A stretch of DNA of 64,000 bases, taken from the NCBI GenBank assembly GCA_030265965.1, contig JAJDHA010000002.1, positions 25,580 to 89,579 of the forward strand, read 5' to 3'. The translations under genes were made by a program, and so were the position numbers. Shown here one piece after another: positions 1 to 64,000 of this stretch. How positions within the stretch are numbered: the first letter of the stretch is position 1; each line of letters starts with the position of its first letter. The notes below the pieces were generated by a model that had not been told where the DNA came from, ran no database searches, and saw only the letters and a list, made by a program, of their open reading frames with translations. This stretch comes from Odoribacter sp. OttesenSCG-928-L07 (GTDB lineage: Bacteria > Bacteroidota > Bacteroidia > Bacteroidales > BM520).

Positions 1-1057
1 GAAAAGTGTTAATTAAATCAACTTGATTTAATTTTTTTAAGGCTTTGCGTCGTAAAAAATACCATAAAATTATTCTAATCAATATTAAAGCAATAATTGG
101 TAATATGAATTGATTGAAAAAAATGCAAAGAAGAAGGCACGAAATGAAAAACAAAAATGTACTTAAAGCATAGATGACCTTTATAGTCTTGCCTATTGAT
201 TTTGAATACATTACATTTGAGTATCTTCTTGATACATGAGTGAACCATGTAGCTAAATTTTGTTTAGATTCGATTGAGATCTGAGCGTAATCATCAAAGA
301 TGTAAGATGTTTCTGATTTTCCTGTAAACTTATTGAAAACCGCTGTTCCGTCATTACAAGCTTGGAAATAATTAACTAAATTTTCAGGAATCAGAAAGTC
401 TGATTTCTTGAATAAAAAGTTTCTTGTGCTTATTGTATAAGGATGACCATTAGCAATATAAGACAAAAACTCCATATTGTATTTACTTTGTTCGTACCTA
501 ATAAGTTTGTTAAAGAAACCTTTGCCAGATTTAAAATTAGCAATTCCTGCAACATTGTGTTTCGAATTTAAACTTGCAACCATTGACCGAAGCCAATAAA
601 TACTCGTAGGTATACAGTCTAAATGAGTCGTAATAACTAAATCATATTGTGCTGCTTTAACTCCAATCGATAATGGATATATTTTCGAACATTTAAAGTT
701 ACTTCTTTCATGAATAGTAAAGAAAATCAGATTTGGAACTTGTCGAACCCACATTGTGAAATCTTCATTTTCTGTATCTTGTGCTGTATAATTTACAACA
801 ATTATTTCATATTTTCCATACTCCTGATTACTCAAAGCCATAATCTGTTTTTTTATAATATGGAAGTTATCCCTCATACATATTAATATAGAAACAGGAG
901 GTAATTCTCTCAAATTATTGTCGGGAGATACGCCTTTTGAAATAAATGAATTGCCGGTACGAATTAAATAAATTATTTGAATAACGAAAAGTATTATTGT
1001 AATAGAAGCCAGTACAATAAAAAACGTATCATCAAATATTTCTAAGTTGAAGAACAT
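1..1057 (-). CDS. Family 2 glycosyltransferase, membrane anchored (partial; 3' end lies beyond the left window edge)
   Basis: Manual minus-strand translation from ATG (1057-1055) gives an uninterrupted 352-codon frame down to position 1 (MFFNLEIFDDTFFIVLASITIILF...PPVSILICMRDNFHIIKKQIMALSNQEYGKYEIIVVNY...DLVITTHLDCIP...). It has an N-terminal TM helix followed by a GT-A/GT2-like core. It is not in the ORF track because it has no stop inside the window. Confidence 0.7.
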   Translation of the reverse strand, partial: MFFNLEIFDDTFFIVLASITIILFVIQIIYLIRTGNSFISKGVSPDNNLRELPPVSILICMRDNFHIIKKQIMALSNQEYGKYEIIVVNYTAQDTENEDFTMWVRQVPNLIFFTIHERSNFKCSKIYPLSIGVKAAQYDLVITTHLDCIPTSIYWLRSMVASLNSKHNVAGIANFKSGKGFFNKLIRYEQSKYNMEFLSYIANGHPYTISTRNFLFKKSDFLIPENLVNYFQACNDGTAVFNKFTGKSETSYIFDDYAQISIESKQNLATWFTHVSRRYSNVMYSKSIGKTIKVIYALSTFLFFISCLLLCIFFNQFILPIIALILIRIILWYFLRRKALKKLNQVDLINTF

Positions 1058-1109
1058 AATTATTTTAAATCAAAAAATAAAATTATGCAAATGAAAAGAA
1101 AATTAAGCG

Positions 1110-1117
1110 TATTTTTG
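1110..1117 (+). promoter_or_regulatory. Bacteroidetes-type -7 promoter box TATTTTTG upstream of tgt
   Basis: Matches the TAnnTTTG consensus of Bacteroidetes sigma-A promoters, 43 nt upstream of the tgt ATG. Confidence 0.4.
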
Positions 1118-1159
1118 ACAAATTTTTCTAAAAGTTATCAACGACTTTAATTTTATTTG

Positions 1160-2293
1160 ATGTTTAAGTACGATTTATTAACACAAGATATTGATACTAA
1201 GGCGCGAGTTGGTGTGCTTCATACAGATCACGGCGATATTCCTACTCCGATTTTTATGCCTGTTGGAACGGTTGGAACTGTAAAAGCTGTGCATATTAAA
1301 GATGTGGAAGAAGATATTAATGCTAAAATAATCTTAGGAAATACATATCATTTATATTTAAGACCCGGAACAGATATTCTTGAGAGTGCCGGAGGATTGC
1401 ATAAGTTTAACGGGTGGAATAAACCTATACTCACAGATAGCGGCGGCTACCAAGTTTATTCTCTAACTCATATAAGAAAACTAACAGAAGAAGGTGTTAA
1501 GTTTCAATCGCATATCGATGGTTCATATCATTTGTTTACTCCTGAAAATGTTATTGATATTGAAAGAAGTATCGGCGCCGATATCATTATGGCTTTCGAC
1601 GAATGTACTCCTTATCCTTGCGAATACAAATATGCTGAGAAATCATTAAAAATTACTCACAACTGGTTGAAAAGATGTATTGAAAGATACAGAACAACGG
1701 AACCGAAATATGGTTATCATCAAGAACTTTTCCCGATTGTACAAGGAAGTGTTTATAAAGATTTGCGGCGACAATCGGCGGAATTCGTTGCAGAATTTGG
1801 TACGGAAGGAAATGCTATCGGCGGATTGGCTGTCGGTGAACCTGCTGAGCTTATGTATGAACTTACTGATTTTGTTTGCGATATTCTCCCTAAGGATAAA
1901 CCTCGGTATTTAATGGGTGTCGGCACACCGGAAAATATTTTAGAATGTATTTCTCTCGGGGTTGATATGTTTGATTGTGTAATGCCCACACGTAACGGCA
2001 GAAATGGGATGCTATTCACTAACTCAGGAATAATCAATATCAAAAATAAAAAATGGGAAAAAGACTTTTCTCCTATTGATGAACTTTGTCCGTCTTTTGT
2101 TAGCACAAATTATACTAAAGCATACGTGCGCCATCTTTTTGCTGCCCGCGAAATTTTAGGCGGAATGATAGCCAGTCAACATAATTTAGCATTTTATCTC
2201 CAACTTGTTTCAGAGGCGCGTGAACACATTCTGGTAGGCGATTATGCAAAATGGAAAACTGATAAAATAAAAACTATCATGCGGAGGTTATAA
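1160..2293 (+). CDS. tgt: tRNA-guanine transglycosylase (queuine tRNA-ribosyltransferase)
   Basis: The full-length ORF carries TGT hallmarks (TPIFMPVGT, LTDSGGYQV, zinc-site region CxC..C). The ATG at 1160 is preferred over the TTG at 1157 used by the track. Confidence 0.95.
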   Translation: MFKYDLLTQDIDTKARVGVLHTDHGDIPTPIFMPVGTVGTVKAVHIKDVEEDINAKIILGNTYHLYLRPGTDILESAGGLHKFNGWNKPILTDSGGYQVYSLTHIRKLTEEGVKFQSHIDGSYHLFTPENVIDIERSIGADIIMAFDECTPYPCEYKYAEKSLKITHNWLKRCIERYRTTEPKYGYHQELFPIVQGSVYKDLRRQSAEFVAEFGTEGNAIGGLAVGEPAELMYELTDFVCDILPKDKPRYLMGVGTPENILECISLGVDMFDCVMPTRNGRNGMLFTNSGIINIKNKKWEKDFSPIDELCPSFVSTNYTKAYVRHLFAAREILGGMIASQHNLAFYLQLVSEAREHILVGDYAKWKTDKIKTIMRRL

Positions 2294-2295
2294 TA

Positions 2296-2330
2296 GTTGA
2301 AGGTTGAAAGTTGAAAATTGGAAATTTTGA
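2296..2330 (+). repeat. Tandem heptamer array GTTGAAR x5 (degenerate) directly after the tgt stop
   Basis: gttgaag gttgaaa gttgaaa attggaa attttga read directly from the sequence. It overlaps the TTG start region of the next gene. Confidence 0.85.
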
Positions 2331-3412
2331 AAAAATTAGATTTATATATAATAAGGAAATACTTTTCGTCATTCTTCTTGGCAATCATACTATTGATTAT
2401 TGTTGTTATTGTTTTCGATTTCTCGGAGAAGTTAGACAAGTTTATGAATGGGAATATTCCTTTTCATGAAATAGTTTTTGGTTATTATGCTAATTTTATC
2501 CCGTATTTCTTTAATTTATTTCTGTACTTATTTGTTTTTATCGCGGTAATATTTTTTACTTCTAAATTAGCTCAGAACTCTGAAATAATTGCAATTTTAA
2601 GCTCGGGGATAAGTTTTTATCGACTTATGGTCCCTTATCTTTTCTGTGCAATTATTCTCGCAGGAGTTGCCTTTGCATTATCTAATTTTGTTATTCCTAA
2701 AACTAATTCCAAACTTACAGAGTTTGAAAATCAATATCTTAGGAAGTCTGCAAAATACTCGCAATATGCTTATGATATTCACATGCAAATAGGACCGGCT
2801 ACCTATGCCTATGTAAAGAACTTCAACGGGAAAACTAATGAAGGAAATGATTTCACCCTCGAAAGATTCGATTTTGAAAATGGAATGCATTATAAAATAT
2901 CTTCTCGGTTGATAAAATGGTCGGAAAGTGATAGTACTTGGACATTAAGTAATTATGTTGAAAGAACAATATTTGATGATCGTGAGGATATTAAAGAAGG
3001 AAGTTCTATAACAATGAAAATGAATCTTTTTCCTAAAGATATGATTTTTATTGTTAATGATTTGAAAACGATGAATTTTAAACAACTCAATGATTTTATT
3101 GAAGCTGAGAGATTGAAAGGTATTAGGAACATTACTGAATATGAAGTTGAAAAACATTCAAGAATTGCAAATTCATTTGCAACAATAATTTTGACAGTGC
3201 TTGCTTATTCTTTAGCATGTAGGAAGAAAAAAGCTGGAATGGGAATAAATTTAGGTGTAGGAGTAGTTATAACATTCACCTATATTCTAATGATGCAAAT
3301 TACAAAAGTTTTTGCAACAAATAGTGGTTTAGATCCTTGGATTGCTGCTTGGTTGCCGAATGTGTTTTTTGCTGCTGTTGCTACTGTGATTACAGTAAAA
3401 GCTCCGAAATAA
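2318..3412 (+). CDS. LptF/LptG (YjgP/YjgQ) family LPS export permease
   Basis: N-terminus (M)KKLDLYIIRKYF plus TM helices flanking a large central soluble loop is typical of the family. There is no ATG start; the start is TTG at 2318 or 2327, inside the heptamer array. Confidence 0.8.
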   Translation: MEILKKLDLYIIRKYFSSFFLAIILLIIVVIVFDFSEKLDKFMNGNIPFHEIVFGYYANFIPYFFNLFLYLFVFIAVIFFTSKLAQNSEIIAILSSGISFYRLMVPYLFCAIILAGVAFALSNFVIPKTNSKLTEFENQYLRKSAKYSQYAYDIHMQIGPATYAYVKNFNGKTNEGNDFTLERFDFENGMHYKISSRLIKWSESDSTWTLSNYVERTIFDDREDIKEGSSITMKMNLFPKDMIFIVNDLKTMNFKQLNDFIEAERLKGIRNITEYEVEKHSRIANSFATIILTVLAYSLACRKKKAGMGINLGVGVVITFTYILMMQITKVFATNSGLDPWIAAWLPNVFFAAVATVITVKAPK

Positions 3413-3470
3413 GGAGTTACTACAATTTCTTTTATTACCAATTGTTAAGTTCTATTGTTTTAACAAGCTG

Positions 3471-3478
3471 TATCTTTG
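3471..3478 (+). promoter_or_regulatory. -7 promoter box TATCTTTG upstream of the MATE gene
   Basis: TAnnTTTG match 24 nt upstream of the ATG at 3502. The same TATCTTTGCA string recurs before many genes in this window. Confidence 0.5.
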
Positions 3479-3501
3479 CACCCTCAAAAAAATAAAGTAA
3501 T

Positions 3502-4872
3502 ATGCAAAGAGATAGTCTCGATTTCAAAACATTACCTATTGGTAAATTATTTGTCAAACAACTTTTTCCCACTATTTTAGGAATGATGTCAACAGCTTTA
3601 CTTACTGTTGTTGACGGTATTTTCGTAGGTCGTGGATTAGGTAGTGATGCTTTGGCAGCAGTTAATATTGCTGCACCAATATTTATGATAGTTGCTGGAA
3701 TCGGACTGATGTTTGGTATGGGCGGAGGAATTTTAGTGTCGATAAATCTTTCGCGCGGAAAATTTAAAGTAGCAAATATTAATGTAACTCAATCAACAGT
3801 AGCGTTATTTTTTGTTGCTTCGATAATAGCATTATTAGTTATATTATTCCCAACTCAAACAGCTGTCTTATTCGGCGCTAACGATTACCTTAAAGAAATG
3901 GCGGGCGAATATATGTTTTGGTATGCTATTACATTACCCATTACAGTTCTTATGATTGCCTTGCCTTTTTTTGTGCGACAAACAAATCCCAAATTTGCAA
4001 TGTGGGCGATGATTACCAGTACTGCTATAAATATCGTACTTGATTATGTATTTATTTTCGTATTCAAATGGGGGTTGTTTGGAGCTGCTATCGCAACTGA
4101 TATTGGTGGATTAGTGAGTGCATTTCTTCTTGCAGGTTATCTATTAAATCCGAAAATAGCAGTAAGATTTGCAAAATTAAAAATGAGCGCACACAGCATA
4201 CTTCTTACTTTAAGAAATGTATGGTATATGATAAAACTCGGCGTATCAACTTGTTTGAGCGAAATTACAATCGCCGTTATGGCAATTACAGGTAATTACG
4301 TTTTTATGCATCATCTTGGAGCCGATGGTGTTGCTGCTTATAGTATAATTTGTTATCTGTTCCCTGTAATATTTATGGTATTTAATGCAATGATACAATC
4401 GGCACAACCGATTATTAGCTATAATTACGGCTGCGGACAAACTGAACGTTCAACCAAAGTTACACGATTAGCGCTTACTTGTGCATTTTGTTTCGGATTA
4501 CTCATAACGGTTTTGTTTTCATTCTTTGCAGAAACAATTATTACCATGTTTTTGCCGGATAAAAGCAGTAATGCATATCAATATGCGCTTTCCGGCTTGC
4601 CATTATTTGCTTTGGATTACGTTTTCTTTGGAATCAACGTAATTGCTATTGGTTATTATTCCAGTGTCGAACGTGTTAAACGAGCAATAACTTTAACAGT
4701 ATTGCGCGGAATTATGCCTGTTGTCTTCTTCTTTATATTACCCGAATTATTTGGAATTTCCGGAATGTGGCTTTCAGTTGGTGTCGGTGATTTTGTAATT
4801 ACATTAATTATTGTAATTTTGTTTTTTATTGATAAATCAAGAAATGGAAACTTTAATAAGCATAATAAATGA
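3502..4872 (+). CDS. MATE family efflux transporter
   Basis: 456 aa with about 12 hydrophobic segments. The N-terminus (PIGKLFVKQLFPTILGMM) and overall pattern are typical of MATE/NorM-like proteins. Confidence 0.85.
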   Translation: MQRDSLDFKTLPIGKLFVKQLFPTILGMMSTALLTVVDGIFVGRGLGSDALAAVNIAAPIFMIVAGIGLMFGMGGGILVSINLSRGKFKVANINVTQSTVALFFVASIIALLVILFPTQTAVLFGANDYLKEMAGEYMFWYAITLPITVLMIALPFFVRQTNPKFAMWAMITSTAINIVLDYVFIFVFKWGLFGAAIATDIGGLVSAFLLAGYLLNPKIAVRFAKLKMSAHSILLTLRNVWYMIKLGVSTCLSEITIAVMAITGNYVFMHHLGADGVAAYSIICYLFPVIFMVFNAMIQSAQPIISYNYGCGQTERSTKVTRLALTCAFCFGLLITVLFSFFAETIITMFLPDKSSNAYQYALSGLPLFALDYVFFGINVIAIGYYSSVERVKRAITLTVLRGIMPVVFFFILPELFGISGMWLSVGVGDFVITLIIVILFFIDKSRNGNFNKHNK

Positions 4873-5407
4873 GCATCATAAATTAGCTGAAGAAGAAGAG
4901 CTATTGCTCAGACAAACTTTACGTACGCTTCATTTTCCTAAAGGAAGTGTTGTTATTGAAGAAGGAAAAATAGATGATTCAATTTATTTTATTAGACAAG
5001 GCGTTTGGCGAGCACATATCGAACGTGAAGGGGAAGATTGTACGTTATGGTTTGCGGTTCAAGGTGAAACTGTTTTTTCTTCGTGGGGACATATTCGGAA
5101 TTTACCTTCGCGAATGACAATATCTTCGTCAAGTAATAGCGTGGTTATTGAAATGAAAAAAAGTACTGTGCAAAAATTATCCGAAATGTCGCCATCATTC
5201 AATAGTTGGCTTCATCTGCTTTACGTTGATATGATACTTAATAGCGACAATCAACTTGTTGATATATCTTATCCTAAAGCAGAAAAACGATATTTAGCTT
5301 TTATGAAGAAAATGCCGGAAATCTTTCAACATGTTCCACTCAAAGAAGTTGCAGGTTTTATTGGCGTTACTCCTCAATCATTAAGCCGTATTCGAGCAAA
5401 AATATGA
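4844..5407 (+). CDS. Crp/Fnr family transcriptional regulator
   Basis: cNMP-binding-like beta-roll region (VVIEEGKIDDSIYFIRQGVWRA) and C-terminal HTH (LKEVAGFIGVTPQSLSRIR). The ATG at 4844 (METLISII) is preferred to the TTG at 4829. Confidence 0.75.
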   Translation: METLISIINEHHKLAEEEELLLRQTLRTLHFPKGSVVIEEGKIDDSIYFIRQGVWRAHIEREGEDCTLWFAVQGETVFSSWGHIRNLPSRMTISSSSNSVVIEMKKSTVQKLSEMSPSFNSWLHLLYVDMILNSDNQLVDISYPKAEKRYLAFMKKMPEIFQHVPLKEVAGFIGVTPQSLSRIRAKI

Positions 5408-5422
5408 GCTTAAATTATCTCG

Positions 5423-6181
5423 TTATTTATCAAAAATTCCGTAAACAGCCGAGCCACTGCCGCTCATAGCTGCGTAAACTGCACCATTGGCATACATTTC
5501 ATCTTTTATCTTTTTAATTTCAGGATGAATTGGAAAAATCGATTCTTCAAAATCATTTTTAATATTATCCTTCCAAGTAGAAATATCGGAGTATATCATT
5601 TCCTTCAAATTTCTAACATTAGAATTTGGCTTTACTAAAGAATAAGCCTCTTTTGTTGAAATATGAATATTCGGCACTTTAACTTCAATTTTATTGTTTA
5701 AATTGAAATCTACTTCCTCCAAAATTTCGCCGCGAGAACTTGCAAAAGCCGGTTTGTTATCAATGAAAAAAGCGCAATCGCTTCCTAATTTTCCTGCGAA
5801 AACTTTTAGCTCATCATTTGAAATACCTAATTCAAACATTCTGTTTAATAGAATCAAAGTGGCAGCTGCATTTGATGAACCACCTCCCAAACCGGCACCA
5901 ACAGGAATCTTTTTATGTAAATAAATATCCACGGGGGGAAGATCATATATTTCTGAAAGTAAATTATATGTTTTAATACAAAGGTTGTCATCCTTTACTC
6001 CATCAATAATATTACCCGAAAAATGAATGTTTGTTTCTTTATTATTGGATTTCACTATTTCCAAAATGTCTTTCAATTCGTTAAAAGGATATAAAAAAGT
6101 ATAAATATTGTGAAATCCGTCATCTCTTTTTGACAATATTTGCAAACCTATGTTTATCTTTGCACTTGGGAAAATGATCAT
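5423..6181 (-). CDS. ispE: 4-diphosphocytidyl-2-C-methyl-D-erythritol kinase
   Basis: GHMP kinase motif PVGAGLGGGSSNAAA and the N-terminal AKINIGLQI pattern typical of IspE. Confidence 0.9.
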   Translation of the reverse strand: MIIFPSAKINIGLQILSKRDDGFHNIYTFLYPFNELKDILEIVKSNNKETNIHFSGNIIDGVKDDNLCIKTYNLLSEIYDLPPVDIYLHKKIPVGAGLGGGSSNAAATLILLNRMFELGISNDELKVFAGKLGSDCAFFIDNKPAFASSRGEILEEVDFNLNNKIEVKVPNIHISTKEAYSLVKPNSNVRNLKEMIYSDISTWKDNIKNDFEESIFPIHPEIKKIKDEMYANGAVYAAMSGSGSAVYGIFDK

Positions 6182-6197
6182 AATTTGAAATTTTGTC

Positions 6198-6205
6198 CAA
6201 AAGTA
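6198..6205 (-). promoter_or_regulatory. -7 promoter box (TACTTTTG on the minus strand) for ispE
   Basis: The reverse complement of caaaagta matches TAnnTTTG, 17 nt upstream of the ispE ATG. Confidence 0.35.
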
Positions 6206-6232
6206 TTAAAAAAAATCCTATAACCAAAAAAT

Positions 6233-7750
6233 ATGTCCTCAATCACTCAAACTTTATCGTCAATTGTTTTCAGAAAACATTTGCAGAAAATAAAGCGATT
6301 CAAATCTGAGCCGATTGAAGTACAAAATGCAATATTTAAAGATCTTATTAATAGAGGAGCTGATACGGTTTGGGGGCAAAAACACAATTATTCGTCTTTT
6401 TCTACAGTTAACGATTTTAGGGAAAGTGTACCTTTAAATACTTACGAAGATCTTGAACCTTATTTTCAGGAAATAATGAGCGGCAAACAAAATTTGCTGT
6501 GGCCCGAAACTATTCAATGGTTTTCAAAATCTTCCGGAACAACAACAGGTAAAAGTAAATTTATTCCTGTAAGTAAAGAAACTCTTTTTGGTTGTCATTA
6601 TGATGCCGGTAGGGCAATGGTTGCTAATTATATCGAAAATAGAAGCAATACAAAATTGCTTACTGGAAAAAATATCTCGGTATCAGGAAGTTATTTACAA
6701 GAAGTAAATGATAGTAATCAATATCTTGTCGGTGATATCTCCGCTATTCTTATGCAAAATCTACCTAAATGGGCAGAATATATTAAGATTCCATCAAAGA
6801 AATTAACTTTGATAAGCGATTGGGAAGAGAAAATCAATATGATTGCCGAAGCTGTGGTTAATAGAAATGTTGTCAGTTTTCTTGGAGTTCCTTCGTGGAT
6901 GCTTGTTATTCTAAGAAAAATTGAAGAAGTTTCAGGTAAATCGATTGATGAAACGTGGCCTAATCTTGAAGTCTTTTTTCACGGAGGAGTTGATTTCGGT
7001 CCTTATAAAGATAGATATAATAAATTGATTAAGAATCCTAATATGAGATACTTGGGAGTGTATAATGCTTCGGAAGGTTATTTTGCTTTTCAAGATGATT
7101 TGGATTCTGAGGATTTGCTTCTGCTTCTCGATTATGGTATTTATTATGAGTTTGTTCCTTTGGATATGCTTAGCGAAGGTTCACATTATGCTATTGGATT
7201 GGAGGATGTTAAATTAGGAGAGAATTACGCAATGGTAATTTCTACTAATAGCGGTTTGTGGCGGTATGTTATAGGTGATACGGTGAAATTCACATCGTTA
7301 AATCCTTTCAAAATAAAAATAACCGGTCGAACAAAAGCTTTTATTAATATTGTTGGAGAAGAACTAATTCTCAATAATGCTAACAAAGCTATTGGTGTTG
7401 CATGTAAAAAAACGGATGCGGTTTTGTCGGATTATACTGTTGCTCCAAAATTTTATAAAGAAGGAAATACCGCGCATGAATGGCTCATTGAGTTTGAGAA
7501 AGAACCGGATAATATGGAACTTTTCGAAAAATATCTTGATGAAGCCTTGATGGATGAAAATTCTGATTATAAAGCAAAACGTTTTCATGATATGGTGCTT
7601 CGAGCGCCAGTAATAGATGTTGTGCCTCAAGGTACTTTCTATAAATGGTTTAAAAGTAAAAATAAATTAGGCGGACAAAATAAATTGCGTCGATTGTCTA
7701 ATAACAGAAATATTGTTGATGAAGTTCTTTTAATGTTACAAAATTCATAA
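6233..7750 (+). CDS. GH3 auxin-responsive-promoter family protein (acyl-adenylate-forming fold)
   Basis: 505 aa with FSKSSGTTTGKSKFIPVS and the overall pattern familiar from the bacterial GH3 family common in Bacteroidota. Confidence 0.8.
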   Translation: MSSITQTLSSIVFRKHLQKIKRFKSEPIEVQNAIFKDLINRGADTVWGQKHNYSSFSTVNDFRESVPLNTYEDLEPYFQEIMSGKQNLLWPETIQWFSKSSGTTTGKSKFIPVSKETLFGCHYDAGRAMVANYIENRSNTKLLTGKNISVSGSYLQEVNDSNQYLVGDISAILMQNLPKWAEYIKIPSKKLTLISDWEEKINMIAEAVVNRNVVSFLGVPSWMLVILRKIEEVSGKSIDETWPNLEVFFHGGVDFGPYKDRYNKLIKNPNMRYLGVYNASEGYFAFQDDLDSEDLLLLLDYGIYYEFVPLDMLSEGSHYAIGLEDVKLGENYAMVISTNSGLWRYVIGDTVKFTSLNPFKIKITGRTKAFINIVGEELILNNANKAIGVACKKTDAVLSDYTVAPKFYKEGNTAHEWLIEFEKEPDNMELFEKYLDEALMDENSDYKAKRFHDMVLRAPVIDVVPQGTFYKWFKSKNKLGGQNKLRRLSNNRNIVDEVLLMLQNS

Positions 7751-7753
7751 ATT

Positions 7754-8368
7754 ATGTATATTGCTATTGCAGGAAATATTGGCTCAGGAAAAACTACTCT
7801 TACAAGATTGTTGGCAAAAAATTTTAAATGGGAGCCTAATTACGAAGATGCCGACACAAATCCTTATCTAAGTAGCTTTTATGAAGATATGCTTAGATGG
7901 TCGTTTAATCTGCAAATATATTTTCTTAATAGTAGATTTAGACAAATCGTAGATATCAAAAAAGAAAATAGATCTGTTATCCAAGATAGAACAATTTATG
8001 AAGATGCTTATATCTTCGCAGCTAACTTGCATTCAATGAGTTTGATGCAAACAAGAGATTATGAAAATTATCTATCACTCTTTGAGTTAATGACTTCTTT
8101 TATTCCTGCACCCGACCTTTTAATTTATCTCAGAGCTTCGGTGCCGACTCTTGTAAATAATATTCAAAAAAGAGGAAGAGATTATGAAGCATCTATTCGT
8201 TTGGATTATCTGAAAAGTTTGAATGATAAATATGAAAAATGGATTCAATCTTATAATGCAGGAAAACTACTAATTATTGATGTTGATAATCTTGATTTCG
8301 AAAATAATCCTGAGGACCTTGCAAATATCATCGATAAAATAAACGCTGAAATCAATGGCTTATTCTGA
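7754..8368 (+). CDS. Deoxynucleoside kinase
   Basis: P-loop IAGNIGSGKTT, the DRTIYED (DRS-like) motif and a 204-aa length typical of the dAK/dGK/dCK family. Confidence 0.85.
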   Translation: MYIAIAGNIGSGKTTLTRLLAKNFKWEPNYEDADTNPYLSSFYEDMLRWSFNLQIYFLNSRFRQIVDIKKENRSVIQDRTIYEDAYIFAANLHSMSLMQTRDYENYLSLFELMTSFIPAPDLLIYLRASVPTLVNNIQKRGRDYEASIRLDYLKSLNDKYEKWIQSYNAGKLLIIDVDNLDFENNPEDLANIIDKINAEINGLF

Positions 8369-9101
8369 AATAAATGCTGTTGGAATAATTCCGGCTCGAT
8401 ATAACTCGTCTAGATTTCCGGGAAAACCACTCGTTGACATTGACGGCAAAAGCATGATTCATAGAGTTTACGATCAAGCAATGAAATCGAAACTCCTTTC
8501 GAAAGTTTATATTGCTACAGACGATAAAAGAATTTTCGAACATGTAAAGAACTTTACTGACAATGTTTTAATGACTTCCGAAAATCATACAAACGGAACT
8601 GAAAGAGTTGCTGAAGCAATAGAAATACTCGAAGAAAGAAATCTTTTCTTTGACATTGTTGCAAATATTCAAGGCGACGAGCCATACATCTTCCCACAAC
8701 AAATTGATGAAGCATTATCTGTTCTTATTAATAATGAAAATGCGGAAATTGCCACTTTAATTAAAGAAATCAACTTCGAAGATGCAACAGACCCTAACAG
8801 GGTCAAAGTTGTTATTAGTAAGAATAATAAAGCATTATATTTCAGCCGACAAATTATCCCATTTTATAAAGTTGAACCTGAAAAACAAACTTATTACAAG
8901 CATATCGGTTTATATGTTTTCAGAACAATTATTCTTAAAGAAATTGTTAAACTCGATTTTTCGGTTTTAGAACGCGCTGAAAGCTTAGAACAATTAAGAT
9001 GGCTTGATAATGATTATAAAATTTTTGTTGAGTATTCGAATTATGAAACTATAAGTATTGATACTCCGGAAGATTTGAATGTCTTTGTTGGTGACGAGTG
9101 A
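8355..9101 (+). CDS. kdsB: 3-deoxy-manno-octulosonate cytidylyltransferase (CMP-KDO synthetase)
   Basis: IIPARYNSSRFPGKPL, NIQGDEP and an IDTPEDL-like C-terminus. The last codons and the TGA stop (9099-9101) lie inside the GTGACGA array. Confidence 0.9.
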   Translation: MAYSEINAVGIIPARYNSSRFPGKPLVDIDGKSMIHRVYDQAMKSKLLSKVYIATDDKRIFEHVKNFTDNVLMTSENHTNGTERVAEAIEILEERNLFFDIVANIQGDEPYIFPQQIDEALSVLINNENAEIATLIKEINFEDATDPNRVKVVISKNNKALYFSRQIIPFYKVEPEKQTYYKHIGLYVFRTIILKEIVKLDFSVLERAESLEQLRWLDNDYKIFVEYSNYETISIDTPEDLNVFVGDE

Positions 9102-9144
9102 CGAGTGACGAGTGACAAGTGACGAGTGACGAGTGACAAGTGAC
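9091..9144 (+). repeat. GTGACRA heptamer tandem array (about 7.7 units)
   Basis: gtgacga x3, gtgacaa, gtgacga x2, gtgacaa, gtgac. It fills the whole spacer between the convergent kdsB and the 170-aa OMP gene. Confidence 0.95.
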
Positions 9145-9656
9145 TATTTCATGGGAAAGTACACTCCAATTGCAAATGTAAACATCAATGGCATGTCGTC
9201 ATTAAGATTAGTTTTATAGAATGCACGACCTTTCATGACCCTAAACCCAAATCCAACTGAAGCTGTGAATACCTTTTTTGCTCTAAAAACAAACATTGGA
9301 GTTATTAATGCTTGTGTAGTTGAGTTGCCTAATCCCTGATGCCAAAATTGTAGAGACATAAATGAGCTTCTGATATCATTTTCTTTTAAGTGTATATTAA
9401 TGCCTAAGCCGAGACCTAAATATCCAAACCCTACTTGAATTCCAAAAATTTTTGTTGGAAGAACTTCAAAATCAAGGCCTACTAAACTACCTCCACCATG
9501 TAAAAATCCGAATGAGAGTGCAGTCTTTGAATGATCCTGAGAAATAGTATTCTCACTATTCTTATCAATTGTTTGATAGGCTAAAGTATTTTCTTGCGAA
9601 AATCCCACAAAAACAGTTGTCATTAAAAAAAATAATAGTAAAATTCTTTTTTTCAT
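9144..9656 (-). CDS. Small outer-membrane beta-barrel protein (hypothetical)
   Basis: Signal peptide (MKKRILLLFFLMTTVFVGFSQ), alternating Gly/aromatic beta-strand pattern and a C-terminal aromatic-rich strand. No specific family recognised. Confidence 0.5.
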   Translation of the reverse strand: MKKRILLLFFLMTTVFVGFSQENTLAYQTIDKNSENTISQDHSKTALSFGFLHGGGSLVGLDFEVLPTKIFGIQVGFGYLGLGLGINIHLKENDIRSSFMSLQFWHQGLGNSTTQALITPMFVFRAKKVFTASVGFGFRVMKGRAFYKTNLNDDMPLMFTFAIGVYFPMK

Positions 9657-9687
9657 AATTAATTATTATTTAAATTTTCCATTAACC

Positions 9688-9756
9688 CGTCACCCGTCAC
9701 ACGTCACCCGTCACACGTCACACGTCACTCGTCACTCGTCACTCGTCACTCGTCAC
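9688..9756 (-). repeat. GTGACNN heptamer tandem array (about 10 units, read on the minus strand)
   Basis: Plus strand reads cgtcacc cgtcaca cgtcacc cgtcaca cgtcaca cgtcact x4 cgtcac. It lies directly downstream of the 238-aa porin gene stop. Confidence 0.95.
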
Positions 9757-9760
9757 ATTG

Positions 9761-10477
9761 TTAGTCTTTCCTCATGCCAAATTCTTTATTACCAAAGAAA
9801 ACCCATCTCAAACTTATTCCGAACAACTGATTGCATTGTCCTCTTTGCCAAAATGGTTTGCTGAAAGGACCGTATGACCATGCTTGCGGATTATTATATG
9901 ATCTGATTGGAGTCAAGAAAAAAGTTGCCGAATATTTTATGTTTAAAATTAATCTCTCTAAAAGAAAAACTTCAGCTCCGATGTCTATTGATAAATCTAA
10001 CTTACTTAAATCATCATAATAATTACTGAAATCCATAAAGTTTTGGGTGAATTTATGACCGACAAGAATACCAACATTAGGTCCAGCGAACATAGTTATT
10101 CTATCGCTTGCAATAAATTTATAATGAATTGGAACGGTAATATAATGTAAACTTAATCTGGTTTCATAAACTGTTCCGGGTAATGTATCATTAGCATTAG
10201 GGATTTTGCGTGAACCTTTTTGTGTATATGCAACTTCTAAATCCAAAGCACTTCTTTTTGAAAGATATAAGTTGGTAAAAACACCGACATTCAGTCCGGG
10301 TTTGCTAAAAGATCTGTTAAACATCATATTAGAGTTTTGCCCCAACAATGTTGAGTCAACATAGGTACCTGTTGTATGTGAGGCATTTACTCCAAAAGTT
10401 AAGCCCCCGTCAAAGCTTTGGGAAAAAAGTATTACTGAAGATACAGCAAATGCAATTAATAGTAAAAGTTTTTTCAT
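9761..10477 (-). CDS. Porin-family outer-membrane beta-barrel protein (OMP_b-brl_2 / PorT-like)
   Basis: Signal peptide, 238 aa and a beta-strand periodicity pattern (LSLHYITVPIHYKF, FGISLRWVF) similar to the PorT/OMP_b-brl_2 family. Confidence 0.6.
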   Translation of the reverse strand: MKKLLLLIAFAVSSVILFSQSFDGGLTFGVNASHTTGTYVDSTLLGQNSNMMFNRSFSKPGLNVGVFTNLYLSKRSALDLEVAYTQKGSRKIPNANDTLPGTVYETRLSLHYITVPIHYKFIASDRITMFAGPNVGILVGHKFTQNFMDFSNYYDDLSKLDLSIDIGAEVFLLERLILNIKYSATFFLTPIRSYNNPQAWSYGPFSKPFWQRGQCNQLFGISLRWVFFGNKEFGMRKD

Positions 10478-10488
10478 GTTATAAAATG

Positions 10489-10995
10489 TTACACTTTATG
10501 TTTGAATGTTACTTTCGACAGTTCTTCATTTGCTTTAACAATTTTGTTTTTCAAGTTAATCTTATAGTTAACAAGTCTTTCCGCTAAAGCATCATCACCA
10601 ACGGCAACAATTTGTGCTGCAAGTATTGCTGCATTTTGTGCTGCATCAATTCCAACTGTTGCAACCGGAATTCCCGGAGGCATTTGTACAATAGCAAGCA
10701 AAGCATCCATACCTTGTAGAGATGCGCTGATAGGAACTCCAATAACAGGTATTGACGCCATTGCAGCAATTACACCAGGTAGATGTGCAGCCATTCCGGC
10801 GCCGGCAATAATAACTTTTATCCCGCGCGATTTGGCATTCTTTGCAAAATCTTCCACTTCATCCGGAGTGCGATGAGCAGATAAAGCATTCATTTCAAAT
10901 GGAACCTCCATCTCATCCAAGAAAATTGCAGCCTTCTCCATGATTTTTAAATCACTCATGCTGCCCATAATTATACTAACTAAAGCTTTCATCAT
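10489..10995 (-). CDS. purE: 5-(carboxyamino)imidazole ribonucleotide mutase
   Basis: IIMGSMSDLKIM, SAHRTPD and AGMAAHLPGV motifs. The true start is MMKALV (ATG 10995). The 47-codon extension in the track (to 11136) is a read-through of the heptamer array. Confidence 0.9.
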   Translation of the reverse strand: MMKALVSIIMGSMSDLKIMEKAAIFLDEMEVPFEMNALSAHRTPDEVEDFAKNAKSRGIKVIIAGAGMAAHLPGVIAAMASIPVIGVPISASLQGMDALLAIVQMPPGIPVATVGIDAAQNAAILAAQIVAVGDDALAERLVNYKINLKNKIVKANEELSKVTFKHKV

Positions 10996-11011
10996 ACAAA
11001 TTTTTGATTGA

Positions 11012-11019
11012 CAAAGATA
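11012..11019 (-). promoter_or_regulatory. -7 promoter box (TATCTTTG on the minus strand) for purE
   Basis: The reverse complement of caaagata matches TAnnTTTG, 17 nt upstream of the purE ATG. Confidence 0.45.
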
Positions 11020-11035
11020 CAAAATTAATTGGAAA

Positions 11036-11133
11036 GTGACGTGTGACGTGTGACGTGTGACGGGTGACGAGTGACGCGTGACATGTGACATGTGACGAGT
11101 GACGAGTGACGGGTGACATGTGACGAGTGACAA
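11036..11133 (+). repeat. GTGACNN heptamer tandem array, largest copy (14 units)
   Basis: gtgacgt x3, gtgacgg, gtgacga, gtgacgc, gtgacat x2, gtgacga x2, gtgacgg, gtgacat, gtgacga, gtgacaa. It sits in the purE/GH2 divergent intergenic region. Confidence 0.95.
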
Positions 11134-11136
11134 CAC

Positions 11137-11227
11137 ATCCCCGTCAGGGGATTCCGAACGGTAGCCGAAAATGTTTCAATCCCGAAACCATCCCAATCCC
11201 GTCAGGGGATTCCGAACGGTGGCAGCC
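11137..11227 (+). repeat. Two direct copies of a hairpin-containing element (cccgtcaggggattccgaacggt)
   Basis: The 23-nt core occurs at about 11140-11162 and 11198-11220. Each contains the small hairpin (a)tccc(c)-gtca-ggggat. Confidence 0.8.
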
Positions 11228-11263
11228 ATGTAGCGAAAAAATCAATGTTCCAACAATTTTAAT

Positions 11264-11271
11264 TAATTTTG
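11264..11271 (+). promoter_or_regulatory. -7 promoter box TAATTTTG upstream of the GH2 gene
   Basis: TAnnTTTG match 31 nt upstream of the ATG at 11302. Confidence 0.45.
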
Positions 11272-11295
11272 TGGCGAATATTAATGCCAAATTAA

Positions 11296-14469
<3,174 letters not shown>

Positions 14470-14471
14470 AT

Positions 14472-14479
14472 TATCTTTG
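14472..14479 (+). promoter_or_regulatory. -7 promoter box TATCTTTG upstream of the 5'-nucleotidase pair
   Basis: TAnnTTTG match 21 nt upstream of the ATG at 14500. Confidence 0.5.
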
Positions 14480-14499
14480 CATTCTGATAAAATTATAAT

Positions 14500-15246
14500 A
14501 TGATGAAAAAAATTCTGATACCTTTATTTCTTCTATTAATTCTATTCTCAAGTTGTAAACAAAAACAATATGAGTTGAAATCGTTAGAAGGACAAATGAT
14601 TCTTATGGATGAGACTTTTGATACAAATAAAGATCCCGTTGCTGATAGTATTTTTAACTTTTACAAAGTTTATGCGGCATCAATTATGGATTCAGTAATT
14701 GGATATAATAAAGTCTTTATGGATAAAGGTTTGCGTGAAGAAAGTTTGCTGGGTAATTTTGCTGCAGATGTTGTTGCTGTTATCGCGGAAGAAATCTTTG
14801 ATACAAAAATAGATATGGGTTTGATGAATAGAGGTGGATTGCGTACTTCTTTACCTCAAGGAAAGATTACACTCGGTGATGTTTATAAAGTTTTCCCTTT
14901 TGAAAATTATTTGTCAGTAATTGAGATAACAGGAAAAGATTTACGAGAACAACTTGAAGTATTTGCTAAAACTAATGTGCAATGTGTGAGCAGAATTAAG
15001 CTGACAATCAAAGATAAAAAACTTGTTAATGCTATTATTGACGGAAAACCTATTGATGATACTAAAATTTACAAAATTGCTACAATAGATTTTATTGCTG
15101 AGGGTAATGATAATATGAAAGTTCTTAAAAATGCAATTAGTAGAACAGATTCACCGGTACTAATTAGAGAAGCAATAGCACAGTATGTATATGATAACTC
15201 GCCGATAGATGCAAAAAAAGATGGTAGAGTGGTTGTTTTAAATTAA
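14500..15246 (+). CDS. 5'-nucleotidase C-terminal (substrate-binding) domain lipoprotein
   Basis: Lipobox (LFSSC). LGNFAADVV, GGLR and a FIAEGNDN-like pattern are typical of the UshA/NadN C-terminal domain. Confidence 0.75.
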   Translation: MMKKILIPLFLLLILFSSCKQKQYELKSLEGQMILMDETFDTNKDPVADSIFNFYKVYAASIMDSVIGYNKVFMDKGLREESLLGNFAADVVAVIAEEIFDTKIDMGLMNRGGLRTSLPQGKITLGDVYKVFPFENYLSVIEITGKDLREQLEVFAKTNVQCVSRIKLTIKDKKLVNAIIDGKPIDDTKIYKIATIDFIAEGNDNMKVLKNAISRTDSPVLIREAIAQYVYDNSPIDAKKDGRVVVLN

Positions 15247-15259
15247 GAATAAATTAGAT

Positions 15260-16105
15260 ATGAAAAAGATATATTGTTTTTTTGTTTTGATATTGTTTGT
15301 TGGTTTTTGTTACGGACAACAAAAGAAACTTGTAATTTTACACACAAATGATATTCACAGTCAAATAGAAACCTTTGCTGAAAATGCGGGCGGCTATCGT
15401 GCGGGCAATGGTGGCATGGTTAGAATTGCAACTTATGTTGATCAGGTTCGCGAAGAAGAACAAAATGTTCTTGTGCTTGATGCAGGCGACTTTTCTCAGG
15501 GTTCTCCGTACTATAATCTTTTTTCCGGAAAAGCAGAAGTCGAACTAATGAACGCTATAGGTTATGATGTAAGCACGTTCGGCAATCACGAATTTGACCT
15601 TGGAATGGAAAATTTGATTGAACTTATTGAACTTGCAAACTTTCCTTTTGTTAATGCCAATTATGATCTTACTGCAACAATCCTCAAAGATTATGTACAA
15701 CCTTATGTTATTATTAATAAAGATGGATTGAAAATCGGTATTTTCGGACTTGGTGTTTCATTGAAAGGAGTAACTTTCGAAAGGAATATTGAAGGTATTA
15801 TTCTAAAAAATACCTTTGAAACTGCAAATGAAATGTCTGATTTGTTGAAGAATAAATTAAAATGCGATTTAGTTATTTGTCTGTCTCATATTGGTTTCGA
15901 CGGAAGTGAAGGTAAAATCAACGATTCATCTCTCGCTGCTCAAAGCGAATTTATTGATGTTATTATCGGCGGACATTCTCATACATTTCTTGAAACTCCC
16001 CAACAAGTTAAAAATAAAAATGGAAAAATAGTATATATTTCCCAAACAGGAAGTCAGGGAGTTAATGTCGGAAGACTTGATTTGATGTTTGATTTGAAGA
16101 AGTAA
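15260..16105 (+). CDS. Metallophosphoesterase (5'-nucleotidase N-terminal catalytic domain)
   Basis: Calcineurin-like motifs ILHTNDIHS, DAGDF, GNHEFD and GGHSH. Confidence 0.8.
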   Translation: MKKIYCFFVLILFVGFCYGQQKKLVILHTNDIHSQIETFAENAGGYRAGNGGMVRIATYVDQVREEEQNVLVLDAGDFSQGSPYYNLFSGKAEVELMNAIGYDVSTFGNHEFDLGMENLIELIELANFPFVNANYDLTATILKDYVQPYVIINKDGLKIGIFGLGVSLKGVTFERNIEGIILKNTFETANEMSDLLKNKLKCDLVICLSHIGFDGSEGKINDSSLAAQSEFIDVIIGGHSHTFLETPQQVKNKNGKIVYISQTGSQGVNVGRLDLMFDLKK

Positions 16106-16137
16106 CGTTACTTGTAAAACGTAACTCAATAAAATTT

Positions 16138-16815
16138 ATGAAAACAATTTCATACCAAACAATAGACTCTACTAATATAGAAGCTCAGCGTTTATTAGAT
16201 TCCGGTGAAGATTTGCCTTTTGTTGTTGTTGCAGAAGAGCAAACTCATGGAAAGGGTAGAGGAGAGCATGTTTGGGAAACAGAATCTGGGAAGAACCTTA
16301 CTTGTAGTTTTGTTGTTAAACCTTATGTAGAACCGCAATATCAGTATCTTATTACAGTTGCTACCTCTCTTGCAATCCTTGATTTATTATCACAATACCT
16401 TTCTACTGAAAATCAAATCAAAATAAAATGGCCCAATGATATTTTTGTTGATGATAATAAAATCTGTGGAATTTTAATTGCAAATAGAATCTCTGGAAAC
16501 GAAATTAAATCATCAATTATAGGTATTGGAGTAAATGTTAATCAGATTGATTTTCCTGTGAATTTGCCAAATGCAACTTCATTAAAAAAAATCACTAATA
16601 AAGAATTTGACATAAATGAGTTGTTAAGTGAGTTAATCATCTTGCTTGAAAATAATATTATAATGATTAAGGATAATGTTTTACATCTTCGGGTAAGATA
16701 TATTAGAAACCTATACAAATTACATCAGCCGATGATTTATAATGTTGATGGTGTTGAGATGGAATGCAAGATCTCCGGTATTGATGAGTTTGGCGGAATT
16801 ATGTGTGATAAGTAA
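16138..16815 (+). CDS. birA: Biotin--[acetyl-CoA-carboxylase] ligase (group I, no HTH)
   Basis: Biotin-binding loop QTHGKGRGEHVW, KWPNDI and the ICGILIA pattern. Confidence 0.85.
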   Translation: MKTISYQTIDSTNIEAQRLLDSGEDLPFVVVAEEQTHGKGRGEHVWETESGKNLTCSFVVKPYVEPQYQYLITVATSLAILDLLSQYLSTENQIKIKWPNDIFVDDNKICGILIANRISGNEIKSSIIGIGVNVNQIDFPVNLPNATSLKKITNKEFDINELLSELIILLENNIIMIKDNVLHLRVRYIRNLYKLHQPMIYNVDGVEMECKISGIDEFGGIMCDK

Positions 16816-16825
16816 TGACTGAACA

Positions 16826-16909
16826 ACCACCCGTCACCCGTCACCCGTCACCCGTCACCCGTCACATGTCACACGTCACACGTCACATGTCACACGTCAC
16901 TCATCACCC
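16826..16909 (-). repeat. GTGACNN heptamer tandem array (about 11 units, read on the minus strand)
   Basis: Plus strand reads gtcaccc x4, gtcacat, gtcacac x2, gtcacat, gtcacac, gtcactc, atcaccc. It fills the spacer between the convergent birA and the radical SAM gene. Confidence 0.95.
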
Positions 16910-16911
16910 AT

Positions 16912-17967
16912 CTATACAACAAAATGGCATTTATCACAAAATTTCGGTGCTTTATTTTCTCTCCACATTTTTCTCCATGCAACAAACTTTTCATTGTTGA
17001 GAACATCCATTACAGAGCTGTCGAATACATTGCCGTAGTTATATTCCTTTGGAAAAGGTTTTGCGCAGCAAGGAGTTATATAGCCGTCCCAACAAATATA
17101 GAAATGACTCCAAGGAAACGGACAATGTTTAAAAGCAGGTTTGTCGTAGAAACTTCTATCGCCAACAGTTACGTTTTTTACTTTCTTTTTAATATTTTCC
17201 AACTCATTTAGAGCTTTAGAAAATTCCTCAGATTTGTAAAAGTCATAATAAGATACATCAACATTTGTGATACAAGCTAAATTAAACTTTGTATAATCCA
17301 TATATTCAACTCCAATTTCTTCAGCATATTCGACAAGTGCTGCCATTTGCAAATAATTTTCTTCAGTAACTACCATATTCATCATCAAGGTAGTATTGGA
17401 ATCCTTTGTGAGTTTTACAAGATTACGAAGATTTTTGTCTAAAGTTTCAAACTTTGCATTAGTTCGTATTCTTTCGTAAACCTCATTTAATCCGTCTGTT
17501 GAAATCTGGATAGTATCTATTTTGCCAACTAATTTAGAAACAATTTCCAGAAAATTTGGTAGCATTGCGTTTGTGGATACAGAAATAATTATACCTTTAT
17601 TTTTTTCTTTAATATAATCTATAATTTGCTCTATATCTTTATATAAGAAAGTTTCTCCCATTCCGGTCAAGCCGATAGAATCTAAATATGGCCAAAGTTC
17701 ATCAATAATTCCTTTCGCTTGATCGACATTGATGGAACCTAAATCCATAGCTTTTCCGTATTCATAAACGCGCGGACAAGTTGTGCATGCAAGATTACAT
17801 TTATTAGTAAGCTCAAGCATAATTGTTGAAGGATAAGCAACTTTGTTCGACTTAATAATTTTATAATAAAAATGTTTGAGCTTATTAAATGAATATTTAA
17901 AGAAATATTTATTTTTTGGTAATTTGGATAATCTTACAAAAGCCTTTTTTAATCTGCGCTTATTCAT
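16912..17967 (-). CDS. Radical SAM / SPASM-domain protein, substrate unknown
   Basis: CNLACTTC (CX3CX2C) after a basic N-terminal extension, a GMGETFLY glycine-rich SAM motif, and a Cys-rich C-terminus (CPFPW...CWDGYITPCC...CDKC) typical of SPASM/twitch auxiliary clusters. Confidence 0.85.
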   Translation of the reverse strand: MNKRRLKKAFVRLSKLPKNKYFFKYSFNKLKHFYYKIIKSNKVAYPSTIMLELTNKCNLACTTCPRVYEYGKAMDLGSINVDQAKGIIDELWPYLDSIGLTGMGETFLYKDIEQIIDYIKEKNKGIIISVSTNAMLPNFLEIVSKLVGKIDTIQISTDGLNEVYERIRTNAKFETLDKNLRNLVKLTKDSNTTLMMNMVVTEENYLQMAALVEYAEEIGVEYMDYTKFNLACITNVDVSYYDFYKSEEFSKALNELENIKKKVKNVTVGDRSFYDKPAFKHCPFPWSHFYICWDGYITPCCAKPFPKEYNYGNVFDSSVMDVLNNEKFVAWRKMWRENKAPKFCDKCHFVV

Positions 17968-18907
17968 TATTTTCTTCTTTTAACAGTTCCAAGCTATATT
18001 TATAATTATCTTGTGCAGCTTTAAAACTTGGATCAAGAGCTAAAGTTTTATCAAACCAAAGTGCTGCAGAATCAAAGAGAAACATTTCAGTTAAGTAAAT
18101 ATACCCCAGATTAAAGCATGTCATTTTATTTTTTTGATCAAAATTATAAGATTCGAGATAACATTCTTTAGCTTTTAGGTAATCTTCTTCTTCTTGATAA
18201 TAAACTCCAAGCATAAAATGGGCGTAAGGATTATCAGGTTTGACACTTATTGCATTTTGAAGATACTGTGGAACAAGGCTACGATCTCTATCCATATTAA
18301 TTACAGCGAGTTGCAAATATGCAGGAGTAAATTCGTAATCGGTTTGAATGGCATTTTGATAGTATGTTATTGCTCTTGCAGTATCTTCTTCCAACGCAGC
18401 AATTTGTCCAAGTACAAAAAAAGATTGTGGATTTACTGCGTTAATTTGTATTGATTTTGCCAGATAACCTTTAGCCAACTCAAAGTTTCCGGTTCTGAAG
18501 TTATGTTTTCCTAGAGCATAATATACGGTATAATCTTCGTTATTAATCTTTTCTGCCTCGACTATTGCTGAACGTGCAAGTTGTCCGTTGCCCAACATAA
18601 AATAGATGTCGGAAAGAAGTAGCAAGTCGGGAATATTTTGTCCCTTCAATACAATAGCATTATTAATATCGAATAATGCTTCGCTATATCTTCCATTATC
18701 AAAATAGAGTTCAGCACGACAAGAATACAAATCACCATTAAGAGAATCGATAAGCAACAGAGAATCGATATAAGGTAGATCATTACATGGAATTTTATAT
18801 TCCTGTGTTATAGTTATTTCATTTTTAGCCGGAGAAGTATTGTTGTTTTTACATGAATAAAATACAATAATAAATAATATGGCAATTGAAAATAAATGCT
18901 TCATCAA
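17960..18907 (-). CDS. Tetratricopeptide-repeat lipoprotein
   Basis: Signal peptide with lipobox (VFYSC) and multiple TPR-like 34-aa units (A..Y...G.....A). The stop overlaps the radical SAM start by 8 nt. Confidence 0.75.
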   Translation of the reverse strand: MMKHLFSIAILFIIVFYSCKNNNTSPAKNEITITQEYKIPCNDLPYIDSLLLIDSLNGDLYSCRAELYFDNGRYSEALFDINNAIVLKGQNIPDLLLLSDIYFMLGNGQLARSAIVEAEKINNEDYTVYYALGKHNFRTGNFELAKGYLAKSIQINAVNPQSFFVLGQIAALEEDTARAITYYQNAIQTDYEFTPAYLQLAVINMDRDRSLVPQYLQNAISVKPDNPYAHFMLGVYYQEEEDYLKAKECYLESYNFDQKNKMTCFNLGYIYLTEMFLFDSAALWFDKTLALDPSFKAAQDNYKYSLELLKEENNE

Positions 18908-19019
18908 TAAATTAACTTTTATTTTTATACTTTGTTCGCTTTAAAGCAAAAATCATTAAATCACAAACCCTTCAAGATAAAAACCTTGAACCATAATCCT
19001 TCAAACCTTGAACCTTAAA

Positions 19020-20000
19020 CTAAACCAACACCTTCGCTTCAATTTCCGCTGCAAGTTCAGGATTATCAACAAGGATTTGCACTACCGCATCTCTTCCTTG
19101 ACCGAGTTTTGTGTCACCATAGCTATACCAAGATCCACTTTTCTTTACCACATTAAGATTTACAGCAATATCGAGCAGTTCACCCATTCTTGAGATTCCT
19201 TTTCCAAACATAATATCAAATTCGGCAACTTTAAAAGGTGGAGCAACTTTATTTTTTACAACTTTTACTTTTACTCGATTACCAACTGCGTCATCACCAT
19301 CTTTAATTTGTGATACTCGGCGAATATCAAGACGTATTGAAGAGTAGAACTTCAGAGCATTACCTCCTGTTGTTGTTTCAGGATTTCCGAACATTACTCC
19401 GATTTTTTCCCGTAATTGATTAATAAAGATGCAGCATGAGCCTGTTTTAGAAATCGTAGCTGTTAACTTTCTAAGTGCTTGCGACATGAGGCGAGCTTGT
19501 AATCCAACTTTGTTTTCTCCCATTTCGCCTTCAATTTCGCTTTTTGGAGTAAGTGCTGCTACAGAGTCAATAACAATAATATCGATAGAGCCTGATCTAA
19601 TTAGCGCGTCAGCAATTTCTAGTGCTTGTTCTCCACAATCGGGTTGTGAAACTAACAGGTTTTCAATATCTACTCCGAGTCTTTGGGCATAGAATCTGTC
19701 GAATGCGTGTTCAGCATCAATAAACGCTGCTAAACCGCCATTTTTTTGTGCTTGTGCAATTGCGTGCAGTGCCAGAGTTGTTTTACCAGAGGCTTCCGGA
19801 CCGTATATTTCAACAATTCTTCCCTTAGGATATCCTTTAACTCCGAGAGCAATATCTAGTCCGATAGAACCCGAAGGAATAACCGGAACACTTTCTATTT
19901 CAGTATCACCCAATTTCATAACGGTACCTTTACCGTAAGCTTTTTCGATTCTGTCGAGGGTGAGTTGTAAAGCTTTTAATTTTTCTGAATTATTATCCAT
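19020..20000 (-). CDS. recA: Recombinase A
   Basis: Near-full identity to conserved RecA blocks ([30 protein letters not shown]). Confidence 0.97.
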
Positions 20001-20030
20001 AGTTTTATTATTTTCTTATTAATCGGAAAA

Positions 20031-20045
20031 GAGACAAAATGTCTC
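20031..20045 (-). terminator. Short hairpin GAGACA-TTT-TGTCTC followed by TTTTCC (minus strand) between nth and recA
   Basis: Inverted repeat read directly, with a T-run following on the minus strand. It could terminate nth or sit in the recA leader. Confidence 0.4.
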
Positions 20046-20076
20046 ATGTTTTTTTGAAAAAAATTTTACAAATTTA

Positions 20077-20703
20077 CTATTTTTTCCCGAAACTTTCGCA
20101 AATTTCTGAAATGCCGCAGGCATCGCATTTTGGACTTCTTGCAGTACAACAATATCTGCCGTGAAGAAGCAACCAATGGTGTGCATCGGGAATAACTTTT
20201 TCGGGAAATAATTGTAAAAGTTGTTTTTCTGTTTCTAAAGGATTCTTTGCATTTACAATACCTAATCTATTAGCAACTCTAAATACGTGTGTGTCAACTG
20301 CAAATCGTGGTTCGTTAAATGCAACAGCTGCAACAACATTAGCGGTTTTTCGTCCTACTCCCGGAAGTTTCTCCAATTCGTCGCGTGTTTGCGGTAGAAC
20401 ACCATCATATTCATTACAAACAGTTTGAGCTAATTTGATAAGATTTTTTGTTTTATTATTTGGATATGAGCACGATTTAATAAGCTCAAAAACTTCCTCA
20501 TGAGTTGCGCGAGCTAATGACTCAAAGTTGGAAAATTTTTCAAAAAAGGGAGGAGTAATAATATTAACACGCTTGTCTGTGCATTGAGCAGACAACACAA
20601 CAGCAACTACTAATTGATATTCATTTTTATGCGTAAGTTCCGTTTCCGGAGTAGGCATATTTTTAGAAAAGTAATCAATTATAAATTTTATTTTATCAGT
20701 CAC
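20077..20703 (-). CDS. nth: Endonuclease III
   Basis: HhH-GPD motif LPGVGRKTANVV and the 4Fe-4S ligand pattern C-x6-C-x2-C-x5-C (CTARSPKCDACGISEIC). Confidence 0.92.
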   Translation of the reverse strand: MTDKIKFIIDYFSKNMPTPETELTHKNEYQLVVAVVLSAQCTDKRVNIITPPFFEKFSNFESLARATHEEVFELIKSCSYPNNKTKNLIKLAQTVCNEYDGVLPQTRDELEKLPGVGRKTANVVAAVAFNEPRFAVDTHVFRVANRLGIVNAKNPLETEKQLLQLFPEKVIPDAHHWLLLHGRYCCTARSPKCDACGISEICESFGKK

Positions 20704-20708
20704 AAATA

Positions 20709-20912
20709 TTAGTTAAGCAAATAAGACCCTGTTTTGCGAGCATTGTCAATAATTAATTGATAATTTGCATATCTCAAAATATTGTCCACTCTTTTCTGAG
20801 TTGATTTAGGAAGTTGGATATTTTGATAATTCTGCATTGAAAGATCAGTCTTTTTTGACTTTCCAGATGATTTGTAATAATTTGATAATAAGGATAGTAA
20901 ATCTCTTTTCAT
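20709..20912 (-). CDS. Hypothetical small protein (67 aa)
   Basis: ORF only, placed 5 nt upstream of nth on the same strand. No recognisable motif. Confidence 0.3.
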   Translation of the reverse strand: MKRDLLSLLSNYYKSSGKSKKTDLSMQNYQNIQLPKSTQKRVDNILRYANYQLIIDNARKTGSYLLN

Positions 20913-21015
20913 AGATTAATTTTAGTTAAACAACATTTTACATATTGATAACGAGGATCAAATATAAAAATTGTATGAATGAGGGTATTTTTTTTGGATT
21001 TGAGAAAGGGGCGAG

Positions 21016-21070
21016 GAGAATGGAGAATTGAGAATGGAGAATTGAGAATTGAGAATTGAGAATGGAGAAG
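21016..21070 (+). repeat. Tandem heptamer array GAGAATK (about 8 units)
   Basis: gagaatg gagaatt gagaatg gagaatt x3 gagaatg gagaag read directly. Confidence 0.9.
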
Positions 21071-21117
21071 GCGTAGAAGTTGCTATTTCATCCTTTATGA
21101 ATGGTTATATCAATAGA

Positions 21118-21163
21118 CATCAAATCATCACATCATCAAATCATCACATCATTAAATCATCAC
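21118..21163 (-). repeat. Tandem 8-mer array (GTGATGAT/TTGATGAT on the minus strand) directly after the sigma-factor stop
   Basis: Plus strand reads catcaaat catcacat catcaaat catcacat cattaaat catcac. Confidence 0.85.
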
Positions 21164-21753
21164 TATCTTTCGAGTAATGTAATGTTCTGTTCTTCAATAA
21201 TTTTTCTAAGATTAATTATTGCATACCTCATTCTTCCGAGAGCGGTATTAATGCTAACATTAGTAAGTGCGGCGATATCCTTAAAGCTGAGGTCGCAGTA
21301 ATGACGAAGTTTAACTACTTCTTTTTGTTCTTCGGGAAGTAGCTCAAGTAATTCGAGCAGTTGTTGCTCTTGTTGTTTCTTTATAAGAGTGTCTTCAATA
21401 GAATCAACCATAAAATCATTTAGTTCTGCGATGTTTTCAACATCAACAGCTCCCATTGTTCCAAGTCGTTTTTCTTTTCGGTAATTGTCAATTATAAGGT
21501 TATGTGCAATACGATTTATCCATTGAATAAACTTTCCCTCTTCTTTATAAACGCCTGAACGAAGAGTTTGAATTACCTTAATAAAAGTTTCTTGAAAGAT
21601 ATCATCGGCAAGCGCGCTATCTTTGACAATCATTAAAATGTAAGAGTAAACTTTTCCCTTATATCTATTAACCAAAACTTCCATGCTAAACATATCACCC
21701 TTGAGATAGTTGGCAATAAGTTCATTATCTGATAAATTAAAATTTTCTTTCAT
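21163..21753 (-). CDS. RNA polymerase sigma-70 factor, ECF-like subfamily
   Basis: Region 2 (DDIFQETFIKV, WINRIAHNLIIDNYR) and region 4 HTH (LSFKDIAALTNVSINTALGRMRYA). Confidence 0.85.
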   Translation of the reverse strand: MKENFNLSDNELIANYLKGDMFSMEVLVNRYKGKVYSYILMIVKDSALADDIFQETFIKVIQTLRSGVYKEEGKFIQWINRIAHNLIIDNYRKEKRLGTMGAVDVENIAELNDFMVDSIEDTLIKKQQEQQLLELLELLPEEQKEVVKLRHYCDLSFKDIAALTNVSINTALGRMRYAIINLRKIIEEQNITLLER

Positions 21754-21960
21754 TTAAACTTTACAATTAAAATTAAAATTGTAAGGATCTTATCAATAGG
21801 CTAATAAATTTTATTAAACATGAATTACTTTGTCGAAAGAGCTTAAACTGCTATTATTCGACATGCAAAGATAATAATCTTTTTTAATTCTTTATATTTT
21901 CTTGCAAAAAAATAATTTTATTTAATTATTTATAAAAAATGTTTACCTTCGCAATGTTAT

Positions 21961-21968
21961 TATATTTG
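21961..21968 (+). promoter_or_regulatory. -7 promoter box TATATTTG upstream of the 345-aa membrane protein gene
   Basis: TAnnTTTG match 30 nt upstream of the ATG at 21998. Confidence 0.4.
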
Positions 21969-21997
21969 TTTAAATCTTTTTATTATTAACTTAAAAT

Positions 21998-23035
21998 ATG
22001 ATTTGCCTTATGAACAAACAAGTTATCAATAAGTTTTCCACACAGCTAATATTCCTTTTTACTTTTATTGTCATTTTTAGTTTTACTTCTTGTTCAAACT
22101 CATCTAAAGAATCTGCAAATTCCTCATCTGAAGAAATTGTTGTAGGTACAACAAATGATATTGGAAATGAGAATTTCGATGAAATTGATGAAGAGCAAAC
22201 GAATTCACAAGAAGATGAGCAATATATTGCAAAATCAAAAGAAAGCAGACCCTCGCATAAAATAGGAGGGGCTGGAACTACAGCAAATCCTGTCCAAACT
22301 GGTGCAGCGCCGAGTGAAACTGATATAGATGAATATGAGATTTCAATTACAATGGAAAAGAAAGTTTATATGAACCAAACATCGAATCTATCAGTACTTA
22401 TTGGTGCTAAAGGGAAATATGACCTTAAGCAAGAAAAAAAATCTGAGATTAGAGATAAAACAGATGTAATGGGCGACATAGATATTGGAGGAATGTATGC
22501 AAAGGTTGTACTTAACGCAAATGATTTTGAAATAATATCTTCGGATGATGAGTATAAATGCCTTAAAGTGTATCCGTATGGAACACCTTTTGGCTTTGTT
22601 TTGAAACCGAAAAAAGAAGGGACATTCGAAATTAAAGCAAATGTTTACTTTTATAAAGATTGTAATTGTGTTGAAAGAGCTGAACGAGGAAAGATTTCCT
22701 CAAACACTCTTAAAATAAAAGTTGTTGTTGATGAAATGACCGGCGTGAGGGGTACTATAATGAATCACGTAGCGGAGTTTATTACAGCATTGGTTGTTTT
22801 AATTTTAGGAGCTATTTTATTTGTTGTTCGGAAATTTATTAAAAATAAAACCGGATTTGAAGTGCCACAAGTTGACGCAACAGTTGATAAAATAAAAACA
22901 ATAATTTCAAAAGATAAAACTGTTAATACCGATGAAGCAGTTAAAACAGTTAAAGCTCCGAAAGTAGTTGAAATTGACGAAGAAGTTGAAGTTGATGAAA
23001 TAGTTGAATCGGACGAAAATAATGATGAGAAGTAG
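21998..23035 (+). CDS. Hypothetical membrane-anchored protein with acidic low-complexity regions
   Basis: N-terminal hydrophobic segment with a Cys (lipobox-like FTSC), a second TM near residue 260, and an acidic EIDEEVEVDE tail. No family recognised. Confidence 0.5.
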   Translation: MICLMNKQVINKFSTQLIFLFTFIVIFSFTSCSNSSKESANSSSEEIVVGTTNDIGNENFDEIDEEQTNSQEDEQYIAKSKESRPSHKIGGAGTTANPVQTGAAPSETDIDEYEISITMEKKVYMNQTSNLSVLIGAKGKYDLKQEKKSEIRDKTDVMGDIDIGGMYAKVVLNANDFEIISSDDEYKCLKVYPYGTPFGFVLKPKKEGTFEIKANVYFYKDCNCVERAERGKISSNTLKIKVVVDEMTGVRGTIMNHVAEFITALVVLILGAILFVVRKFIKNKTGFEVPQVDATVDKIKTIISKDKTVNTDEAVKTVKAPKVVEIDEEVEVDEIVESDENNDEK

Positions 23036-23064
23036 TGATTTGTAAAATTTTTTAATATTTAAAA

Positions 23065-23661
23065 ATGAAAAAAATATTTAATACTAAAATTGGTATATTA
23101 TTAATTATTCTTCCTTTAATTTTTCAAAGTTGTATAACTTTTACAGGTATTATTGAAGAAGAAGATATTGTTTATTCAACAAAAAGAGTTTTTTTTAAGC
23201 ATACAGGGAAAGATCATACTTGGCGCTCTCCTCTTGAATCCTTAGAACAAACTTTTGTGAAAGAAATTAAAGGAAACAAGAATGCAACTTATAAAGTTTA
23301 TGATGTGTTAACATTAAATAGTAAAAGCTTTAGACTTGAAGATAAGATATTTATGATTGTTGATAAAGATGTTTTTAATGTAACAATTGATAACAAAGAA
23401 TATGAAATTACAAAAGACATTAATACAAATACTTCAAATATTTTAACCTCTGATTCTACAAAGGTTTCTGTTGTTACGGGATATTCTGAAGAAAATAGAA
23501 AAATTACGAGATTTAGCTACTGCTTAACCGATGAAATGGTCGCTAAATTAAAAAAAGCAAATAAAGTTACATTTCGTTATTATGCCGGACCGAGTATGAT
23601 TTCTGTGAAATTAAATAACAATGAATTAAAGAAATTGAAAAAACTGATTAATAAAAGATAA
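23065..23661 (+). CDS. Hypothetical lipoprotein
   Basis: Signal peptide plus lipobox (IFQSC). No family recognised. Confidence 0.5.
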   Translation: MKKIFNTKIGILLIILPLIFQSCITFTGIIEEEDIVYSTKRVFFKHTGKDHTWRSPLESLEQTFVKEIKGNKNATYKVYDVLTLNSKSFRLEDKIFMIVDKDVFNVTIDNKEYEITKDINTNTSNILTSDSTKVSVVTGYSEENRKITRFSYCLTDEMVAKLKKANKVTFRYYAGPSMISVKLNNNELKKLKKLINKR

Positions 23662-23667
23662 ATCAAT

Positions 23668-24207
23668 TCATTCGATATTAAAATTTAGTTCCGGCGAATA
23701 TAAATGCGATTCCAATTCTAACAGTTTCCTTTTAGCTTGAAGTCCACCGGCATATCCAACTAATTCTCTGTTGCTTCCAATTATTCTATGACATGGAATA
23801 ATAATGGATATTGCATTTGCTCCATTTGCCGATGCAACTGCTCGAATTGCATTGACATTGTTTAGACGTTTGGATAAATCCATGTAAGATGCAGTTTTTC
23901 CATAAGGAACTTTTAACAGCTCATCCCAAACACTTTTTTGAAACTCTGTCCCAATCATTAAAAATGGAATGTCAAATTGAGTTCTTTGTTTGTTAAAATA
24001 TTCTTCCAGCTGAGAAATTGCAATTTGAATAACATCCGAATTTTCTTCAACATATTCTGATTTTAAACTCTTTTGTATCCGTGAATCAATTGTACTTCTT
24101 GATTTTCTGTACTTCCAGTCGCATAAACACAATTGCTCATTGAAAGATCCGATAATTAATTCTCCGTAAGGAGATTTATAATATTGTATTTTTATGGTTT
24201 GATTCAT
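23668..24207 (-). CDS. ogt: Methylated-DNA--protein-cysteine methyltransferase
   Basis: Active-site IPCHRIIG, with YGKTASY and GGL..KR.LLELE patterns. Confidence 0.9.
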   Translation of the reverse strand: MNQTIKIQYYKSPYGELIIGSFNEQLCLCDWKYRKSRSTIDSRIQKSLKSEYVEENSDVIQIAISQLEEYFNKQRTQFDIPFLMIGTEFQKSVWDELLKVPYGKTASYMDLSKRLNNVNAIRAVASANGANAISIIIPCHRIIGSNRELVGYAGGLQAKRKLLELESHLYSPELNFNIE

Positions 24208-24251
24208 GATTTGAAGATTTGAAAATTTGAAGATTTGAAAATTTGAAGATT
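24208..24251 (+). repeat. Tandem 8-mer array TTTGAARA (about 5 units)
   Basis: ga tttgaaga tttgaaaa tttgaaga tttgaaaa tttgaaga tt. It fills the whole ogt/DUF1697 spacer. Confidence 0.9.
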
Positions 24252-24807
24252 ATTTTGTTAATGATAATAGTTTGTTGATTGTTTTCCAGTTGCGGACGGT
24301 GTTTGTTGTGTTTATTTTTTGCAAAGTAGCAGCGAGTTTAGAAAAACGCATGCTATCAGTAAAACGCATATACATATTGTTGTTGATTATTTTAAACGAT
24401 TCATTTTCAGACATGACATTAGATAATTTCTTTATTTCTTCTTCAGAAGGAGAATCATTAAATAAAGCAACATAAAATACTTCTACTTCTTTGTCGGCTT
24501 CAGCAATTTCGATTTCAGTTTTAGAGTATGGGCATTGAGACACAATTTGCTCAAATTCTTGAAAAGTTCTTATTATGACAGGAACATGAAATCCATAATG
24601 TTTGTAAATATTTTCTTCAATTTCCTTTTGAATAACTTCTTTGATTTTTTCTGATTCAAATAAAATGTTGCCGCTTTGAATAAAAGTTCGAATATTTTTT
24701 AAACCATTACCAGAAAGATATTGCCTCAAATCAGCCATTTTAATAATGTTTTTTCCGCCGACATTAATACCTTTTAAAAAGGCGATATAGTTTTTTATTT
24801 CATTCAT
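24250..24807 (-). CDS. DUF1697 family protein
   Basis: YIAFLKGINVGGKNIIKMADLR N-terminus is characteristic of DUF1697. The ATG at 24807 is preferred to the TTG at 24822. Confidence 0.8.
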   Translation of the reverse strand: MNEIKNYIAFLKGINVGGKNIIKMADLRQYLSGNGLKNIRTFIQSGNILFESEKIKEVIQKEIEENIYKHYGFHVPVIIRTFQEFEQIVSQCPYSKTEIEIAEADKEVEVFYVALFNDSPSEEEIKKLSNVMSENESFKIINNNMYMRFTDSMRFSKLAATLQKINTTNTVRNWKTINKLLSLTK

Positions 24808-24970
24808 CTTCTGAAAAGTCAAAACGGACCCATTAATATCAGTTGTTCCATAAAATGTAGTCTCAAGTCCTTTGGTGATATTGAATCCATTTTCTTGATT
24901 TATTTAATTATTGATGTAAATTTTTATTTTTATTTCGAAACAAAAGTAATCATTTTTAAGAGAATTTTTA

Positions 24971-25003
24971 ACTTTCACTTTTCACTTTTCATCTTTCACT
25001 TTA
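24971..25003 (-). repeat. Tandem heptamer array GTGAAAR (minus strand; plus strand reads ctttcac ttttcac ttttcat ctttcac)
   Basis: Read directly from the sequence. It lies just upstream of the EamA promoter box. Confidence 0.85.
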
Positions 25004-25008
25004 ATAAC

Positions 25009-25016
25009 TATCTTTG
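25009..25016 (+). promoter_or_regulatory. -7 promoter box TATCTTTG upstream of the EamA transporter gene
   Basis: TAnnTTTG match. It overlaps the track's TTG start (25014), which argues for the downstream ATG at 25053. Confidence 0.5.
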
Positions 25017-25052
25017 CAGCCAATTTTGATTGTCAAAAATAATTCTATTCCA

Positions 25053-25970
25053 ATGAAAAATAAAGCCAGATTTAAAGGCATTTTATTCGGCATAATTGCT
25101 GCTGTCGCTTACGGAACAAATCCGCTTTTTTCTTTGCCGCTTTATGCTGAAGGATTGTCTCCCGACTCGGTACTGTTTTATCGATATGGAATAGGTGTTA
25201 TTCTTCTCGGTATAATACTCCTTATCAAAGGAGAATCTTTGAAAATCCAGAAAAAGGAAATTTTGCCTTTACTTATTTTCGGGATAATTTTTGCCTGCTC
25301 ATCACTATTTCTATACCAAAGTTTTCTATATATGGATGCTGGAATAGCCTGCACAATACTATTTATTTATCCGGTATTAGTTGCAGTGATTATGGCTGTG
25401 TTTTTCAAAGAAAAAGCATCGTGGCTAACATATTCTTGTATTATCTTGGCAATGATAGGAATTGCTTTGTTATACAGAGGTAACGGAGATACAACATTAA
25501 GTACAACCGGATTAATATTGGTCGCGCTGTCATCTCTTTGTTATGCCATTTATATTGTTGCTGTTGATCATTCAAGAATACGAACAATGTCATCAACAAA
25601 GATGACCTTCTGGATATTAGTTTTCGGCAGCATTGTTTTTATAGTTCGTACCAGATTTTTATCAGAATTGCAATTGGTTCCGCCAACGTTTTACAGCTGG
25701 GTTAATGCGATAGGAATTGCGCTGTTCCCAACAATTATTTCATTGCTTTTTATAAATATTTCCATAAAAAACATAGGTCCGACTTTCGCAGCAATTTTTG
25801 GCGCTCTCGAACCGGTAACCGCTCTAATAATAGGCGTATTTGTGTTTCACGAAGCTATAACAGTACGAATAGTTATTGGTGCACTTTTAATTCTAATTGC
25901 TGTTACGCTTGTTGTTTCAGGAAATAATATTCTTGCTTTTTTTGGAAAAAAATCTATAAAGGAAAATTAA
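25053..25970 (+). CDS. EamA/DMT family transporter
   Basis: Ten hydrophobic segments and two EamA-like halves. The start is moved to MKNKARFKG. Confidence 0.8.
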   Translation: MKNKARFKGILFGIIAAVAYGTNPLFSLPLYAEGLSPDSVLFYRYGIGVILLGIILLIKGESLKIQKKEILPLLIFGIIFACSSLFLYQSFLYMDAGIACTILFIYPVLVAVIMAVFFKEKASWLTYSCIILAMIGIALLYRGNGDTTLSTTGLILVALSSLCYAIYIVAVDHSRIRTMSSTKMTFWILVFGSIVFIVRTRFLSELQLVPPTFYSWVNAIGIALFPTIISLLFINISIKNIGPTFAAIFGALEPVTALIIGVFVFHEAITVRIVIGALLILIAVTLVVSGNNILAFFGKKSIKEN

Positions 25971-28428
25971 AGTTGTTATTGTTTTTGAATTGTTTGACCA
26001 TTTTTCTATATTTAAAATAGCCCCAAAGTGGCAACACAACAAATACCGCTAATACCAAAGTTATTATCAAGTAAACATTCATCCCAATATTTCCACCATA
26101 ACTGTGCATTCCGCCTAAGATGTAATTTACACCGAAGTAGGTCATTAGCACAACTAACATTGCCATTAAACTATAAAAATGGAAGAAAAACGGACGTTTA
26201 AACAGCGAAAGACTTTTTTCGTGAAGCGGCAATGCGTAAACTATCATCGTGATTAACGCCCAGGTTTCTTTTGGATCCCACGACCAGTATGTTCCCCAGC
26301 TGACTTCAGCCCAGATTGCCCCGACAAATATTCCTGCTGTTAATAAGAAAAGTGCAGGATAAAGTAAAATCTTGCTAAAGACTGATAATTGCAGCATTCT
26401 GTTATTTACGAGTTCTATGTTTTTTTGTTTTGAGATGATGATTGAAATGAACGCGGCAATTGCAATAAAGGCGACAAACGCAAAGAGTGTGTACGATATC
26501 ATGATGAGTGAAACGTGGATACTCAAAAGTGGTGAAATTAATACCGGCTGCAACTGTGTAATTTGCGGATTTGCTGAACCCATCATCGATACAAGCATTA
26601 CTAATGACGAGAAAATAAATCCAAATGGTATTGAAAGAAACATTCTTTTTCTGAATATAAGTGCGAGAACAATAATACAAAGAGCTAAAAACTGTAAAGT
26701 CTCAAAGCCGTTGCCAAGAGGAATTCTTCCACTGATATATCCACGCAAACTAATCATTATCAGAATTAACAATCCGCTTATTATTAATACAAGATTTAAT
26801 ATTGCTGGAATTATTTTGTTTTGAGACGTGGCACGCCACGTCTCTACTTTATCAATGATACCAGTTTTATCCACTTTATCGATTTTATCCACTTTATCGG
26901 CTTTATCCACCTTTCCTCTCCCGTTCTCTCTTCTAAAAAAATATACCAAAGCAAAAATTCCAATCAACAAATGCGAAAACGCAATGGGTTTCACAATATT
27001 AAAGGAATTAAATATTTTTTCTGCAATAATCTTTTGTGGCGACAATAATAATTCTCCTGCCGACTTTCTTTGAAAAACTGATAATTTATCTAATGTGTAA
27101 CTAAAATCCTGCCAATGCTTTTGTTGCGCATATTCTCTTAAAAGTGAAAGACTTCCCTTAATGACTAATCGTTCATTTTCGGAAATGTTTTTTGGAAGTT
27201 CATCAGAGGGAGAATACCATATTAATTCTTTTTCTGAAACATATTGCGGAAAAACTTTCAGTAGGGTTTTCGATTGAATCATAAAAATCAGTTGAATTTT
27301 TTCATCGGCAGCGATTATATCTTTTGCGCCTTCAACCGTTTCACCCATGCGAATTTTTTGTAATGGCGCCGCAAGCTTGTAATTTTTTCCATCAATAAAA
27401 AAATCGGAGAAAGATGCATATTTACTTTCTAAGTCCAAAAGTTGTTGAACCGTTTTACCCTTTACTTTAATCACCGGTTCATCCTTCCATTCATCAAAGA
27501 AAAAAAGCCAACCAGCCAAAACTTGCTCCGAAGACATGGAATTGTAAGAAGTTTTTCCGTAAAGTTTTTGTGTGAAATCTTTGGAGAATGTTTGCATCGG
27601 GCAAATTCTGTCTTTGTATAAAATCTGCAATTGACCGAATTGTTTAGCGCTTTCTTCCGGAATTGATTTTGGATTGGCAATACCAATATTAATTGCACCA
27701 AAAAATATCAATATTACTATTGCACTTTGTTTCAAAGCAGGATGATTCAACAACTTTCTGAAGGATGTATTTGGAATGCAGAAATATCCTATCATCGAAA
27801 TAAACAGTAGAAAATATCCGGCATAAGTTACAGGAAGTCCATATCTGTCGGATTTAACAAGCAGTGTTGTTCCCTTTAAATCTTTATCGTAAGACATTTG
27901 ATAGAAACGGTATCCTTTGTCGGAAAAAACTTTATTCATGGAAACCTTTCCGTTGATTTCGATACCGTTTCTAATTATTTTGATATTGCTGATGTAATCG
28001 TAAGGAGCTTGTGTGCCGGGATAATATTCGATTTCAAAACTCGAAAGAAGAACATCAAAATGAAGTCTTTGTCGAGAATTGTTTTTTTCGTTTACCAAAG
28101 TATTTTCCGGTTTACCCTTTCGCAGATGAATTTTCCCTTCCGAAGAAGTTGTGAAAGTAAGGAATGCTCCTGTTAAAATCACAATAAACGATATATGCAG
28201 CAAAAAAGTTATCGGCTTTTTGTACATTTTGCATTTGATGATGTGCAAAAATCCACAAAACGCAATGACTATCCAAATACCTATAAACCACCACGATCCA
28301 TAAATGTTTTCAGCAACAAAAGGAGTTCCTTTTGCTTTTTCCACAAAAGTCGCCAACGCCAAAATCATCAGCATGATAATTAGGAAACCGAAGGAGAATA
28401 TTTTGGATATTTTTGCTTTGATGGACAT
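25954..28428 (-). CDS. ccsBA: Fused cytochrome c biogenesis protein CcsBA (ResB-like N-terminal part plus CcsA haem-handling C-terminal part)
   Basis: 824 aa. The C-terminal W-rich haem-binding motif WGTYWSWDPKETWAL marks CcsA. The N-terminal half has TM helices and a large soluble domain as in ResB/CcsB. Confidence 0.85.
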   Translation of the reverse strand: MSIKAKISKIFSFGFLIIMLMILALATFVEKAKGTPFVAENIYGSWWFIGIWIVIAFCGFLHIIKCKMYKKPITFLLHISFIVILTGAFLTFTTSSEGKIHLRKGKPENTLVNEKNNSRQRLHFDVLLSSFEIEYYPGTQAPYDYISNIKIIRNGIEINGKVSMNKVFSDKGYRFYQMSYDKDLKGTTLLVKSDRYGLPVTYAGYFLLFISMIGYFCIPNTSFRKLLNHPALKQSAIVILIFFGAINIGIANPKSIPEESAKQFGQLQILYKDRICPMQTFSKDFTQKLYGKTSYNSMSSEQVLAGWLFFFDEWKDEPVIKVKGKTVQQLLDLESKYASFSDFFIDGKNYKLAAPLQKIRMGETVEGAKDIIAADEKIQLIFMIQSKTLLKVFPQYVSEKELIWYSPSDELPKNISENERLVIKGSLSLLREYAQQKHWQDFSYTLDKLSVFQRKSAGELLLSPQKIIAEKIFNSFNIVKPIAFSHLLIGIFALVYFFRRENGRGKVDKADKVDKIDKVDKTGIIDKVETWRATSQNKIIPAILNLVLIISGLLILIMISLRGYISGRIPLGNGFETLQFLALCIIVLALIFRKRMFLSIPFGFIFSSLVMLVSMMGSANPQITQLQPVLISPLLSIHVSLIMISYTLFAFVAFIAIAAFISIIISKQKNIELVNNRMLQLSVFSKILLYPALFLLTAGIFVGAIWAEVSWGTYWSWDPKETWALITMIVYALPLHEKSLSLFKRPFFFHFYSLMAMLVVLMTYFGVNYILGGMHSYGGNIGMNVYLIITLVLAVFVVLPLWGYFKYRKMVKQFKNNNNFNFPL
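26823..26912 (-). repeat. In-frame repeat module inside ccsBA: 22-bp palindrome plus a 9-mer tandem array
   Basis: gagacgtggc-ac-gccacgtctc (26823-26844) is followed by ctttatcNN 9-mers (26847-26909). On the coding strand this encodes GKVDKADKVDKIDKVDKTGIIDKVETWRATS. Confidence 0.85.
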
Positions 28429-28451
28429 TATGACAGAATTTTCAGGGTTTA

Positions 28452-28459
28452 CAAAATTA
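28452..28459 (-). promoter_or_regulatory. -7 promoter box (TAATTTTG on the minus strand) upstream of ccsBA
   Basis: The reverse complement of caaaatta lies 24 nt upstream of the ccsBA ATG. Confidence 0.35.
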
Positions 28460-28534
28460 ATAAAAAAATCTATTTTGACAGGATGACATAATTTGCAGAA
28501 TTTACAGATAGAATATTCTCACTCACTCTTAATC

Positions 28535-29935
28535 TTAAATCGATTCCAAAAATCTTACCAAATTATGCCTATCTTCTTTACTTAAATTTCTAAATTTTTC
28601 GCGACTTTGTTCTGCATCTCCGAAATGCCAAAGGATTGCTTCTTCGTAATTACGAGCACGAAGATCGTGGAGCATATCTGTATGACCTGCGCAAATGTAT
28701 GATAATCCACGTCCCCAAAGAGGAGTTGTGCGGCACATTTTGCGTAATCCGGGTTCTTTCATTCCGAGGTCATGTTTCAATAAATCGGTGTAGGGCCAAA
28801 TTTTTTGATTGGAAAATCCTGGAATGTATTGATCTGTTCCTGTAGTCCAAGTTGGTTTATGACAGGCAGTACAACCAATTGAGTAGAAGATTTCTTTGCC
28901 GGCTTTCACGTCATCATCATCAAGGTCGCGAGCTGCTGGAACTGCTAATCCACGATGCCAAATCATGAAATCGTCAAATTCAGCCATGGTCATTTCTGTT
29001 TGATTGAAACCGCCGATGAATCCAACTGTATCTAAACCAAGTTCGCCCATTTTCTCCACCCAAGCTTTAGTAGTGTAAAGATAATTTCTATCGGGACGAG
29101 TTACGTTTGTGATATTCCAAATTGCGTTGGAGCCGGGACCGTTCTGAAGGGTTCCGCGTGTGCAGCCATAAGTATATCTACCCGGATGTTCACTGCCGTC
29201 AGCTTCTTTAATCATTCCGCCAATTTCGCCAACATAGTAACCGCGAGCAACTTGAGCATCGCGTTCAGCAAACAAATCTTCATCAGTAATTGCATCCAAC
29301 AATCCGGTACCAAAAATCCCAATTGTACCTTCGATACTAACTTGATAATCATCAGGAACAGGTAATAAGATCGCGCTTCTGTCGATTTCTACAGTTGGGT
29401 AAATCAAGCTATAAGGAGTTCCGTCAGGATAAACATTTCCATATTGATCGGTAAAGTTATGCCAAGTAATATGGATTCCCGATTCATCAACCGGCGGCAA
29501 ATAAGGTGGAACTGCGCGAGTTTGCAACATTCCTGTAAAGCTCTCACAAATTTTGCCATCAGGAGTATGAATCATAACCAAATAGCCGTTTCCGTATTCC
29601 TCAGAGTTAAAGGTTTCAACTCTTTTAGAGCGTCCGTAAACGGGATGACAAGCGATGCAAGACGAACGAATATAAACAGGACCCAATCCGGAAAACGGTG
29701 TTCCTTCGCCTGTTACATAATTGTTCTCGAACATTTTCTCACCTCTTTTGAATGCAGCAAGATCTTTTACGGCAGGAGCAGGCTGTTCGTATGCCAAACT
29801 GGTTCTATTAAAAGCAGTGCCATTAACACCACCAGAATAATATTCCTCAGACAATTCTGTTTGTTGAGGAGGATCACATGCGACAAAGAAAGCACATGTG
29901 AGTAAAATACTAAATGTTAGAAGATTTTTTTTCAT
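28535..29935 (-). CDS. Di-haem c-type oxidoreductase lipoprotein (DUF1111 / cytochrome c peroxidase-like)
   Basis: Lipobox (FFVAC) and two CxxCH haem-binding motifs (CIACHP, CTACHKP), with the size and pattern of the DUF1111 family usually found next to imelysins. Confidence 0.8.
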   Translation of the reverse strand: MKKNLLTFSILLTCAFFVACDPPQQTELSEEYYSGGVNGTAFNRTSLAYEQPAPAVKDLAAFKRGEKMFENNYVTGEGTPFSGLGPVYIRSSCIACHPVYGRSKRVETFNSEEYGNGYLVMIHTPDGKICESFTGMLQTRAVPPYLPPVDESGIHITWHNFTDQYGNVYPDGTPYSLIYPTVEIDRSAILLPVPDDYQVSIEGTIGIFGTGLLDAITDEDLFAERDAQVARGYYVGEIGGMIKEADGSEHPGRYTYGCTRGTLQNGPGSNAIWNITNVTRPDRNYLYTTKAWVEKMGELGLDTVGFIGGFNQTEMTMAEFDDFMIWHRGLAVPAARDLDDDDVKAGKEIFYSIGCTACHKPTWTTGTDQYIPGFSNQKIWPYTDLLKHDLGMKEPGLRKMCRTTPLWGRGLSYICAGHTDMLHDLRARNYEEAILWHFGDAEQSREKFRNLSKEDRHNLVRFLESI

Positions 29936-30039
29936 TATTTTTTTATTTTTTGATTAACGGTTAAAACCTTGCATTTTAATGCAGGTACTTTTCTATAAAT
30001 TTTGCAATTTTCATCATTACGAGGAATCATTACATTTTG

Positions 30040-30063
30040 ACGCGCACGTCAGTGCGTCTCTAC
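30040..30063 (-). repeat. Degenerate copy of the GTAGAGACG...CGTCTC palindrome
   Basis: Plus strand gacgcgcacgtcagtgcgtctctac. The right arm is identical to the 40408-40441 palindrome and the left arm is decayed. Confidence 0.6.
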
Positions 30064-30127
30064 GCGTCACACGTAACTTCACAATCCGTCACACGTCACT
30101 CGTCACCCGTCACACGTCACTTGTCAC
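30064..30127 (-). repeat. GTGACNN heptamer tandem array (about 9 units, some degenerate)
   Basis: Plus strand gcgtcac acgtaac ttcacaa tccgtcac acgtcac tcgtcac ccgtcac acgtcac ttgtcac. The imelysin TGA stop (30124-30126) lies in the first unit. Confidence 0.9.
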
Positions 30128-31245
30128 TCCACAACCTCATCAATCAAAGAAAGTTGATCCAGCAAGTTATTACAAGCATCCATCGCCGCCTCAATCATTG
30201 GTGCACTTGCCGGATTATCAAGTTGGTTTCTGAAAGGAGAAGGAATATCTTTTATAGCGTTAATTGCAGTTTCAATTGCCTCCAAGATATCTTTATCCAA
30301 TTGCTCGTTTTTACTATTAACATAATCGCTCAAAGATTTTCCGGTTCTATAACCTTCCATTCCTCCCAAATAAGAGTTTTCGATGCTGATAATATTATTA
30401 GTGAAATCATCTAAAGAGTTCCAACTATACCAAGACTCAACACGAAGAACATTTTTTGTTTCGTATGGATCGGCAATTTTCTCGTTTCCAACTTCGTCTG
30501 CAATAGTCTCACATCCGCCAATGATTTCACGAACAGCTTGTTGCGGAGTTTTGAAACGACTACCTGCAGAACCCGCATTTAGCATTTCATAACCGAAATT
30601 AGAAGATATTTCAAGTTCAGCTTCTTCTAATATCCTTTTTTTAGTCGAACTAATATCATCAGTCCAAGATGCTTCCAAGAGAACACAATCTTCCATCAGA
30701 ACACCTGCAACAGCAACAAGATAAATCAATTCATTAGTTGTAATTTTAGAAACATCTTTTGCTTGTCCATTTTCAAAAAGGACGTATTCGATTGCATGAA
30801 AACCGATGAGATTTACACCATAATAAACGCGGGCATGTGGTGCGTCAACTCCGGTCATGTCTTTAGCAAGCTCTTGATCCAGAGTGTTTTTGTCGAGGGG
30901 CCATGAGTCAATACGAGGATCCAATGAGTTGTATTCTGCCGGTCCATAAAGGAAAGCCTCACTCAATTCCCAGTATTTGCGAGCTTCTTTCCATTTGTTC
31001 GCAGCTGCCAATACATTTGCATCTGTTGGTGATTCTTGAAGATTTTCACATAACTCAAACAAATCTATTGCATTGTTTGCCAATAAATTATAAGTTTTAA
31101 TTACAGTGTTGTTGGTATATACATCTAAGATTTCCAACATTTCTTTGTCGTCTTCTTCAATCGTGCCACCTCCACACGAACTTAAATTAAACACAAGAAT
31201 TAATGCCATTGAGGCAAATAAAAAATTTTTCAAATTGTTTTTCAT
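30124..31245 (-). CDS. Imelysin family lipoprotein (peptidase M75 / EfeO/IrpA-like)
   Basis: Lipobox (LSSC) and the conserved GFHAIEYVLF (HxxE) motif, with imelysin-like length. Confidence 0.85.
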   Translation of the reverse strand: MKNNLKNFLFASMALILVFNLSSCGGGTIEEDDKEMLEILDVYTNNTVIKTYNLLANNAIDLFELCENLQESPTDANVLAAANKWKEARKYWELSEAFLYGPAEYNSLDPRIDSWPLDKNTLDQELAKDMTGVDAPHARVYYGVNLIGFHAIEYVLFENGQAKDVSKITTNELIYLVAVAGVLMEDCVLLEASWTDDISSTKKRILEEAELEISSNFGYEMLNAGSAGSRFKTPQQAVREIIGGCETIADEVGNEKIADPYETKNVLRVESWYSWNSLDDFTNNIISIENSYLGGMEGYRTGKSLSDYVNSKNEQLDKDILEAIETAINAIKDIPSPFRNQLDNPASAPMIEAAMDACNNLLDQLSLIDEVVE

Positions 31246-31354
31246 TTATTTTAATTTTAATTAATAATATTTGATTAATTGATTTTAAACAATGATTGTT
31301 TCATTTGCGGAAACGATCGTTGTTTCATTTATCGTAACCCACGCTATTGATATG

Positions 31355-31375
31355 GATCCCCTACGGGGATTTTTC
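31355..31375. terminator. Hairpin ATCCCC-TAC-GGGGAT with a T5 run on the plus strand, downstream of the porin-like gene
   Basis: Inverted repeat read directly. It is followed (plus strand) by ctttatcca ttttatcgg ttttac, a short copy of the 9-mer repeat family. Confidence 0.4.
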
Positions 31376-31401
31376 TTTATCCATTTTATCGGTTTTACAA
31401 A

Positions 31402-32742
31402 TCATCTATTAAACATTCCTGAATACATTATGCCTAAAGAAATTGTATTTTCATTATTGTATGCTTCTGTGAATAATCGCGAAGAAAATTCTGCTTTGAT
31501 AACTATTTGTGGCATAGGGTAATAATTTATTCCGGCTGATGCGATATAGCGCTCGTAGCGAGCATCCGACAAAATTGCGCCTTCTGTAGCGTACATGGAA
31601 TGATAATATCCGAAGTGACTAAAGAGGTAAAACTTATGCTCTTCGAGTTTTGGGAAGAATGAAAATATATCATAACCGGCTTCAACAAAGTAACACATTG
31701 CATCTGATGCAACATTGGTACGTGGTGAAGGAGAATTGGATGACATATTTTTGTTGATCATGGAAATAACTTGTGAATCCCAAAGATGTCCATAGGTAAA
31801 ACTTCCGCGCGCAATAACATTATAATCGCTATACATCGCATCTATGCTGCCCATGAGCAAATCGCCGGTAATATTGTTCGATGCATACCTGTCAGATTTC
31901 AAACTATTCAACGCACTTTGTCCGTAATATCCGCTTAATCCGATTTGTAAACCCTTTAAAGATCTGTTTTCCACCCGAAAAGCGCCGGCATAAGAATTAG
32001 CAATTTCAAACTCGTAAGGAGACAACGCTCCGTCTTTTATCCATCCATTATTACTAAAACGTTCCGCATCTAATCCTGATACAAAAACAACATTATAATA
32101 CCATTTTCCTGCATTTCCCCACAAGCTAATTCCTGTTTGATGCCAAGTTAATGGCATAATACTGCTCACCTCTTCGGGACGAAGAACTGTAAAATATTCT
32201 ATTGGCATGTGATACTGATTGACAAATCCAAACGGCACAATAATATGACCAACACGAAGATTGAGAGCCTTATTAAAACTTTTTTGAATCCAGAATTGTT
32301 CGAGAACTATTTCTCCGCCTTTTTCTGTTTCTTGTTCGTATTCGCCAAACTCTTCATCTTCAATCTCTATTGAGCCACCGGTGCCGCCATGTTCAAATTC
32401 TATTTCCGTAGAAACACTCCATCCTTTACCAAAATTGTATGCAATATTAAACACAACGTGCGGCATATCAAACTGTCCGCGACTACGAACCGACTTATAT
32501 TGTTCCGGGTATTTGTAACGATTAAAATCGTCGCTATAGAAAAAACGGTGAGTCGTTATTTCTCCGTAACCTCCTATTTGTAATTTGCTGGTTTTTGCAT
32601 TTTCATTTTTTACTTCTTCCGTAAAAACTGTATGATCCCATTTGTTTGTAGAGTCATTTTTTGCTGTGTCGATATTGATATTTGCTAACATAGTTGAAAC
32701 ATTCATCAACACACAGAGAATCAAAAAATACATTCTTCTCAT
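31402..32742 (-). CDS. Outer-membrane beta-barrel (porin-like) protein, first gene of the imelysin cluster
   Basis: Signal peptide, 446 aa, alternating beta-strand pattern and a C-terminal F (MYSGMFNR-like end). No precise family assigned. Confidence 0.55.
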   Translation of the reverse strand: MRRMYFLILCVLMNVSTMLANINIDTAKNDSTNKWDHTVFTEEVKNENAKTSKLQIGGYGEITTHRFFYSDDFNRYKYPEQYKSVRSRGQFDMPHVVFNIAYNFGKGWSVSTEIEFEHGGTGGSIEIEDEEFGEYEQETEKGGEIVLEQFWIQKSFNKALNLRVGHIIVPFGFVNQYHMPIEYFTVLRPEEVSSIMPLTWHQTGISLWGNAGKWYYNVVFVSGLDAERFSNNGWIKDGALSPYEFEIANSYAGAFRVENRSLKGLQIGLSGYYGQSALNSLKSDRYASNNITGDLLMGSIDAMYSDYNVIARGSFTYGHLWDSQVISMINKNMSSNSPSPRTNVASDAMCYFVEAGYDIFSFFPKLEEHKFYLFSHFGYYHSMYATEGAILSDARYERYIASAGINYYPMPQIVIKAEFSSRLFTEAYNNENTISLGIMYSGMFNR

Positions 32743-32784
32743 TTTGCGAATTAATTAATTTAACAAAAATTACATTTAATTGCG

Positions 32785-32792
32785 CAAAAGTA
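32785..32792 (-). promoter_or_regulatory. -7 promoter box (TACTTTTG on the minus strand) for the porin/imelysin/di-haem cluster
   Basis: The reverse complement of caaaagta lies 43 nt upstream of the ATG at 32742. Confidence 0.45.
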
Positions 32793-33028
32793 GAAATTGT
32801 GATTATTTTAACACATCCCTAAAAATGGGGAATTTATGAGTGTAAATATAATAAAGAATGGGGATATAGAAATTTGCATACAACACAAATTCCAACGAGT
32901 TTTTGTGGTTTGGCTACACTTTTTCTAAGGAGTTTGTGGTTTATAATAATTTAATCCCATCTATTAGTGTATTCTCCCTGATAAGTTGTTAGATTGATTT
33001 TCAAATTGTGTTGTGAAATTTTCAACAA

Positions 33029-34468
33029 TTACTCTACAACAATCTTATCTGTTTGCAAAACATTTCTTCCGTCTGATATTCTATACAAATACATTCCTTT
33101 TCTTAACCCAGACAAATCAATCACATTGTAATTTGAATCAAGTTGTTCTGATTTAATTTTTTTACCCTGAATATCAAAAACATCAATTGTTAGTTCTGAG
33201 TTAATGTTTTGACTTGCGACAACATAAATAATTCCATCTTTCGATGGATTTGGAAACACATTTACTTTATTTTCATTTTCTATTTCAGAAATACCGGTTA
33301 AATTATATGGTGTTCCCCATGTTTCATCACCTTTTTTATAATAAACTAATGAACGCTCATAAGTCATCATCCAGTCGTTACAATAATAGTATGGACCTCC
33401 TAATCCTTTCATGTATCTATTATAGATTAAACATCCATCAACTAAGAGTAATTCCCAACAATCATCATCTCTTTTCAAAAACGAATTACTTGATTCTCTT
33501 TTTGATAAAACATTTTGATAAATACCTAAATGATAACTTGATCTCTCTTCTTCACCAATAACCTCTTCAGGTAATCTGTCGAAGTCAATATCTCTTGTAA
33601 TCACAGTTTTTATTGTATCATCAATAAAAACAAAAGATGTCATTTCGCCATAACTTTCAGATAAACGTGTTTGTGTTCTTTTACAAGAATATACTATTGA
33701 ATCCTGATAATCTGTGCGTTCAATATATTTATACATTGATTTTTCATAATATCCATATACATCATAATAATCATGTATATAAACATGCAATTCATCTCCT
33801 ACTTCATGGTCAAAGACCTCAAACTTTGTTAGATTCTGAATACCAACTTCAGGGTTGGAGAGTCCGACTAAATTATGCTCTTGAATATATCCATTTGAAG
33901 ACTCAAATTCAGGGAAATTATAAAAATCAAGTATCTTAGTAAACCCATAATTTTCGCTGATTCCGATTCTCTTATTGTTTATTTCATTATTAACAGGAGC
34001 CATATCTTTATCATAAGCCTTAAATTCAATGGTTTTGACATAATCGTCTAATCCTAAAAAAGTTTGAATTTCGTGTTCAATAATCTCTGCTTCAACTATT
34101 AATACATCAGGAATTTCAAATGCAATCCATTTTTCATTAAGTTCAGCCTTAGTTTTAATAATAATTTCCTGATCATTTCTATTAAAAAAGATATTGTCGC
34201 CATTATCTTTAATAACTATTTTCTCACCGATCCAAGATGCTTTATCCGGTGAATAACATTCCCAATCAACTTCTTGCATAATTTTAAATGGATAAAGAAC
34301 AGAATCCGTATCAAATTCCGTCAAATCAATTCTAATGCTTCTAATAAAACCGGAAGTTTCGAAATAAGTAATTTTGCCTGAGTTAATACTTTGGTAATCT
34401 TGTCCGTACAAATTTACAACAGACAACAAGATAATAATAAGAGTAAATTTTAATGCTTTCATATCCAT
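33029..34468 (-). CDS. Secreted protein with a T9SS C-terminal sorting domain
   Basis: Signal peptide. The C-terminal about 80 aa (VFPNPSKDGIIYV...DVFDIQGKKI...LSGLRKGMYLYRI) matches the Por_Secre_tail type A pattern. Confidence 0.75.
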   Translation of the reverse strand: MDMKALKFTLIIILLSVVNLYGQDYQSINSGKITYFETSGFIRSIRIDLTEFDTDSVLYPFKIMQEVDWECYSPDKASWIGEKIVIKDNGDNIFFNRNDQEIIIKTKAELNEKWIAFEIPDVLIVEAEIIEHEIQTFLGLDDYVKTIEFKAYDKDMAPVNNEINNKRIGISENYGFTKILDFYNFPEFESSNGYIQEHNLVGLSNPEVGIQNLTKFEVFDHEVGDELHVYIHDYYDVYGYYEKSMYKYIERTDYQDSIVYSCKRTQTRLSESYGEMTSFVFIDDTIKTVITRDIDFDRLPEEVIGEEERSSYHLGIYQNVLSKRESSNSFLKRDDDCWELLLVDGCLIYNRYMKGLGGPYYYCNDWMMTYERSLVYYKKGDETWGTPYNLTGISEIENENKVNVFPNPSKDGIIYVVASQNINSELTIDVFDIQGKKIKSEQLDSNYNVIDLSGLRKGMYLYRISDGRNVLQTDKIVVE

Positions 34469-34698
34469 AAGTTTTTAATGGTTAATCAATTTTGTTAAAT
34501 AAATATATATAAACTTTTACATTCAACTGATTACTCGGCAAATGTAATAATAAAAATAATTTAAACAAAATATAATTAAGAATTAATTTTGATGATGTGG
34601 TAATCTTATCATTTAATCAATTCAAATCGCACTAAATTTATTTACATGGGCTGAAAAATTATTGCGACTTTTTTAACATTTTTGAGAATTATTTAAGT

Positions 34699-35298
34699 CT
34701 ATTTCAAAAAAGGTTTCCCAACTTTAAGCAATTCTTTTGAGAAGTATGTGTTTAAATACTTTGCACTAAGAACATAAAAGGTAAGTAGAGCAATTGCCAT
34801 TTCAGAATATGCAGCTATCGAATGCCAAATATGACCACATCCAAAGGCATCTAATCCCAATCCTAAAAATAAAATCGCGATCAAGGACATTAGGAAGAAC
34901 ATTGCTTTCGACATTTTGAGGGAAGAAATCGTTAAGGAGATTGTCAAAATGAAATATCCTATAAAGACAAATCCCAATTGTTTTGGATCAACAGAAGCAG
35001 CCAAAGTTTCGCCAAAGCAACCCAATTTAATTAACCAGCTCATTCCCATGCCTATCCAGAATAATCCATAAGCGCTGAATGCAGTTGCGCCAAAAAGATT
35101 ATTATGTTTAAAATCGAACATTGCAGCAATAAGTTGAGCAAATCCGCCAAGGAATAAAGCCCAAGGCAAGACAAAAGCAAGTCCGTCGGTAAGACCTAAT
35201 TTCTGTGATGATGCTACAAATGTTACAATTGCCAATCCGAAAAGTCCCAATGTTGTTGGGTCTGCAACTTCAATTTTTACTTGTTGTTTAGTTTCCAT
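34699..35298 (-). CDS. GPR1/FUN34/YaaH (SatP-type) acetate/succinate channel
   Basis: N-terminal DPTTLGLFGLAI (NPAPLGL-like signature) and six TM helices in about 200 aa. Confidence 0.85.
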   Translation of the reverse strand: METKQQVKIEVADPTTLGLFGLAIVTFVASSQKLGLTDGLAFVLPWALFLGGFAQLIAAMFDFKHNNLFGATAFSAYGLFWIGMGMSWLIKLGCFGETLAASVDPKQLGFVFIGYFILTISLTISSLKMSKAMFFLMSLIAILFLGLGLDAFGCGHIWHSIAAYSEMAIALLTFYVLSAKYLNTYFSKELLKVGKPFLK

Positions 35299-35329
35299 AT
35301 TATTTGTTTTAAGGTTAAATTAAAAGTTG

Positions 35330-35337
35330 CAAAGGTA
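35330..35337 (-). promoter_or_regulatory. -7 promoter box (TACCTTTG on the minus strand) for the SatP-type gene
   Basis: The reverse complement of caaaggta lies 32 nt upstream of the ATG at 35298. Confidence 0.4.
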
Positions 35338-35347
35338 GGCTTATTTA

Positions 35348-35378
35348 GTTGAAAGTTGAAAGTTGAAAAGTGAAAATT
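35348..35378 (+). repeat. Tandem heptamer array GTTGAAA x3 plus AGTGAAA
   Basis: gttgaaa gttgaaa gttgaaa agtgaaa read directly. Confidence 0.9.
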
Positions 35379-35434
35379 ATTTGAAACGGTGAATAGCTAC
35401 CCTAATAAAAAACTTTCAACATTCAACTATTTTG

Positions 35435-35442
35435 TATCTTTG
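35435..35442 (+). promoter_or_regulatory. -7 promoter box TATCTTTG upstream of rarD
   Basis: TAnnTTTG match. It overlaps the track's TTG start (35432), which supports the ATG at 35465. Confidence 0.5.
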
Positions 35443-35464
35443 CCGACTCAAATCGTTAAAAAAT

Positions 35465-36370
35465 ATGTCATCCATTAATAAAAAATTGACTTATAATCAG
35501 GGAATTACTTATGCTGTTGTTAGCTATTTGGCATGGGGACTGTTCCCAATCTTCTGGAAATCTATTACTGGAGTGCCTGCGGTTAATGTGCTGGCGCATC
35601 GTATTGTTTGGTCGTTTGCATTCCTTTTGATATGGGTGATGATTACTAACCGACAAACATTTATCAGTTATCTGAAGCAACCTAAACTTTTGCTGCGACT
35701 TGGATTGGCGGGACTTCTTATCAGCGCAAACTGGGGAATTTATATTTACGCAGTTGCAAGTAATCATATTGTAGAATCAGGTTTGGGTTATTATATTAAT
35801 CCGCTGATAAACGTGCTATTGGGTTATGTTTTTCTAAAAGAACGTTTGGCGCCTATGCAGAAAATTGCAGTATTGCTGGCGCTTATCGGTGTTTTATATT
35901 TTACAATTAGTTACGGAAAGTTCCCATGGATATCAATTGTATTAGCTACATCATTCGGACTGTACGGCTTGCTGAAAAAGAAAGCTAATCTCGAATCAAT
36001 GCCGGCGCTTACCATTGAAACAATGATGGTGTTTCCATTTGCTTTAGGATTCCTAATATACTCTGCAAATAGTAGTATGGCAACGCCATTCTTTCCTTCA
36101 TCTAATATTACCACTATACTGTTAATATTGAGCGGCGTTGTAACAGCTCTTCCGCTTTTCTGGTTCGGGAAATCTGCTCAAGCGATTCCATTATCAACAA
36201 TAGGCTTTATTCAGTATATAAGTCCGACTCTTCAGATACTGATTGCAATATTTGTCTATGGTGAAACCTTCGGCATAGAATATATTGTTTGTTTTGCCTT
36301 TGTTTGGGCAGGATTGATCTGTTATACAATCAGTATTCTTAGAGGAAAAAAGGTGACGATAGCAAAATGA
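35465..36370 (+). CDS. rarD: RarD protein (EamA/DMT superfamily)
   Basis: N-terminus GITYAVVSYLAWGLFPIFWK is typical of RarD, with ten TM segments. Confidence 0.85.
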   Translation: MSSINKKLTYNQGITYAVVSYLAWGLFPIFWKSITGVPAVNVLAHRIVWSFAFLLIWVMITNRQTFISYLKQPKLLLRLGLAGLLISANWGIYIYAVASNHIVESGLGYYINPLINVLLGYVFLKERLAPMQKIAVLLALIGVLYFTISYGKFPWISIVLATSFGLYGLLKKKANLESMPALTIETMMVFPFALGFLIYSANSSMATPFFPSSNITTILLILSGVVTALPLFWFGKSAQAIPLSTIGFIQYISPTLQILIAIFVYGETFGIEYIVCFAFVWAGLICYTISILRGKKVTIAK

Positions 36371-36384
36371 TAGTTTTGATTGCT

Positions 36385-36392
36385 TATCTTTG
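36385..36392 (+). promoter_or_regulatory. -7 promoter box TATCTTTG upstream of the nitroreductase gene
   Basis: TAnnTTTG match 34 nt upstream of the ATG at 36426. Confidence 0.5.
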
Positions 36393-36425
36393 CATTCAAT
36401 CTATTAACAAATAAAATATTTTCTT

Positions 36426-37010
36426 ATGATAAAAGATTTGGTTTTAAAGAATCGCAGCTACAGACGTTTTTATGGAGATTATAAAATTGAACTTCAAGTT
36501 TTGGAAGATTTAATAGAATTAGCCCGCTTGTCGCCATCGGGTAGAAATTTGCAACCGCTAAAGTATGTCATTGTAAACGATGAAGATACTAATGCAAAAG
36601 TTTTTTCTACATTAGCATGGGCTGGATATTTGAAAGATTGGGATGGTCCAGAGTTGTCGGAAAGACCAACTGCTTACATTGTAATGATGGTTGATAAAAA
36701 TCTTACTGCCGGAACTCCCGCTATTGATGAAGGCATTGCTTGTCAGAGCATTTTGCTCGGCGCTGTTGAAAATGGTTTGGGTGGATGTATCATTCAATCG
36801 GTAAAACGAGTTGAATTAGCTGGAATCATAAAACTACCAGAATCTTTTGAAATTGCATTGGTTATTGCTTTAGGAAAACCGAAAGAAGATGTACGAATTA
36901 TTGAAATACAGGAAGATGATGTAAAATATTACCGTGATGAAAACGGTGTGCATTATGTGCCTAAAAGAAGTATTGATGAAATTATGTTTGAAAATGTAAA
37001 TATTAAATAG
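36426..37010 (+). CDS. Nitroreductase family protein
   Basis: NRSYRRF, PSGRNLQP and GIACQSILLGA patterns of the NfsB/FRase I-like fold. Confidence 0.85.
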   Translation: MIKDLVLKNRSYRRFYGDYKIELQVLEDLIELARLSPSGRNLQPLKYVIVNDEDTNAKVFSTLAWAGYLKDWDGPELSERPTAYIVMMVDKNLTAGTPAIDEGIACQSILLGAVENGLGGCIIQSVKRVELAGIIKLPESFEIALVIALGKPKEDVRIIEIQEDDVKYYRDENGVHYVPKRSIDEIMFENVNIK

Positions 37011-37024
37011 AATTTAACCCTACA

Positions 37025-37046
37025 CTCGTCACACGTCACTAATCAC
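37025..37046 (-). repeat. Short GTGACNN array (3 units)
   Basis: Plus strand ctcgtcac acgtcac taatcac. Confidence 0.7.
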
Positions 37047-37087
37047 AATAAATTCCAATTTTCTCCGTTGATATTTGAAAAAAACAG

Positions 37088-37095
37088 TAATTTTG
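37088..37095 (+). promoter_or_regulatory. -7 promoter box TAATTTTG upstream of the exbB/exbD/tonB/folC block
   Basis: TAnnTTTG match 45 nt upstream of the ATG at 37140. Confidence 0.45.
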
Positions 37096-37139
37096 CACTC
37101 GATTCAAAAATAATTCAATTTACAATAAAATAGAAAAAT

Positions 37140-37850
37140 ATGTTTAAACTTGTGTTTCTTCAAACTTTATTACAAGTTCCTGTGTCTGCGATGGATTCGC
37201 TCGACATGCAAATGCCAACGGAAATAAGAACTTCATTCTGGCAAATGTTTAATTACGGCGGCGTAATTATGTATCTATTGTTATTATTATCAATTATTGG
37301 AATTTATATTTTCGTGGAACGACTTATTATGGTCAATAAAGCTGGGAAAGATGATAATAATTTTATGGGTAATATCAGCGATTGTATTCGCGCAGGTAGA
37401 ATTGAAGAGGCAAAAACCATGTGTAAGATGACTAATACTCCACTTTCAAGAATGATTGAAAAGGGAATTAATAGTCTCGGAAAACCTTTGCAAGACATTA
37501 AAACTGCAATCGAAAATACAGGCAGATTTGAAGTTGCTAATTTAGAAAAAAATGTTCCTTTCCTTGCAACTATTTCTGGCGTGGCTCCTATGATTGGTTT
37601 CTTAGGTACAGTGCTCGGAATGGTTAAAGCTTTCTATAACATGTCAATGGCAGGAAATAATCTTGATATATCAATGCTTTCGGAAGGTATCTATCAAGCA
37701 ATGATTACCACAATCGGAGGTCTTATAGTTGGTATTATCGGATACATTTTGTACAATGTTATCGTAACCAGAATAGAAAAAGTTGTTACCTTGCTCGAAG
37801 CAAAAACAACTGAATTTATGGATGTTCTTGACGAACCTGCTGACAAATAA
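37140..37850 (+). CDS. exbB: MotA/TolQ/ExbB proton-channel family protein
   Basis: Three TM helices and the conserved LATISGVAPMIGFLGTVLGM / ...AMITTIGGL pattern. Confidence 0.85.
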   Translation: MFKLVFLQTLLQVPVSAMDSLDMQMPTEIRTSFWQMFNYGGVIMYLLLLLSIIGIYIFVERLIMVNKAGKDDNNFMGNISDCIRAGRIEEAKTMCKMTNTPLSRMIEKGINSLGKPLQDIKTAIENTGRFEVANLEKNVPFLATISGVAPMIGFLGTVLGMVKAFYNMSMAGNNLDISMLSEGIYQAMITTIGGLIVGIIGYILYNVIVTRIEKVVTLLEAKTTEFMDVLDEPADK

Positions 37851-37857
37851 TTGAGTT

Positions 37858-38274
37858 ATGGCAATCAGAACAAGAAATAAAATTAGACTTGAGTTTAACA
37901 TGTCGTCTATGGCCGACCTTGTGTTCCTGTTGTTGATATTCTTTATGTTAACATCAACACTCGTTAGTCCGAACGCTGTAAAACTCTTGCTACCTACGTC
38001 TAACAGCAAGACAATGGCAAAACCTGCAGCTGTCACTGTTTATATTGATGACAAATACAATTATTACCTTGAAGATAAATTGATTTCTGTTGATCAATTA
38101 GAAACAGGTTTAAAAGAAAAACTATACGGCGAAACTGAAGCATCTGTTGTACTCCGCGCCGATAAAAGCGTTGAACTTCAATACGTTGTTTCTGTTATTG
38201 ATGCTGTAAATAATGTTAATGATTATTATGGTGCAAAGAACAAAGTTATTTTGGCAACGCGACCACCTAAATAA
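37858..38274 (+). CDS. exbD: ExbD/TolR biopolymer transport protein
   Basis: MADLVFLLLIFFMLT TM anchor with the conserved acidic residue, in a 138-aa protein. Confidence 0.85.
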   Translation: MAIRTRNKIRLEFNMSSMADLVFLLLIFFMLTSTLVSPNAVKLLLPTSNSKTMAKPAAVTVYIDDKYNYYLEDKLISVDQLETGLKEKLYGETEASVVLRADKSVELQYVVSVIDAVNNVNDYYGAKNKVILATRPPK

Positions 38275-38285
38275 TAATTTAGAAT

Positions 38286-39110
38286 ATGAAGCTTAAAGAT
38301 AGAGCATCTCTAACGGGTATAATAGCCACCTTACTCATACACGCAGCTGTAATAATTGCTTGTATCTTACTTGCGTTTGTTACTCCATTGCCTTTACCCG
38401 GCGAAGAAGGTGTTGAAGTTATGCTCGGTTCATCAAGTTCCGGTAGCGGTAATGATATACTTTTTGAGAAACCTAATGTAAAACCTGTCGCTCCAAGTCA
38501 ACCAAGTTCTTCACAACAAGAATCTGTTAAAACATCAAATTCTGACGACGAGATTTTTATGCCGGAAGAAAGCGATAACAAAACCGAACAAGATCATGCA
38601 GAATTGATCGATGAACAAGATAACTCGCAACAAAACGAACATGACCAAATTGTTCAAAACGAACCGGAAGTAGAACCGGAACCTGTTGTTAATCCGAATG
38701 CTTTGTATAAAGGCTCATCTTCAAATAATGATAATAATCAAAGTGGTTCTGTTGGAAATGATGGAACACCTGGCTCTGTCTATGGTTCTCCGAATTCCAC
38801 AAATGAATCAGGTTTAGGCGGTGCCGGCGGCGGAATATCGTTCAGCCTTGATGGAAGAAGTTCCGTTCATCTACCAAAACCAATCTATGATTCCCAAGAA
38901 CAAGGCAGAATAGTTGTTGAGATTCAAGTAAACAAAAAAGGCGATGTTATTAAAGCTGTCGCGGGTAAATCTGGAACAACAATTATGGATCAAAGTCTGT
39001 GGGCAAAAACCGAATCTGCAGCGCTGAAAACAAAATTCTCACCAAATCCAAAAGCATCAGAAATACAAATAGGCACAATCACTTATAACTTCCGTAGAGT
39101 TAATGAATAA
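38286..39110 (+). CDS. TonB-family energy transducer (C-terminal domain protein)
   Basis: N-terminal TM anchor, a long Pro/Glu/Gln/Ser-rich linker and a C-terminal about 80-aa TonB_C-like module (GRIVVEIQVNKKGDVIKA). Confidence 0.7.
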   Translation: MKLKDRASLTGIIATLLIHAAVIIACILLAFVTPLPLPGEEGVEVMLGSSSSGSGNDILFEKPNVKPVAPSQPSSSQQESVKTSNSDDEIFMPEESDNKTEQDHAELIDEQDNSQQNEHDQIVQNEPEVEPEPVVNPNALYKGSSSNNDNNQSGSVGNDGTPGSVYGSPNSTNESGLGGAGGGISFSLDGRSSVHLPKPIYDSQEQGRIVVEIQVNKKGDVIKAVAGKSGTTIMDQSLWAKTESAALKTKFSPNPKASEIQIGTITYNFRRVNE

Positions 39111-40404
39111 TGATAGACTCAATCGCGAATACCAAGAATGTATTGAATTTCTATTTTCGCGTTTGCCGATGTATCAAAGAATAGGCAAAGCAGCATACAA
39201 AGCAGATCTCAATAATATTATTTCACTTTGCAATTATCTTGGAAATCCACAAGATAATCTCAAATTTATCCATGTCGCCGGAACTAACGGCAAAACATCT
39301 GTTTCGCATTATTTAGCTTCGATTTTTGAAAAAGCAGGCTACAAAACAGGACTTTACACTTCGCCACATCTCATTGATTTTCGCGAAAGAATATTAGTCA
39401 ACAGCAAAATGATAGACAAAAAATATGTCTGCGATTTTGTTGAAAAACACAAAGATTTTATCTTAGATTGTCAGCCTTCATTTTTTGAAATTACAGTAGC
39501 AATGGCTTTTCAATATTTCAAAGATGAGAATATCAATTGTGCAATTATTGAAGTTGGACTCGGCGGCAGGCTCGATTCTACGAATATAATTAATCCCGAA
39601 TTATCAGTAATTACTAACATTGGTTTTGATCATACTGAATTTCTTGGTAATGATTTAAAATCAATCGCCGGAGAAAAAGCCGGAATTATTAAAGAAAATA
39701 CTCCAATAATTATCAGCGAAACGCAAGATGATATTAAAGATGTGTTTATTGATAAAGCTAAGAATCTAAACGCCACTATTTTCTTTGCCGATAAAATCAT
39801 TGAAGTCTCTAATATTGAACATTCTATTGACAACTTACAACTTCAATGTTTTTCTTCTTTTAGCAATAACCATTATAACCTTAGTAGCAATCTTGCCGGA
39901 CTTTATGAAGTAAAAAATATTCGCGCTGTTGTTTTAGCAATTGAAATTTTAAGAGGTAGATTTAATATTTCCGATGAAGCATTAATTGCCGGACTTCACT
40001 CAACTGTTTTGCGCGGCAGATGGGAAAAATTGGGTAACGATCCTTTAGTTATTTGCGATACAGGACATAATGTAGATGGCATAAAAGAAGTTGTTAATTG
40101 CTTAACATCATTGGAGTATAATAAATTACATATTGTTATTGGTGCTGTTGGCGACAAAGATCTTGATAATATTATTCAACTTCTTCCAAAAGATGCGACA
40201 TATTATTTTTGCAAACCATCTATTCCTCGCGGAATGGATGTTGAAGTCTTAAAGTCGAAATTTGAAACCGTTAAAATAACCGGCGAAAGCTTTCCTTCTT
40301 GTTATGACGCATACTTAGCGGCAAAAGAAAATGCCGACAAAAATGATGTCATTTTCATCGGCGGTAGTACTTTTGTTGTTGCGGATGTGTTGGAGAAAAT
40401 ATAA
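39103..40404 (+). CDS. folC: Bifunctional folylpolyglutamate synthase / dihydrofolate synthase
   Basis: HVAGTNGKTS P-loop and Mur-ligase-like middle and C-terminal domains. Confidence 0.9.
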   Translation: MNNDRLNREYQECIEFLFSRLPMYQRIGKAAYKADLNNIISLCNYLGNPQDNLKFIHVAGTNGKTSVSHYLASIFEKAGYKTGLYTSPHLIDFRERILVNSKMIDKKYVCDFVEKHKDFILDCQPSFFEITVAMAFQYFKDENINCAIIEVGLGGRLDSTNIINPELSVITNIGFDHTEFLGNDLKSIAGEKAGIIKENTPIIISETQDDIKDVFIDKAKNLNATIFFADKIIEVSNIEHSIDNLQLQCFSSFSNNHYNLSSNLAGLYEVKNIRAVVLAIEILRGRFNISDEALIAGLHSTVLRGRWEKLGNDPLVICDTGHNVDGIKEVVNCLTSLEYNKLHIVIGAVGDKDLDNIIQLLPKDATYYFCKPSIPRGMDVEVLKSKFETVKITGESFPSCYDAYLAAKENADKNDVIFIGGSTFVVADVLEKI

Positions 40405-40407
40405 TTC

Positions 40408-40441
40408 GAAGTAGAGACGCACGGCCGTGCGTCTCTACTTC
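40408..40441. repeat. Perfect 34-bp palindrome GAAGTAGAGACGCACGG|CCGTGCGTCTCTACTTC (possible bidirectional terminator)
   Basis: The two 17-nt arms are exact reverse complements. It lies 3 nt after the folC stop and is followed by a heptamer array. Confidence 0.85.
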
Positions 40442-40505
40442 TAGTCACACGTCACTTGTTACTTGTCACACGTCACTTGTCACACGTCACACGTCACACA
40501 TCAGT
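40441..40505 (-). repeat. GTGACNN heptamer tandem array (about 9 units)
   Basis: Plus strand tagtcac acgtcac ttgttac ttgtcac acgtcac ttgtcac acgtcac acgtcac acatcag tcac. The TGA stop of the small Arc-like ORF lies at its edge. Confidence 0.9.
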
Positions 40506-40668
40506 CACCCTTCGCTCTCTTGCTCTTTTTCAACGCCTGATCAAGTATCCACAATATTTGTCCGTTAGTGCTGCGAAACTCATCCTGCGCCCACTTCTCG
40601 ATAGCTGCAAGTTTATCTGCATCTATTCGCAATACAAAAGCCTTAGTCTCGTTTTTCTTTTCAGGCAT
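40501..40668 (-). CDS. Small Arc/MetJ-like ribbon-helix-helix protein (55 aa), not in the ORF track
   Basis: Manual translation gives MPEKKNETKAFVLRIDADKLAAIEKWAQDEFRSTNGQILWILDQALKKSKRAKGD. The beta-strand then two-helix pattern is like the Arc family. It starts 14 nt after the SPFH stop on the same strand. Confidence 0.55.
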   Translation of the reverse strand: MPEKKNETKAFVLRIDADKLAAIEKWAQDEFRSTNGQILWILDQALKKSKRAKGD

Positions 40669-40682
40669 TTCATTCTATTTTA

Positions 40683-41585
40683 TTAATACAAAGTTCCGGT
40701 ATTTATTATCGGTTGAGCGGCATCATCAGCACAAAGCACAACCATCAAATTACTAACCATGCTGGCTTTTTTATCTTCATCAAGAGTAACAACTTCTTTC
40801 TCGGATAATTTGTTTAATGCAAGCTCTACCATGCTAACTGCGCCTTCAACAATTTTTTCACGTGCAGCAATAATAGCAGATGCTTGTTGGCGACGTAACA
40901 TTGCTCCCGCAATTTCTGACGCATAAGCCAAATAATTAATTCTCGCTTCAACAACTTTTATTCCTGCCATTGCTAATCTGTCAATTAATTCGAGCTCTAA
41001 TTTTTCATTAACCTCGTCACTATTAGCGCGCAAAGTAGCAAGGTTGTCATGTTCATCATCAATGTTATCATAAGGATACATTCCGGCAACTTTGCGTAGA
41101 GCAGCATCACTTTGAACCCTTACAAATTTTTCATAAGCAAATCTGTTCTTAGCATCATTCTCGATATCGAACATAATTTTGTAGGTATCTTCGATTTTCC
41201 AAACCAAAACTAACCCAATCATAATAGGATTACCTATTTTATCATTAACCTTAATTGGATCAGGATCAATATTACAGATTCTTTGAGAGACTTTTTTCTT
41301 ACTGAACAATGGATTTACCCAAAAGAAACCATTTTTCTTAATAGTTCCTTTGTAAACACCAAAAAACAGAAGAACACACGCCTGATTCGGCTCAATTAGC
41401 ACATATCCTATTGAAAAAAAGACAAACAATAAAATAGCAACAAAACCAGGAATGAGCCATAATTCATTACCGCTTTTGTCAACTTGTACAAAAAATAGAA
41501 TTGCTGCAACAACTAACAACAATTCAATAAAAACCATCAACAACCCGTTAACAGTTACACCGCTGAATTTCATTTCTTTGTTCAT
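40683..41585 (-). CDS. SPFH/Band 7 (stomatin/prohibitin-like) domain membrane protein
   Basis: Two N-terminal TM helices followed by an SPFH core and a coiled C-terminal region ([25 protein letters not shown]). The start is moved to MNKEMKF because the track start overlaps the promoter box. Confidence 0.8.
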
Positions 41586-41621
41586 AATATTAAATTTTAA
41601 ATTGATATCATTTTGATATTG

Positions 41622-41629
41622 CAAAGATA
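41622..41629 (-). promoter_or_regulatory. -7 promoter box (TATCTTTG on the minus strand) for the SPFH/Arc-like pair
   Basis: The reverse complement of caaagata lies 37 nt upstream of the ATG at 41585. Confidence 0.5.
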
Positions 41630-41718
41630 TTAAATATTTTTAATATGCAAGTGAAATAATAGACAAAATGACAGAATTTTTCAGAATTAACAATTTTTTT
41701 ATTTAGAAATGAAAGCGT

Positions 41719-41790
41719 GCGTCGTCACTCGTCACTTGTCACTCGTCACTTTTCAAAATAATTTTCAACTTTCAACTTTCAACTTTCAAC
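41719..41790 (-). repeat. GTGACNN array (4 units, 41719-41749) followed by a GTTGAAA array (4 units, 41762-41790), both read on the minus strand
   Basis: Plus strand gtcgtcac tcgtcac ttgtcac tcgtcac ... tttcaac x4. Confidence 0.9.
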
Positions 41791-41797
41791 TATTTTT

Positions 41798-41805
41798 TAT
41801 CTTTG
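41798..41805 (+). promoter_or_regulatory. -7 promoter box TATCTTTG only 7 nt upstream of the tsaB ATG
   Basis: TAnnTTTG match ending at 41805, with the ATG at 41813. This implies a leaderless or near-leaderless mRNA. Confidence 0.45.
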
Positions 41806-41812
41806 CAGCGTT

Positions 41813-42508
41813 ATGCCAAAAATTTTATACATAGAATCTGCAACATCAATTTGTTCGGTCGTTTTAGCTGATGATGAAAAGATTATTTCATTTCGTGAAA
41901 GTGAAGCTACAAACAGTCATTCGGAGTTACTCACAGATTTTATTTACCAAATTCTAAAAGAAAATTTATTGGGGGTTAATGATTTGGATGCGGTTGCTGT
42001 GAGTAAAGGCCCGGGTTCGTACACCGGATTACGTATCGGTGTTTCTGCTGCAAAAGGACTTTGTTACTCTTCAGATATTCCTTTACTTGCTGTTGATACT
42101 CTCAGTTCTATGGCTTACGGCGCTAAAAGTTTGCACAATGATTGTGATTATATCTTTTGTCCAATGATTGATGCAAGGCGAATGGAGGTCTATACCGCTT
42201 TATATGATTCTGATATGAACATTATCTCAGATATTGAAGCAAAGGTTATTGACGAAAATTCTTTCCAAGAAATTTTATCAAATCAAAAAATATTATTCTT
42301 TGGAGATGGAATGTCAAAATGCAAAAACACAATTATTTCGTCAAATGCAATTTTCGATGACAATTATATTATTTCCGCAAAATCATTGATAAAACCTGTT
42401 TTGGAAAAATTCAACAATAAAGACTTTGAAGATATCGCGTATTTTGAACCTTTCTACTTAAAAGATTTCATTGCCGGAAAACCTTCTGTTAAGGCGCTTT
42501 ATGATTAA
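41813..42508 (+). CDS. tsaB: tRNA threonylcarbamoyladenosine biosynthesis protein TsaB (YeaZ)
   Basis: ILYIESATSICSV, VSKGPGSYTGLRIG and a 231-aa length. Confidence 0.88.
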   Translation: MPKILYIESATSICSVVLADDEKIISFRESEATNSHSELLTDFIYQILKENLLGVNDLDAVAVSKGPGSYTGLRIGVSAAKGLCYSSDIPLLAVDTLSSMAYGAKSLHNDCDYIFCPMIDARRMEVYTALYDSDMNIISDIEAKVIDENSFQEILSNQKILFFGDGMSKCKNTIISSNAIFDDNYIISAKSLIKPVLEKFNNKDFEDIAYFEPFYLKDFIAGKPSVKALYD

Positions 42509-42518
42509 CACATTTAAT

Positions 42519-42548
42519 AAGTCCCCTTTAGGGGATTTAGGGGGCAAA
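42519..42548 (+). repeat. Hairpin element AAGTCCCCTTTAGGGGATTTAGGGG(G)CAAA after tsaB (terminator-like)
   Basis: CCCC-TTTA-GGGG hairpin. A near-identical copy in inverted orientation lies at 56731-56759. Confidence 0.75.
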
Positions 42549-42631
42549 CGAGTTTTCGATATAGATATTTACTATTACATATAAAAATCACACTTCGACT
42601 CATTTTTTTCAACATTTTCCACAAAATATAT

Positions 42632-42639
42632 TACTTTTG
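42632..42639 (+). promoter_or_regulatory. -7 promoter box TACTTTTG upstream of the 341-aa/802-aa gene pair
   Basis: TAnnTTTG match 79 nt upstream of the ATG at 42718. Confidence 0.4.
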
Positions 42640-42717
42640 CATCAGATTTTGAAATGCGTTATTAAATGCAGTCGAATCTTTAATTTTTAATTTTCAATAA
42701 CTTAATCAAATAAACAG

Positions 42718-43743
42718 ATGAATTTATTACAAAGAGTCAAATTTTCTATAATTAAAAATCAGATTGAAAAAAGAAAAAAAGATCGTCCTTTTGATTTCGA
42801 ATACGCTGAAAATTATGAAATTCCGCAAGGCGAAACTAACCATCCAAACAATAGCTATTATTTTTCTTTACATGATTCTGTCGGAAAAAGTATTCTTTTT
42901 AGATTAGCTAAACGTGAGAATAGAAACGAAATTTGGTTGGTTTATCATGATATTGATGGAAAATCTTATTGTAATAGAGATTTATTAGCGAATGAAGAAA
43001 CTATCGCTTCTGTAAAATGCCTTAAAGTTGGTGAAGAATGGGAGTTTAATTTTGATGGTCCGATGTATGAAATCAATTCTAATGAAAAAACTTTCATAAA
43101 CGGATCGTTAAAGGGTACTTTTAAATCGACAGCTCCGATTTTTGAATTTTCAAGACATTCAGATTCCGGCGCAACAGCAAGAGCGATTGCAAGAGAAAAA
43201 TTAAGCAAGGCGTTTTTAAAAGAAATGTCAGAAAATCACCAAGTCCACTACGAACAAGCTGGACAAGCAAGTGGCACAATAATTATTGGTGACGAAACTT
43301 TCTCTTTTGACATGCGTGCAATGCGCGATCATTCTTTCGGAAAAAGGGATTGGAATTACATGGATAGACATATTTGGTTAATGGCGCTTTTGGAAAACGG
43401 AGAAGTAATGAATGTAAATATGGTTCGTTACCCCGCTATTTTTGAAATGCAACATGGTTATTATGAAAAAGATGGCAAATACATTTGCGTTGATTCTTGC
43501 ACTGAGATGGACAAAATATCTCTTTCAAATAATACTCCAAGCAAATTTTCTTGCGATATTCAATTAGTTGACGGCAGAAAAGTTGAAATGACCTGCGAAA
43601 AAGAAATCGAAGTTCCTTTCGTTTTTGATAACGGAGCTTTCACAATTTTTGAAGGTATCGGCAAACTTAATGTTGACGGTATCAAAGGTCGTGGAGTAAT
43701 TGAATTTGGATATAACGGAGATAAAAACAGATGGACGAGATAA
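42718..43743 (+). CDS. Hypothetical protein, possibly a lipocalin/AttH-CrtC-like beta-rich fold
   Basis: 341 aa with no signal peptide. The motif MRDHSFGKRDWNYMDRHIW resembles the RDxSWGxRxW pattern I associate with AttH/CrtC-like and DUF7064-type domains. This is from memory only. Confidence 0.45.
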   Translation: MNLLQRVKFSIIKNQIEKRKKDRPFDFEYAENYEIPQGETNHPNNSYYFSLHDSVGKSILFRLAKRENRNEIWLVYHDIDGKSYCNRDLLANEETIASVKCLKVGEEWEFNFDGPMYEINSNEKTFINGSLKGTFKSTAPIFEFSRHSDSGATARAIAREKLSKAFLKEMSENHQVHYEQAGQASGTIIIGDETFSFDMRAMRDHSFGKRDWNYMDRHIWLMALLENGEVMNVNMVRYPAIFEMQHGYYEKDGKYICVDSCTEMDKISLSNNTPSKFSCDIQLVDGRKVEMTCEKEIEVPFVFDNGAFTIFEGIGKLNVDGIKGRGVIEFGYNGDKNRWTR

Positions 43744-43746
43744 CTT

Positions 43747-46155
43747 ATGGATATATATAAACTTAACGAAATACCACAAGAAAAATTTAGCGAAGTCGGT
43801 GGAAAAGCAAAAGGATTATGTTTGCTGGCACAATCGGGAATAAATATTGCACCCGGATTTGTTTTAATGAATATAACAAGTACTGACGATTTAGAAAATG
43901 CAGCACAGTATTATTTGAACAGCGGACTTCAAACCGTTGCTGTTCGTTCTTCTGCTAATTCAGAAGACGGAAGCGATTTTTCTAATGCAGGACAGTATAA
44001 AACTTTTTTAAATGTTTCAGGTGAAGAAGAATTTAAGAAATCTGTTCTTGAATGTCTTGAATCATTAAACAGTACAGAAGCAGAAAGTTACTCTTCATTT
44101 TTTAATCAGGCAAAAAGCAATAAGATGTCGGTTGTAGTTCAACAAATGGTTGACGCAACAAAAGCCGGTATATGTTTTACAGTTGATCCAAACGGCAATA
44201 AAGATACATTACTTATTGAAGCAGTTCAGGGAGTTGGCGAATCTTTGGTTTCTGGTTTTGAAAGTGCAAAACAATATGTTATTGACAAAACTGACTTAAA
44301 AAATATTGACAAAAGCAATCTAAACGGACTTCTTACTTTACAAGAGATAAAAGAAATTGTAAATAATTCTTTAAAGGCAAGCGAACATTTTGAATCTCAA
44401 TTAGATTTAGAATGGGCTATCGACAAAAACAATAATGTTCTTTGGCTTCAAGCTCGTCCGATTACTACATTAAACGAAGTTGATATTCACGAGTTAGATC
44501 CGAAATGGGATTTAAAAGGACAATTAACTACAACATGTAATATCAGTGAAATGATGCCGGGCGCTGTAACTCCATTAACATTATCAACCTCAGTTTATGC
44601 TATAGATTGGGGGCTACGTAAAATGATGGTTAGTTCGGGAGTTTACAAAAAATTGGAAGATGTTCCGGAAGGAATTTCAGCTTTTAGTATTGGTAATCAT
44701 CTTTTCCTTAATTTAACTACTATAGGACAACTTTCTGAACATGTTATCGGGGCAAGTTCAGATGCAATTGAATTGAGCCTTTGCGGACGAATAATCGAAC
44801 ATCCTGAAGATTACAAAAAACAAGTTCGCAAAGTTGGCACAATTAAGGGTATGATTAATGGGATTCATTACGCAGGTTTTATCCTTTCTCGTAATAAAGC
44901 AAGGAAAAAATTAACTGCTTTAGCAAGCAAATATCAATTTCACAATCAAGATACTATTGAAAAGCAATTTGATGCATTGGAGAAAGCTAAAGATGTGGTT
45001 AACGAAACATTTTTGTATCATTACATTACATCAGCGCATTCAGGTGCTATGAGCAGCGCATTAAATATTGCTTTATCGCAAGATATTCCACAAGAGGAAG
45101 TTCGTGCTATTATTGCCGAAGCCTTAGAAAACATTGACGGAATTGAAAGTGTAGATATTTTGCGTTCTCTTAGAAAGATAGCGAGAGATGTAATTGAGGA
45201 AATGCCCGACTTAGAAAGTAAATCCAAAGAAGATATCTTGTATTACCTTAAAACGAGCAACGGCAAATCTCATGAAAGTTACGAATACTTTATCAAAAGA
45301 CATGGACATAGAGCAGTGCGTGAAGCCGAGATTTCAAGTATGGGCTGGGAAGATGATGAGAAAGGATTTATGGATTATCTTTCAACAGTAATTTCTTCCG
45401 GCGGCATCGAACCTGCAAAAAACAACGAAGGATATAATCCATTTAAAGAAATAGATAATCGCTACAAGGGCGCTAAAAGAAAAATCTTCCGTTATCTTGT
45501 TTCGCAAGCAAGAACAGGAGTTGTCAACAGAGAGTCTTCCAAATCTTCAATTGTAAAAGTTTTAAATGAAGTAAAAAAAGGTTACCGACATCTTGCTAAA
45601 CAATTGCAAGAAGCAGGAGTTATGCAAGATGTGGAGTTAATTTATTTCCTTCAACATCACGAAATTGGAGAATTAGTTAGAACTCACGATGCCACATTAG
45701 TTAAGTTAGCTTTACAACGTAAACGATTGTATGAGGAGCAAAAGCACCTAACATTTAAAGACATTCATTTCGACCGTCCTGTTCCTGAAGTTATTGACTT
45801 ACTGAGCGGTGTTCCGGGCACAGAATTAAAAGGAACGCCAATCAGCAGAGGAATTGCAGAAGGCAAAGCAAGAGTGGTTAAATCATTACAAGATGCAAAT
45901 CAATTACAGAAAGGCGAAATAATGGTTGCCGCATTTACCGATATCGGTTGGTCGCCATATTATTGTAAGATTGAAGCTTTGATAACAGAGGTAGGCTCTG
46001 TTTTATCTCACGGCGCAGTGGTTGCAAGAGAATACACTTTACCATTAGTATCTAATATTAAAGGTGCAACAGCAATTATCAAGACCGGGGATAAAATAAT
46101 GGTAAACGGAACAACGGGAGTTGTGAAGATATTGGAAACGGAAAGTTGTGTTTAG
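43747..46155 (+). CDS. PEP-utilising / PPDK_N family phosphotransferase (PEP synthase-like; rifampin-phosphotransferase-like domain order)
   Basis: N-terminal ATP-grasp nucleotide-binding part (VGGKAKGL...VAVRSSANSEDG...QQMV...LEWA) and a C-terminal swivelling phosphohistidine domain (GEIMVAAFTDIGWSPYY...GSVLSHGAVVAREY, His codon at 46009-46011). There is no PEP/pyruvate TIM-barrel domain. Confidence 0.8.
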   Translation: MDIYKLNEIPQEKFSEVGGKAKGLCLLAQSGINIAPGFVLMNITSTDDLENAAQYYLNSGLQTVAVRSSANSEDGSDFSNAGQYKTFLNVSGEEEFKKSVLECLESLNSTEAESYSSFFNQAKSNKMSVVVQQMVDATKAGICFTVDPNGNKDTLLIEAVQGVGESLVSGFESAKQYVIDKTDLKNIDKSNLNGLLTLQEIKEIVNNSLKASEHFESQLDLEWAIDKNNNVLWLQARPITTLNEVDIHELDPKWDLKGQLTTTCNISEMMPGAVTPLTLSTSVYAIDWGLRKMMVSSGVYKKLEDVPEGISAFSIGNHLFLNLTTIGQLSEHVIGASSDAIELSLCGRIIEHPEDYKKQVRKVGTIKGMINGIHYAGFILSRNKARKKLTALASKYQFHNQDTIEKQFDALEKAKDVVNETFLYHYITSAHSGAMSSALNIALSQDIPQEEVRAIIAEALENIDGIESVDILRSLRKIARDVIEEMPDLESKSKEDILYYLKTSNGKSHESYEYFIKRHGHRAVREAEISSMGWEDDEKGFMDYLSTVISSGGIEPAKNNEGYNPFKEIDNRYKGAKRKIFRYLVSQARTGVVNRESSKSSIVKVLNEVKKGYRHLAKQLQEAGVMQDVELIYFLQHHEIGELVRTHDATLVKLALQRKRLYEEQKHLTFKDIHFDRPVPEVIDLLSGVPGTELKGTPISRGIAEGKARVVKSLQDANQLQKGEIMVAAFTDIGWSPYYCKIEALITEVGSVLSHGAVVAREYTLPLVSNIKGATAIIKTGDKIMVNGTTGVVKILETESCV

Positions 46156-46158
46156 GGT

Positions 46159-46674
46159 TTAAGGTTTCTTTCCTCGTGTGTGGAAGATAAACTGGTCAAT
46201 CATTACAAATGAACTTGTTATTAATGTATTTATTATTACAAGAAATAATGTTCTGAAGAAGTGTTGTAAAGTGAATACATCTAAAAAGAACAATGCAAGA
46301 TGGTGAATAAATACAAATAACAAAGTATAAAGAACAAATGATTTAATATCAAACCAAGATATCTCAGGATAAACTCCTTGTTTAATTTCTTTAACGTTAT
46401 GAAATAATTTTATTAAGAATGGACGAGTTGCGCAAGCCAAAACACAAGCAGCAGCATGAAGTCCCAAGACTCCTGAAAAAACATCTATCGTAAATCCTGT
46501 AATAAATCCTAACACTAACAACAACCAATTTTTGGTATGAACAGGAAGCGACAAAAGAAAAATAAGATATATGTACGGATTATAATATCCAAATAATCTG
46601 ATATTATTAAAGATCAATATTTGGAGAATTACAACAATAGCAAATCTAATTATATGTGGATATATTTTATTCAT
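46159..46674 (-). CDS. mreD: Rod shape-determining protein MreD
   Basis: 171-aa polytopic membrane protein directly downstream of mreC. Confidence 0.8.
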   Translation of the reverse strand: MNKIYPHIIRFAIVVILQILIFNNIRLFGYYNPYIYLIFLLSLPVHTKNWLLLVLGFITGFTIDVFSGVLGLHAAACVLACATRPFLIKLFHNVKEIKQGVYPEISWFDIKSFVLYTLLFVFIHHLALFFLDVFTLQHFFRTLFLVIINTLITSSFVMIDQFIFHTRGKKP

Positions 46675-47506
46675 TAATGTTTAATAAGGAATCTATTTCG
46701 TTTTTATAAAAATTTTCCACTACATAAACCAGATTGAGTTTTCTATAATCTTCAATAAATGAAACATCTATATTATAGAATCCGTTTCCATTATTATGAG
46801 AAAAATCAGTGATAATACCAATTGGGATATTTAAGGGATATCTTTGTGTATGTCCGCTTGTTACAATTGTATCTCCAATATTTATTTTAGCATGAAGCGG
46901 CACTCCTGTCATTTCACCTTTCTTATAATCCAATCCATTCCAACTAATGATACCATATTCATAATCATTTTTAAGTTTTGCGCTAATCTTTGATCGAGAA
47001 TGCAAAACAGGCAAAACTGTTGCGAAATGTTCTGTAACTCCGGTTACCACACCAACAACACTTGTTGGAGAAACTACACCCATATTTATTTCAACACCAT
47101 CATGTTTGCCTTTATTAATGATAATATGGTTATTTCGCTTATTGACAGAATTATTGATTACTTGAGCAGGAATATAAGTAAACATTTGAAAATTGTTCTC
47201 ATCATTAAACATCAAACTATCTGCCGGCAATTCCGTTTGTGAATCATCTCTATACGATTCTTTCAGTTTAGACCTCAAATAAGCATTTTCTACTTGCAAA
47301 GAATGGTTATCTGATTTCAATTTAAAAAAGTTGGAAATACCTGATGAAAAATTAAAGACTCTGCCTTCAATACTTGTTATTACAGAACCGGAAACTGCTC
47401 TTTGATAATCGTTAGTACTGATTATTAGCCACAGTGCCAGTGCTTCAAGTATTATGAAAACAAAAATATAATTATGCTTCTGTAGAAACCTGAAAAAGTT
47501 AAGCAT
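46667..47506 (-). CDS. mreC: Rod shape-determining protein MreC
   Basis: N-terminal TM, a coiled-coil segment (LQVENAYLRSKLKE) and the beta-rich MreC core (GDTIVTSG). Confidence 0.85.
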   Translation of the reverse strand: MLNFFRFLQKHNYIFVFIILEALALWLIISTNDYQRAVSGSVITSIEGRVFNFSSGISNFFKLKSDNHSLQVENAYLRSKLKESYRDDSQTELPADSLMFNDENNFQMFTYIPAQVINNSVNKRNNHIIINKGKHDGVEINMGVVSPTSVVGVVTGVTEHFATVLPVLHSRSKISAKLKNDYEYGIISWNGLDYKKGEMTGVPLHAKINIGDTIVTSGHTQRYPLNIPIGIITDFSHNNGNGFYNIDVSFIEDYRKLNLVYVVENFYKNEIDSLLNINE

Positions 47507-47519
47507 AATTCATTCAATA

Positions 47520-48542
47520 TTATTTAATCAAGAAAGTAAATTTGTTGAAATTTTTGAGTGCGATACCTGTACCGCGTGCCACAGCTCTAAGTGGATCATC
47601 GGCAACATGTACCGGTAATTTTGTCATTCTACTGATTCGTTTATCCAATCCTCTTAGTAATGAGCCACCGCCTGCAAGGTAGATACCTGTTCTATAGATA
47701 TCTGCAGATAATTCCGGTGGTGTTTTTTCTAATGCATTGAGAATTGCGGTTTCAATTTTCGAAATTGATTTTGAGATGGCATCACTTATTTCCGAGTAAT
47801 TTACTTTAATAGCTCTTGGGATTCCCGTCATCATATCTCTACCGTGGACTTCATAATCTTCTGGTGGTACTTCAAGGTCTTTTATTGCAGCACCAACTTC
47901 TATTTTAATATTTTCTGCAGTTCTGTCGCCAATACTAATTTTGTGTTCTATTCTCATATACTCTACGATATCAGCATTTAGGTCATCACCGGCAGTTCTA
48001 ATAGAAGTATTATTTACGATACCGCCCAAAGAAATAACTGCAATTTCAGATGTACCTCCACCGATATCAACAATCATATTTCCTGTTGGTTCGAGAACAT
48101 CTATTCCGATGCCTATTGCAGCAGCCATTGGTTCATGAATAAGTTTCACTTCGCGAGCGCCGGCTTGTTCTGCAGAATCTTTTACTGCTCTTTCTTCCAC
48201 ATCTGTAATACCTGATGGAATACAGATAACCATTTTAAGCGCAGGAGAAAACAATCCACGTTTAATATGTACCATTTTGATAAATTCACGAATCATATGT
48301 TCTGCCGATTGAAAATCTGCAATAACACCGTCGCGCAGAGGTCTAATAGTTTTTATATTTTCGTGTGTTCTACCATGCATCATTAATGCACGTTTTCCGA
48401 CAGCTAAAATTTTCCCTGTATTTTGTTCAATTGCAACAATTGACGGTTCATCAACAACAACTTGGTCATTATATATTATAAGAGTATTAGCAGTTCCAAG
48501 GTCAATGGCTATCTCTTTGGTAAATAGATTTAGTCCGCTCAT
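47520..48542 (-). CDS. mreB: Rod shape-determining protein MreB
   Basis: Actin-fold motifs IDLGTANTLI, DIGGGTSEIAVISLGG and LAGGGSLLRGLD. Confidence 0.97.
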   Translation of the reverse strand: MSGLNLFTKEIAIDLGTANTLIIYNDQVVVDEPSIVAIEQNTGKILAVGKRALMMHGRTHENIKTIRPLRDGVIADFQSAEHMIREFIKMVHIKRGLFSPALKMVICIPSGITDVEERAVKDSAEQAGAREVKLIHEPMAAAIGIGIDVLEPTGNMIVDIGGGTSEIAVISLGGIVNNTSIRTAGDDLNADIVEYMRIEHKISIGDRTAENIKIEVGAAIKDLEVPPEDYEVHGRDMMTGIPRAIKVNYSEISDAISKSISKIETAILNALEKTPPELSADIYRTGIYLAGGGSLLRGLDKRISRMTKLPVHVADDPLRAVARGTGIALKNFNKFTFLIK

Positions 48543-48547
48543 ATTTT

Positions 48548-50074
48548 TTAGTGTTTGAAATGTCTGTGGCCTGTAAAGACCATTTTCATGTTATTATTAT
48601 TACAAAATTCTATACTATCATTATCTCTAACTGATCCCCCGGGTTGAATTATTGTTGTAATACCTTCTTGTAAAGCAATTTCAACACAATCTGCGAAAGG
48701 GAAAAAAGCATCGGAACCCATTACGGCTCCATTTAAATCAAAACCAAAAGCTTTAGCCTTTGTAATTGCTTGCTTTAATGCGTCAACTCTTGATGTTTGG
48801 CCTGTACCACATCCGATTAATTGTTTGTTTTTTACAAGAGTAATTGCGTTAGATTTAATATGTTTAACTGCAATATTCGCAAAAATCAGATCTTCAATCT
48901 CGCGTTCGTCAGGTCTAATATTAGTAACGTAATTAAAGTCGCTGATATTATCCGTTACATTATCATAATCTTGAGTAAGGCATCCGTTTAATATCGATTT
49001 AAATGATGTTTGCTCAATATCATTACTGTTTTTCTTTAAAATAATTCTATTCTTTTTTGATTTAAGAATATCGAGAGCTTCTGAAGAATAATCAGTTGCA
49101 AGTATTATCTCAAAGAAAAGTTTATTAATTTCATTAGCAAGAACGATATTATCTATAGGACCATTAAGAAAGATTACGCCGCCAAAAGCTGAAACCGGAT
49201 CGCAAGCCAATGCGTCAGTCCATGCTTGTAACATATTACTGCGAGACGCTAATCCGCAAGCATTTGTATGTTTAATAATTGCAACAGAAGGTTCAATAAA
49301 CTCATTAATTAGTCTAATCCCCGAGTCAAGGTCAACCAAATTATTATATGACAATTCTTTTCCATGTAATTGAGTAAATATTTCATTTAAATTGCCATAG
49401 AAATTTGCTGTTTGATGTGGGTTTTCGCCGTATCTAAGCGTATGACCTTCTTTATAATTAATCTTTAATGCATTGATAATATTATCTTTATTAAAATAAT
49501 TGAAGATTATCGAATCATAATATGATGAAACATTAAAGGCATTTGTTGCCATTTTTCGTCTGTATTCCAAGGATGTTTTGCAATTTTCATTTTTAAGAAT
49601 ATTAACTAACTCCGGAATTTGTTTGACATCTGAAATTATAGTCACATCTTTGAAATTTTTTGCAGCTGCTCTTATTAATGATATTCCACCGATATCAATT
49701 TTTTCGATAATATCTTCATCATTTGCGCCGCTTTTAACTGTATTTTCAAATGGATATAAATCCACAACAACAAGATCAACAGAAGGAATATCGTATTCTG
49801 CTACATCCGAAATATCCTGCTCATAATCGCGTCGATTTAAGATAGCGCCAAAAACTTTAGGATGCAATGTTTTCACTCTTCCTCCTAAAATAGACGGATA
49901 ACCGGTAATTGTTTCAACTTTTGTGAGAGGTGCTTTATAATTTTTCCCGGAAATATAATCGAAAGTGCCGCCGGTTGTCAAAATTTCAACATTGTTTTCC
50001 TCAAGAATCTCTAATAATTCGTCAATTCCGTTTTTGTTAAAAATAGAAATCAACGCTTTTTTTATTATTTTCAT
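48548..50074 (-). CDS. purH: Bifunctional AICAR formyltransferase / IMP cyclohydrolase
   Basis: MGS-like N-terminal domain (ALISIFNK...GGRVKTLHPK) and the AICARFT C-terminal domain ending HFKH. Confidence 0.95.
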   Translation of the reverse strand: MKIIKKALISIFNKNGIDELLEILEENNVEILTTGGTFDYISGKNYKAPLTKVETITGYPSILGGRVKTLHPKVFGAILNRRDYEQDISDVAEYDIPSVDLVVVDLYPFENTVKSGANDEDIIEKIDIGGISLIRAAAKNFKDVTIISDVKQIPELVNILKNENCKTSLEYRRKMATNAFNVSSYYDSIIFNYFNKDNIINALKINYKEGHTLRYGENPHQTANFYGNLNEIFTQLHGKELSYNNLVDLDSGIRLINEFIEPSVAIIKHTNACGLASRSNMLQAWTDALACDPVSAFGGVIFLNGPIDNIVLANEINKLFFEIILATDYSSEALDILKSKKNRIILKKNSNDIEQTSFKSILNGCLTQDYDNVTDNISDFNYVTNIRPDEREIEDLIFANIAVKHIKSNAITLVKNKQLIGCGTGQTSRVDALKQAITKAKAFGFDLNGAVMGSDAFFPFADCVEIALQEGITTIIQPGGSVRDNDSIEFCNNNNMKMVFTGHRHFKH

Positions 50075-50274
50075 ATTTGAAAAGTGGATTTATTCAATTT
50101 ATTTAATTGTTTTTTAAGCAATTTTTTTAATGAAAAATTACGAATTTTAATTTGCAATGTTATGCAATTTTTTGATAATTACCAACATTATTTGAAAAAA
50201 AATTTTTTATTTTTTTTTCTTGCTAAAATGAATTATTTTCTCTATTTTTACCGAATTAATTTAGCTAAAATTTT

Positions 50275-52029
50275 ATGGTAAAAATTTGGAATCCTAAAGA
50301 CGATGGCGACCCGAAAATGGTTGGTGAATTAGCCAGCCAACTTAACATAGATTATACATTAGCTAATTTATTGGTACAGAGAGGAATAACCAATTTTTCA
50401 GAAGCAAAAAAATTTTTTCGCCCCGATTTAAAGAACCTCCACGATCCATTTTTGATGAAAGATATGGATAAAGCGGTTGAAAGATTAAATACTGCAATTA
50501 AATTACAAGAAAAGATTTTGGTTTATGGCGACTATGATGTTGATGGAACAACTGCCGTTTCGTTAGTTTATTCTTTTTTTAAAACTTACAGTTCTAAGAT
50601 TGATTTTTACATTCCTGACAGATATACTGAGGGTTATGGTATTTCTACTGCAAGTATTGATTATGCTTACGAAAATGGTTTTACTTTAATAATTGCATTA
50701 GATTGTGGAATTAAAGCTATTGATAAAATCAGTTATGCCAAAAGTAAAGGTATTGATTTCATAATCGGAGACCATCATCGTCCGGATGAAATTATTCCGG
50801 ATGCATACGCCGTCCTTGATCCAAAACAACCTGATTGTCAATATCCATACAAAGAATTATCTGGTTGTGGGGTTGGGTTTAAATTGGTTCAAGCCTTTTC
50901 GAAAAAGAATAAGATTCCCTTAGAGAATGCATATGATTTTCTTGATCTTGTTGTTATTAGCATTGCTTCAGATATTGTTCCGATAACGGGAGAAAATAGA
51001 ATTTTTGCATATTACGGACTAAAAATAATTAATACAAAACCCCGCCCTGGAATTGAAGCAATTCTCGCGTGTGCAAAAGTTACAAGACGACCTCGCCAAA
51101 TATACACACACAACAAAAGTATTTTTTCTAAAGAACTTACTATTAACGATCTCGTTTTTACTATTGGTCCAAGAATTAATGCTGCAGGAAGATTGGAAAA
51201 CGGCATAACATCTGTGGAGCTGCTGAATGCGGAAAATTTGGAAGACGCTAAAACTCTCGCTGAAAGAATCAATGATATTAATAATGAACGACGAAATTTA
51301 GATAATATCGCAACTCAAAATGCTATTGAGGATTTGGATAATGATCCGACGACTATTTATAAGAAAACAACTGTTGTTTATAATCCTGAATGGTACAAAG
51401 GAGTTGTAGGTATAGTTGCTTCGCGTTTAACTGAAAAATATTATCGCCCGACTATCGTTTTCACTAAATCTAACGGATTAATAACAGGTTCTGCCAGGTC
51501 TGTTAAACATTTTGATATTTATGATGCAATCAACGCATGTAGTGATTTACTTGAACATTTCGGCGGTCATACCTATGCAGCTGGTTTATCTTTAAAGGAG
51601 GAAAATCTACAAGCTTTTATTGAAAAATTTGAAAAAATAGTAACCGAAACTATTGACGATCAAATGTTAATCCCTGTGATCGATTATGATACAGATTTAG
51701 ATTTAAAAGACATTAACTCAAAATTTTATAAGACATTAAAATCTTTTGCGCCTTTTGGGCCGGGAAATCTTTCCCCTGTATTCAGAACTACTGGAGTTGT
51801 TGATACAGGCTTAGCAAGACTTGTTGGAAAGAATCATATCAAGTTAACTGTAACGCAATTAAATAAAGGTGGCTATCCGATTTCTGCAATTGCTTTTCAA
51901 CAAGGAGATTATTTTGATCAAATAGTAGGAGGATTACCTTTTAATATTGTTTATCATATTGAAGAAAATGAATGGAATAATATGATTTCTCTTCAATTAA
52001 ACATAAAAGATATCAAGATTATCGAATAA
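50275..52029 (+). CDS. recJ: Single-stranded-DNA-specific exonuclease RecJ
   Basis: DHH family motifs (VYGDYDVDGTT, ALDCG, GDHHRP) and the DHHA1 region (GGHTYAAG). Confidence 0.93.
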   Translation: MVKIWNPKDDGDPKMVGELASQLNIDYTLANLLVQRGITNFSEAKKFFRPDLKNLHDPFLMKDMDKAVERLNTAIKLQEKILVYGDYDVDGTTAVSLVYSFFKTYSSKIDFYIPDRYTEGYGISTASIDYAYENGFTLIIALDCGIKAIDKISYAKSKGIDFIIGDHHRPDEIIPDAYAVLDPKQPDCQYPYKELSGCGVGFKLVQAFSKKNKIPLENAYDFLDLVVISIASDIVPITGENRIFAYYGLKIINTKPRPGIEAILACAKVTRRPRQIYTHNKSIFSKELTINDLVFTIGPRINAAGRLENGITSVELLNAENLEDAKTLAERINDINNERRNLDNIATQNAIEDLDNDPTTIYKKTTVVYNPEWYKGVVGIVASRLTEKYYRPTIVFTKSNGLITGSARSVKHFDIYDAINACSDLLEHFGGHTYAAGLSLKEENLQAFIEKFEKIVTETIDDQMLIPVIDYDTDLDLKDINSKFYKTLKSFAPFGPGNLSPVFRTTGVVDTGLARLVGKNHIKLTVTQLNKGGYPISAIAFQQGDYFDQIVGGLPFNIVYHIEENEWNNMISLQLNIKDIKIIE

Positions 52030-52167
52030 GTCGGTATTGTTTTGAGAAAATTTGGGACAATCACAATCTTTTTTATTCCTTTTTCTTTGTGGGGATTTAC
52101 GAGTTGATGTGCATGAGCACAACAACAAAAAACAAGCGAACAAACAAATAATCAGTGGTTTCTTCAT
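51997..52167 (-). CDS. Possible small lipoprotein (56 aa), not in the ORF track
   Basis: Manual translation gives MKKPLIICLFACFLLLCSCTSTRKSPQRKRNKKDCDCPKFSQNNTDLFDNLDIFYV. It has a signal peptide and lipobox (LLCSC). The 3' end overlaps the recJ 3' end by 33 nt. Confidence 0.3.
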   Translation of the reverse strand: MKKPLIICLFACFLLLCSCTSTRKSPQRKRNKKDCDCPKFSQNNTDLFDNLDIFYV

Positions 52168-52255
52168 AAACGATATACTTAAAATAATAAGTTTTGGATA
52201 TATAACGTTCCATTAAGGAAAAAATATATATTTTAGCAAAATTTTAATTTAAATT

Positions 52256-52801
52256 ATGAATTGGTTAGATATAGTTATTTTGATACCATGTGTTTGGTTT
52301 TTTTACACAGGTTTCAAAAACGGATTTGTAAAAAGTATTACTCAATTAATTGCATTAATTCTCGGTATTTGGGTTTCGATAAAATTTTCTGATGGAGTGC
52401 TTAATTTTTGTTTTGAAAAATTCCCACAATTACAGGAACATACTTCAAGTATGTCGCCACAATTAATAAAAATAATTGCATTTGTTGTTGTTTTTATTTT
52501 GGTAATTATTGTCATACATCTTATTGGAACTCTTGTTGATAAGTTAGTTAGCATGATTGCTTTATCTTCAATTAATAAAATTATCGGTGGTGCCTTCGGG
52601 GTTTTTAAAGGATTATTAATTACCGGAGTAATTATTTATATCTTAAACATGTTTAATATTATTAATCCGATTATTAAAGAAGATGTGAGAGAAAAATCTT
52701 TTTTATACACTTATGTAGAAAAAGTTGTTCCGACTTTTAGCGATTTTATTACAAAAAAAAGAGCATCATCCGAAGACTCGAATGACACTCTCTCTTTATA
52801 A
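52256..52801 (+). CDS. cvpA: CvpA family membrane protein
   Basis: The MNWLDIVILI...GFKNGFVKS N-terminus and four TM helices are typical of CvpA. Confidence 0.8.
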   Translation: MNWLDIVILIPCVWFFYTGFKNGFVKSITQLIALILGIWVSIKFSDGVLNFCFEKFPQLQEHTSSMSPQLIKIIAFVVVFILVIIVIHLIGTLVDKLVSMIALSSINKIIGGAFGVFKGLLITGVIIYILNMFNIINPIIKEDVREKSFLYTYVEKVVPTFSDFITKKRASSEDSNDTLSL

Positions 52802-52813
52802 TTAATTGTTTTA

Positions 52814-55800
52814 CTATTTAGTAATAACAACTTTTGTTTTAATAGAAGAATTATTTGTGTCAACTATATCCAGAACATAGATGCCGGAATTTAGTTTTGA
52901 AACATCAACATTTGTTTTGTCTCCGTTAACATCTAATTTTAACACTATTTGTCCAGAATTATTATAAATGGTAATTTTAGACATATCCTTTGCTTCAATA
53001 TTTAGAATATTTTGTGCAGGATTAGGATAAATTTTCACATTACTGTCATAATTATTAATTCCGACATAATTTACTTGTAATGTTGCAGGATCAGATGTTT
53101 CGCATTCGAGATTGTAATTAGCTTGAACTCCGTAAACAGAATTACCTTTAACAGGATTTACATCAGTATAATTTGTTTCAGAAATATTTTCCGCCAATAA
53201 TTCATCATTTCTGTAAACGCTGTAATTAGCTGAACTAACGAAAGGAGATTTTTCCCATTCCAATACAACACTGTTATTTTCAGCAATATGTGTTAAGTTA
53301 ATTGGTTGATGGCAGACAGCAATATTAATTAAATCAAAACATATTCTTTCAGAAGTACAATTGCTGTAAATTGCTTCAATACAATACTCATACTCACCAT
53401 TATTCAAATCATTATCGTAAAAATGAGTATCAGTAGTATTCGAAATAATTTCATTGTTTCTGTAAACATTATAACTTTGAGATGGGTTAATAGTTTCCGA
53501 CCACATTAAGGATGCATTATTAACATTAATATTTACATTTAAATTTGCAGGAATTTCACAAATATCAATAATTATTTCATCTAAACATATTTTATCTGAG
53601 GTTTCACCATCATCATAAATAACTTCAACACAGTAAATATAATTTCCGTTTAACAAATTATTGTCAGAATAATATGCATCAAAAACATTTGCTATTTCCA
53701 CATCATTTCTATAAATTTTAAACGAACTTATCTCAAAATCTTTTGTGGTAGGTTCTATCCAAGATATATACACATTATTATCAGTAATTTCTGCATGAAG
53801 TTCTTTAACCGGAGGATATAATGCAGCGATTTCAACATTAACTTTACTTTCGTCAGAGACAGCTCCTGAAATACAAATTGCTGTTACTGAATATTCAAGA
53901 AGACCGAAAGGAGCTGCATTATCAATAAACTGTGTTTCAGTTGTTGAACCTATTTGTACTCCATCACGTTTAACAATAAAGTTAACACCATCAGACTCCC
54001 ATGATAAAGTAACAATATTTTCTTCATTTTCTGCGAGTAGATTAATTGGACTTTCACAGATTATTCCGGATTGGCCGCATGAATTATCATAAACTAAGAA
54101 TGAACCTGCTGTTGGTGTGCCGGAAGTTTGGTAAATTAATTCATGATCATGATTATAAATTTTGAATGAATTTTCATAATCATAATTATTTCCATAAATC
54201 CAAACAAAGTCCAATTCTCCTGTTGGAAGAGAAAGTTCAGTTTGCCCAAAACTTCCCGATTGAAGTTTAACTGAAGCAATTTCAATATTATTTTGTCGAA
54301 TACTTATTCTTCCGTTACTATCCCATCCATCACCCGATGAATCCCACATATCGAAATATATTGTACATTTATTTTCTATACCGAAAGATCCGTCAGCTGT
54401 TATCATTCCTTCATCTCCTGAAACTGAAATATTAAATTCAATAAGTCCTGATTGTGGAGTTTCATCACTAAGAGTAACGTTAAAAATAGCTATACCTGTT
54501 TCATTTGGTAAAATGTTGCCGTATGCTTGTTCAGCTACATCGATAGTAACGTATTGATTTGCAGAACTTAAAACGCCAACAACATCGTTTACAGGTGCTC
54601 CGCCTTTATTTTCGAAGGCAATAGCAAAAGATAATGTTTCTCCTGCTTCAAAAGAACCTTGCCAGCTAAAATCATCATAAGCTAAAATCGGGCGATATAC
54701 TTTAATCGTCATTGCACTTGCCCAAACATCGTTTCCATCTGTTGATGAAATATCAAATAATATTGTAGTGTTATTTGGAACATCTTCAGAAATTAAAACC
54801 TCAAAAGCATCATTAACAGTTGCTGTTGCATCTGCTGCAATATTTCCAAAGTTTGCTGTATTTTGGATAATTGTAACGTGTTCACTTTCAGAAGAGATTG
54901 TCATACTTACATTTGAAGCTGTTTCGATACCGACATTTTTCGCAGTCATATCTATAGTTGCAGATTCGCCATATTGAAGTATCTCATCATGATTATCATC
55001 ATTAACAACCCAGTTATTTCCAATTACATATGGACCATCTGCAGGGACAACGGTAACAACAGATTCGTATCTTAAATAGTTTTGTTTTGTACAAACAACA
55101 TTAATCTCGTTTGTTGGGATCAAAGTTGCGGGAATTATTATGGTTTGTTGAACTCCTGTTGCATCAGCAACTGCGAGAATTTCTCCGTCAAGTGTAAGTG
55201 CAATCATAGCACCTTCTGTAGCTGTAATGTTGAAATTTGTATTTCCGGCTAAAGAAACTTCTTCATGAGTTACCGTAAGCGTTTGAGGTACTTCTGTATA
55301 TAATCTCAGAAAAGCGTCACTATGAGCTGTAAACATTTGATAAGTAATTTGCTTATTGTTTACGTTATAAGGCCAACTACTTTGAGCTAAGAAATATTTT
55401 CCTGCAACATTTCCAAAAGCTGGCAACCAATTACCTGAATTGTCGGCGTAAGGACCATAGTCCGGCATAAAATCAGGATCAAACAAATCATATACTCCCC
55501 AAATATATGTATCATTAACAAAGGAAAATGATGTTGAGGTTGGGCATAATACACCAACAGCACCGGCATTTTGTCCTTGCCACTGATGTAGATGAAATAC
55601 TTCTTGAAAACATTTTGAGCTATGATTAAATTTACCTGTCAAGCAATTGATAGAAAAAACGTAAGTCATTTTCCCAACATTATTCAATGATGGGATATTT
55701 GCAGTTGTAAAATCCGGTTCTCCCCAACCTGGTTCATAACCATGGTCACGGTGTTGCAAAATATATGCGCCACTATTTACCGCGTTGATAACATCTTGAG

Positions 55801-56008
55801 CAGTACCACCGCTCCATCCGCCTAATTCTGCCGGCGAAGCAGGTAAATAACCTAATCCATTAACACCAAAATAATTAACTACAAGAGATGTGTTTTGAGC
55901 TGTTGACCATATTGATCCCGGATTACCATCATAAATAGCATTGATTCGAACCGGGTTTTTACCTTCTCCTCTCAAGTAACCGCCAACAACTTTTGCAACA
56001 ATGTACAA
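52814..56008 (-). CDS. Gingipain-like (clan CD, C25-type) cysteine peptidase with adhesin/FN3-like repeats and a T9SS C-terminal domain; 5'-truncated and probably non-functional
   Basis: His-Gly ... Cys dyad with 33-residue spacing (QHRDHG at residues 85-90, SINCLTG with Cys122) as in gingipains. There are four tandem about 90-aa repeats (..YRNDxxIA...Y.D.....G.Y.Y.V.A.Y) and a T9SS tail (KIYPNPAQNILNIEA...LNSGIYVLDI). It has no signal peptide or prodomain, the frame opens only at TTG 56008, and an in-frame stop lies about 15 nt upstream. Confidence 0.7.
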   Translation of the reverse strand: MYIVAKVVGGYLRGEGKNPVRINAIYDGNPGSIWSTAQNTSLVVNYFGVNGLGYLPASPAELGGWSGGTAQDVINAVNSGAYILQHRDHGYEPGWGEPDFTTANIPSLNNVGKMTYVFSINCLTGKFNHSSKCFQEVFHLHQWQGQNAGAVGVLCPTSTSFSFVNDTYIWGVYDLFDPDFMPDYGPYADNSGNWLPAFGNVAGKYFLAQSSWPYNVNNKQITYQMFTAHSDAFLRLYTEVPQTLTVTHEEVSLAGNTNFNITATEGAMIALTLDGEILAVADATGVQQTIIIPATLIPTNEINVVCTKQNYLRYESVVTVVPADGPYVIGNNWVVNDDNHDEILQYGESATIDMTAKNVGIETASNVSMTISSESEHVTIIQNTANFGNIAADATATVNDAFEVLISEDVPNNTTILFDISSTDGNDVWASAMTIKVYRPILAYDDFSWQGSFEAGETLSFAIAFENKGGAPVNDVVGVLSSANQYVTIDVAEQAYGNILPNETGIAIFNVTLSDETPQSGLIEFNISVSGDEGMITADGSFGIENKCTIYFDMWDSSGDGWDSNGRISIRQNNIEIASVKLQSGSFGQTELSLPTGELDFVWIYGNNYDYENSFKIYNHDHELIYQTSGTPTAGSFLVYDNSCGQSGIICESPINLLAENEENIVTLSWESDGVNFIVKRDGVQIGSTTETQFIDNAAPFGLLEYSVTAICISGAVSDESKVNVEIAALYPPVKELHAEITDNNVYISWIEPTTKDFEISSFKIYRNDVEIANVFDAYYSDNNLLNGNYIYCVEVIYDDGETSDKICLDEIIIDICEIPANLNVNINVNNASLMWSETINPSQSYNVYRNNEIISNTTDTHFYDNDLNNGEYEYCIEAIYSNCTSERICFDLINIAVCHQPINLTHIAENNSVVLEWEKSPFVSSANYSVYRNDELLAENISETNYTDVNPVKGNSVYGVQANYNLECETSDPATLQVNYVGINNYDSNVKIYPNPAQNILNIEAKDMSKITIYNNSGQIVLKLDVNGDKTNVDVSKLNSGIYVLDIVDTNNSSIKTKVVITK

Positions 56009-56273
56009 ACTACCAATTGGAGGCTATATTATTGATACTCCCGGAATAAAAGAATTCGGACTTGCTGATATGGAGAAAACGGAAGTAGCTGAAAGATTTC
56101 CTGAAATGCGCAAATTTCAACACAATTGCAAGTTTAATAATTGCACTCATACTAACGAACCCGGATGTGCAATAAAAAAAGCCGTTGAAGAAGGATTGAT
56201 TCCTGAAGAGAGATATAATAATTATTTGAGTATCATATCCGATGAATATTTTTATGATAGTAATTACGATTAG
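56001..56273 (+). pseudogene. rsgA: 3' fragment of the ribosome small-subunit GTPase gene rsgA (C-terminal about 90 of about 300 codons)
   Basis: GGYIIDTPGIKEF (G3 DTPG motif) and the C-terminal zinc knuckle CKFNNCTHTNEPGCAI are present. The OB fold and the G4/G1 motifs are absent. Confidence 0.8.
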
Positions 56274-56276
56274 AAA

Positions 56277-56729
56277 ATGAAGGTAGTAATTCAAAGAGTT
56301 AGTCAGGCAAGTGTAACTATTAACGGAAATGTTAATAGCGAAATCAAAAACGGAATATTAATATTAGCCGGATTTGAAAATGCCGATAACGACGAAGACT
56401 TAGAATGGATTGCCGGGAAAATTGTTCGACTGAGAATTTTTCCCGATAATAATGAAGTGATGCATTTATCTATACAAGATGTTGACGGCGATATTTTATT
56501 GGTTAGTCAATTTACTCTTCACGCATCTACCAAGAAAGGAAATCGACCATCTTATATTTATGCTGCAACTCCTGATATTGCAATTCCATTGTACGAAAAG
56601 TTTATCAAAATTCTCGAAAATCAACTTGGAAAGTCGATTCAAACCGGAATCTTCGGCGCAGATATGAAAGTCGCTCTCATTAACGATGGACCTGTAACTA
56701 TTATTATTGATTCGAAAAACAGAGTTTGA
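56277..56729 (+). CDS. dtd: D-aminoacyl-tRNA deacylase
   Basis: MKVVIQRV..A.V, SQFTL and a 150-aa length. Confidence 0.93.
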   Translation: MKVVIQRVSQASVTINGNVNSEIKNGILILAGFENADNDEDLEWIAGKIVRLRIFPDNNEVMHLSIQDVDGDILLVSQFTLHASTKKGNRPSYIYAATPDIAIPLYEKFIKILENQLGKSIQTGIFGADMKVALINDGPVTIIIDSKNRV

Positions 56730-56730
56730 T

Positions 56731-56759
56731 TTTGCCCCTAAATCCCCTAAAGGGGACTT
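56731..56759 (-). repeat. Inverted copy of the AAGTCCCCTTTAGGGGATTTAGGGGCAAA hairpin element, directly after the dtd stop
   Basis: Plus strand tttgcccctaaatcccctaaaggggactt, which is the reverse complement of 42519-42548 apart from one G in a G-run. Confidence 0.75.
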
Positions 56760-56937
56760 GGAAAGCAAATTAGATAGTATTAGCATTATGACAAAATTGC
56801 AGAATTACAAAATAAACATATCTTTAATAAAGCCATATCAAATTTAAAACAATCAAATATGTAAATTATGTAATTTTGTAATTCTGTCAATGGGAATATC
56901 ATAATTAAAGAATAAAATTACTTGGTGTCGAAGTTAT

Positions 56938-58029
56938 ATGCAAAACAAATATAATATTATAGGATTAATGTCAGGAACCAGTAGAGATGGGCTTGATATT
57001 GCCTATTGTAGTTTCTGGTTTACAGATAAATGGAATTACAAAATCAATATTGCTGAAACTATCCCCTACCCAAATTATATTCACAAGTTATTGGATGATG
57101 CGTTCTTAAGAAACAAGTTGGAAAGTTGCGATAATAAATACGGAAGCTATCTCGGAGAGCAAGTAAATCTCTTCTGTGAACGACATAATATCAATCCCGA
57201 TTTTGTCGCAAGCCACGGACATACCATCTTTCATCAACCGGAAAAAAGTTATACTTTGCAAATTGGAAACGGTAAAGTTATTTCAGAAATCTGCAAGAAA
57301 ACCGTAATTTACGATTTTCGTTCGAAAGATGTAATGTTGGGCGGACAAGGCGCGCCTTTAGTACCAATTGGCGACGATCTACTTTTCAGCGATTTCGATA
57401 GCTGTATCAACATTGGCGGATTTAGTAATATCTCCTTTAATAAAAATATTAATGGCAACAAAATACGGATTGCTTTTGATATTTGTCCGGCAAATATTGT
57501 ATTAAATGAATTAGCAACATTAGTTGGTAAAGAATTCGATAAAGATGGAGAAATAGCACGCGACAGCAAAATTATTCCTGAGTTATTAGAAGAATTAAAC
57601 AATTTAGAATATTATAAAATATCGGCGCCAAAATCGTTAGGAAAAGAATATGTTGAAAATTATATTCAGCCAATACTCAATAAATACAAAAATAAATCAC
57701 GAATTGAAGATATAATATCAACATACACCGAACATATTGCTATTCAGATATCAAAACATATAAAGAATAAAGAAAAAAATTTAATAACTGGTGGCGGCGC
57801 TTTAAATAAACATTTAATAGAAAGAATAAAATATCATACAAACAACAAGAACATTATCATTCCTAAAGAAATTATTATTAATTACAAAGAAGCGCTGATA
57901 TTTGCATTTATGGGAATATTAAGAATGCGAAATGAGGTTAATGTTTACTGCACTGTAACAGGAGCTAAGTGTGATCATTGTGCTGGAGAAGTAGAGGAAT
58001 ATAACAAAATTACAGAATTACAGAATTAA
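56938..58029 (+). CDS. anmK: Anhydro-N-acetylmuramic acid kinase
   Basis: IGLMSGTSRDGLDIA N-terminus and the GGGALN ATPase-fold motif. The last codons and stop lie in a TTACAGAA x2 tandem repeat. Confidence 0.9.
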   Translation: MQNKYNIIGLMSGTSRDGLDIAYCSFWFTDKWNYKINIAETIPYPNYIHKLLDDAFLRNKLESCDNKYGSYLGEQVNLFCERHNINPDFVASHGHTIFHQPEKSYTLQIGNGKVISEICKKTVIYDFRSKDVMLGGQGAPLVPIGDDLLFSDFDSCINIGGFSNISFNKNINGNKIRIAFDICPANIVLNELATLVGKEFDKDGEIARDSKIIPELLEELNNLEYYKISAPKSLGKEYVENYIQPILNKYKNKSRIEDIISTYTEHIAIQISKHIKNKEKNLITGGGALNKHLIERIKYHTNNKNIIIPKEIIINYKEALIFAFMGILRMRNEVNVYCTVTGAKCDHCAGEVEEYNKITELQN

Positions 58030-58254
58030 CATATTTATTTTTACCTCATTTTCACTAAATTTCACGTTCATTAAGATTCATTAATATTAGAAAATGAATT
58101 TTTAACATTTTCTTAGTTAAATATTGTCAAAATATTGCGCAGTGTTTTTCCAGCAGTCTTACATACAGAATCTAAGCACATTGTGCAAAAACTACAAATT
58201 ACCATGTTTTGTTTGATTTTGTTTTGAAAATTGGAAAAAATAATTATAAGTATT

Positions 58255-58262
58255 TATCTTTG
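58255..58262 (+). promoter_or_regulatory. -7 promoter box TATCTTTG at the head of the lipoprotein cassette array
   Basis: TAnnTTTG match 28 nt upstream of the ATG at 58290. Confidence 0.5.
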
Positions 58263-58289
58263 TAAGAATTTTTAAAATCTAAAAAATTT

Positions 58290-58625
58290 ATGAAGAAAAT
58301 AATTTTATTATTTGCATTACCGGCAATAATATTTGCTGGATGCGTAAAACAAAAAAATTGTGAAGGTTGTATTACTGGCAAATGGGTCTATTTTGAAGAA
58401 CCAATATGTCCTGATTATATTGCACCAAGCTACTGTAATAAGATAAATGCAATGTTTTATGTCGACACCTCTTCTACACCACTTTATTTTATTGAACCTA
58501 TTCCAAAAGCTTTTAAGTCTTCCGATACCATAACAGTATGTCTATCTTTTAAGTTTATTCCTAATTTAATATATAATTATGATATTCTTCCTTTTAAGTT
58601 AGTTTGTATTGAAAAAATTGATTAA
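58290..58625 (+). CDS. Small lipoprotein, paralog A1 (111 aa)
   Basis: Signal peptide and lipobox (IFAGC), with conserved CVKQKNCEGC..TG after the lipobox. The 5' about 92 nt and 3' about 25 nt are shared with 60605-60964, and the core is divergent. Confidence 0.7.
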   Translation: MKKIILLFALPAIIFAGCVKQKNCEGCITGKWVYFEEPICPDYIAPSYCNKINAMFYVDTSSTPLYFIEPIPKAFKSSDTITVCLSFKFIPNLIYNYDILPFKLVCIEKID

Positions 58626-58928
58626 AAAACGTTATAATTGCTGAATTAACATAAAAGATTTTTTGTTATAATAGTTAATTTTGTATTTTTCATAGATAGC
58701 CACGTCGCTACGCTCCTCGCAATGACGCTAAAATGTGACTTTATCTACTTTATCGGCTTCTTCTACACGTTACAACTTCACGGTTGGCAAAGATACAACA
58801 AAGAATTTAGTTGTAAAAAGGTGATTGGATTTTTTGGAATTTATGGAATAAAAATTTTCATTATTACATTTGGATTAACAAAATTTTTGTTATACATTTG
58901 CAGGTAATTATTTTTTAATTAAATACTT
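58626..58928 (+). repeat. Conserved about 300-bp non-coding block, copy A
   Basis: Aligns by eye at roughly 90 percent identity with 60965-61278. It contains a REP-like element (gccacgtcgctacgctcctcgcaatgacgcta, 58695-58730), ctttatcNN repeats, a minus-strand TAnnTTTG box (58788-58795) and a plus-strand box TACATTTG (58893-58900). Confidence 0.85.
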
Positions 58929-59021
58929 ATGTACACATTAAAAAAACTTTTACTATTTATTTTGCTAATACAGATAATACCATTAGCAGGACAGAAAGCT
59001 ACTTACTACTCTAAATCTTAA
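58929..59021 (+). pseudogene. Chimeric remnant: signal-peptide end of a 61279-type gene fused to the 3' end of a 59075-type gene (30 codons)
   Basis: MYTLKKLLLFILLIQIIPLAGQKATY matches the first about 26 codons of 61279-62040. From 59015 onward the sequence is the 75-bp junction repeat that also ends the 258-aa gene. Confidence 0.75.
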
Positions 59022-59089
59022 ATTGTTGAAAAAATAAAATTTAAATACAAATTATTAACCAAAATTTAACAACTATGAAGAAACTAATT
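59015..59089 (+). repeat. 75-bp cassette junction repeat, copy J1
   Basis: atcttaaattgttgaaaaaataaaatTtaaatacaaattattaaccaaaatttaacaactATGaagaaactaatt. It differs from 59829-59903 at one position. Confidence 0.9.
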
Positions 59090-59851
59090 ATACTCATTGC
59101 TTTCGTAGCTACAATACTTGTAGGATGCAACAATGAAAAATATCCAATAGAAATTGAGATTACTACTATTGCACATGGCAAATTATCTCCGAATATAATG
59201 TTTCCTAAAAACGAATTTATTATTAAATCTCAATTAGAATGGAATGAGTTAATAACAAAAATGGAAGAAAGTTTTCTTAATCTTAGTAATAATAAAATTT
59301 TATCTATTACAAATGATTTCTCTAAAAATTACATTATTGCTGTTTTTGAAGTGCCAAAAACTTCTGGAGGTTGGTCAATTGATATTACAGAAGTCAAAGA
59401 ATATAAAAAAGACATTATTGTTACTATAAATAACCTACAAACAGGAAATGTTACTACTGTTTATGAACAACCATTTCATTTTATAAAAATACCTATTACA
59501 AATAAAAGAATTGTTTTTGAAGATAATACACAACAATACACTCTAAAACATAAACTTGTAGGAGAATGGGTTGAAGTTTATCCGTGCGAAAACTGCAATA
59601 TTTATGTGTTTTCAAAAAATGATACTATTTATTCATATAATATAAATACTAATGAGGATCACAAATTATATTATCATGCACTTAACTATAAAACAATTTT
59701 TGTTAAACGATTGTGGGATGTTAATCCGTTAATAGAAACAAGTACACATTTTGTTACTTTTTTGCCTAATGACACAATGATAATTGAAAAAACGAGAGTG
59801 ATTGACAACGAGGCGTCTGAATATGATTATCTTAAATTGTTGAAAAAATAA
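59075..59851 (+). CDS. Lipoprotein with a PrcB-like (protease-complex-associated) N-terminal domain (258 aa)
   Basis: Lipobox (ILVGC). IAVFEVPKTSGGWSIDITEV...VYEQPFHFIKIP resembles the PrcB C-terminal domain signature as I remember it. Confidence 0.6.
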   Translation: MKKLIILIAFVATILVGCNNEKYPIEIEITTIAHGKLSPNIMFPKNEFIIKSQLEWNELITKMEESFLNLSNNKILSITNDFSKNYIIAVFEVPKTSGGWSIDITEVKEYKKDIIVTINNLQTGNVTTVYEQPFHFIKIPITNKRIVFEDNTQQYTLKHKLVGEWVEVYPCENCNIYVFSKNDTIYSYNINTNEDHKLYYHALNYKTIFVKRLWDVNPLIETSTHFVTFLPNDTMIIEKTRVIDNEASEYDYLKLLKK

Positions 59852-59903
59852 AATATAAATACAAATTATTAACCAAAATTTAACAACTATGAAGAAACTA
59901 ATT
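59829..59903 (+). repeat. 75-bp cassette junction repeat, copy J2
   Basis: Same string as 59015-59089 with a single T/A difference. It spans the 3' end of one gene, the spacer and the first 5 codons of the next. Confidence 0.9.
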
Positions 59904-60563
59904 TTAATAATTATAGCAATTGCTTTCCTTTTAGCAAGTTGTACAAAACATGACGGTCCAACAACACAATGTAATTGTAACTTTACAGACTTTAGATATT
60001 ATCATGGAGAACAAGTTGAGTTAAGTGAAATACAGGATAAGTATATTCTTATTGGCATTGACACAACCTATACTGACAATCAAATTAAAAATTTCATTTC
60101 ATCAATAAAAGAATTTGACAAAAAGTATGTTTATACAATTCATACTTCTTCTCAATACAAATTCAAGGAAATTCCATTAAGATTTAAATTTCCTAAGACT
60201 TGTGAAGAGATAACGCAAATTATTTCTAATTTAGAAAAAAACGAAATAGTTGCTTATGCTCATTATACGATGAAAATTGACCATTGTTTAAATCTAATTG
60301 GGGAGCAGATGGGAGATTTGTGTGTAATAAGCTATGGGAGTAATTTCTATGTGAAAACTTATGATGAAAATAATTTGTTTGACTTAAATCAAATTATTTT
60401 GGAAACAAATACAGAATTTGTAAAACAAGTAATGCCACAATGGTTTGAGTTAAGAGCCACAAAAAAATCTAAAGGAGATGCTTTGAAAATGGCAAATTAT
60501 TTCTATGAAACAGGGCTTTTTGAAGATAGTGAACCAGGAATGTCAAGATATCCGGTAGAGTAA
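59889..60563 (+). CDS. Lipoprotein with a possible subtilase-propeptide/inhibitor-like C-terminal region (224 aa)
   Basis: Lipobox (LLASC). The C-terminal GDALKMANYFYETGLFEDSEPGM resembles the ...A..L..SGLFEYAEPN ending of propeptide-like domains of Bacteroidota S8 peptidases. This is tentative. Confidence 0.55.
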   Translation: MKKLILIIIAIAFLLASCTKHDGPTTQCNCNFTDFRYYHGEQVELSEIQDKYILIGIDTTYTDNQIKNFISSIKEFDKKYVYTIHTSSQYKFKEIPLRFKFPKTCEEITQIISNLEKNEIVAYAHYTMKIDHCLNLIGEQMGDLCVISYGSNFYVKTYDENNLFDLNQIILETNTEFVKQVMPQWFELRATKKSKGDALKMANYFYETGLFEDSEPGMSRYPVE

Positions 60564-60576
60564 GTTCACTTATATT

Positions 60577-60619
60577 AACAAAATACAACCAAAATTTAAC
60601 AACTATGAGGAAACTAATT
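60577..60619 (+). repeat. Partial third copy (J3) of the cassette junction repeat
   Basis: aaccaaaatttaacaactATGaGgaaactaatt matches J1/J2, and the upstream part is more diverged. Confidence 0.7.
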
Positions 60620-60964
60620 TTATTATTAGCATTACCGGCAATAATATTTGCAGGATGCGTAAAACAAAAAAATTGCGAAGGTTGCTTTACTGGCAGTTTC
60701 GTTTACTTTGAAACGCCAATTTATCCGGATGTCGGCGACGACATAGACGAACGTTTTCGTGATAAAAAAGCTACAGCAAAGTTTTTACCAGATGATGATT
60801 GTGGGTTAACTTCTTACCCTATTTTCTTTACAAATACAATTCCTAAAGATTATAGAAGCAAAGATACGTTAAGAGTTTGTTTAACTCGTGTGTTTTCAAG
60901 TGAACTGGATTTTATATTACCTGTGACATATGAAAAATTAACCTGTATAGAAAAAATTGATTAA
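60605..60964 (+). CDS. Small lipoprotein, paralog A2 (119 aa)
   Basis: It has the same signal peptide/lipobox/CVKQKNCEGC head and C(I/V)EKID tail as 58290-58625, with an unrelated-looking core. Confidence 0.7.
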   Translation: MRKLILLLALPAIIFAGCVKQKNCEGCFTGSFVYFETPIYPDVGDDIDERFRDKKATAKFLPDDDCGLTSYPIFFTNTIPKDYRSKDTLRVCLTRVFSSELDFILPVTYEKLTCIEKID

Positions 60965-61278
60965 TAAACGTTATAATTGCTGAATTAACATAAAAGATTT
61001 TTTGTTATAATATGTTAATTTTGTATTTTCATAGATTGCCACGTCGCTACGCTCCTCGCAATGACGCTAAACCGTGGCTTAATCCACTTTATCGGCTTTA
61101 TCGGCTTCTTCTACACGTTACAACCTCACGGTTGGCAAAAATACAACAAAGAATTTAGTTGTAAAAAGGTGATCGGATTTTTTGGAAAATTTATGGAATG
61201 AAAATTTTTATCAAAACATTTGGAATAATAAAATTTTTCTTATACATTTGCAGGTAATTATTTTAAAATTAAAAATTT
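60965..61278 (+). repeat. Conserved about 300-bp non-coding block, copy B
   Basis: Counterpart of 58626-58928: REP-like element at 61034-61078, a minus-strand TAnnTTTG box at 61136-61143 and a plus-strand TACATTTG box at 61243-61250. Confidence 0.85.
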
Positions 61279-62040
61279 ATGTACACATTAAAAAAACTAT
61301 TATTATTTACTTTGCTAATACAGATAATAATACCATTAGCGGCACAGAAGACTACTTACCACCCTTACAAAGAGCGTGATAAAATGGAATACAACGGATA
61401 TCAGTACCCATTATTTCCAGGTACGGAAGAGTGGAAAGCGTTACCTATTGATATTGATAGATATGCTCTTCTACAACTACCTGAAGATACTTTGTATGCA
61501 ATTTCTACATATAGGCTCTTAGAAACATGTTTATATTACCCTATGATGATTGATATATTTGGCTTTGATAATCAGATTATTGCATTTGGTTTATTAAGAA
61601 ATTATTTTAATGGACTAAATGAGCTCTTTTGTCGAGAAGATATTGTTTATTGTCTATTATCATATTATTTTAATCGTATTCCTGACAGAATAACAACATT
61701 GAACAATTCATATGATCGAGGAAAATATTCTCTTGATTTTATTATCTTAGAGATAATGATATATCAACCTGAAATAGTTTCACAATTAAATAATTCACAA
61801 ACAACACTATTGATTAAAGATGTTTTGCAAAAATTAAACCACTATTCTTCATTAAAACAATATTTTGGACAAATGTCTATTTCAATCCCCATTAATGTGT
61901 TGGGACAAATATTAATAAAAAATGGAACATTAACTAATGCATCAATAAGAACCGATTTAACTGAGTTTTTAAAGACAGGTTACTTAAGATATCCGGAAGA
62001 TTATGAGTTTGTTTTAAAACATGCTCAGAATATATTATAA
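61279..62040 (+). CDS. Secreted hypothetical protein (253 aa)
   Basis: Signal peptide MYTLKKLLLFTLLIQIIIPLAAQ. No family recognised. Confidence 0.6.
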   Translation: MYTLKKLLLFTLLIQIIIPLAAQKTTYHPYKERDKMEYNGYQYPLFPGTEEWKALPIDIDRYALLQLPEDTLYAISTYRLLETCLYYPMMIDIFGFDNQIIAFGLLRNYFNGLNELFCREDIVYCLLSYYFNRIPDRITTLNNSYDRGKYSLDFIILEIMIYQPEIVSQLNNSQTTLLIKDVLQKLNHYSSLKQYFGQMSISIPINVLGQILIKNGTLTNASIRTDLTEFLKTGYLRYPEDYEFVLKHAQNIL

Positions 62041-62069
62041 TTATATTGATTATTATTAACTTTAATTTT

Positions 62070-62849
62070 ATGAAAAAATATATGTTTCTCTTACAATTCA
62101 TTTTGTTTTTAGCTTTTTCTTGTGAAAAACCAGAACCAGAACAAAATATAAAATATTTATCCAAGATTCTTTCTGCAGATTCTTCCACTATCGTAGAAAG
62201 TTATACTTGGGATTCAAATAAACGTTTGATAACATACAATTCAGCAATAAATTACACCCTTAGTGAGCTTAATTTCCATTATGATTCTATAGGATATATT
62301 TACAAAATAGAGTATTGTGATTATGAATATAATTTGGGATATTATTTATTATTCTGGAATAATGAAAAAGAATTAGATTCTATAATTGAATTCACAACAG
62401 GATATAATAATGACAAGGAGTCAGTATATCCTATTCTTAAATATTCTTATTCATATAATAATAAACATGAGTGCATAAGGATAGAAAAAAAATTCTTACA
62501 AGATGTGGGTATAAATTATGATATTGATTATAATATCATATGGGAAGAAAATAATATAAAAAAGTTTTATGCCAATTCAACATCATTTGTAGCTGGCATA
62601 AATAACATAAAATATGATAAAAAACACAATGCTAGAATTGCTTTTCCCAAAATTATTTTATTCCATATTAAATCGATAGTTTACAATCCTTCTAATAATA
62701 ATTCTTTGCAAAATTATTATTATGACGTTAATAATGGAGATAGTTATATTAATTTTGAATATGATTATATTGATGACTATCCAGTTCGACAATATAGATT
62801 ATCAGAAAATGGAGAAAGGAAACTTTTATATTATTTTATATATGAATAA
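62070..62849 (+). CDS. Hypothetical lipoprotein (259 aa), Tyr/Asn-rich
   Basis: MKKYMFLLQFILFLAFSC lipobox. The ATG at 62070 is preferred to the track start at 62046. Confidence 0.6.
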   Translation: MKKYMFLLQFILFLAFSCEKPEPEQNIKYLSKILSADSSTIVESYTWDSNKRLITYNSAINYTLSELNFHYDSIGYIYKIEYCDYEYNLGYYLLFWNNEKELDSIIEFTTGYNNDKESVYPILKYSYSYNNKHECIRIEKKFLQDVGINYDIDYNIIWEENNIKKFYANSTSFVAGINNIKYDKKHNARIAFPKIILFHIKSIVYNPSNNNSLQNYYYDVNNGDSYINFEYDYIDDYPVRQYRLSENGERKLLYYFIYE

Positions 62850-62851
62850 AA

Positions 62852-64000
62852 ATGCAAACAATGAGAGTAAAAAAGATTAATTATAAATTGCTTCTAGTGT
62901 TGTTATTAACCAATATAATTTCCATAATATTTTTTAATATTAGATTATTCGCGCAAGATCCTAATTTCCGGTATATTAATTATTTTAAACCTAACGGCAC
63001 TTTTGCAAATTATGCTGCAGATGTTGAAGAAAATTTATCCATAGAACTTTTTGCCCATTTTTAAACATCCAAAAGATCAACTTCCAACATTCGCTGGACA
63101 ACTATCATTACAATACGGAACTTACCACTATTACAAACGCAACTACAGCATGTCTTTAACTGGGCCAGATTTGGTTACCAGTAGTGCAACATATACAGCA
63201 TCTTACACTAATGCTACATTCAACAGAATTTCTTGGAAAGTTGAACCTACTGAATTGTTTCAAGATTCTTCAGGTTATGGTCTAATAGCAAATCTTCAAC
63301 TTAAAACTAATCCTACTTATTTGGCAGATAGCGCAACAATAACATTTAAATTAGGTCATCAAGGTGGTGATAATAATTATCATGTGTCCAAACGTTTCGC
63401 CGTACAAATACCTACTTGTACTATTTCCGGCAGCGATGTTAAATCAGAAGGCTTTACTGTTAAACCCGATGCTACTGTTACTATTACCGGAACTATAAAA
63501 AATTATGAGAAAGCTATTATTAAAGTTCCTGTGTCTGCAACTTTAGTAGTAAATGGCGGCAAGCTTACTAATGGCACTACAAATAAAATGTGGCAAGGCA
63601 TCCGAGTAATCGGCAACAAAAACCTCGCACAAACACCCCAAAACCAAGGAACTGTAATCCTGCAAAATGGTGCAACTATAGAAAATGCTGTTATCGCAAT
63701 TGCAACATACGATGCTAATTCAAATGTTTCTTCCTCCGGCGGAATTATCCAAGCGGAAGACGCTACGTTTAAAAACAACGCAAACGCGGTAACATTCTGG
63801 GAATATCCGGCTTCACCCTCCGGTAGAATATCAAACAATCAAAGTTATTTTACAAGATGCAATTTTATTGTTGATGATAATAATCTGTTCTCGGCTAACA
63901 ACACCTCTTTCGATAATCACGTTTCTCTTTGGAAGGTTTATGGAATTAAATTTAAAGGTTGTAACTTCACTAATAATATGAGTAAAACAACGGATAAAAG
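62852..64000 (+). pseudogene. Secreted right-handed beta-helix (pectin-lyase-fold-like) protein, split by a +1 frame change at 63059-63064; 3' end beyond the window
   Basis: Frame A (62852-63064) encodes a signal peptide and 40 residues and stops at TAA. Frame B is open from 63045 to 64000 (KHPKDQLPTF...NGGKLTNGTTNKMWQGIRVIGN...GGIIQAEDATFKNNANAVTF...GCNFTNN), with repeated N/G-rich beta-helix rungs. It is not in the ORF track because it has no stop. Confidence 0.7.

Follow-up and report, generated by a model that had tools for sequence, protein, structure and literature searches.

GTGACRN arrays between genes: lineage-specific heptanucleotide simple-sequence repeats in a Bacteroidales genome

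According to Mrazek et al. 2007, as far as that work is summarized in PMC4679880, heptanucleotide repeats are the commonest class of long simple-sequence repeats (LSSRs; 5- to 11-nt units) in prokaryotes. The eight GTGACRN arrays described here, found in a 64-kb window (the whole stretch of DNA that was analyzed), share the LSSR traits given in that summary, namely, head-to-tail 7-nt units far beyond chance length, a mainly intergenic and sporadic placement, lineage-specific abundance, and a preference for period 7; however, LSSRs are a descriptive class without a defined unit. In the literature searched, neither the GTGACRN unit nor a Bacteroidales host was found. Bacterial heptanucleotide SSRs as a class were already known, and GTGACRN is a new unit family within that class. 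In heterocystous cyanobacteria, Mazel et al. are said to have defined, in 1990, the STRR heptamers, e.g., CCCCAGT, TTGGTCA, and CAACAGT. STRRs resemble the present arrays in being heptamers with several unit families per genome and many dispersed intergenic sites; unlike STRRs, the arrays described here have other units, belong to another phylum, and combine a fixed 5-nt core with a free 2-nt spacer. The initial annotation could name no repeat family and pointed to STRRs as the nearest analogy; we agree, and would add other heptanucleotide SSRs. No Rfam family was found for the arrays.

Three further heptameric systems are relevant. The GGGNATC heptamers of Xanthomonas and Nostoc lie on the sense strand, at most 50 bp from stop codons (Rehm et al. 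2015, PMC4692102). The GGGNATC and GGGGAYT repeats are, like the GTGAC arrays, heptameric, over-represented in noncoding DNA, and variable in unit number, and a run of five GGGTGAC units in array 4 shares their G3N4 form; however, they are defined by G-quadruplex formation, with four units preferred (PMC4692102), whereas GG occurs in only 12/61 GTGAC units and no G3 tract is possible in units with the commoner spacers GA, GT, and AA. MacGregor (2015, PMC4679880) described TAACTGA direct repeats in marine Beggiatoaceae, some Cyanobacteria, and five Bacteroidetes; these are also intergenic heptamers with stops on one strand and an open complement, have shorter, repeat-free counterpart spacers in close relatives, and share spacers with other heptamer repeats (there in Gramella and Aequorivita; PMC4679880). 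TAACTGA sets mostly comprise 2 to 6 units in "forward" orientation just upstream of start codons (PMC4679880), unlike the GTGAC arrays, which have 3 to 14 units and lie mainly just past stop codons. Finally, omega, the ribbon-helix-helix (RHH) ParB of plasmid pSM19035, binds 7 to 10 contiguous 5'-WATCACW-3' heptads (PMC9499535). These operators/parS sites have the same 7-bp period, conserved 5-bp core, variable flanks, and run of at least four contiguous units (PMC9499535), and the cores are alike: WATCACW reads WGTGATW on the opposite strand, compared with NGTGACR here (GTGAT versus GTGAC). In the omega system, the heptads, some direct and some inverted, overlap three plasmid gene promoters, and the cognate protein is proven (PMC9499535). 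The GTGAC arrays, by contrast, are on the chromosome, contain only direct units, and are mostly located at gene 3' ends, and no cognate protein was found for them.

A search for three tandem GTGACRN units, with up to one mismatch allowed, gave 46 overlapping matches, every one inside the eight loci that had been listed in the initial annotation; 100 dinucleotide shuffles gave none. Tandem Repeats Finder (TRF) independently called period-7 arrays at seven of these loci: 9091 to 9144, 9688 to 9756, 11036 to 11131 (13.7 copies), and 16828 to 16909 for arrays 1 to 4 and 30087 to 30129, 40444 to 40503, and 41722 to 41750 for arrays 5, 7, and 8, respectively. The remaining locus was array 6 (37025 to 37046), which is weak and has three units. 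The exact GTGAC core is present in 61/68 in-phase units; the seven deviant units lie at array edges, except for one internal GTAAC. The nearly invariant core and variable positions 6 and 7 noted previously were borne out: positional entropy is 0.19 to 0.51 bit at positions 1 to 5, 1.19 bits at position 6, and 1.61 bits at position 7, and the spacer dinucleotides (GA, 18; GT, 16; GG, 12; AA, 7; AT, 5; TA, 2; GC, 1) match the earlier list. TRF also reported multiunit super-periods of 14, 21, and 28 nt, which indicate block duplications. All eight arrays are intergenic, as had been claimed, apart from overlapping stop codons. Inspection confirms that every frame of the GTGAC strand contains TGA and that the complement has no stops, which explains phantom ORFs such as 10489 to 11136 (minus strand) and 40456 to 40686 (plus strand). 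The GTGACRN arrays form one lineage-specific heptanucleotide simple-sequence repeat family (LSSR/VNTR, STRR-like).

Array 1 (9091 to 9146, plus strand; eight units with GA, AA, or TA spacers) occupies the entire gap between the convergent kdsB gene (plus) and a 170-aa ORF (minus); the kdsB stop, TGA (9099 to 9101), lies within unit 2, and the TAG of the 170-aa ORF (9144 to 9146, minus strand) overlaps the final unit. Array 2 (9687 to 9756, minus strand; 10 units) is in sense orientation between codirectional genes, beginning 4 nt past the TAA of a 238-aa outer membrane protein (OMP) beta-barrel gene (9761 to 10477, minus) and ending 30 nt short of the start codon (ATG) of the 170-aa ORF. Array 3 (11036 to 11133, plus strand; 14 units, with a TRF period-28 super-repeat) is located in the divergent purE (minus)/GH2 (plus) region, directly upstream of TAnnTTTG-like boxes that were read by eye for both genes. 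Array 4 (16824 to 16909, minus strand) has 12 units, 10 of them canonical and five consecutive ones GTGACGG, and is flanked by a convergent lipB-family gene (plus; stop at 16813 to 16815) and a radical SAM/SPASM gene (minus; TAG at 16912 to 16914), the stop of the latter lying 2 to 4 nt from the array start. Array 5 (30065 to 30127, minus strand) had been given as 30064 to 30127; six clean units (30086 to 30127) stand, and 30064 to 30085 is degenerate, with three such units. The imelysin stop (TGA, 30124 to 30126) is the TGA of its first unit, and a GC-rich imperfect hairpin follows at approximately 30040 to 30063. Array 6 (37026 to 37046, minus strand; GTGATTA GTGACGT GTGACGA), the weakest member, is antisense and 14 nt past the stop of a nitroreductase-family gene (plus). 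Array 7 (40442 to 40506, minus strand) has eight units and a leading GTGACTG, the TGA of which (40501 to 40503) is the stop of a 55-aa Arc-like ORF; this ORF is convergent with a FolC-like gene (plus), from which the array is separated by a perfect 34-nt palindrome (40408 to 40441). Array 8 (41722 to 41749, minus strand; four units) lies in the divergent SPFH/Band_7 (minus)/TsaD-family (Pfam PF00814; plus) region and adjoins an array of four TTTCAAC units. The gene names given previously were confirmed (KdsB, OMP beta-barrel, PurE, GH2, LipB-family, radical SAM/SPASM, imelysin, and Arc-like), and most of the neighbors are housekeeping rather than contingency genes.

Stop codons lie upstream of five of the eight arrays. 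The initial annotation had drawn attention to five genes that end directly upstream on the GTGAC strand; this is true, but co-orientation finds no support as a signal. Genes for the 170-aa ORF and the LipB-family, FolC-like, and nitroreductase proteins end at arrays on the GTCAC side, convergent pairs, which are uninformative, make up three of the five cases cited, and among gene ends at arrays in the window and in low-GC loci of other genomes, 20 were on the GTGAC-sense side versus 13 on the GTCAC side (P = 0.30). The significant asymmetry is in the distance to the stop codon, not in the frequency of orientation: the gene stop was within 5 nt of the array, or supplied by it, in 14/20 cases on the TGA-bearing side and in 1/13 on the side that lacks stops (Fisher P = 0.0009), and outside the window the asymmetry in distance gave a Mann-Whitney P value of 0.007. 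In KdsB (GDE*), imelysin, and the Arc-like protein (GD*), the final residues and the stop are encoded by the array, which replaces a nonconserved C-terminal tail; the arrays thus intrude on gene tails.

Strain variation was assessed from the 64 kb and approximately 30 kb of overlapping same-species contigs, and array flanks were 99.4 to 99.9% identical to those of L122 and L123. Arrays were present at matching sites, and unit number or order differed in three of the seven comparable arrays; these are probably amplified single-cell assemblies, in which assembly collapse could explain some unit-count differences. The array 1 allele of L122 and L123 has a unit swap and a 10-nt insertion, array 2 has 10 units in all three strains with a distinct order of spacer variants in each, and array 3 has 14 units here versus 6 in both L122 and L123 (56 bp); the suggestion of a slippage hot spot therefore fits arrays 1 to 3. 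Array 4 is identical in L122, array 6 in L129, array 7 in L129, L130, and L131, and array 8 in L129 and L130. Positional conservation, also raised in the initial annotation, is confined to the species, as no GTGAC arrays were found in the syntenic kdsB-porin-purE regions of the nearest relatives, L120/L121 (76% KdsB identity), L125 (70%), and L124 (66%). The arrays are young and hypervariable within the species.

An artifact of whole-genome amplification or single-cell assembly is hardly credible. We take the tag "SCG" of the source genomes to mean single-cell genome, and short-read repeat collapse could yield 14 versus 6 units; however, three independent assemblies, as well as a contig assembled from a separate public sequencing run (L131), have matching arrays at matching sites, and arrays of a related kind are found in many MAGs and isolate genomes that are unrelated. 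The difference in array 3, in the divergent purE/GH2 region, could also be read as contingency (phase variation), in which changes in unit number would switch or tune the expression of adjacent genes, cf. the heptanucleotide repeats located upstream of Haemophilus influenzae hmw1A/hmw2A. Outer membrane beta-barrel genes are flanked by arrays 1 and 2, and phase variation through heptanucleotide SSRs has a documented precedent (PMC8262952). This explanation is nevertheless very improbable, given that none of the eight arrays has a phase-variation layout (none lies within a coding frame or between the promoter elements read by eye, the TAnnTTTG boxes being outside the arrays), that five of the eight follow stop codons, that the neighbors are mostly housekeeping genes, and that arrays 4, 6, 7, and 8 are invariant among strains.

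A different alternative is an RNA element at transcription unit ends. The long imperfect hairpin of the GUGAC strand would protect or define the upstream mRNA 3' end, and the opposite strand, C-rich, poor in G, and unstructured, would serve as a Rho loading site. In this way, transcription that reads through or runs antisense would be stopped between genes that are closely spaced and often convergent. Predicted folding is strongly strand asymmetric (GUGAC strand, -19 to -49 kcal/mol, z down to -4.4; GUCAC strand, -5 to -31 kcal/mol, z between -1.6 and +1.9), and the C-rich strand has, by inspection, approximately 3 C to 1 G per unit. GTGAC arrays are present at 5/17 convergent and divergent junctions versus 3/40 codirectional ones (P = 0.04), an enrichment that could reflect a role at transcription unit borders, and convergent gaps without arrays measure just -17 to 15 nt, with one exception of 653 nt. 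Hairpin-plus-T terminators were at chance level in the scanned 8- to 18-kb stretch (arrays 1 to 4), and the window has only one perfect GC-rich palindrome; since no terminator-like hairpins were found in that one stretch around arrays 1 to 4, the arrays occupy the places expected of 3'-end signals. Nonetheless, we regard this explanation as unlikely. No U-tract follows the arrays, and arrays 5 and 7 each have a separate GC-rich hairpin after them, as does an array in a Bacteroidales MAG (L029), which argues that the array is not itself a terminator. For array 1, the predicted fold is no better than that of shuffled sequences (z = -0.6), the majority of convergent pairs have no array, and the arrays are hypervariable, missing in relatives, and accompanied by unrelated AT-rich unit arrays in the same genome. 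Neither the hairpin scan at arrays 1 to 4 nor the palindrome search of the window gave evidence for a terminator or for the insulator role that had been proposed.

It can also be envisioned that the arrays are double-stranded DNA-binding sites, each heptad taking one dimer of an RHH or similar protein, and act as operators, roadblocks, or centromere-like sites. The omega-like architecture described above is consistent with this idea, as are the Arc-like RHH ORF that ends inside array 7, the position of array 8 approximately 95 nt upstream of the operon of that ORF, and the presence of direct and matched inverted heptad arrays of the GTGAC core in other phyla. We consider it quite unlikely, however. 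The Arc-like protein is a conserved SPFH/Band_7 partner across the Bacteroidales (67 to 85% identity), the Arc-like operons of L126 and L127/L128 have no heptads, and Arc-like homologues were found at 0/119 array-bearing genome loci; evidence for a dedicated binding protein was thus not found in either set. Genes flanked by arrays are not unusual here (the 170-aa ORF and porin-purE are likewise flanked), most arrays are at gene 3' ends rather than over promoters, and there are equivalent arrays of other units in the same genome and control heptamers as common elsewhere.

Those other units include AGTTGAA, with 3.7 copies at 2295 to 2320 (plus strand), 1 nt past the TAA of the TGT gene, in sense orientation and with TGA in the unit, and with 3.1 copies in a divergent region at 35347 to 35368 (plus). 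An octamer, TGATGATK (5.6 copies; 21118 to 21162, minus; TRF consensus CATCAAAT on the plus strand), is TGA bearing, in sense, and directly 3' of the TAG of ORF 21163 to 21753 (minus); it shares a long spacer with GGAGAAT (7.9 copies; 21015 to 21069, plus). A second octamer called by TRF, TTCAAATY (5.5 copies; 24208 to 24251, minus), spans the spacer from the TAA of ORF 24250 to 24822 (minus) to the ATG of ORF 23668 to 24207 (minus). TTTCAAC (4.1 copies; reverse complement, GTTGAAA; 41763 to 41791, plus) adjoins array 8, TTTCACT (4.3 copies; 24973 to 25002, plus) is in a divergent region, and AAACCTT (5.6 copies with 70% matches; 18981 to 19020, plus) is in a codirectional spacer. These 7- to 8-nt arrays, overlooked in the initial annotation, shift the explanation away from a GTGAC-specific element.

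A period scan (at least four units, with at most one mismatch between neighbors) found 12 segments of period 7 and 2 of period 8 in the 64-kb window and none of period 5, 6, 9, or 10; the 57.8 kb of DNA from relatives contained no tandem segment of any period. When the window was shuffled in blocks, the copies had no segments of period 6 to 10 and a mean of 0.4 of period 5. Since the arrays are of period 7 or 8 only and have several unrelated units, the repeat propensity is specific to the period and not to GTGAC.

We consider it fairly probable that the arrays are lineage-specific, slippage-driven, and largely neutral heptanucleotide SSRs that fill intergenic spacers, most probably without a dedicated function; both slippage as the process and neutrality are what we infer from the comparisons above. 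Slipped-strand mispairing or unequal recombination would expand, contract, and reshuffle arrays by one to four units in a genome markedly prone to period-7, and occasionally period-8, tandem arrays, and these would persist only at harmless sites, such as very short gene-end spacers and divergent promoter regions. If the spacer that separates the end of a coding sequence from such an array were lost, the gene would gain a new stop within a few codons. Arrays would touch or supply the stop of the preceding gene because TGA occurs in every frame of the GTGAC strand, and a gap would be left on the stop-free side because the neighboring gene must retain its own stop. A G-rich, imperfectly hairpinned 3' untranslated region from one strand, a C-rich, unstructured transcript from the other, and length polymorphism upstream of promoters may be incidental effects.

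Several observations count against slippage without function. The core is far more uniform (entropy of 0.2 to 0.5 bit) than positions 6 and 7 (1.2 to 1.6 bits), which uniform mutation plus slippage does not predict and which suggests that GTGAC is constrained, that there was a founder effect, or that the spacer positions are hypermutable. A single unit family at eight sites in 33 kb needs a dispersal route beyond slippage alone, array 2 has exactly 10 units in each of three strains although its interior has changed extensively, and the junction enrichment and the lack of terminator-like hairpins in the stretch scanned around arrays 1 to 4, both noted above, also count against it.

In the IMG/VR viral contig collection, heptamer arrays of some control cores were as common as those of GTGACRN or more so, the counts being 61 for GTGACRN, 22 for GTCACRN, 28 for GAGTCRN, 6 for GGTACRN, and at least 120 for CAGTGRN.

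The GTGACRN arrays are a real, well-delimited, and hypervariable repeat family. A search of the window for three tandem units with at most one mismatch returned 46 overlapping matches, every one within the eight loci listed in the initial annotation, against none in 100 dinucleotide-preserving shuffles, and Tandem Repeats Finder independently called period-7 arrays at seven of the eight loci (4 to 13.7 copies; scores, 51 to 143), so that the observation of eight arrays is borne out; the remaining locus, at 37025-37046, has three units only. All eight loci are intergenic and lie within 33 kb, between 9 and 42 kb of the window (G+C content, approximately 33%), and all of the GTGAC arrays in it are direct, with no inverted pairs. 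Arrays 1 to 8 lie at 9091-9146 (beside kdsB and a 170-aa open reading frame [ORF]), 9687-9756 (an OMP beta-barrel, or porin, gene), 11036-11133 (purE and a GH2 gene), 16824-16909 (LipB-family and radical SAM/SPASM genes), 30065-30127 (an imelysin gene), 37026-37046 (a nitroreductase gene), 40442-40506 (an Arc-like ORF and a FolC-like Mur ligase gene), and 41722-41749 (SPFH/Band_7 and TsaD-family genes). A protein match upheld the label KdsB, and the other labels in this series, together with that of a di-haem oxidoreductase (DHOR) family gene, also stood. In the last 12 kb of the window (52000-64000) the G+C content falls to 25 to 30%, and no heptamer arrays are present there.

Taken together, the eight arrays contain 68 units in phase, with an exact GTGAC core in 61; apart from one internal GTAAC, the noncanonical units are found at array edges. 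Entropy was 0.19 to 0.51 bit at unit positions 1 to 5, 1.19 bits at position 6, and 1.61 bits at position 7, and the spacer dinucleotides were GA (18 units), GT (16), GG (12), AA (7), AT (5), TA (2), and GC (1). As had been suggested, the complementary strand is without stop codons and gives rise to phantom ORFs, for example, 10489-11136(-) and 40456-40686(+). A protein-coding reading of this strand was rejected: purE homologues in a syntenic relative (L120) and in two same-species contigs (L122 and L123) encode only 167 to 168 aa, and therefore the true start is the internal ATG and the array-containing extensions are phantom. Annotators should be aware that these arrays spawn phantom VTRH-repeat ORFs and also provide three genes with their actual stop codons.

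GTGAC arrays occupy 3 of the 9 convergent, 2 of the 8 divergent, and 3 of the 40 co-directional intergenic regions, an enrichment of convergent plus divergent over co-directional junctions (P = 0.04). The convergent gaps that carry arrays measure 42, 96, and 96 nt, approximately the length of the array itself, and the six array-free convergent gaps range from -17 to 15 nt, except for one of 653 nt. Tight convergent pairs, with no room for a terminator, are located at 5407/5423, 23661/23668, 25954-25970, 46155/46159, and 52801/52814.

It had been proposed that the GTGAC strand is co-oriented with the gene that ends upstream. The five genes named do end on the GTGAC strand, but four others end on the GTCAC-reading side, and when the window was pooled with low-G+C loci from elsewhere, co-orientation was not significant (20 sense versus 13 antisense tails; P = 0.30); only three co-directional cases in the window are informative, two of them sense and one antisense. 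The distance to the stop codon is asymmetric: the stop lies inside the array or within 5 nt of it for 14 of the 20 sense genes, compared to 1 of the 13 on the stop-free side (Fisher P = 0.0009), and this asymmetry persists with the loci outside the window alone (Mann-Whitney P = 0.007). In three genes of the window (kdsB, the imelysin gene, and the Arc-like ORF), the TGA of an array unit serves as the stop codon, and the array encodes the last one to three residues of each protein, in tails for which homologues show no conservation. TGA-containing arrays of other units, AGTTGAA at 2295 and TGATGATK at 21162, are positioned 0 to 1 nt past a sense stop. We infer that the simplest reading is a selective one: a coding tail could lose, without harm, the spacer that separates it from an array with TGA in all frames, and if a stop beside the open strand were lost, the protein would acquire a long tail of repeats. 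The asymmetry would then represent a simple selective rule for where, and in which orientation, arrays can settle.

For KdsB, the window shows 100% identity to a protein from Bacteroidales bacterium OttesenSCG-928-K22, and for the Arc-like protein, 100% identity to one from Odoribacter sp. OttesenSCG-928-L07. Two other same-species assemblies, GCA_030265935.1 (contigs L122 and L129) and GCA_030266045.1 (contigs L123 and L130), overlap parts of the window at 99.4 to 99.85% identity; contig L131, from a separate sequencing run, also overlaps it. The same-species contigs have arrays at the same sites as the window, and in those compared, arrays 4, 6, 7, and 8 are unchanged. Copy number or unit order, the polymorphism that characterizes long SSRs (LSSRs) in close strains, differs among the window, L122, and L123 at arrays 1 to 3: for array 3, 14 units were counted in the window versus 6 in L122 and L123; array 2 is 10 units long in each of the three genomes, with the spacer variants in a different order in each; and array 1 shows a unit swap and a 10-nt insertion. 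The compared genomes are short-read assemblies, presumably of amplified single cells, and some of the unit-count differences between strains could be the result of assembly collapse. A search for further alleles in JGI metagenomes, using an anchored flank-plus-array pattern, gave no matches. No GTGAC array was found in any of the syntenic kdsB-porin-purE relatives L120/L121, L125, and L124 (KdsB identity, 76%, 70%, and 66%, respectively), and in L125, the convergent kdsB and porin genes share 4 nt. The allelic differences between flanks of 99.4 to 99.85% identity, together with the absence of arrays from the syntenic relatives, argue that the arrays are young, species-level insertions into originally tiny spacers and that they mutate far faster than their flanks. 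A separate difference between strains is a 1.4-kb IS-like insertion with rve integrase and HTH_Tnp_1 ORFs in L122 (JAJDGW010000003.1, 5333-6709), which is missing from the window at the corresponding position, approximately 5064-5066.

Unrelated tandem units are also present in the window, both heptamers (AGTTGAA, twice; its complement, TTTCAAC; GGAGAAT; TTTCACT; and AAACCTT) and octamers (TGATGATK and TTCAAATY). Under a single criterion applied throughout (at least four units, with at most one mismatch between adjacent units), the 64-kb window contains 12 segments of period 7, 2 of period 8, and none of period 5, 6, 9, or 10. In 57.8 kb from relatives there were none of any of these periods, and block-shuffled copies of the window had none of period 6, 7, 8, 9, or 10 and a mean of 0.4 of period 5. 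The occurrence of several unrelated units in period 7 (or 8) only suggests a repeat-forming process specific to this lineage and to this register, and not a device that reads GTGAC. The dominance of period 7 agrees with the generalization, as the work of Mrazek (2007) is summarized in PMC4679880, that heptanucleotide units dominate prokaryotic long SSRs. This propensity for arrays of exactly 7 (or 8) nt, of which same-order relatives show none in the regions examined, offers a clean natural contrast for studying why heptanucleotide repeats dominate bacterial long SSRs, and it touches on the wider questions of polymerase slippage step size versus selection and of how one unit spreads to many loci. 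On balance, we lean toward the view that the arrays are slippage-driven, largely neutral spacer fillers, with a placement shaped by the stop-codon content of their strands. As a simple repeat family, they would provide hypervariable markers for strain typing of this uncultured Bacteroidales lineage.

As regards known systems, the arrays fit the descriptive definition of an LSSR, or heptanucleotide VNTR, namely, a head-to-tail unit of 5 to 11 nt in runs longer than expected by chance. They share the heptamer unit, the tandem layout, and many dispersed intergenic loci with the STRR of cyanobacteria; however, GTGACRN is not among the defined STRR units, and the host belongs to the Bacteroidales and not to the heterocystous cyanobacteria. 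They behave like the TAACTGA repeats (PMC4679880), from which they differ in unit, and they lie near sense stops like the GGGNATC heptamers of Xanthomonas and Nostoc, which are reported at most 50 bp from stop codons on the sense strand (PMC4692102). Because unit and host both differ, the window arrays fall outside the STRR, TAACTGA, and GGGNATC families; they constitute a new unit family of an already known repeat kind. No paper with bacterial GTGAC heptamer dimers was found, and the matches to a literature search were to plant PCR primers only. The G3+ tract in every unit, over at least four consecutive units, that a G-quadruplex array requires was not a general feature: GTGACGG represents 12 of the 61 canonical units, and runs of four or more are confined to array 4 of the window and array 2 of L122. 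In array 4, five consecutive GTGACGG units (16826-16866, minus strand) give six G3 tracts with 4-nt TGAC loops, a putative canonical G-quadruplex motif like that of GGGNATC in Xanthomonas and Nostoc.

Four consecutive GTGACRN units occur at no fewer than 119 loci in GTDB representative genomes, those listed being from genomes other than that of the window. The Bacteroidales MAG loci L026, L029, and L040 have 13 to 19 units with the same combination of fixed core and free spacer, and the matches listed also include Saprospiraceae, cyanobacteria, Shewanella, Clostridium, and many Acidobacteriota. In several of these, core variants such as GTAAC, ATAAC, and GTGGC have spread within arrays, which indicates that the GTGAC core is not universally constrained. 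With composition-matched four-unit patterns as controls, IMG/VR yielded 61 loci for GTGACRN, 22 for GTCACRN, 28 for GAGTCRN, 6 for GGTACRN, and at least 120 for CAGTGRN. GTGAC is therefore common and not uniquely privileged: CAGTGRN arrays are far commoner among the viral contigs of IMG/VR, and the other controls are within tenfold. The CAGTGRN arrays (L212 to L291, e.g., L215 and L257) reach seven separate arrays per contig of approximately 10 kb.

The neutral account leaves unexplained the contrast between an invariant core and a free spacer, the spread of one unit to eight sites within 33 kb, the unchanging length of array 2, and the enrichment at transcription-unit borders, and it is these features that keep a cis-acting reading alive. 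With the RNA and DNA levels combined, we regard such a role as rather unlikely. At the RNA level, the GUGAC strand is predicted to form long, imperfect hairpins (-19 to -49 kcal/mol; z, -0.6 to -4.4) and its complement is C-rich and essentially unstructured; with this folding, an array could act as a hairpin in the 3' UTR or could load Rho onto the opposite transcript. The arrays showed no sign of being intrinsic terminators: a consensus scan of the stretch from 8 to 18 kb, around arrays 1 to 4, for a GC-rich hairpin followed by a U-tract detected none at the arrays and a total at the level of chance, and no T-runs lie 3' of the arrays. Given this chance-level total in the region scanned and the tight convergent gaps, this genome may terminate transcription by means other than intrinsic terminators. 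Separate GC-rich hairpins are found downstream of arrays 5 and 7 and of the Bacteroidales MAG array L029; those 3' of arrays 5 and 7 are possibly real terminators of their transcripts. The one directly 3' of array 7 (40408-40441) is a perfect 34-nt palindrome, GAAGTAGAGACGCACGG/CCGTGCGTCTCTACTTC, the sole perfect GC-rich hairpin of the window, and directly 3' of array 5 (30040-30063) is a related half-copy, GTAGAGACGCAC..GTGCGCGTC. No Rfam family matched the whole window at the gathering threshold, and none matched around array 3 at an E value of ≤1. The arrays also lack the imperfect palindrome of approximately 35 nt, often in inverted pairs, of REP/BIME elements, since they are purely direct; inverted pairs were seen in other phyla only. 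The 5' region of the GH2 gene has two identical copies of CCGTCAGGGGATTCCGAACGGT (11141-11162 and 11199-11220), directly following array 3, each of which contains a CCCC-GTCA-GGGG hairpin; Rfam has no match to them, and shuffles predict none.

At the DNA level, the closest parallel is omega/ParB of pSM19035, which recognizes 7 to 10 contiguous WATCACW heptads, one RHH dimer on each, with at least four needed for full activity (PMC9499535). The window arrays match this architecture of four or more contiguous 7-bp units with a conserved core (PMC9499535), the Arc-like RHH ORF ends in array 7, and array 8 is upstream of the Arc-like operon. As the cognate heptad binder, the Arc-like gene is nonetheless unsupported, since the operons of its homologues (L126 and L127/L128) have no heptads and the Arc-like protein (67 to 85% identity) is, across the Bacteroidales, a conserved partner of an SPFH gene. 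A tblastn search revealed no Arc-like homologue in the 119 array-bearing loci listed, of at least 119; linkage of a cognate RHH gene to heptads across genomes was not seen, and a PDB sequence search with the Arc-like protein returned only a weak Arc match. In this conserved pair, the SPFH/Band_7 gene is immediately followed by a gene for a 54- to 57-aa Arc-like RHH protein, at 40501-41624 of the window, 3042-4165 of L126, and 3027-4174 of L127/L128.

Phase variation is not supported either: no array falls within the reading frame of a gene or separates the core elements of a promoter, taken here as TAnnTTTG-like boxes read by eye; the arrays are found past stop codons or upstream of such boxes, and their neighbors are mostly housekeeping genes. 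Avoidance of a GTSAC restriction site was also considered. Outside the arrays, GTGAC/GTCAC occurs 14 times versus 24.2 expected (Markov model, hand-set masks), or 16 versus 24.7 with a regex mask, and GTGAC and GTCAC rank 14 and 21 of 1,024 pentamers in underrepresentation; GTAAC and GTTAC are not depleted. This reading was rejected, since the depletion is mild, rests on too few sites, and is not seen consistently in related loci.

A further cis-acting proposal, that the GTGAC-core heptads are a code that is read in a 7-nt register by a factor and marks transcription-unit borders, we consider improbable. Candidates for the reader are an RHH-type protein that binds DNA and a ring-shaped RNA binder, and core invariance against a free spacer in this species would be the footprint of that factor. 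The GTGAC core is found elsewhere in direct arrays of several Bacteroidales MAGs and in arm-matched inverted hairpins of Pyrinomonadaceae; if the code were true, these direct arrays and inverted hairpins would form one widespread, undescribed class of heptad-built elements.

The inverted pairs themselves, of the form (GTGACNN)3-6, a 13- to 153-nt spacer, and (NNGTCAC)3-11, number 29 among the matches listed, mostly in Pyrinomonadaceae/Acidobacteriota (L002, L046, L059, L069, L081, L086, L089, L092, L100, L115, L116, and others). In 17 of the 29, the arms are at least 90% matched, the "free" positions included, and thus long perfect hairpins are possible. Judged by their sequences, these pairs look like a distinct, undescribed hairpin element, and some of them enclose a second heptad family (AATCGTG/CGATTCA).

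Follow-up and report, generated by a model that had tools for sequence, protein, structure and literature searches.

A GTAG-footed REP hairpin and a 9-nt tandem array in frame in a cytoplasmic loop of ccsBA in a gut Bacteroidales bacterium

The ccsBA gene of Odoribacter sp. OttesenSCG-928-L07, a gut Bacteroidales bacterium, carries a short palindrome and a run of 9-nt units in frame. The palindrome is a GTAG-footed REP hairpin of the type tied to RayT transposases, and the segment as a whole is probably passenger (selfish) repeat DNA, tolerated because the loop it occupies is permissive, in a gene that is normal in other respects. An earlier note on this DNA had seen an intergenic-type repeat module here, an identification that was partial where the palindrome is concerned. 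The insert adds one more case to a known phenomenon and is not a new system; in-frame intragenic REPs have already been documented (Di Nocera et al. 2013, PMC3733652). All positions given here refer to the 64-kb stretch of DNA that was analysed, termed the window.

ccsBA lies at 25954..28428 on the minus strand, where an intact open reading frame encodes a fused ResB-like/CcsA-like cytochrome c synthetase of 824 aa. The product is 100% identical to the NCBI entry 'cytochrome c biogenesis protein CcsA [Odoribacter sp. OttesenSCG-928-L07]', and it keeps every column that is invariant in 24 homologues. Pfam places ResB at residues 75-183 and Cytochrom_C_asm at residues 573-775, with the insert between these two halves, as had been proposed. 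When 120 CcsBA homologues were compared, the insert was absent from every other protein, and the loop that holds it was the longest (42 aa, where 13 aa is the commonest length). At the DNA level, the orthologous loci L001-L004 align to positions 26300-26817 and 26924-27492, but not to 26818-26923. An insertion unique to one lineage is thus supported, and its limits can be refined to 26818..26923 (minus strand), a segment which, from these alignments, that with L002 and the loop length, comprises diverged native loop and inserted repeat DNA, the latter amounting to ~81 nt (27 codons). The 8-kb locus of the closest relative has no such arrays.

The insert is on the cytoplasmic side, in the loop that joins the last transmembrane helix of the ResB-like half to the first of the CcsA-like half, and so at a distance from the residues that handle haem in the periplasm; six hydrophobic segments lie upstream of this loop, and its flanks are positively charged. 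In the AlphaFold model, pLDDT is 48-59 at residues 501-540 as against 77-86 in the flanking helices, and the insert is predicted to form a charged, DK-rich, low-confidence extension of both of these helices. A homologue in the PDB (25vk) has 19 residues at the position where CcsBA has 48. The idea that a flexible linker could accommodate the segment is therefore well founded, the site being a permissive cytoplasmic loop of low pLDDT, and the ResB-CcsA loop offers a natural permissive site for protein engineering.

The hairpin occupies 26823..26847 (minus strand). On the coding strand it reads GTAG-AGACGTGGC-GT-GCCACGTCT-C, a 5' GTAG foot (GTAG-AGACG...) followed by a 10-bp stem, as is typical of GTAG-tagged REPs, which are short palindromes of 20-40 bp with a GT[AG]G foot, and it encodes VETWRATS. 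The palindrome described earlier, GAGACGTGGC-AC-GCCACGTCTC, is exact at 26823-26844, a perfect 10+10 in frame where shuffled sequences lead one to expect 0, and the coding-strand peptide given for the segment, GKVDKADKVDKIDKVDKTGIIDKVETWRATS, is present in the 824-aa reading frame. Folding of the mRNA around it gives a divided answer: the hairpin itself is stable (-16.1 kcal/mol, z -5.8), but the 151-nt context beyond it is not unusually structured (z -1.7). The pattern GAGACG..CGTCTC occurs twice in the 64 kb (at 26823 and 40414), with 0.03 occurrences expected, and a census found these to be the only perfect GC-rich hairpins in the window and likewise the only GTAG-footed ones. Rfam returned no gathering-score match anywhere in the window, and in the literature the hairpin string matched primers alone, by coincidence.

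Outside this genome the hairpin is widespread. The exact 22-mer is found in >120 metagenome contigs, whose GC content ranges from 32 to 68%; most copies have GTA...TAC as their flanks, and the upper stems of the metagenome hairpins vary with compensatory pairs, the second variant of the window among them. Often the 22-mer is in frame within unrelated conserved genes, as VETW[HR]ATSL or RRDVA[CR]HVST; its hosts include GltB, a TolC-like protein, T9SS proteins, a BamB-like protein, HsdR, HsdM, a GT2 glycosyltransferase and another ResB-CcsA fusion. When such proteins are aligned to solved structures, the hairpin stands out as an insertion, for example as a 9-aa gap in GT2. The palindrome family is accordingly not private to this genome: the same element recurs, repeatedly in frame, across very different metagenomes. 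The finding is of modest practical value: VETW[HR]ATSL and RRDVA[CR]HVST are signatures of REP insertion that could be flagged automatically, and the odd DK-rich/VETWRATS stretch of an essential-type membrane enzyme is explained as repeat DNA, not as a new domain.

The link to transposases comes from the metagenome contig L029, where a RayT-like gene has the hairpin both within it and immediately 5' of it (NCBIfam REP_Tyr_transpos, E 1e-16, with a score of 61 bits that is under the cut-off of 80). The motifs of this protein, NHLH, SWQ and YIENNV, agree with those of subclass 2.4 (NH[IFV]H, WQ, YIxNNP, in-frame REPs). A search for RayT homologues found 1,530, and many among the matches listed carry, in the loop that follows the HUH motif, one to three hairpin-encoded peptides in two frames, such as VETWRAASL, CRDVACNVS..GDVARYVST and similar. 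The hairpin type is GTAGAGACG-(variable upper stem)-CGTCTC(TAC), a companion of subclass 2.4 RayT/TnpA_REP transposases. Separately, GTAGAGACGTGGCATGCCACGTCTCTAC is the sequence of a candidate single-stranded substrate for a subclass 2.4 RayT.

Subclass 2.4 TnpA_REP/RAYT (Bertels group 4) is known for 'double foot' REPs and for REPs in frame within tnpA_REP (Quentin et al. 2018, PMC6006769). The present family resembles the GTAG REPs (PMC6006769, PMC3733652) in being a GC-rich hairpin of 22-28 nt with a 5' GT[AG]G foot, many copies also having a 3' CTAC, in its upper stem varying with compensatory changes, and in its presence in Bacteroidetes and scattered phyla. Like them, it is mostly intergenic and near gene 3' ends, as is the copy at 40408, with occasional in-frame copies in unrelated genes and also in tnpA_REP between the HUH and Tyr motifs; of 88 metagenome copies, 54 lie outside long open frames. 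The ccsBA copy differs from double-foot REPs in having one foot, and from GTAG REPs in general in having a companion tandem 9-mer array, a feature not described in PMC6006769 or PMC3733652. A further difference is that no RayT gene was found by tblastn with the L029 RayT, either in the window or in ~12 kb of additional flanking sequence of this genome. For Bacteroidetes, the listing of 2013 contains CGTC-type REPs only, not GTAG-type (Di Nocera et al. 2013, PMC3733652); the ccsBA case extends the GTAG type to a Bacteroidales genome.

The array at 26866..26910 (minus strand) consists of five 9-nt units, TTTATC followed in turn by CAC, GAT, CAC, GGC and CAC, and encodes VDKADKVDKIDKVDK. The tandem 9-mers reported earlier are indeed present and in frame (Tandem Repeats Finder: 26866-26910, period 9, 5 copies, score 62; period 18, score 78), and the array can be read openly in five of the six frames. 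Between hairpin and array is an 18-nt spacer at 26848..26865 (minus strand), TTTATCAAT GATACCAGT, which reads ACTGGTATCATTGATAAA on the coding strand (TGIIDK) and aligns loosely to AACAATATCAATCGAAAAGATAAA of L002. Its first half, TTTATCAAT at 26848-26856, resembles a degenerate 9-mer unit; the spacer may be either what is left of the native loop or such a unit together with filler.

Both repeat types have intergenic counterparts in the window, so that the insert is, as had been claimed, made of families otherwise found between genes. The palindrome family does include copies at 40408-40441 and 30040-30063. The first, at 40408..40441, is a double-foot REP (GAAGTAGAGACGCACGG|CCGTGCGTCTCTACTTC) located 4 nt past a Mur-ligase stop codon between convergent genes; it is a perfect 17+17 palindrome with a strong hairpin (-27.5 kcal/mol, z -7.5), its upper stem CACGGCCGTG recurs in a metagenome locus, and it is adjoined by a 7-mer array, GTCACAC/GTCACTT, at 40444..40503 (plus strand). 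The second is degenerate: at 30040..30129 (plus strand), GACGCGCAC-GTCA-GTGCGTC and TCTAC form a weak hairpin (-11.6 kcal/mol, z -1.6) that has GTGCGTCTCTAC in common with the family and is followed by CGTCACN 7-mers at 30086-30129. Intergenic 9-mers were confirmed at three places on the plus strand. At 31376-31400 the units TTTATCCAT TTTATCGGT follow a different hairpin, GATCCCC-TAC-GGGGATT, in a module spanning 31355..31400; at 58740..58760 the units TTTATCTAC TTTATCGGC are part of a 417-nt duplicated intergenic segment; and at 61076..61107, previously noted as 61083-61105, are TTAATCCAC TTTATCGGC TTTATCGGC. This last array and that of ccsBA have 21 identical bases in common, ATCCACTTTATCGGCTTTATC.

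The window contains 19 arrays with units of 7-9 nt, of which 16 fall in the 14% of the DNA that is non-coding (P 1e-11), and that of ccsBA is the sole one deep inside a gene. These arrays behave as an STRR-like family, being tandem repeats of short units, enriched between genes and variable in unit number: the sister assemblies differ by two indels, of 56 nt (8 units) and 10 nt, and by base changes at the variable position of the unit. The number of units in the ccsBA array is equal in both assemblies, but this is uninformative, as the whole locus is identical between the two. The contrast of unit lengths drawn in the earlier note, 9 nt within the gene and 7 nt next to intergenic palindromes, is real, although intergenic 9-mers exist too. 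It is better read as a filter, such that within genes only stop-free lengths that are multiples of three survive.

A scan of species-representative genomes (the source genome not among them) for ATCCACTTTATCGNNTTTATC gave 16 matches. True arrays were found in two of these only, L012 and L016, both intergenic and from one Bacteroidales MAG; the other 14 are single and non-tandem, and appear from their flanks, with open reading frames unchecked, to be ...DKxDKVD... codons on the opposite strand. A peptide search with the 40-aa insert returned P0121 alone and missed the source protein itself, so it says little on other in-frame copies. P0121 was rejected as a relative of the insert, its DNA being a GATAAGGTA repeat on an unrelated contig.

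Taken together, the tolerated-passenger reading would involve two components. The first would be one REP hairpin that has its GTAG foot on the 5' side; published work on Y1 (HUH) transposases suggests that hairpins of this kind move by cut-and-paste, in single-stranded form, at the replication fork. The second would be a simple repeat with a unit of 9 nt, (TTTATCCAC/TTTATCGNN)n, in five to six copies, which appears to belong to the genome's intergenic 7-9-nt array family and to change, like it, through gain and loss of units. Hairpin and array together would supply the 27 added codons, and the insert survives because its length is a multiple of three, its frame has no stop codon and its site is a cytoplasmic loop. 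Some findings count against this reading. No RayT gene lies in the sequence searched, family hairpins number only two perfect and one degenerate in about 76 kb of the source genome, and the 18-nt spacer resembles native loop, which fits two separate events or growth of the array in situ.

Palindrome and 9-mers belong to two separate families and do not demonstrably form one mobile module. The inserted hairpin unit would be about 25-33 nt, and excision of 30 nt or of 33 nt each restores an orthologue-like loop. The composite has neither terminal inverted repeats nor a convincing target-site duplication, its junctions in the L002 alignment having AAA alone in common. In 120 metagenome loci the hairpin stands beside a tandem array in 9 of 137 cases as compared with 3.2% of random positions, an enrichment of about 2-fold, and this association is too weak for a universal hairpin-array composite element to be claimed.

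The chief alternative is that the REP alone was inserted and that the 9-mer array then grew beside the hairpin through replication slippage or template switching. The conserved KDKII motif, with its native Asp-Lys codons GAT AAA, would have served as the seed, and the array would resemble the intergenic ones through gene conversion or through a sequence-biased process common to both, instead of co-transposition. This course of events is possible, if distinctly less probable than the acquisition of ready-made repeat DNA. Orthologues read ...AAA GAT AAA ATA ATA... exactly at the hairpin site, GATAAA being the constant part of the 9-mer, and the loose alignment of the spacer to the native loop, the quick gain and loss of units in this genome's arrays and the weak REP-array association elsewhere all point the same way. 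Tandem copies of half a REP with its flank, seen at loci of other organisms and also within RayT loops, are a further point in favour. Against it, the 21-nt identity and the alternating CAC/GGC superunit are common to the 61083 array and to those of the other MAG, which makes an independent origin unlikely; moreover, intergenic hairpins and arrays abut within 2-5 nt and with the same polarity.

A bolder possibility, which must be regarded as speculative, is that REP hairpins of the ccsBA type nucleate polar tandem arrays, the 7-9-nt spacer arrays of this genome arising as side products of events that depend on the hairpin. On one side of the GTAG foot, RayT might cleave and rejoin the DNA, or a fork might stall and switch template, and the ccsBA insert would be an in-gene snapshot of a process whose 3n-unit, stop-free products alone survive in genes. 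Hints in this direction are the identical hairpin-to-array polarity of all seven hairpin-array modules in the window, the heptamer CACGTCA, one base from the REP arm CACGTCT, and the same tandem half-REP copies in other organisms and RayT loops. Whether the tight, polar pairing of REPs and arrays in this genome is mechanistic or coincidental is the question that this case raises.

The earlier note left the segment as either domesticated or tolerated, and toleration is the better reading: the insert is confined to one lineage among 120 homologues, with low model confidence along its length. No function is indicated, and we infer that it is neutral. Functional domestication is improbable, whether the insert is imagined as a flexible charged linker between the ResB and CcsA modules, as a hairpin in the mRNA setting the pace of translation or of membrane insertion, or as a terminator of antisense transcripts from the EamA gene. 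In its favour, ccsBA is intact and still in frame, the hairpin is stable, the EamA gene (25014-25970, plus strand) is convergent with ccsBA, and the plus-strand hairpin with its T-rich array scores as terminator-like. However, on the sense strand the hairpin is followed by A-rich, not U-rich, sequence, the surrounding mRNA is unremarkable in structure, and the occurrence of the same hairpin in frame across unrelated proteins argues against a protein-specific role.

It is very unlikely that the insert is an artefact of assembly or amplification in a draft, possibly single-cell, genome. The assemblies are drafts, and at 55986, within an rsgA gene, two others no longer agree with the window, so joins in the source deserve caution. 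Yet the ccsBA locus is 100% identical over 4,475 nt in GCA_030265935.1, although that assembly differs from the window elsewhere by an IS insertion, array indels and 0.5% SNPs (99.5% identity); the insert is in frame, with native sequence resuming on both sides, and the same hairpin is in frame in many independent metagenome assemblies. Least credible of all is a DnaA-box cluster, a datA/DARS-like titration site, hidden in ccsBA: the three same-strand TTATCCAC(T/C) words 18 bp apart that the earlier note remarked on do exist, but they are by-products of one repeated unit, the alternate units TTATCGGCT and TTATCGATT are poor boxes, 8-of-9 matches are at chance level (30 in the window, 21 ± 4.7 expected), TTATCCACA boxes do not rise above background, and a perfect box occurs nowhere in the 64 kb.

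Palindromic DNA in frame within genes has precedents beyond the REPs. The Rickettsia palindromic elements (RPEs) were reportedly described by Ogata et al. in 2000. RPEs and other intragenic MITEs are palindromic selfish DNA found in frame in functional genes (review PMC10969869). Like an RPE, the ccsBA insert adds a peptide segment in frame at a permissive site. RPEs are about 100-150 bp, specific to Rickettsia and have a conserved peptide per family, whereas ccsBA has a 25-nt palindrome and a simple-sequence array; membership was rejected on size, sequence and host, though the insert works like an RPE. Assignment to the MITEs (70-300 bp, with terminal inverted repeats and target-site duplication) was likewise rejected, the hairpin being of 22-28 nt and the composite having neither feature. 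Small dispersed repeats (SDR) of Nostoc are said, after Elhai et al. 2008, to be hairpins of 21-27 nt, proposed to be mobile and inserted in conserved genes; in these respects they would resemble the ccsBA hairpin.

For the array, the cyanobacterial short tandem repeats (STRR) that Mazel et al. reportedly described in 1990 are one point of reference. Others are the intergenic short tandem repeats TAACTGA (MacGregor 2015, PMC4679880) and GGGAATC/GGGGAYT (Rehm et al. 2015, PMC4692102). In common with such 6-9-nt repeats, the arrays of this genome have short units, are overwhelmingly intergenic, vary between close relatives and are missing where relatives have the orthologous spacer; when such repeats do occur within genes, which is rare, they are at protein edges or in a stop-free orientation. 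Unlike STRR, TAACTGA and GGGAATC, the units here are CGTCACN, TTTATCNNN and others, the arrays are frequently found directly beside hairpins, always in the same polarity, and one array is located midway in a conserved membrane protein. In relatives, other inserts are found in a second loop, which precedes the WWD helix.

The segment that interrupts ccsBA is selfish repeat DNA, inserted in frame into a permissive linker on the cytoplasmic side. ccsBA is a fused ResB-like/CcsA-like gene (25954-28428, minus strand), whose 824-residue product is 100% identical to the annotated CcsA/CcsBA of Odoribacter sp. OttesenSCG-928-L07, with Pfam matches to ResB at residues 75-183 and to Cytochrom_C_asm at residues 573-775. 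On the plus strand the insert begins with a perfect 10+10 palindrome at 26823-26844 (GAGACGTGGC-AC-GCCACGTCTC), of a kind expected zero times in shuffled sequence. This is followed by TAC, a degenerate unit with filler (TTTATCAAT GATACCAGT) and, directly after the filler, an array of five 9-nt units, TTTATC+NNN, at 26866-26910. Translated on the ccsBA coding strand, the region reads ...RRENGRGK VDKADKVDKIDKVDK TGIIDK VETWRATS QNKII.... The earlier note had described the palindrome and 9-mers correctly throughout, as well as the in-frame insertion itself, which is real, and its other sites at 40408, 30040, 31376, 58740 and 61083 are all confirmed in the window sequence. Its interpretation falls short over the REP nature of the palindrome. 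Judged by sequence, the insert is made up of a RayT-type GTAG REP palindrome and a simple-sequence 9-mer array. REPs inside genes and short tandem repeats between genes have both been documented already, so that the ccsBA case is an instance of a known phenomenon.

That the segment is an insertion unique to this lineage, as had been proposed, is borne out by its homologues. In an alignment of 24 CcsBA proteins, the Odoribacter sequence is the sole carrier of some 27 additional residues. Among the 120 homologues listed, the transmembrane helices on either side are joined by a loop of 5-32 residues (mode 13); in the Odoribacter protein this loop has 42, the longest of all. Against the DNA of the closest relative among the homologues listed (P0002, 75% identity) the window has 81 extra bases, and no arrays of this kind are present across the 8-kb locus of that relative. 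In BLAST searches of the collected loci, four orthologous loci match 26300-26817 and 26924-27492 with no alignment between; the unaligned stretch instead has matches of two unrelated kinds, to REP-bearing metagenome loci in its hairpin part and to intergenic arrays of another Bacteroidales MAG in its array part. An orthologue-like K-D-K-I-I loop results whether 30 nt or 33 nt are excised around the hairpin, and the 18 nt separating the hairpin from the 9-mer array may be native sequence. Two assemblies are identical over the whole 4.5 kb of the ccsBA locus, so that no 9-nt step differences could be seen; as these assemblies agree here yet differ elsewhere, the comparison argues against an assembler artefact.

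Two other assemblies of the organism (L024 at 4708, L025 at 2915) match window 55986-64000 perfectly and are unrelated upstream. The break lies inside rsgA, which is truncated in the window; the source of the window may have a contig join, a rearrangement or a chimera at this point. In GCA_030265935.1 (L026 11575-12887) an IS3-family insertion (rve + HTH_Tnp_1) splits a cNMP-binding gene, at about 5066 of the window; this gene is unbroken in the window and in GCA_030266045.1.

REPs fall into two superfamilies, GTAG-tagged and CGTC-tagged, and intragenic, protein-decorating REPs occur in several species (Di Nocera et al. 2013, PMC3733652). Those of TnpA_REP subclass 2.4, which corresponds to Bertels RAYT group 4, have a 'double foot', with GT[AG]G 5' and the complementary tetranucleotide 3', and may lie inside the tnpA_REP gene with the frame unbroken. 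The transposases have NH[IFV]H, WQ and YIxNNP motifs, and are plentiful in Cyanobacteria and Bacteroidetes and scattered otherwise (Quentin et al. 2018, PMC6006769). A link to such a transposase (RayT) is provided by a metagenome locus, L029, which has one hairpin inside a 180-residue gene and another immediately 5' of the same gene. This gene matches the NCBIfam 'REP-associated tyrosine transposase' model at E 1e-16, below the curated cut-off, and a database search with its product returned 1,530 homologues, of which some bear the name RayT or have PF01797. Peptides encoded by the hairpin, one to three per protein and in two different reading frames, occupy the loop that follows the HUH motif (PNHxHxIVVI) in at least 88 of the 120 members listed of the 1,530; among them are VETWRAASL, VETGRAPSL (twice), CRDVACNVS...GDVARYVST, CRDAARHVST and VETRRATSL. 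These homologues and their hairpins agree with the published description of subclass 2.4 (Quentin et al. 2018). Because the ccsBA palindrome reads GTAG-AGACG... on the coding strand, and given the RayT and REP comparison, its best classification is as a GTAG REP of the RayT-associated subclass 2.4 type. The second perfect copy (40408-40441), which begins 4 nt past a stop codon between convergent genes, has the make-up of a textbook double-foot REP. A search with the L029 protein found no RayT gene in the window or its flanks.

When public metagenome contigs were scanned for the exact 22-mer, leaving the two central bases free, it was found on at least 120 (L028-L147; GC 32-68%), which from their accession prefixes are probably of termite-gut, soil and rumen origin. 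In most of them GTA and TAC flank the 22-mer, giving GTAGAGACGTGGCNNGCCACGTCTCTAC. The 658 kb around these matches contain 22 more hairpins with a GAGACG/CGTCTC base and different self-complementary upper stems, one of which, CACGGCCGTG, is identical to the stem of the 40408 copy. Among the matches listed, 34 of the 88 copies with sufficient flank lie well within long open frames. The in-frame copies examined are in real conserved genes, where the hairpin reads VETW[HR]ATSL or RRDVA[CR]HVST; the hosts include the glutamate synthase large subunit (GltB), a TolC-like protein, two T9SS-secreted proteins, a BamB-like propeller, HsdR and HsdM of one type I restriction system, a GT2 glycosyltransferase and another, metagenomic, ResB-CcsA fusion. 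Relative to solved structures the peptide is an insertion, with a clean 9-residue gap in GT2 and a 5-residue gap within a variable loop in GltB. An identical 22-nt core across 32-68% GC would be unexpected if REPs co-evolve with lineage-specific RayTs, and suggests either that subclass 2.4 systems have spread horizontally or that the stem is strongly constrained. A second hairpin, GAGACGCGACAnTGTCGCGTCTC, often accompanies the REP in GC-rich contigs.

The suggestion that the ResB-CcsA linker is permissive is supported. The insert loop is preceded by six hydrophobic segments, and the short loops flanking these segments obey the positive-inside rule. In CcsBA the conserved histidine and WWD region are periplasmic; as an independent count back from this region places three helices before the loop is reached, the loop is predicted to be cytoplasmic. 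In an AlphaFold2 model built from the 24-sequence alignment, pLDDT is 48-59 at residues 501-540 and 77-86 in the neighbouring helices, the insert being drawn as extensions of both. The solved homologue 25vk has 19 residues opposite 48 in the Odoribacter protein, in which all columns invariant among the 24 homologues are intact. Residues 232-252 (about 27673-27735; SAIVILIFFGAINIGIANP) are transmembrane by hydropathy, while in the AlphaFold2 model their pLDDT is below 50 and they lack secondary structure. The topology of the ResB-like half is thus uncertain; the side of the insert loop is unaffected, since it was counted from the CcsA half.

A 102-nt in-frame insert (TPKFQPLNPLKGTSQIADNQYPPLGVGGDCPQFE), unlike that of Odoribacter, is present in CcsBA orthologues at 63% identity (L003 6909-7010, in gene 5001-7466, and L004; also proteins P0003 and P0006), in the loop immediately before the WWD-domain helix. 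It is strongly self-complementary, forming a long hairpin (-42 kcal/mol), and is a second, independent repeat-element insertion in the CcsBA gene family. The metagenomic ResB-CcsA fusion (L033 3981-4002, L129 2889-2910) has a 22-mer REP identical to that of the Odoribacter gene, read in frame as RRDVACHVST, in the pre-WWD-helix loop that also holds the P0003 insert. Together these two cases show that CcsBA loops accept such inserts repeatedly.

Functional readings of the insert are improbable. A terminator acting on the antisense strand has low probability; only that strand looks terminator-like, and a sense-strand terminator is rejected because the hairpin is followed by A-rich sequence. The DnaA-box cluster raised as a side point by the earlier note dissolves on counting, as its three TTATCCAC words stem from one repeated unit and 8-of-9 matches in the window are at background frequency (30, against 21 ± 4.7 expected). 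There is no Rfam match, and folding revealed no unusual mRNA structure around the insert besides the hairpin itself.

Tandem arrays with 7-, 8- or 9-nt units number 19 in the window, 16 of them in non-coding DNA, which makes up 14% of it (binomial P = 1e-11 for exclusion from genes). Two overlap a gene by its final 1-27 nt, and only that of ccsBA is deeply intragenic, 911 nt from the nearest gene end. Spacers are often wholly occupied by arrays (e.g. 24208-24251, 16828-16909). The corresponding region of GCA_030265935.1 is 99.5% identical overall, and nearly all differences fall in the heptamer arrays 9091-9144, 9688-9756 and 11036-11131: indels of 56 nt (eight units) at 11043-11098 and of 10 nt at 9140, plus nine substitutions in 9688-9756, all at the variable seventh position. 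As these indels and substitutions show, the arrays are unstable. They behave like the published intergenic heptamer repeats of Beggiatoaceae, Cyanobacteria, Bacteroidetes and Xanthomonas. The ccsBA array and the intergenic array at 61083 have 21 identical bases in common, and the other Bacteroidales MAG has TTTATCGGC TTTATCCAC TTTATCGGT arrays in two intergenic regions; the 9-mer family is evidently not confined to ccsBA. The contrast between 9-nt units in the gene and 7-nt units outside is sound, but does not amount to evidence for adaptation. Five of the six reading frames are open in the 9-mer array, whereas CGTCACN heptamers have TGA in all three frames of one orientation, and heptamer arrays preserve the frame only where their units number a multiple of three; the contrast is therefore the expected residue of selection against frameshifts and stop codons.

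Hairpins of the ccsBA REP family in this genome each adjoin an array, with the same polarity; hairpins in metagenome loci have an array within 40 nt only about twice as often as random positions do. We could not place a counterpart of this polar pairing in the literature examined. The commonest heptamer in register, CACGTCA (arrays 30086, 40444 and 9688), is one base off the REP arm CACGTCT (26835-26841). In other organisms, hairpins are followed by tandem copies of the REP 3' half and flank (L044, 18-mers; L072, 8-mers TCTCTACA; L124, L043, L133). A second hairpin family, ATCCCC-N3/4-GGGGAT, also adjoins arrays, two copies (11137-11152 and about 11198-11213) after the 11036 heptamers and one (31355-31372) before the 31376 9-mers.

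Several other repeats were observed. Heptamer arrays in inverted orientation (GTGACGA to the left, CGTCACN to the right; 9091-9756) flank a 170-residue gene, at 9144-9656 on the minus strand, that has no Pfam match. Two intergenic segments of about 415 nt (58605-59006 and 60944-61359), 89% identical and upstream of genes with no or weak Pfam matches, each contain CGTCGCTACGCTCCTCGCAATGACG, 9-mers and a Bacteroidetes -7-like motif, TATCTTTG, on the minus strand. The gene at 21998-23035 (plus strand) has an acidic C-terminal tail, KVVEIDEEVEVDEIVE, encoded by 9/18-nt GTTGAA-based repeats at 22960-23008; these resemble the AGTTGAA heptamers found between genes at 2295-2320 and 35347-35368, and may be a second array absorbed by a coding region. 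In the other Bacteroidales MAG, L012 7200-7479 comprises 6.7 copies of a 42-nt unit with its own hairpin (TTTCGGGTCTTCCCGAAA), followed by 19-mers, 9-mers and 14-mers, and shares a spacer with the 9-mers of that MAG.

Follow-up and report, generated by a model that had tools for sequence, protein, structure and literature searches.

The RAYTs of subclass 2.4, or group 4, are single-copy tyrosine transposases of the HUH/Y1 type that occur in Bacteroidota, Cyanobacteria and scattered other phyla. Subclass 2.4 of Quentin (2018) corresponds to RAYT group 4 of Bertels et al. (2017), and its REPs are described in the text of PMC6006769 as double-foot elements with GT[AG]G at the 5′ side and C[TC]AC at the 3′ side. 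According to the same text, frame-keeping REP insertions are found inside tnpA_REP, short repeats are located in the variable insertion domain, the subclass ranges over Cyanobacteria, Bacteroidetes and scattered phyla, and transposition by any RAYT has not been demonstrated experimentally (PMC6006769). In the survey of Di Nocera (2013), Bacteroidetes appear only under the CGTC families (PMC3733652). For E. coli REPs, stabilisation of mRNA has been reported, as has the stalling of ribosomes at stop codons that have a REP nearby (PMC12306157). G-rich heptamers with a bias to stop codons, for which polymerase slippage was suggested, were described in Xanthomonas and Nostoc by Rehm (2015), with no REP link reported (PMC4692102).

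Here we analysed a window of DNA from Odoribacter sp. OttesenSCG-928-L07 (Bacteroidales), that is, the whole stretch of 64 kb with a G+C content of ~33%, in which a first-pass annotation had flagged a recurrent palindrome. With a probability of about 0.85, the palindrome is a GTAG-footed REP of the double-foot type that goes with subclass 2.4 TnpA_REP / RAYT group 4. The REP identity is proposed because the linkage to RAYT-like genes, the motifs of the encoded proteins and the double foot fit the published subclass 2.4. As a class the element is already known: it is one more example of a published class of REPs, with a traceable enzyme family, and not a new RNA motif. REPs and RAYTs have been studied mostly in Proteobacteria, and an example from a gut Bacteroidales genome with two datable insertions is useful.

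Three palindromes and their surroundings in the Odoribacter window

The features of the three loci are as follows (all positions refer to the window).

40411-40438, no strand assigned: copy 1, intact double-foot REP GTAGAGACG-CACGGCCGTG-CGTCTCTAC, 28-nt core, 44.1 bits with the covariance model
40442-40508 by GTGAC phase, minus strand: array of locus 1, (GTGACNN), ~8-9 units
39103-40404, plus strand: folC-like Mur-ligase gene, stop codon at 40402-40404
40501-40668, minus strand: Arc-like gene, 55 aa, ending with GGT-GAC-TGA
30040-30063, minus strand: copy 2, decayed single-foot REP GTAGAGACGCAC-TGAC-GTGCG(CG)TC
30064-30127, minus strand: array of locus 2, (GTGACNN), 6 in-phase units at 30086-30127, the rest degenerate
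30124-31245, minus strand: imelysin (Peptidase_M75) gene, its stop codon being the first TGA of the array
26823-26847, minus strand: copy 3, single-foot REP GTA-GAGACGTGGC-GT-GCCACGTCTC, 26.9 bits
26848-26910, minus strand: array of locus 3, GATAAANNN 9-mers, in frame in ccsBA (DKADKVDKIDKVDKTGIIDK)
25954-28428, minus strand: ccsBA, fused ResB/CcsA cytochrome c biogenesis protein, 824 aa

The first-pass annotation had described three loci in which, read on the minus strand, a tandem array is followed by a palindrome, and all three were recovered in this order and at these positions. The 34-bp palindrome that it had placed at 40408-40441 is indeed perfect (17+17), the REP core of copy 1 being lengthened through GAA/TTC, and copy 1 folds as a 15-bp hairpin. 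The adjoining array was called by TRF at 40444-40503 with period 7 and 8.6 copies. For locus 2, a half-decayed palindrome behind nine GTGACNN units had been claimed. The decayed palindrome is present at 30040-30063, with a 5′ arm identical to that of copy 1 at 12/12 positions, a 3′ arm lengthened by an insertion of 2 nt and no remaining 3′ CTAC foot, but only six clean units were counted and the palindrome was not detected by the covariance model. In locus 3, the 9-mers were delimited at 26866-26910 by a tandem-repeat scan. The 5′ GTAG foot is present on the minus strand in all three window copies, whereas the 3′ C[TC]AC foot, which makes the double foot, is present in copy 1, copies 2 and 3 being single-foot.

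The string GTAGAGACG was found nine times in the window when up to one mismatch was allowed, compared to 3.2 ± 1.7 times in shuffled sequence, and 0 of 100 shuffles reached nine; four of the nine matches are exact. The 1-mismatch matches at 9350, 10716 and 56981 are chance matches with no hairpin. A generic scan for GT[AG]G followed by a GC-rich hairpin found the window copies alone, compared to ~0.25 hits per shuffle. With the covariance model, the whole 64-kb window gave matches at 40411-40438 (44 bits) and 26823-26844 (27 bits) and no third match. Two intact copies and one decayed copy in 64 kb represent a modest density. When the whole window was scanned with Rfam, no family reached its gathering score, and tRNA and tmRNA scans of the window found nothing.

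Copy 1 lies in the gap between the convergent folC and Arc-like genes. On the plus strand, the folC stop codon is separated by 3 nt from the extended palindrome and by 6 nt from the REP core, which both follow it. The Arc-like gene takes its last codon and its TGA stop from the first array units (GGT-GAC-TGA), and the stop codon of the imelysin gene is likewise part of the first GTGACNN unit (GAG TGA C). These two gene ends show that it is the arrays, on the minus strand, and not the palindromes that start at stop codons. The earlier proposal that two of the palindromes start right after stops was thus mistaken; copy 1 alone is near a stop codon, that of folC at 6 nt. The C-terminus of imelysin is conserved, as it reads DEVVE* in the window and DDVIE* in the relative represented by locus L123.

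Copy 3 is located inside ccsBA, as had been claimed, and is in frame in the 824-aa ORF, where it is translated as VETWRATSQ. The CcsBA protein of the window has 100% identity to a protein that NCBI names for Odoribacter sp. OttesenSCG-928-L07. Array and REP are inserted in a variable loop after FFRREN, and the resulting peptide DKADKVDKIDKVDKTGIIDKVETWRATSQ was found in the window protein alone when CcsBA was compared to 12 aligned homologues, one of them 77% identical. At the DNA level the insert amounts to net +81 nt, or roughly 26-27 codons. The spacer between the imelysin and DHOR genes measures 189 nt, compared to ~36-60 nt in L123, the syntenic locus from the closest relative, where the spacer contains no sequence homologous to copy 2. 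Since the two array + REP blocks are absent from the closest relative, they were either gained in this lineage or lost in the other one. One of these insertions is in frame in an essential-type membrane protein and the other is at a gene end. One of the loci collected in the genome search (L001) is identical to positions 29103-50404 of the window and therefore provides no strain polymorphism. A 28-mer identical to copy 1 was present in six further loci (L003, L049, L058, L083, L100 and L106).

The palindrome in other genomes and its link to RAYT-like genes

The pattern GTAGAGACG-N(2-24)-CGTCTCTAC was searched in 185,579 species genomes, one genome per species, and yielded at least 120 loci. 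Among the matches listed, the same 9-nt arms were found in Bacteroidota, Cyanobacteria, Chloroflexota, Ignavibacteria, Rhodothermales, Desulfuromonadota, Acidobacteriota and others. Finished isolate genomes are included among these matches, and an assembly artefact was dropped as an explanation because the palindrome occurs in such genomes with varied centres. Of 130 listed copies, 91 have a gap of 10 nt between the arms and 32 one of 11 nt, with 2-24 nt permitted by the pattern.

Within the 10-nt gap, 56 distinct sequences were observed among the listed copies. All five inner pairs were of the Watson-Crick type in 66 of 91 listed copies, compared to an expected fraction of 0.0011. The set of 56 distinct 28-mers found in other genomes contains four inner pairs that vary, and for each of these, 4-6 standard pair types were counted, of which 3-4 are Watson-Crick. 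In the same set, 98.1% of the cells are paired versus 85.4% after shuffling, and the covariation score is 0.35 versus 0.087, a value that 0 of 500 shuffles attained. The differences between the inner arms, which the first-pass annotation had interpreted as compensatory from two copies, are true compensatory variation in a large, unbiased sample; inner complementarity was not demanded by the search pattern. Taken together, the cross-genome set is an unusually clean natural experiment, in which foot and basal stem stay the same from phylum to phylum and the upper stem is free as long as it is paired. It therefore predicts which nucleotides are read by the subclass 2.4 enzyme.

Of the listed copies, 78% are intergenic, compared to 18% of random positions. 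Convergent gaps account for 38% of the intergenic copies (random, 16%) and divergent gaps for 9% (random, 25%), and a median of 23 nt separates the listed copies from the nearest gene 3′ end. The TAG of GTAG serves as the ORF's own stop codon in 9 of 81 cases in the listed loci; gene calls in loci other than the window were crude ORF calls. Most of the extra copies in the listed loci have GTAG at one end alone, and both foot types are mixed in other genomes. Up to five copies per 8 kb were found in other genomes (L004, L056), and the copies clustered in L056 alternate in orientation. A transposase was sought between these clustered copies, and the genes there are WYL, DinB and AIR synthase. 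Location and foot pattern are the anatomy of GTAG-tagged REPs (PMC3733652).

Copies in Nostoc are at the centre of MITE-like inverted-repeat elements, and palindromy of at least 3 nt in the flanks was seen in 10 of 130 listed copies, compared to 2 expected. For the palindrome itself, a MITE was dropped, as it is a bare 28-nt hairpin whose flanks show no direct duplication and which has no internal segment bounded by TIRs. Three further identities were rejected: a CRISPR repeat, as the spacing is not regular; an integron attC site, as the element is too short and has no R/L boxes; and a dif/Xer site, as the palindrome is multi-copy with a covarying centre.

The first-pass annotation had also offered a small non-autonomous element and had pointed to RAYT transposases as a lead, and this lead proved correct. 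RAYT-like genes were located by tblastn with approximate sequences of E. coli RayT and IS200 TnpA; these probes were used for finding ORFs only, and the ORFs themselves were verified with Pfam, NCBIfam and PDB and reused as queries. RAYT-like genes were present in 7 of 120 listed REP loci and in 0 of 122 control loci (tblastn; Fisher p = 0.007), and in these seven the genes are flanked or invaded by the palindrome. In all seven, a REP core is inside the RAYT-like gene or at most ~300 nt away, in six of them at most ~70 nt. Locus L023 contains a RAYT-like gene with REP doublets on both sides, its stop codon being the TAG of GTAG, and in L055 related hairpins are located on both sides of the gene. 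In L021 and L114, the REP is in frame within the RAYT-like gene and translated as RRDAMHRVST and VETHGRASL, respectively, and in L083 an array-REP-array block is in frame within the gene.

The RAYT-like proteins match NCBIfam NF047646 (REP-associated tyrosine transposase) with E values of 1e-13 to 1e-18 as the sole significant match, at scores of 50-67 bits, which are under the equivalog cut-off of 80 bits. Their matches to Pfam Y1_Tnp are marginal, at or just under the threshold. A profile of six RAYT-like proteins compared to PDB retrieved 4ER8 (E. coli TnpA_REP) alone, with E 4.4e-5 and covering the HUH and Y regions, whereas one RAYT-like protein alone gave no significant match in PDB (E 0.63 to 4ER8). 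In the alignment, the proteins show the motifs NH[FL]H, WQ and YIxNNP. All seven RAYT-linked loci are from the Bacteroidota group; no RAYT-like gene was found in the cyanobacterial and Chloroflexota loci of the sample. No RAYT gene was found by tblastn within the 64-kb window, and a cognate RAYT in this Odoribacter genome is therefore assumed.

By analogy with RAYT and REP of E. coli, either strand of the palindrome would fold in single-stranded DNA, such as that exposed at a replication fork, and the foot of the hairpin would carry GTAG. A RAYT would recognise the foot together with the basal stem (AGACG/CGTCT) and would cut and rejoin the single-stranded DNA, and this activity may spread and maintain the REP copies. 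The upper stem would need pairing only and would therefore drift through compensatory changes. Copies would persist at tolerant sites, that is, just past stop codons, especially in convergent gaps, and in frame in flexible protein loops. In this Odoribacter genome the same permissive sites also hold species-specific arrays, namely the stop-anchored GTGACNN heptamers and the GATAAANNN 9-mers, and REPs would therefore land directly 3′ of arrays. We infer from the likeness to the E. coli system that a RAYT probably acted on the window copies.

Hairpin, RNA and arrays

A function in RNA would offer another explanation. It states that array and palindrome together form one 3′-UTR RNA module, the hairpin terminating transcription or blocking exonucleases and the array serving as a spacer or protein platform. 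The position of the copies close to gene 3′ ends (median 23 nt) with a preference for convergent gaps, the very stable hairpins of the window (z = −3.4 to −4.5) and the effects reported for E. coli REPs on mRNA stability and on ribosomes near stop codons (PMC12306157) would agree with such a module. So would copy 1, which a simple, lax scan for terminators accepted on the minus strand alone (15 pairs, tail GAATTATATT); no T tract was found on the plus strand of copy 1 or at copy 3. However, across the listed copies from other genomes, at least five T/A in 8 nt were present on only 10% of the copy sides, compared to a background of 5.8%. When the mismatches were oriented by the flanking or host gene, 10 G.U and 9 A.C were counted, that is, no excess of G.U on the sense strand, and the single-foot copies were distributed 6 versus 6 between the two orientations. 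The lack of a G.U bias and of an orientation bias argues for pairing that matters on both strands and thus at the DNA level, as expected of a RAYT substrate. Furthermore, a terminator has no need of the same 9-nt arms that are kept across phyla, and an RNA module does not agree with copies in frame inside ccsBA and RAYT genes, with the RAYT linkage, or with the fact that arrays and palindromes each occur alone. No support for selection at the RNA level was found in mismatch bias, orientation or T/A tracts across the listed copies. We consider an RNA module unlikely, and the terminator-like or RNA-stability module suggested by the first-pass annotation is not upheld as the primary nature of the element, ~90% of the copies having no T/A tract and neither G.U nor orientation bias being present. 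The RNA effects known from E. coli REPs are plausible as side effects here, especially for folC: the window copies may provide a 3′ hairpin that blocks exonucleases, weak termination of the Arc-like/SPFH transcript, and ribosome stalling at the folC stop codon. Symmetric, invariant outer arms with a fixed spacing of 10-11 nt would also suit a duplex site that is bound by a dimeric protein or recognised by a restriction-modification system (GAGACG/CGTCTC, type IIS). The spacer between two half-sites needs no self-complementarity, yet it pairs perfectly in 66 of 91 listed copies, many copies have a single GTAG foot, and the RAYT linkage also speaks against such a site, which we regard as most improbable.

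The GTGACNN arrays were studied in their own right. Five or six of the seven GTGACNN arrays in the window start at most 12 nt from the stop codon of a gene on the same strand. A metagenome scan for five GTGACNN units yielded at least 125 arrays with G+C contents of 0.34-0.72. Among those listed, 49% start between −15 and +21 nt from the stop codon of a sense ORF with 100 or more codons, compared to 5% at random. The offsets +1, +8 and +15 indicate that the array's own TGA often is the stop codon. Because the unit carries TGA, a GTGACNN array stops all three frames within 21 nt. The arrays represent a heptamer repeat of their own, with stop codons as anchor points. About half of them, found in many environments, start on the upstream gene's stop codon, which offers a lead on why heptamers gather at gene ends.

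Other hairpins were noted beside arrays in the window. The first-pass annotation had listed several related architectures, and ATCCCC...GGGGAT hairpins were indeed present after the array at 11036-11133 and after 9-mers near 31390. The loci at 58760 and 61105 are the two halves of a 2.3-kb segmental duplication and are therefore not independent examples. In the generic scan, no GTAG foot with stem was found at the ATCCCC-type and the other array-linked hairpins.

The relation between arrays and REPs has to be judged from both the window and other genomes. All three window copies follow an array in the 3′ direction, although bases that lie at most 12 nt from an array make up only ~16% of the intergenic window sequence. 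A first adjacency test in other genomes looked positive (7.7% versus 1.9%); half of the arrays in this test were tandem duplications of half a REP and its flank, as seen in L025, L031, L066, L090 and L112. After limiting the test to intergenic DNA and dropping the REP-derived arrays, the association was lost: 3 of 103 listed copies adjoin an unrelated array, compared to 6.0% of intergenic bases that are so placed. Similarly, none of the 125 listed metagenome GTGACNN arrays is followed by this REP, and in the window itself a palindrome follows two of the seven GTGACNN arrays. The recurrent two-part module of array and palindrome proposed by the first-pass annotation is not supported as a general module. 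The loss of the association in intergenic DNA and its absence from the metagenome arrays indicate that arrays and REPs are separate and share permissive sites.

A composite unit of array and REP, mobile as a whole or co-generated, would account for the 3/3 adjacency in the window, which independent nesting explains only moderately well together with the joint insertion in ccsBA. Tandem repeats beside the REP would be made by the RAYT or by replication slippage that the hairpin induces, or REPs would prefer arrays as insertion sites, as was reportedly proposed for small dispersed repeats (SDRs) in the heptamers of Nostoc. The absence of both array and REP from the CcsBA homologues agrees with a composite unit, and so do the in-frame array-REP-array block within the RAYT gene of L083, the arrays on both sides of the REP in L047 and L106, and the period of 9 or 12 of arrays inside genes, compared to 7 of intergenic arrays. 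The tandem duplications of half a REP and its flank in six loci (L025, L031, L033, L066, L090 and L112) can be added, as they show that local duplication at REPs does happen. Elsewhere, however, contact between REP and array is no commoner than expected by chance, GTGACNN arrays without this REP prevail in the metagenome list (125 of 125) and in the window (5 of 7), the array-REP junctions are unlike one another in the three window loci, and unrelated hairpins are found beside arrays of the same families as well. We consider a composite unit doubtful and treat arrays and REPs as separate elements that nest together. A more far-reaching idea, to which we give low odds, is that subclass 2.4 REPs and arrays are mechanistically coupled, in that RAYT nicking or replication stalled at the hairpin would seed and enlarge arrays beside the REP or in that REPs would home to slipped-strand arrays, and that GTGACNN represents a widespread, uncharacterised class of heptamers built on stop codons. 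If this coupling were true, composite array-REP cassettes would settle in flexible protein loops and in the nucleotides that directly follow stop codons.

Comparison with described systems

Nostoc SDRs, as Elhai (2008) reportedly described them, are hairpin repeats of 21-27 nt with compensatory changes that are often found in tandem heptamers or minitransposons, and RNA intermediates are said to have been proposed for them. The REP described here likewise adjoins heptamers, a likeness by description, and the evidence points to a RAYT instead of RNA intermediates. Rickettsia palindromic elements, which Ogata et al. (2000) reportedly found in frame in protein genes, are said to measure ~100-150 bp. 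In-frame tolerance is shared by the element described here (ccsBA; the RAYT genes of L021, L083 and L114), which would belong to a different family.

The heptamers of Rehm (2015) share with the GTGACNN arrays the intergenic bias to positions 0-50 bp from, or overlapping, the stop codon; their units are rich in G (GGGAATC, GGGGAYT) and were investigated for quadruplex formation, whereas GTGACNN carries TGA (PMC4692102). With the GTAG REP superfamily, including the REP-BIME elements and RayT of E. coli, the palindrome shares the GTAG at the foot of the hairpin, subfamilies with alternative complementary stem residues, a location 3′ of coding regions in convergent or same-direction gaps with occasional genic copies, and REPtrons, in which a RAYT gene has REPs on both sides (PMC3733652). 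In the Di Nocera (2013) survey GTAG is unpaired at one end, whereas here it is often paired with CTAC (PMC3733652). The string GTAGAGACG is absent from the main text and supplements of that survey (PMC3733652), and a full-text literature search for the GTAGAGACG 9-mer returned primer noise only.

The closest described system is subclass 2.4, to which the fit is close on every tested point (PMC6006769). Differences are that the HUH motif is mostly NHLH here, compared to NH[IFV]H in the published text (PMC6006769), that two of the three window copies are single-foot, and that the 64-kb window contains no RAYT gene. What the two share, as far as the text describes subclass 2.4, is the double foot (in the window, that of copy 1), the long GC-rich stem, the Y1/HUH genes with the motifs WQ and YIxNNP, and the phyla in which they occur (PMC6006769).

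GTGACNN arrays and stop codons

The 64-kb window contains seven arrays of the GTGACNN heptamer:

9091-9146, plus strand, GTGACNN array
11036-11133, plus strand, GTGACNN array
9687-9756, minus strand, GTGACNN array
16831-16900, minus strand, GTGACNN array
30086-30127, minus strand, GTGACNN array
40442-40508, minus strand, GTGACNN array
41722-41749, minus strand, GTGACNN array

A same-strand stop codon was located at, or at most 12 nt from, the start of five to six of the seven. We also compared 104 arrays from many metagenomes (loci L124-L243, retrieved with five GTGACNN units) with sense ORFs of at least 100 codons; among the matches listed, 49% of the arrays began -15 to +21 nt from a sense-ORF stop, compared to 5% of random positions, and the TGA inside the array was often the stop codon of the ORF itself. 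In several unrelated metagenome contigs (L130, L158, L172, L222, L233, L237, L243), GTGACNN or GGGATTA arrays were followed immediately by a conserved element of ~65 nt, gaatactRYYttcgggcatcgcc...atactccgcggcgcttct...tttatgcgccgcac.

Other repeats of the window and of CcsBA

Six further short tandem arrays of the window are built from the units GTTGAAA, GGAGAAT, CATCAAAT, GATTTGAA, and AGTTGAA, and one such array, located between divergent genes, immediately adjoins a GTGACNN array:

2295-2320, short tandem array
21015-21069, short tandem array
21118-21163, short tandem array
24208-24251, short tandem array
35347-35375, short tandem array
41755-41791, short tandem array

Three window copies, all lacking the GTAG foot, represent a second family of hairpins, ATCCCCGT(C)AGGGGAT:

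11137-11152, hairpin
11196-11210, hairpin
31356-31370, hairpin

Two copies lie within a ~57-nt direct repeat that follows a heptamer array, and the third is located 3′ of 9-mers, just beyond a stop codon. Another element, TCATTGCGAGGAGCGTAGCGACGTGGC(A/T)ATC, is preceded by GATAAANNN 9-mers and has GTAG(A/C)GACGTGGC in common with the REP palindrome inside ccsBA:

58695-58730, minus strand, TCATTGCGAGGAGCGTAGCGACGTGGC(A/T)ATC element
61034-61070, minus strand, TCATTGCGAGGAGCGTAGCGACGTGGC(A/T)ATC element

As its string cgtcattgcgag also occurs beside REP in another genome (L014), this element may be a further widespread Bacteroidota repeat. A segmental duplication of 2.3 kb at 58272-61329, with 85-95% identity, includes four similar gene starts encoding lipoprotein-like signal peptides (MKKLI...GC). 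In the CcsBA homologue P0003, an in-frame insert, TPKFQPLNPLKGTSQIADNQYPPLGVGGDCPQFEG (alignment A1, columns 715-750), differs from that of the window CcsBA, occupies another loop, and looks like a translated repeat element.

REP flanks and surroundings in other genomes

Among the matches listed for loci L002-L121, found with the REP arms, the favoured bases were T immediately preceding GTAG and A immediately following CTAC (40 of 130 REP copies), and palindromy extended at least 3 nt past the feet in 10 of the 130, versus 2 expected. Window copy 1 is flanked by the rare A/T combination, and its palindrome extends through GAA/TTC.

In Nostoc-type cyanobacteria, REP forms the centre of MITE-like elements (L011, L019, L026, L038, L039, L104, L118; L007, L017, L070, L076) whose ends are inverted repeats, either tagacatctccagaaa... 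or caatacggttcagttaa.... In six loci (L025, L031, L033, L066, L090, L112), half a REP together with neighbouring flank is duplicated in tandem next to an intact REP, in units of 11-20 nt, which shows local duplication at these hairpins. Immediately downstream of a RAYT-like gene (REP-associated tyrosine transposase) in L106, positions 5218-5580 hold about seven tandem units of 57 nt, each with the REP variant GTTG-AGACGC(A/C)CGGCCGTGCGTCT-TTAC, and a repeat array of ~230 nt separates this gene from an intact upstream REP.
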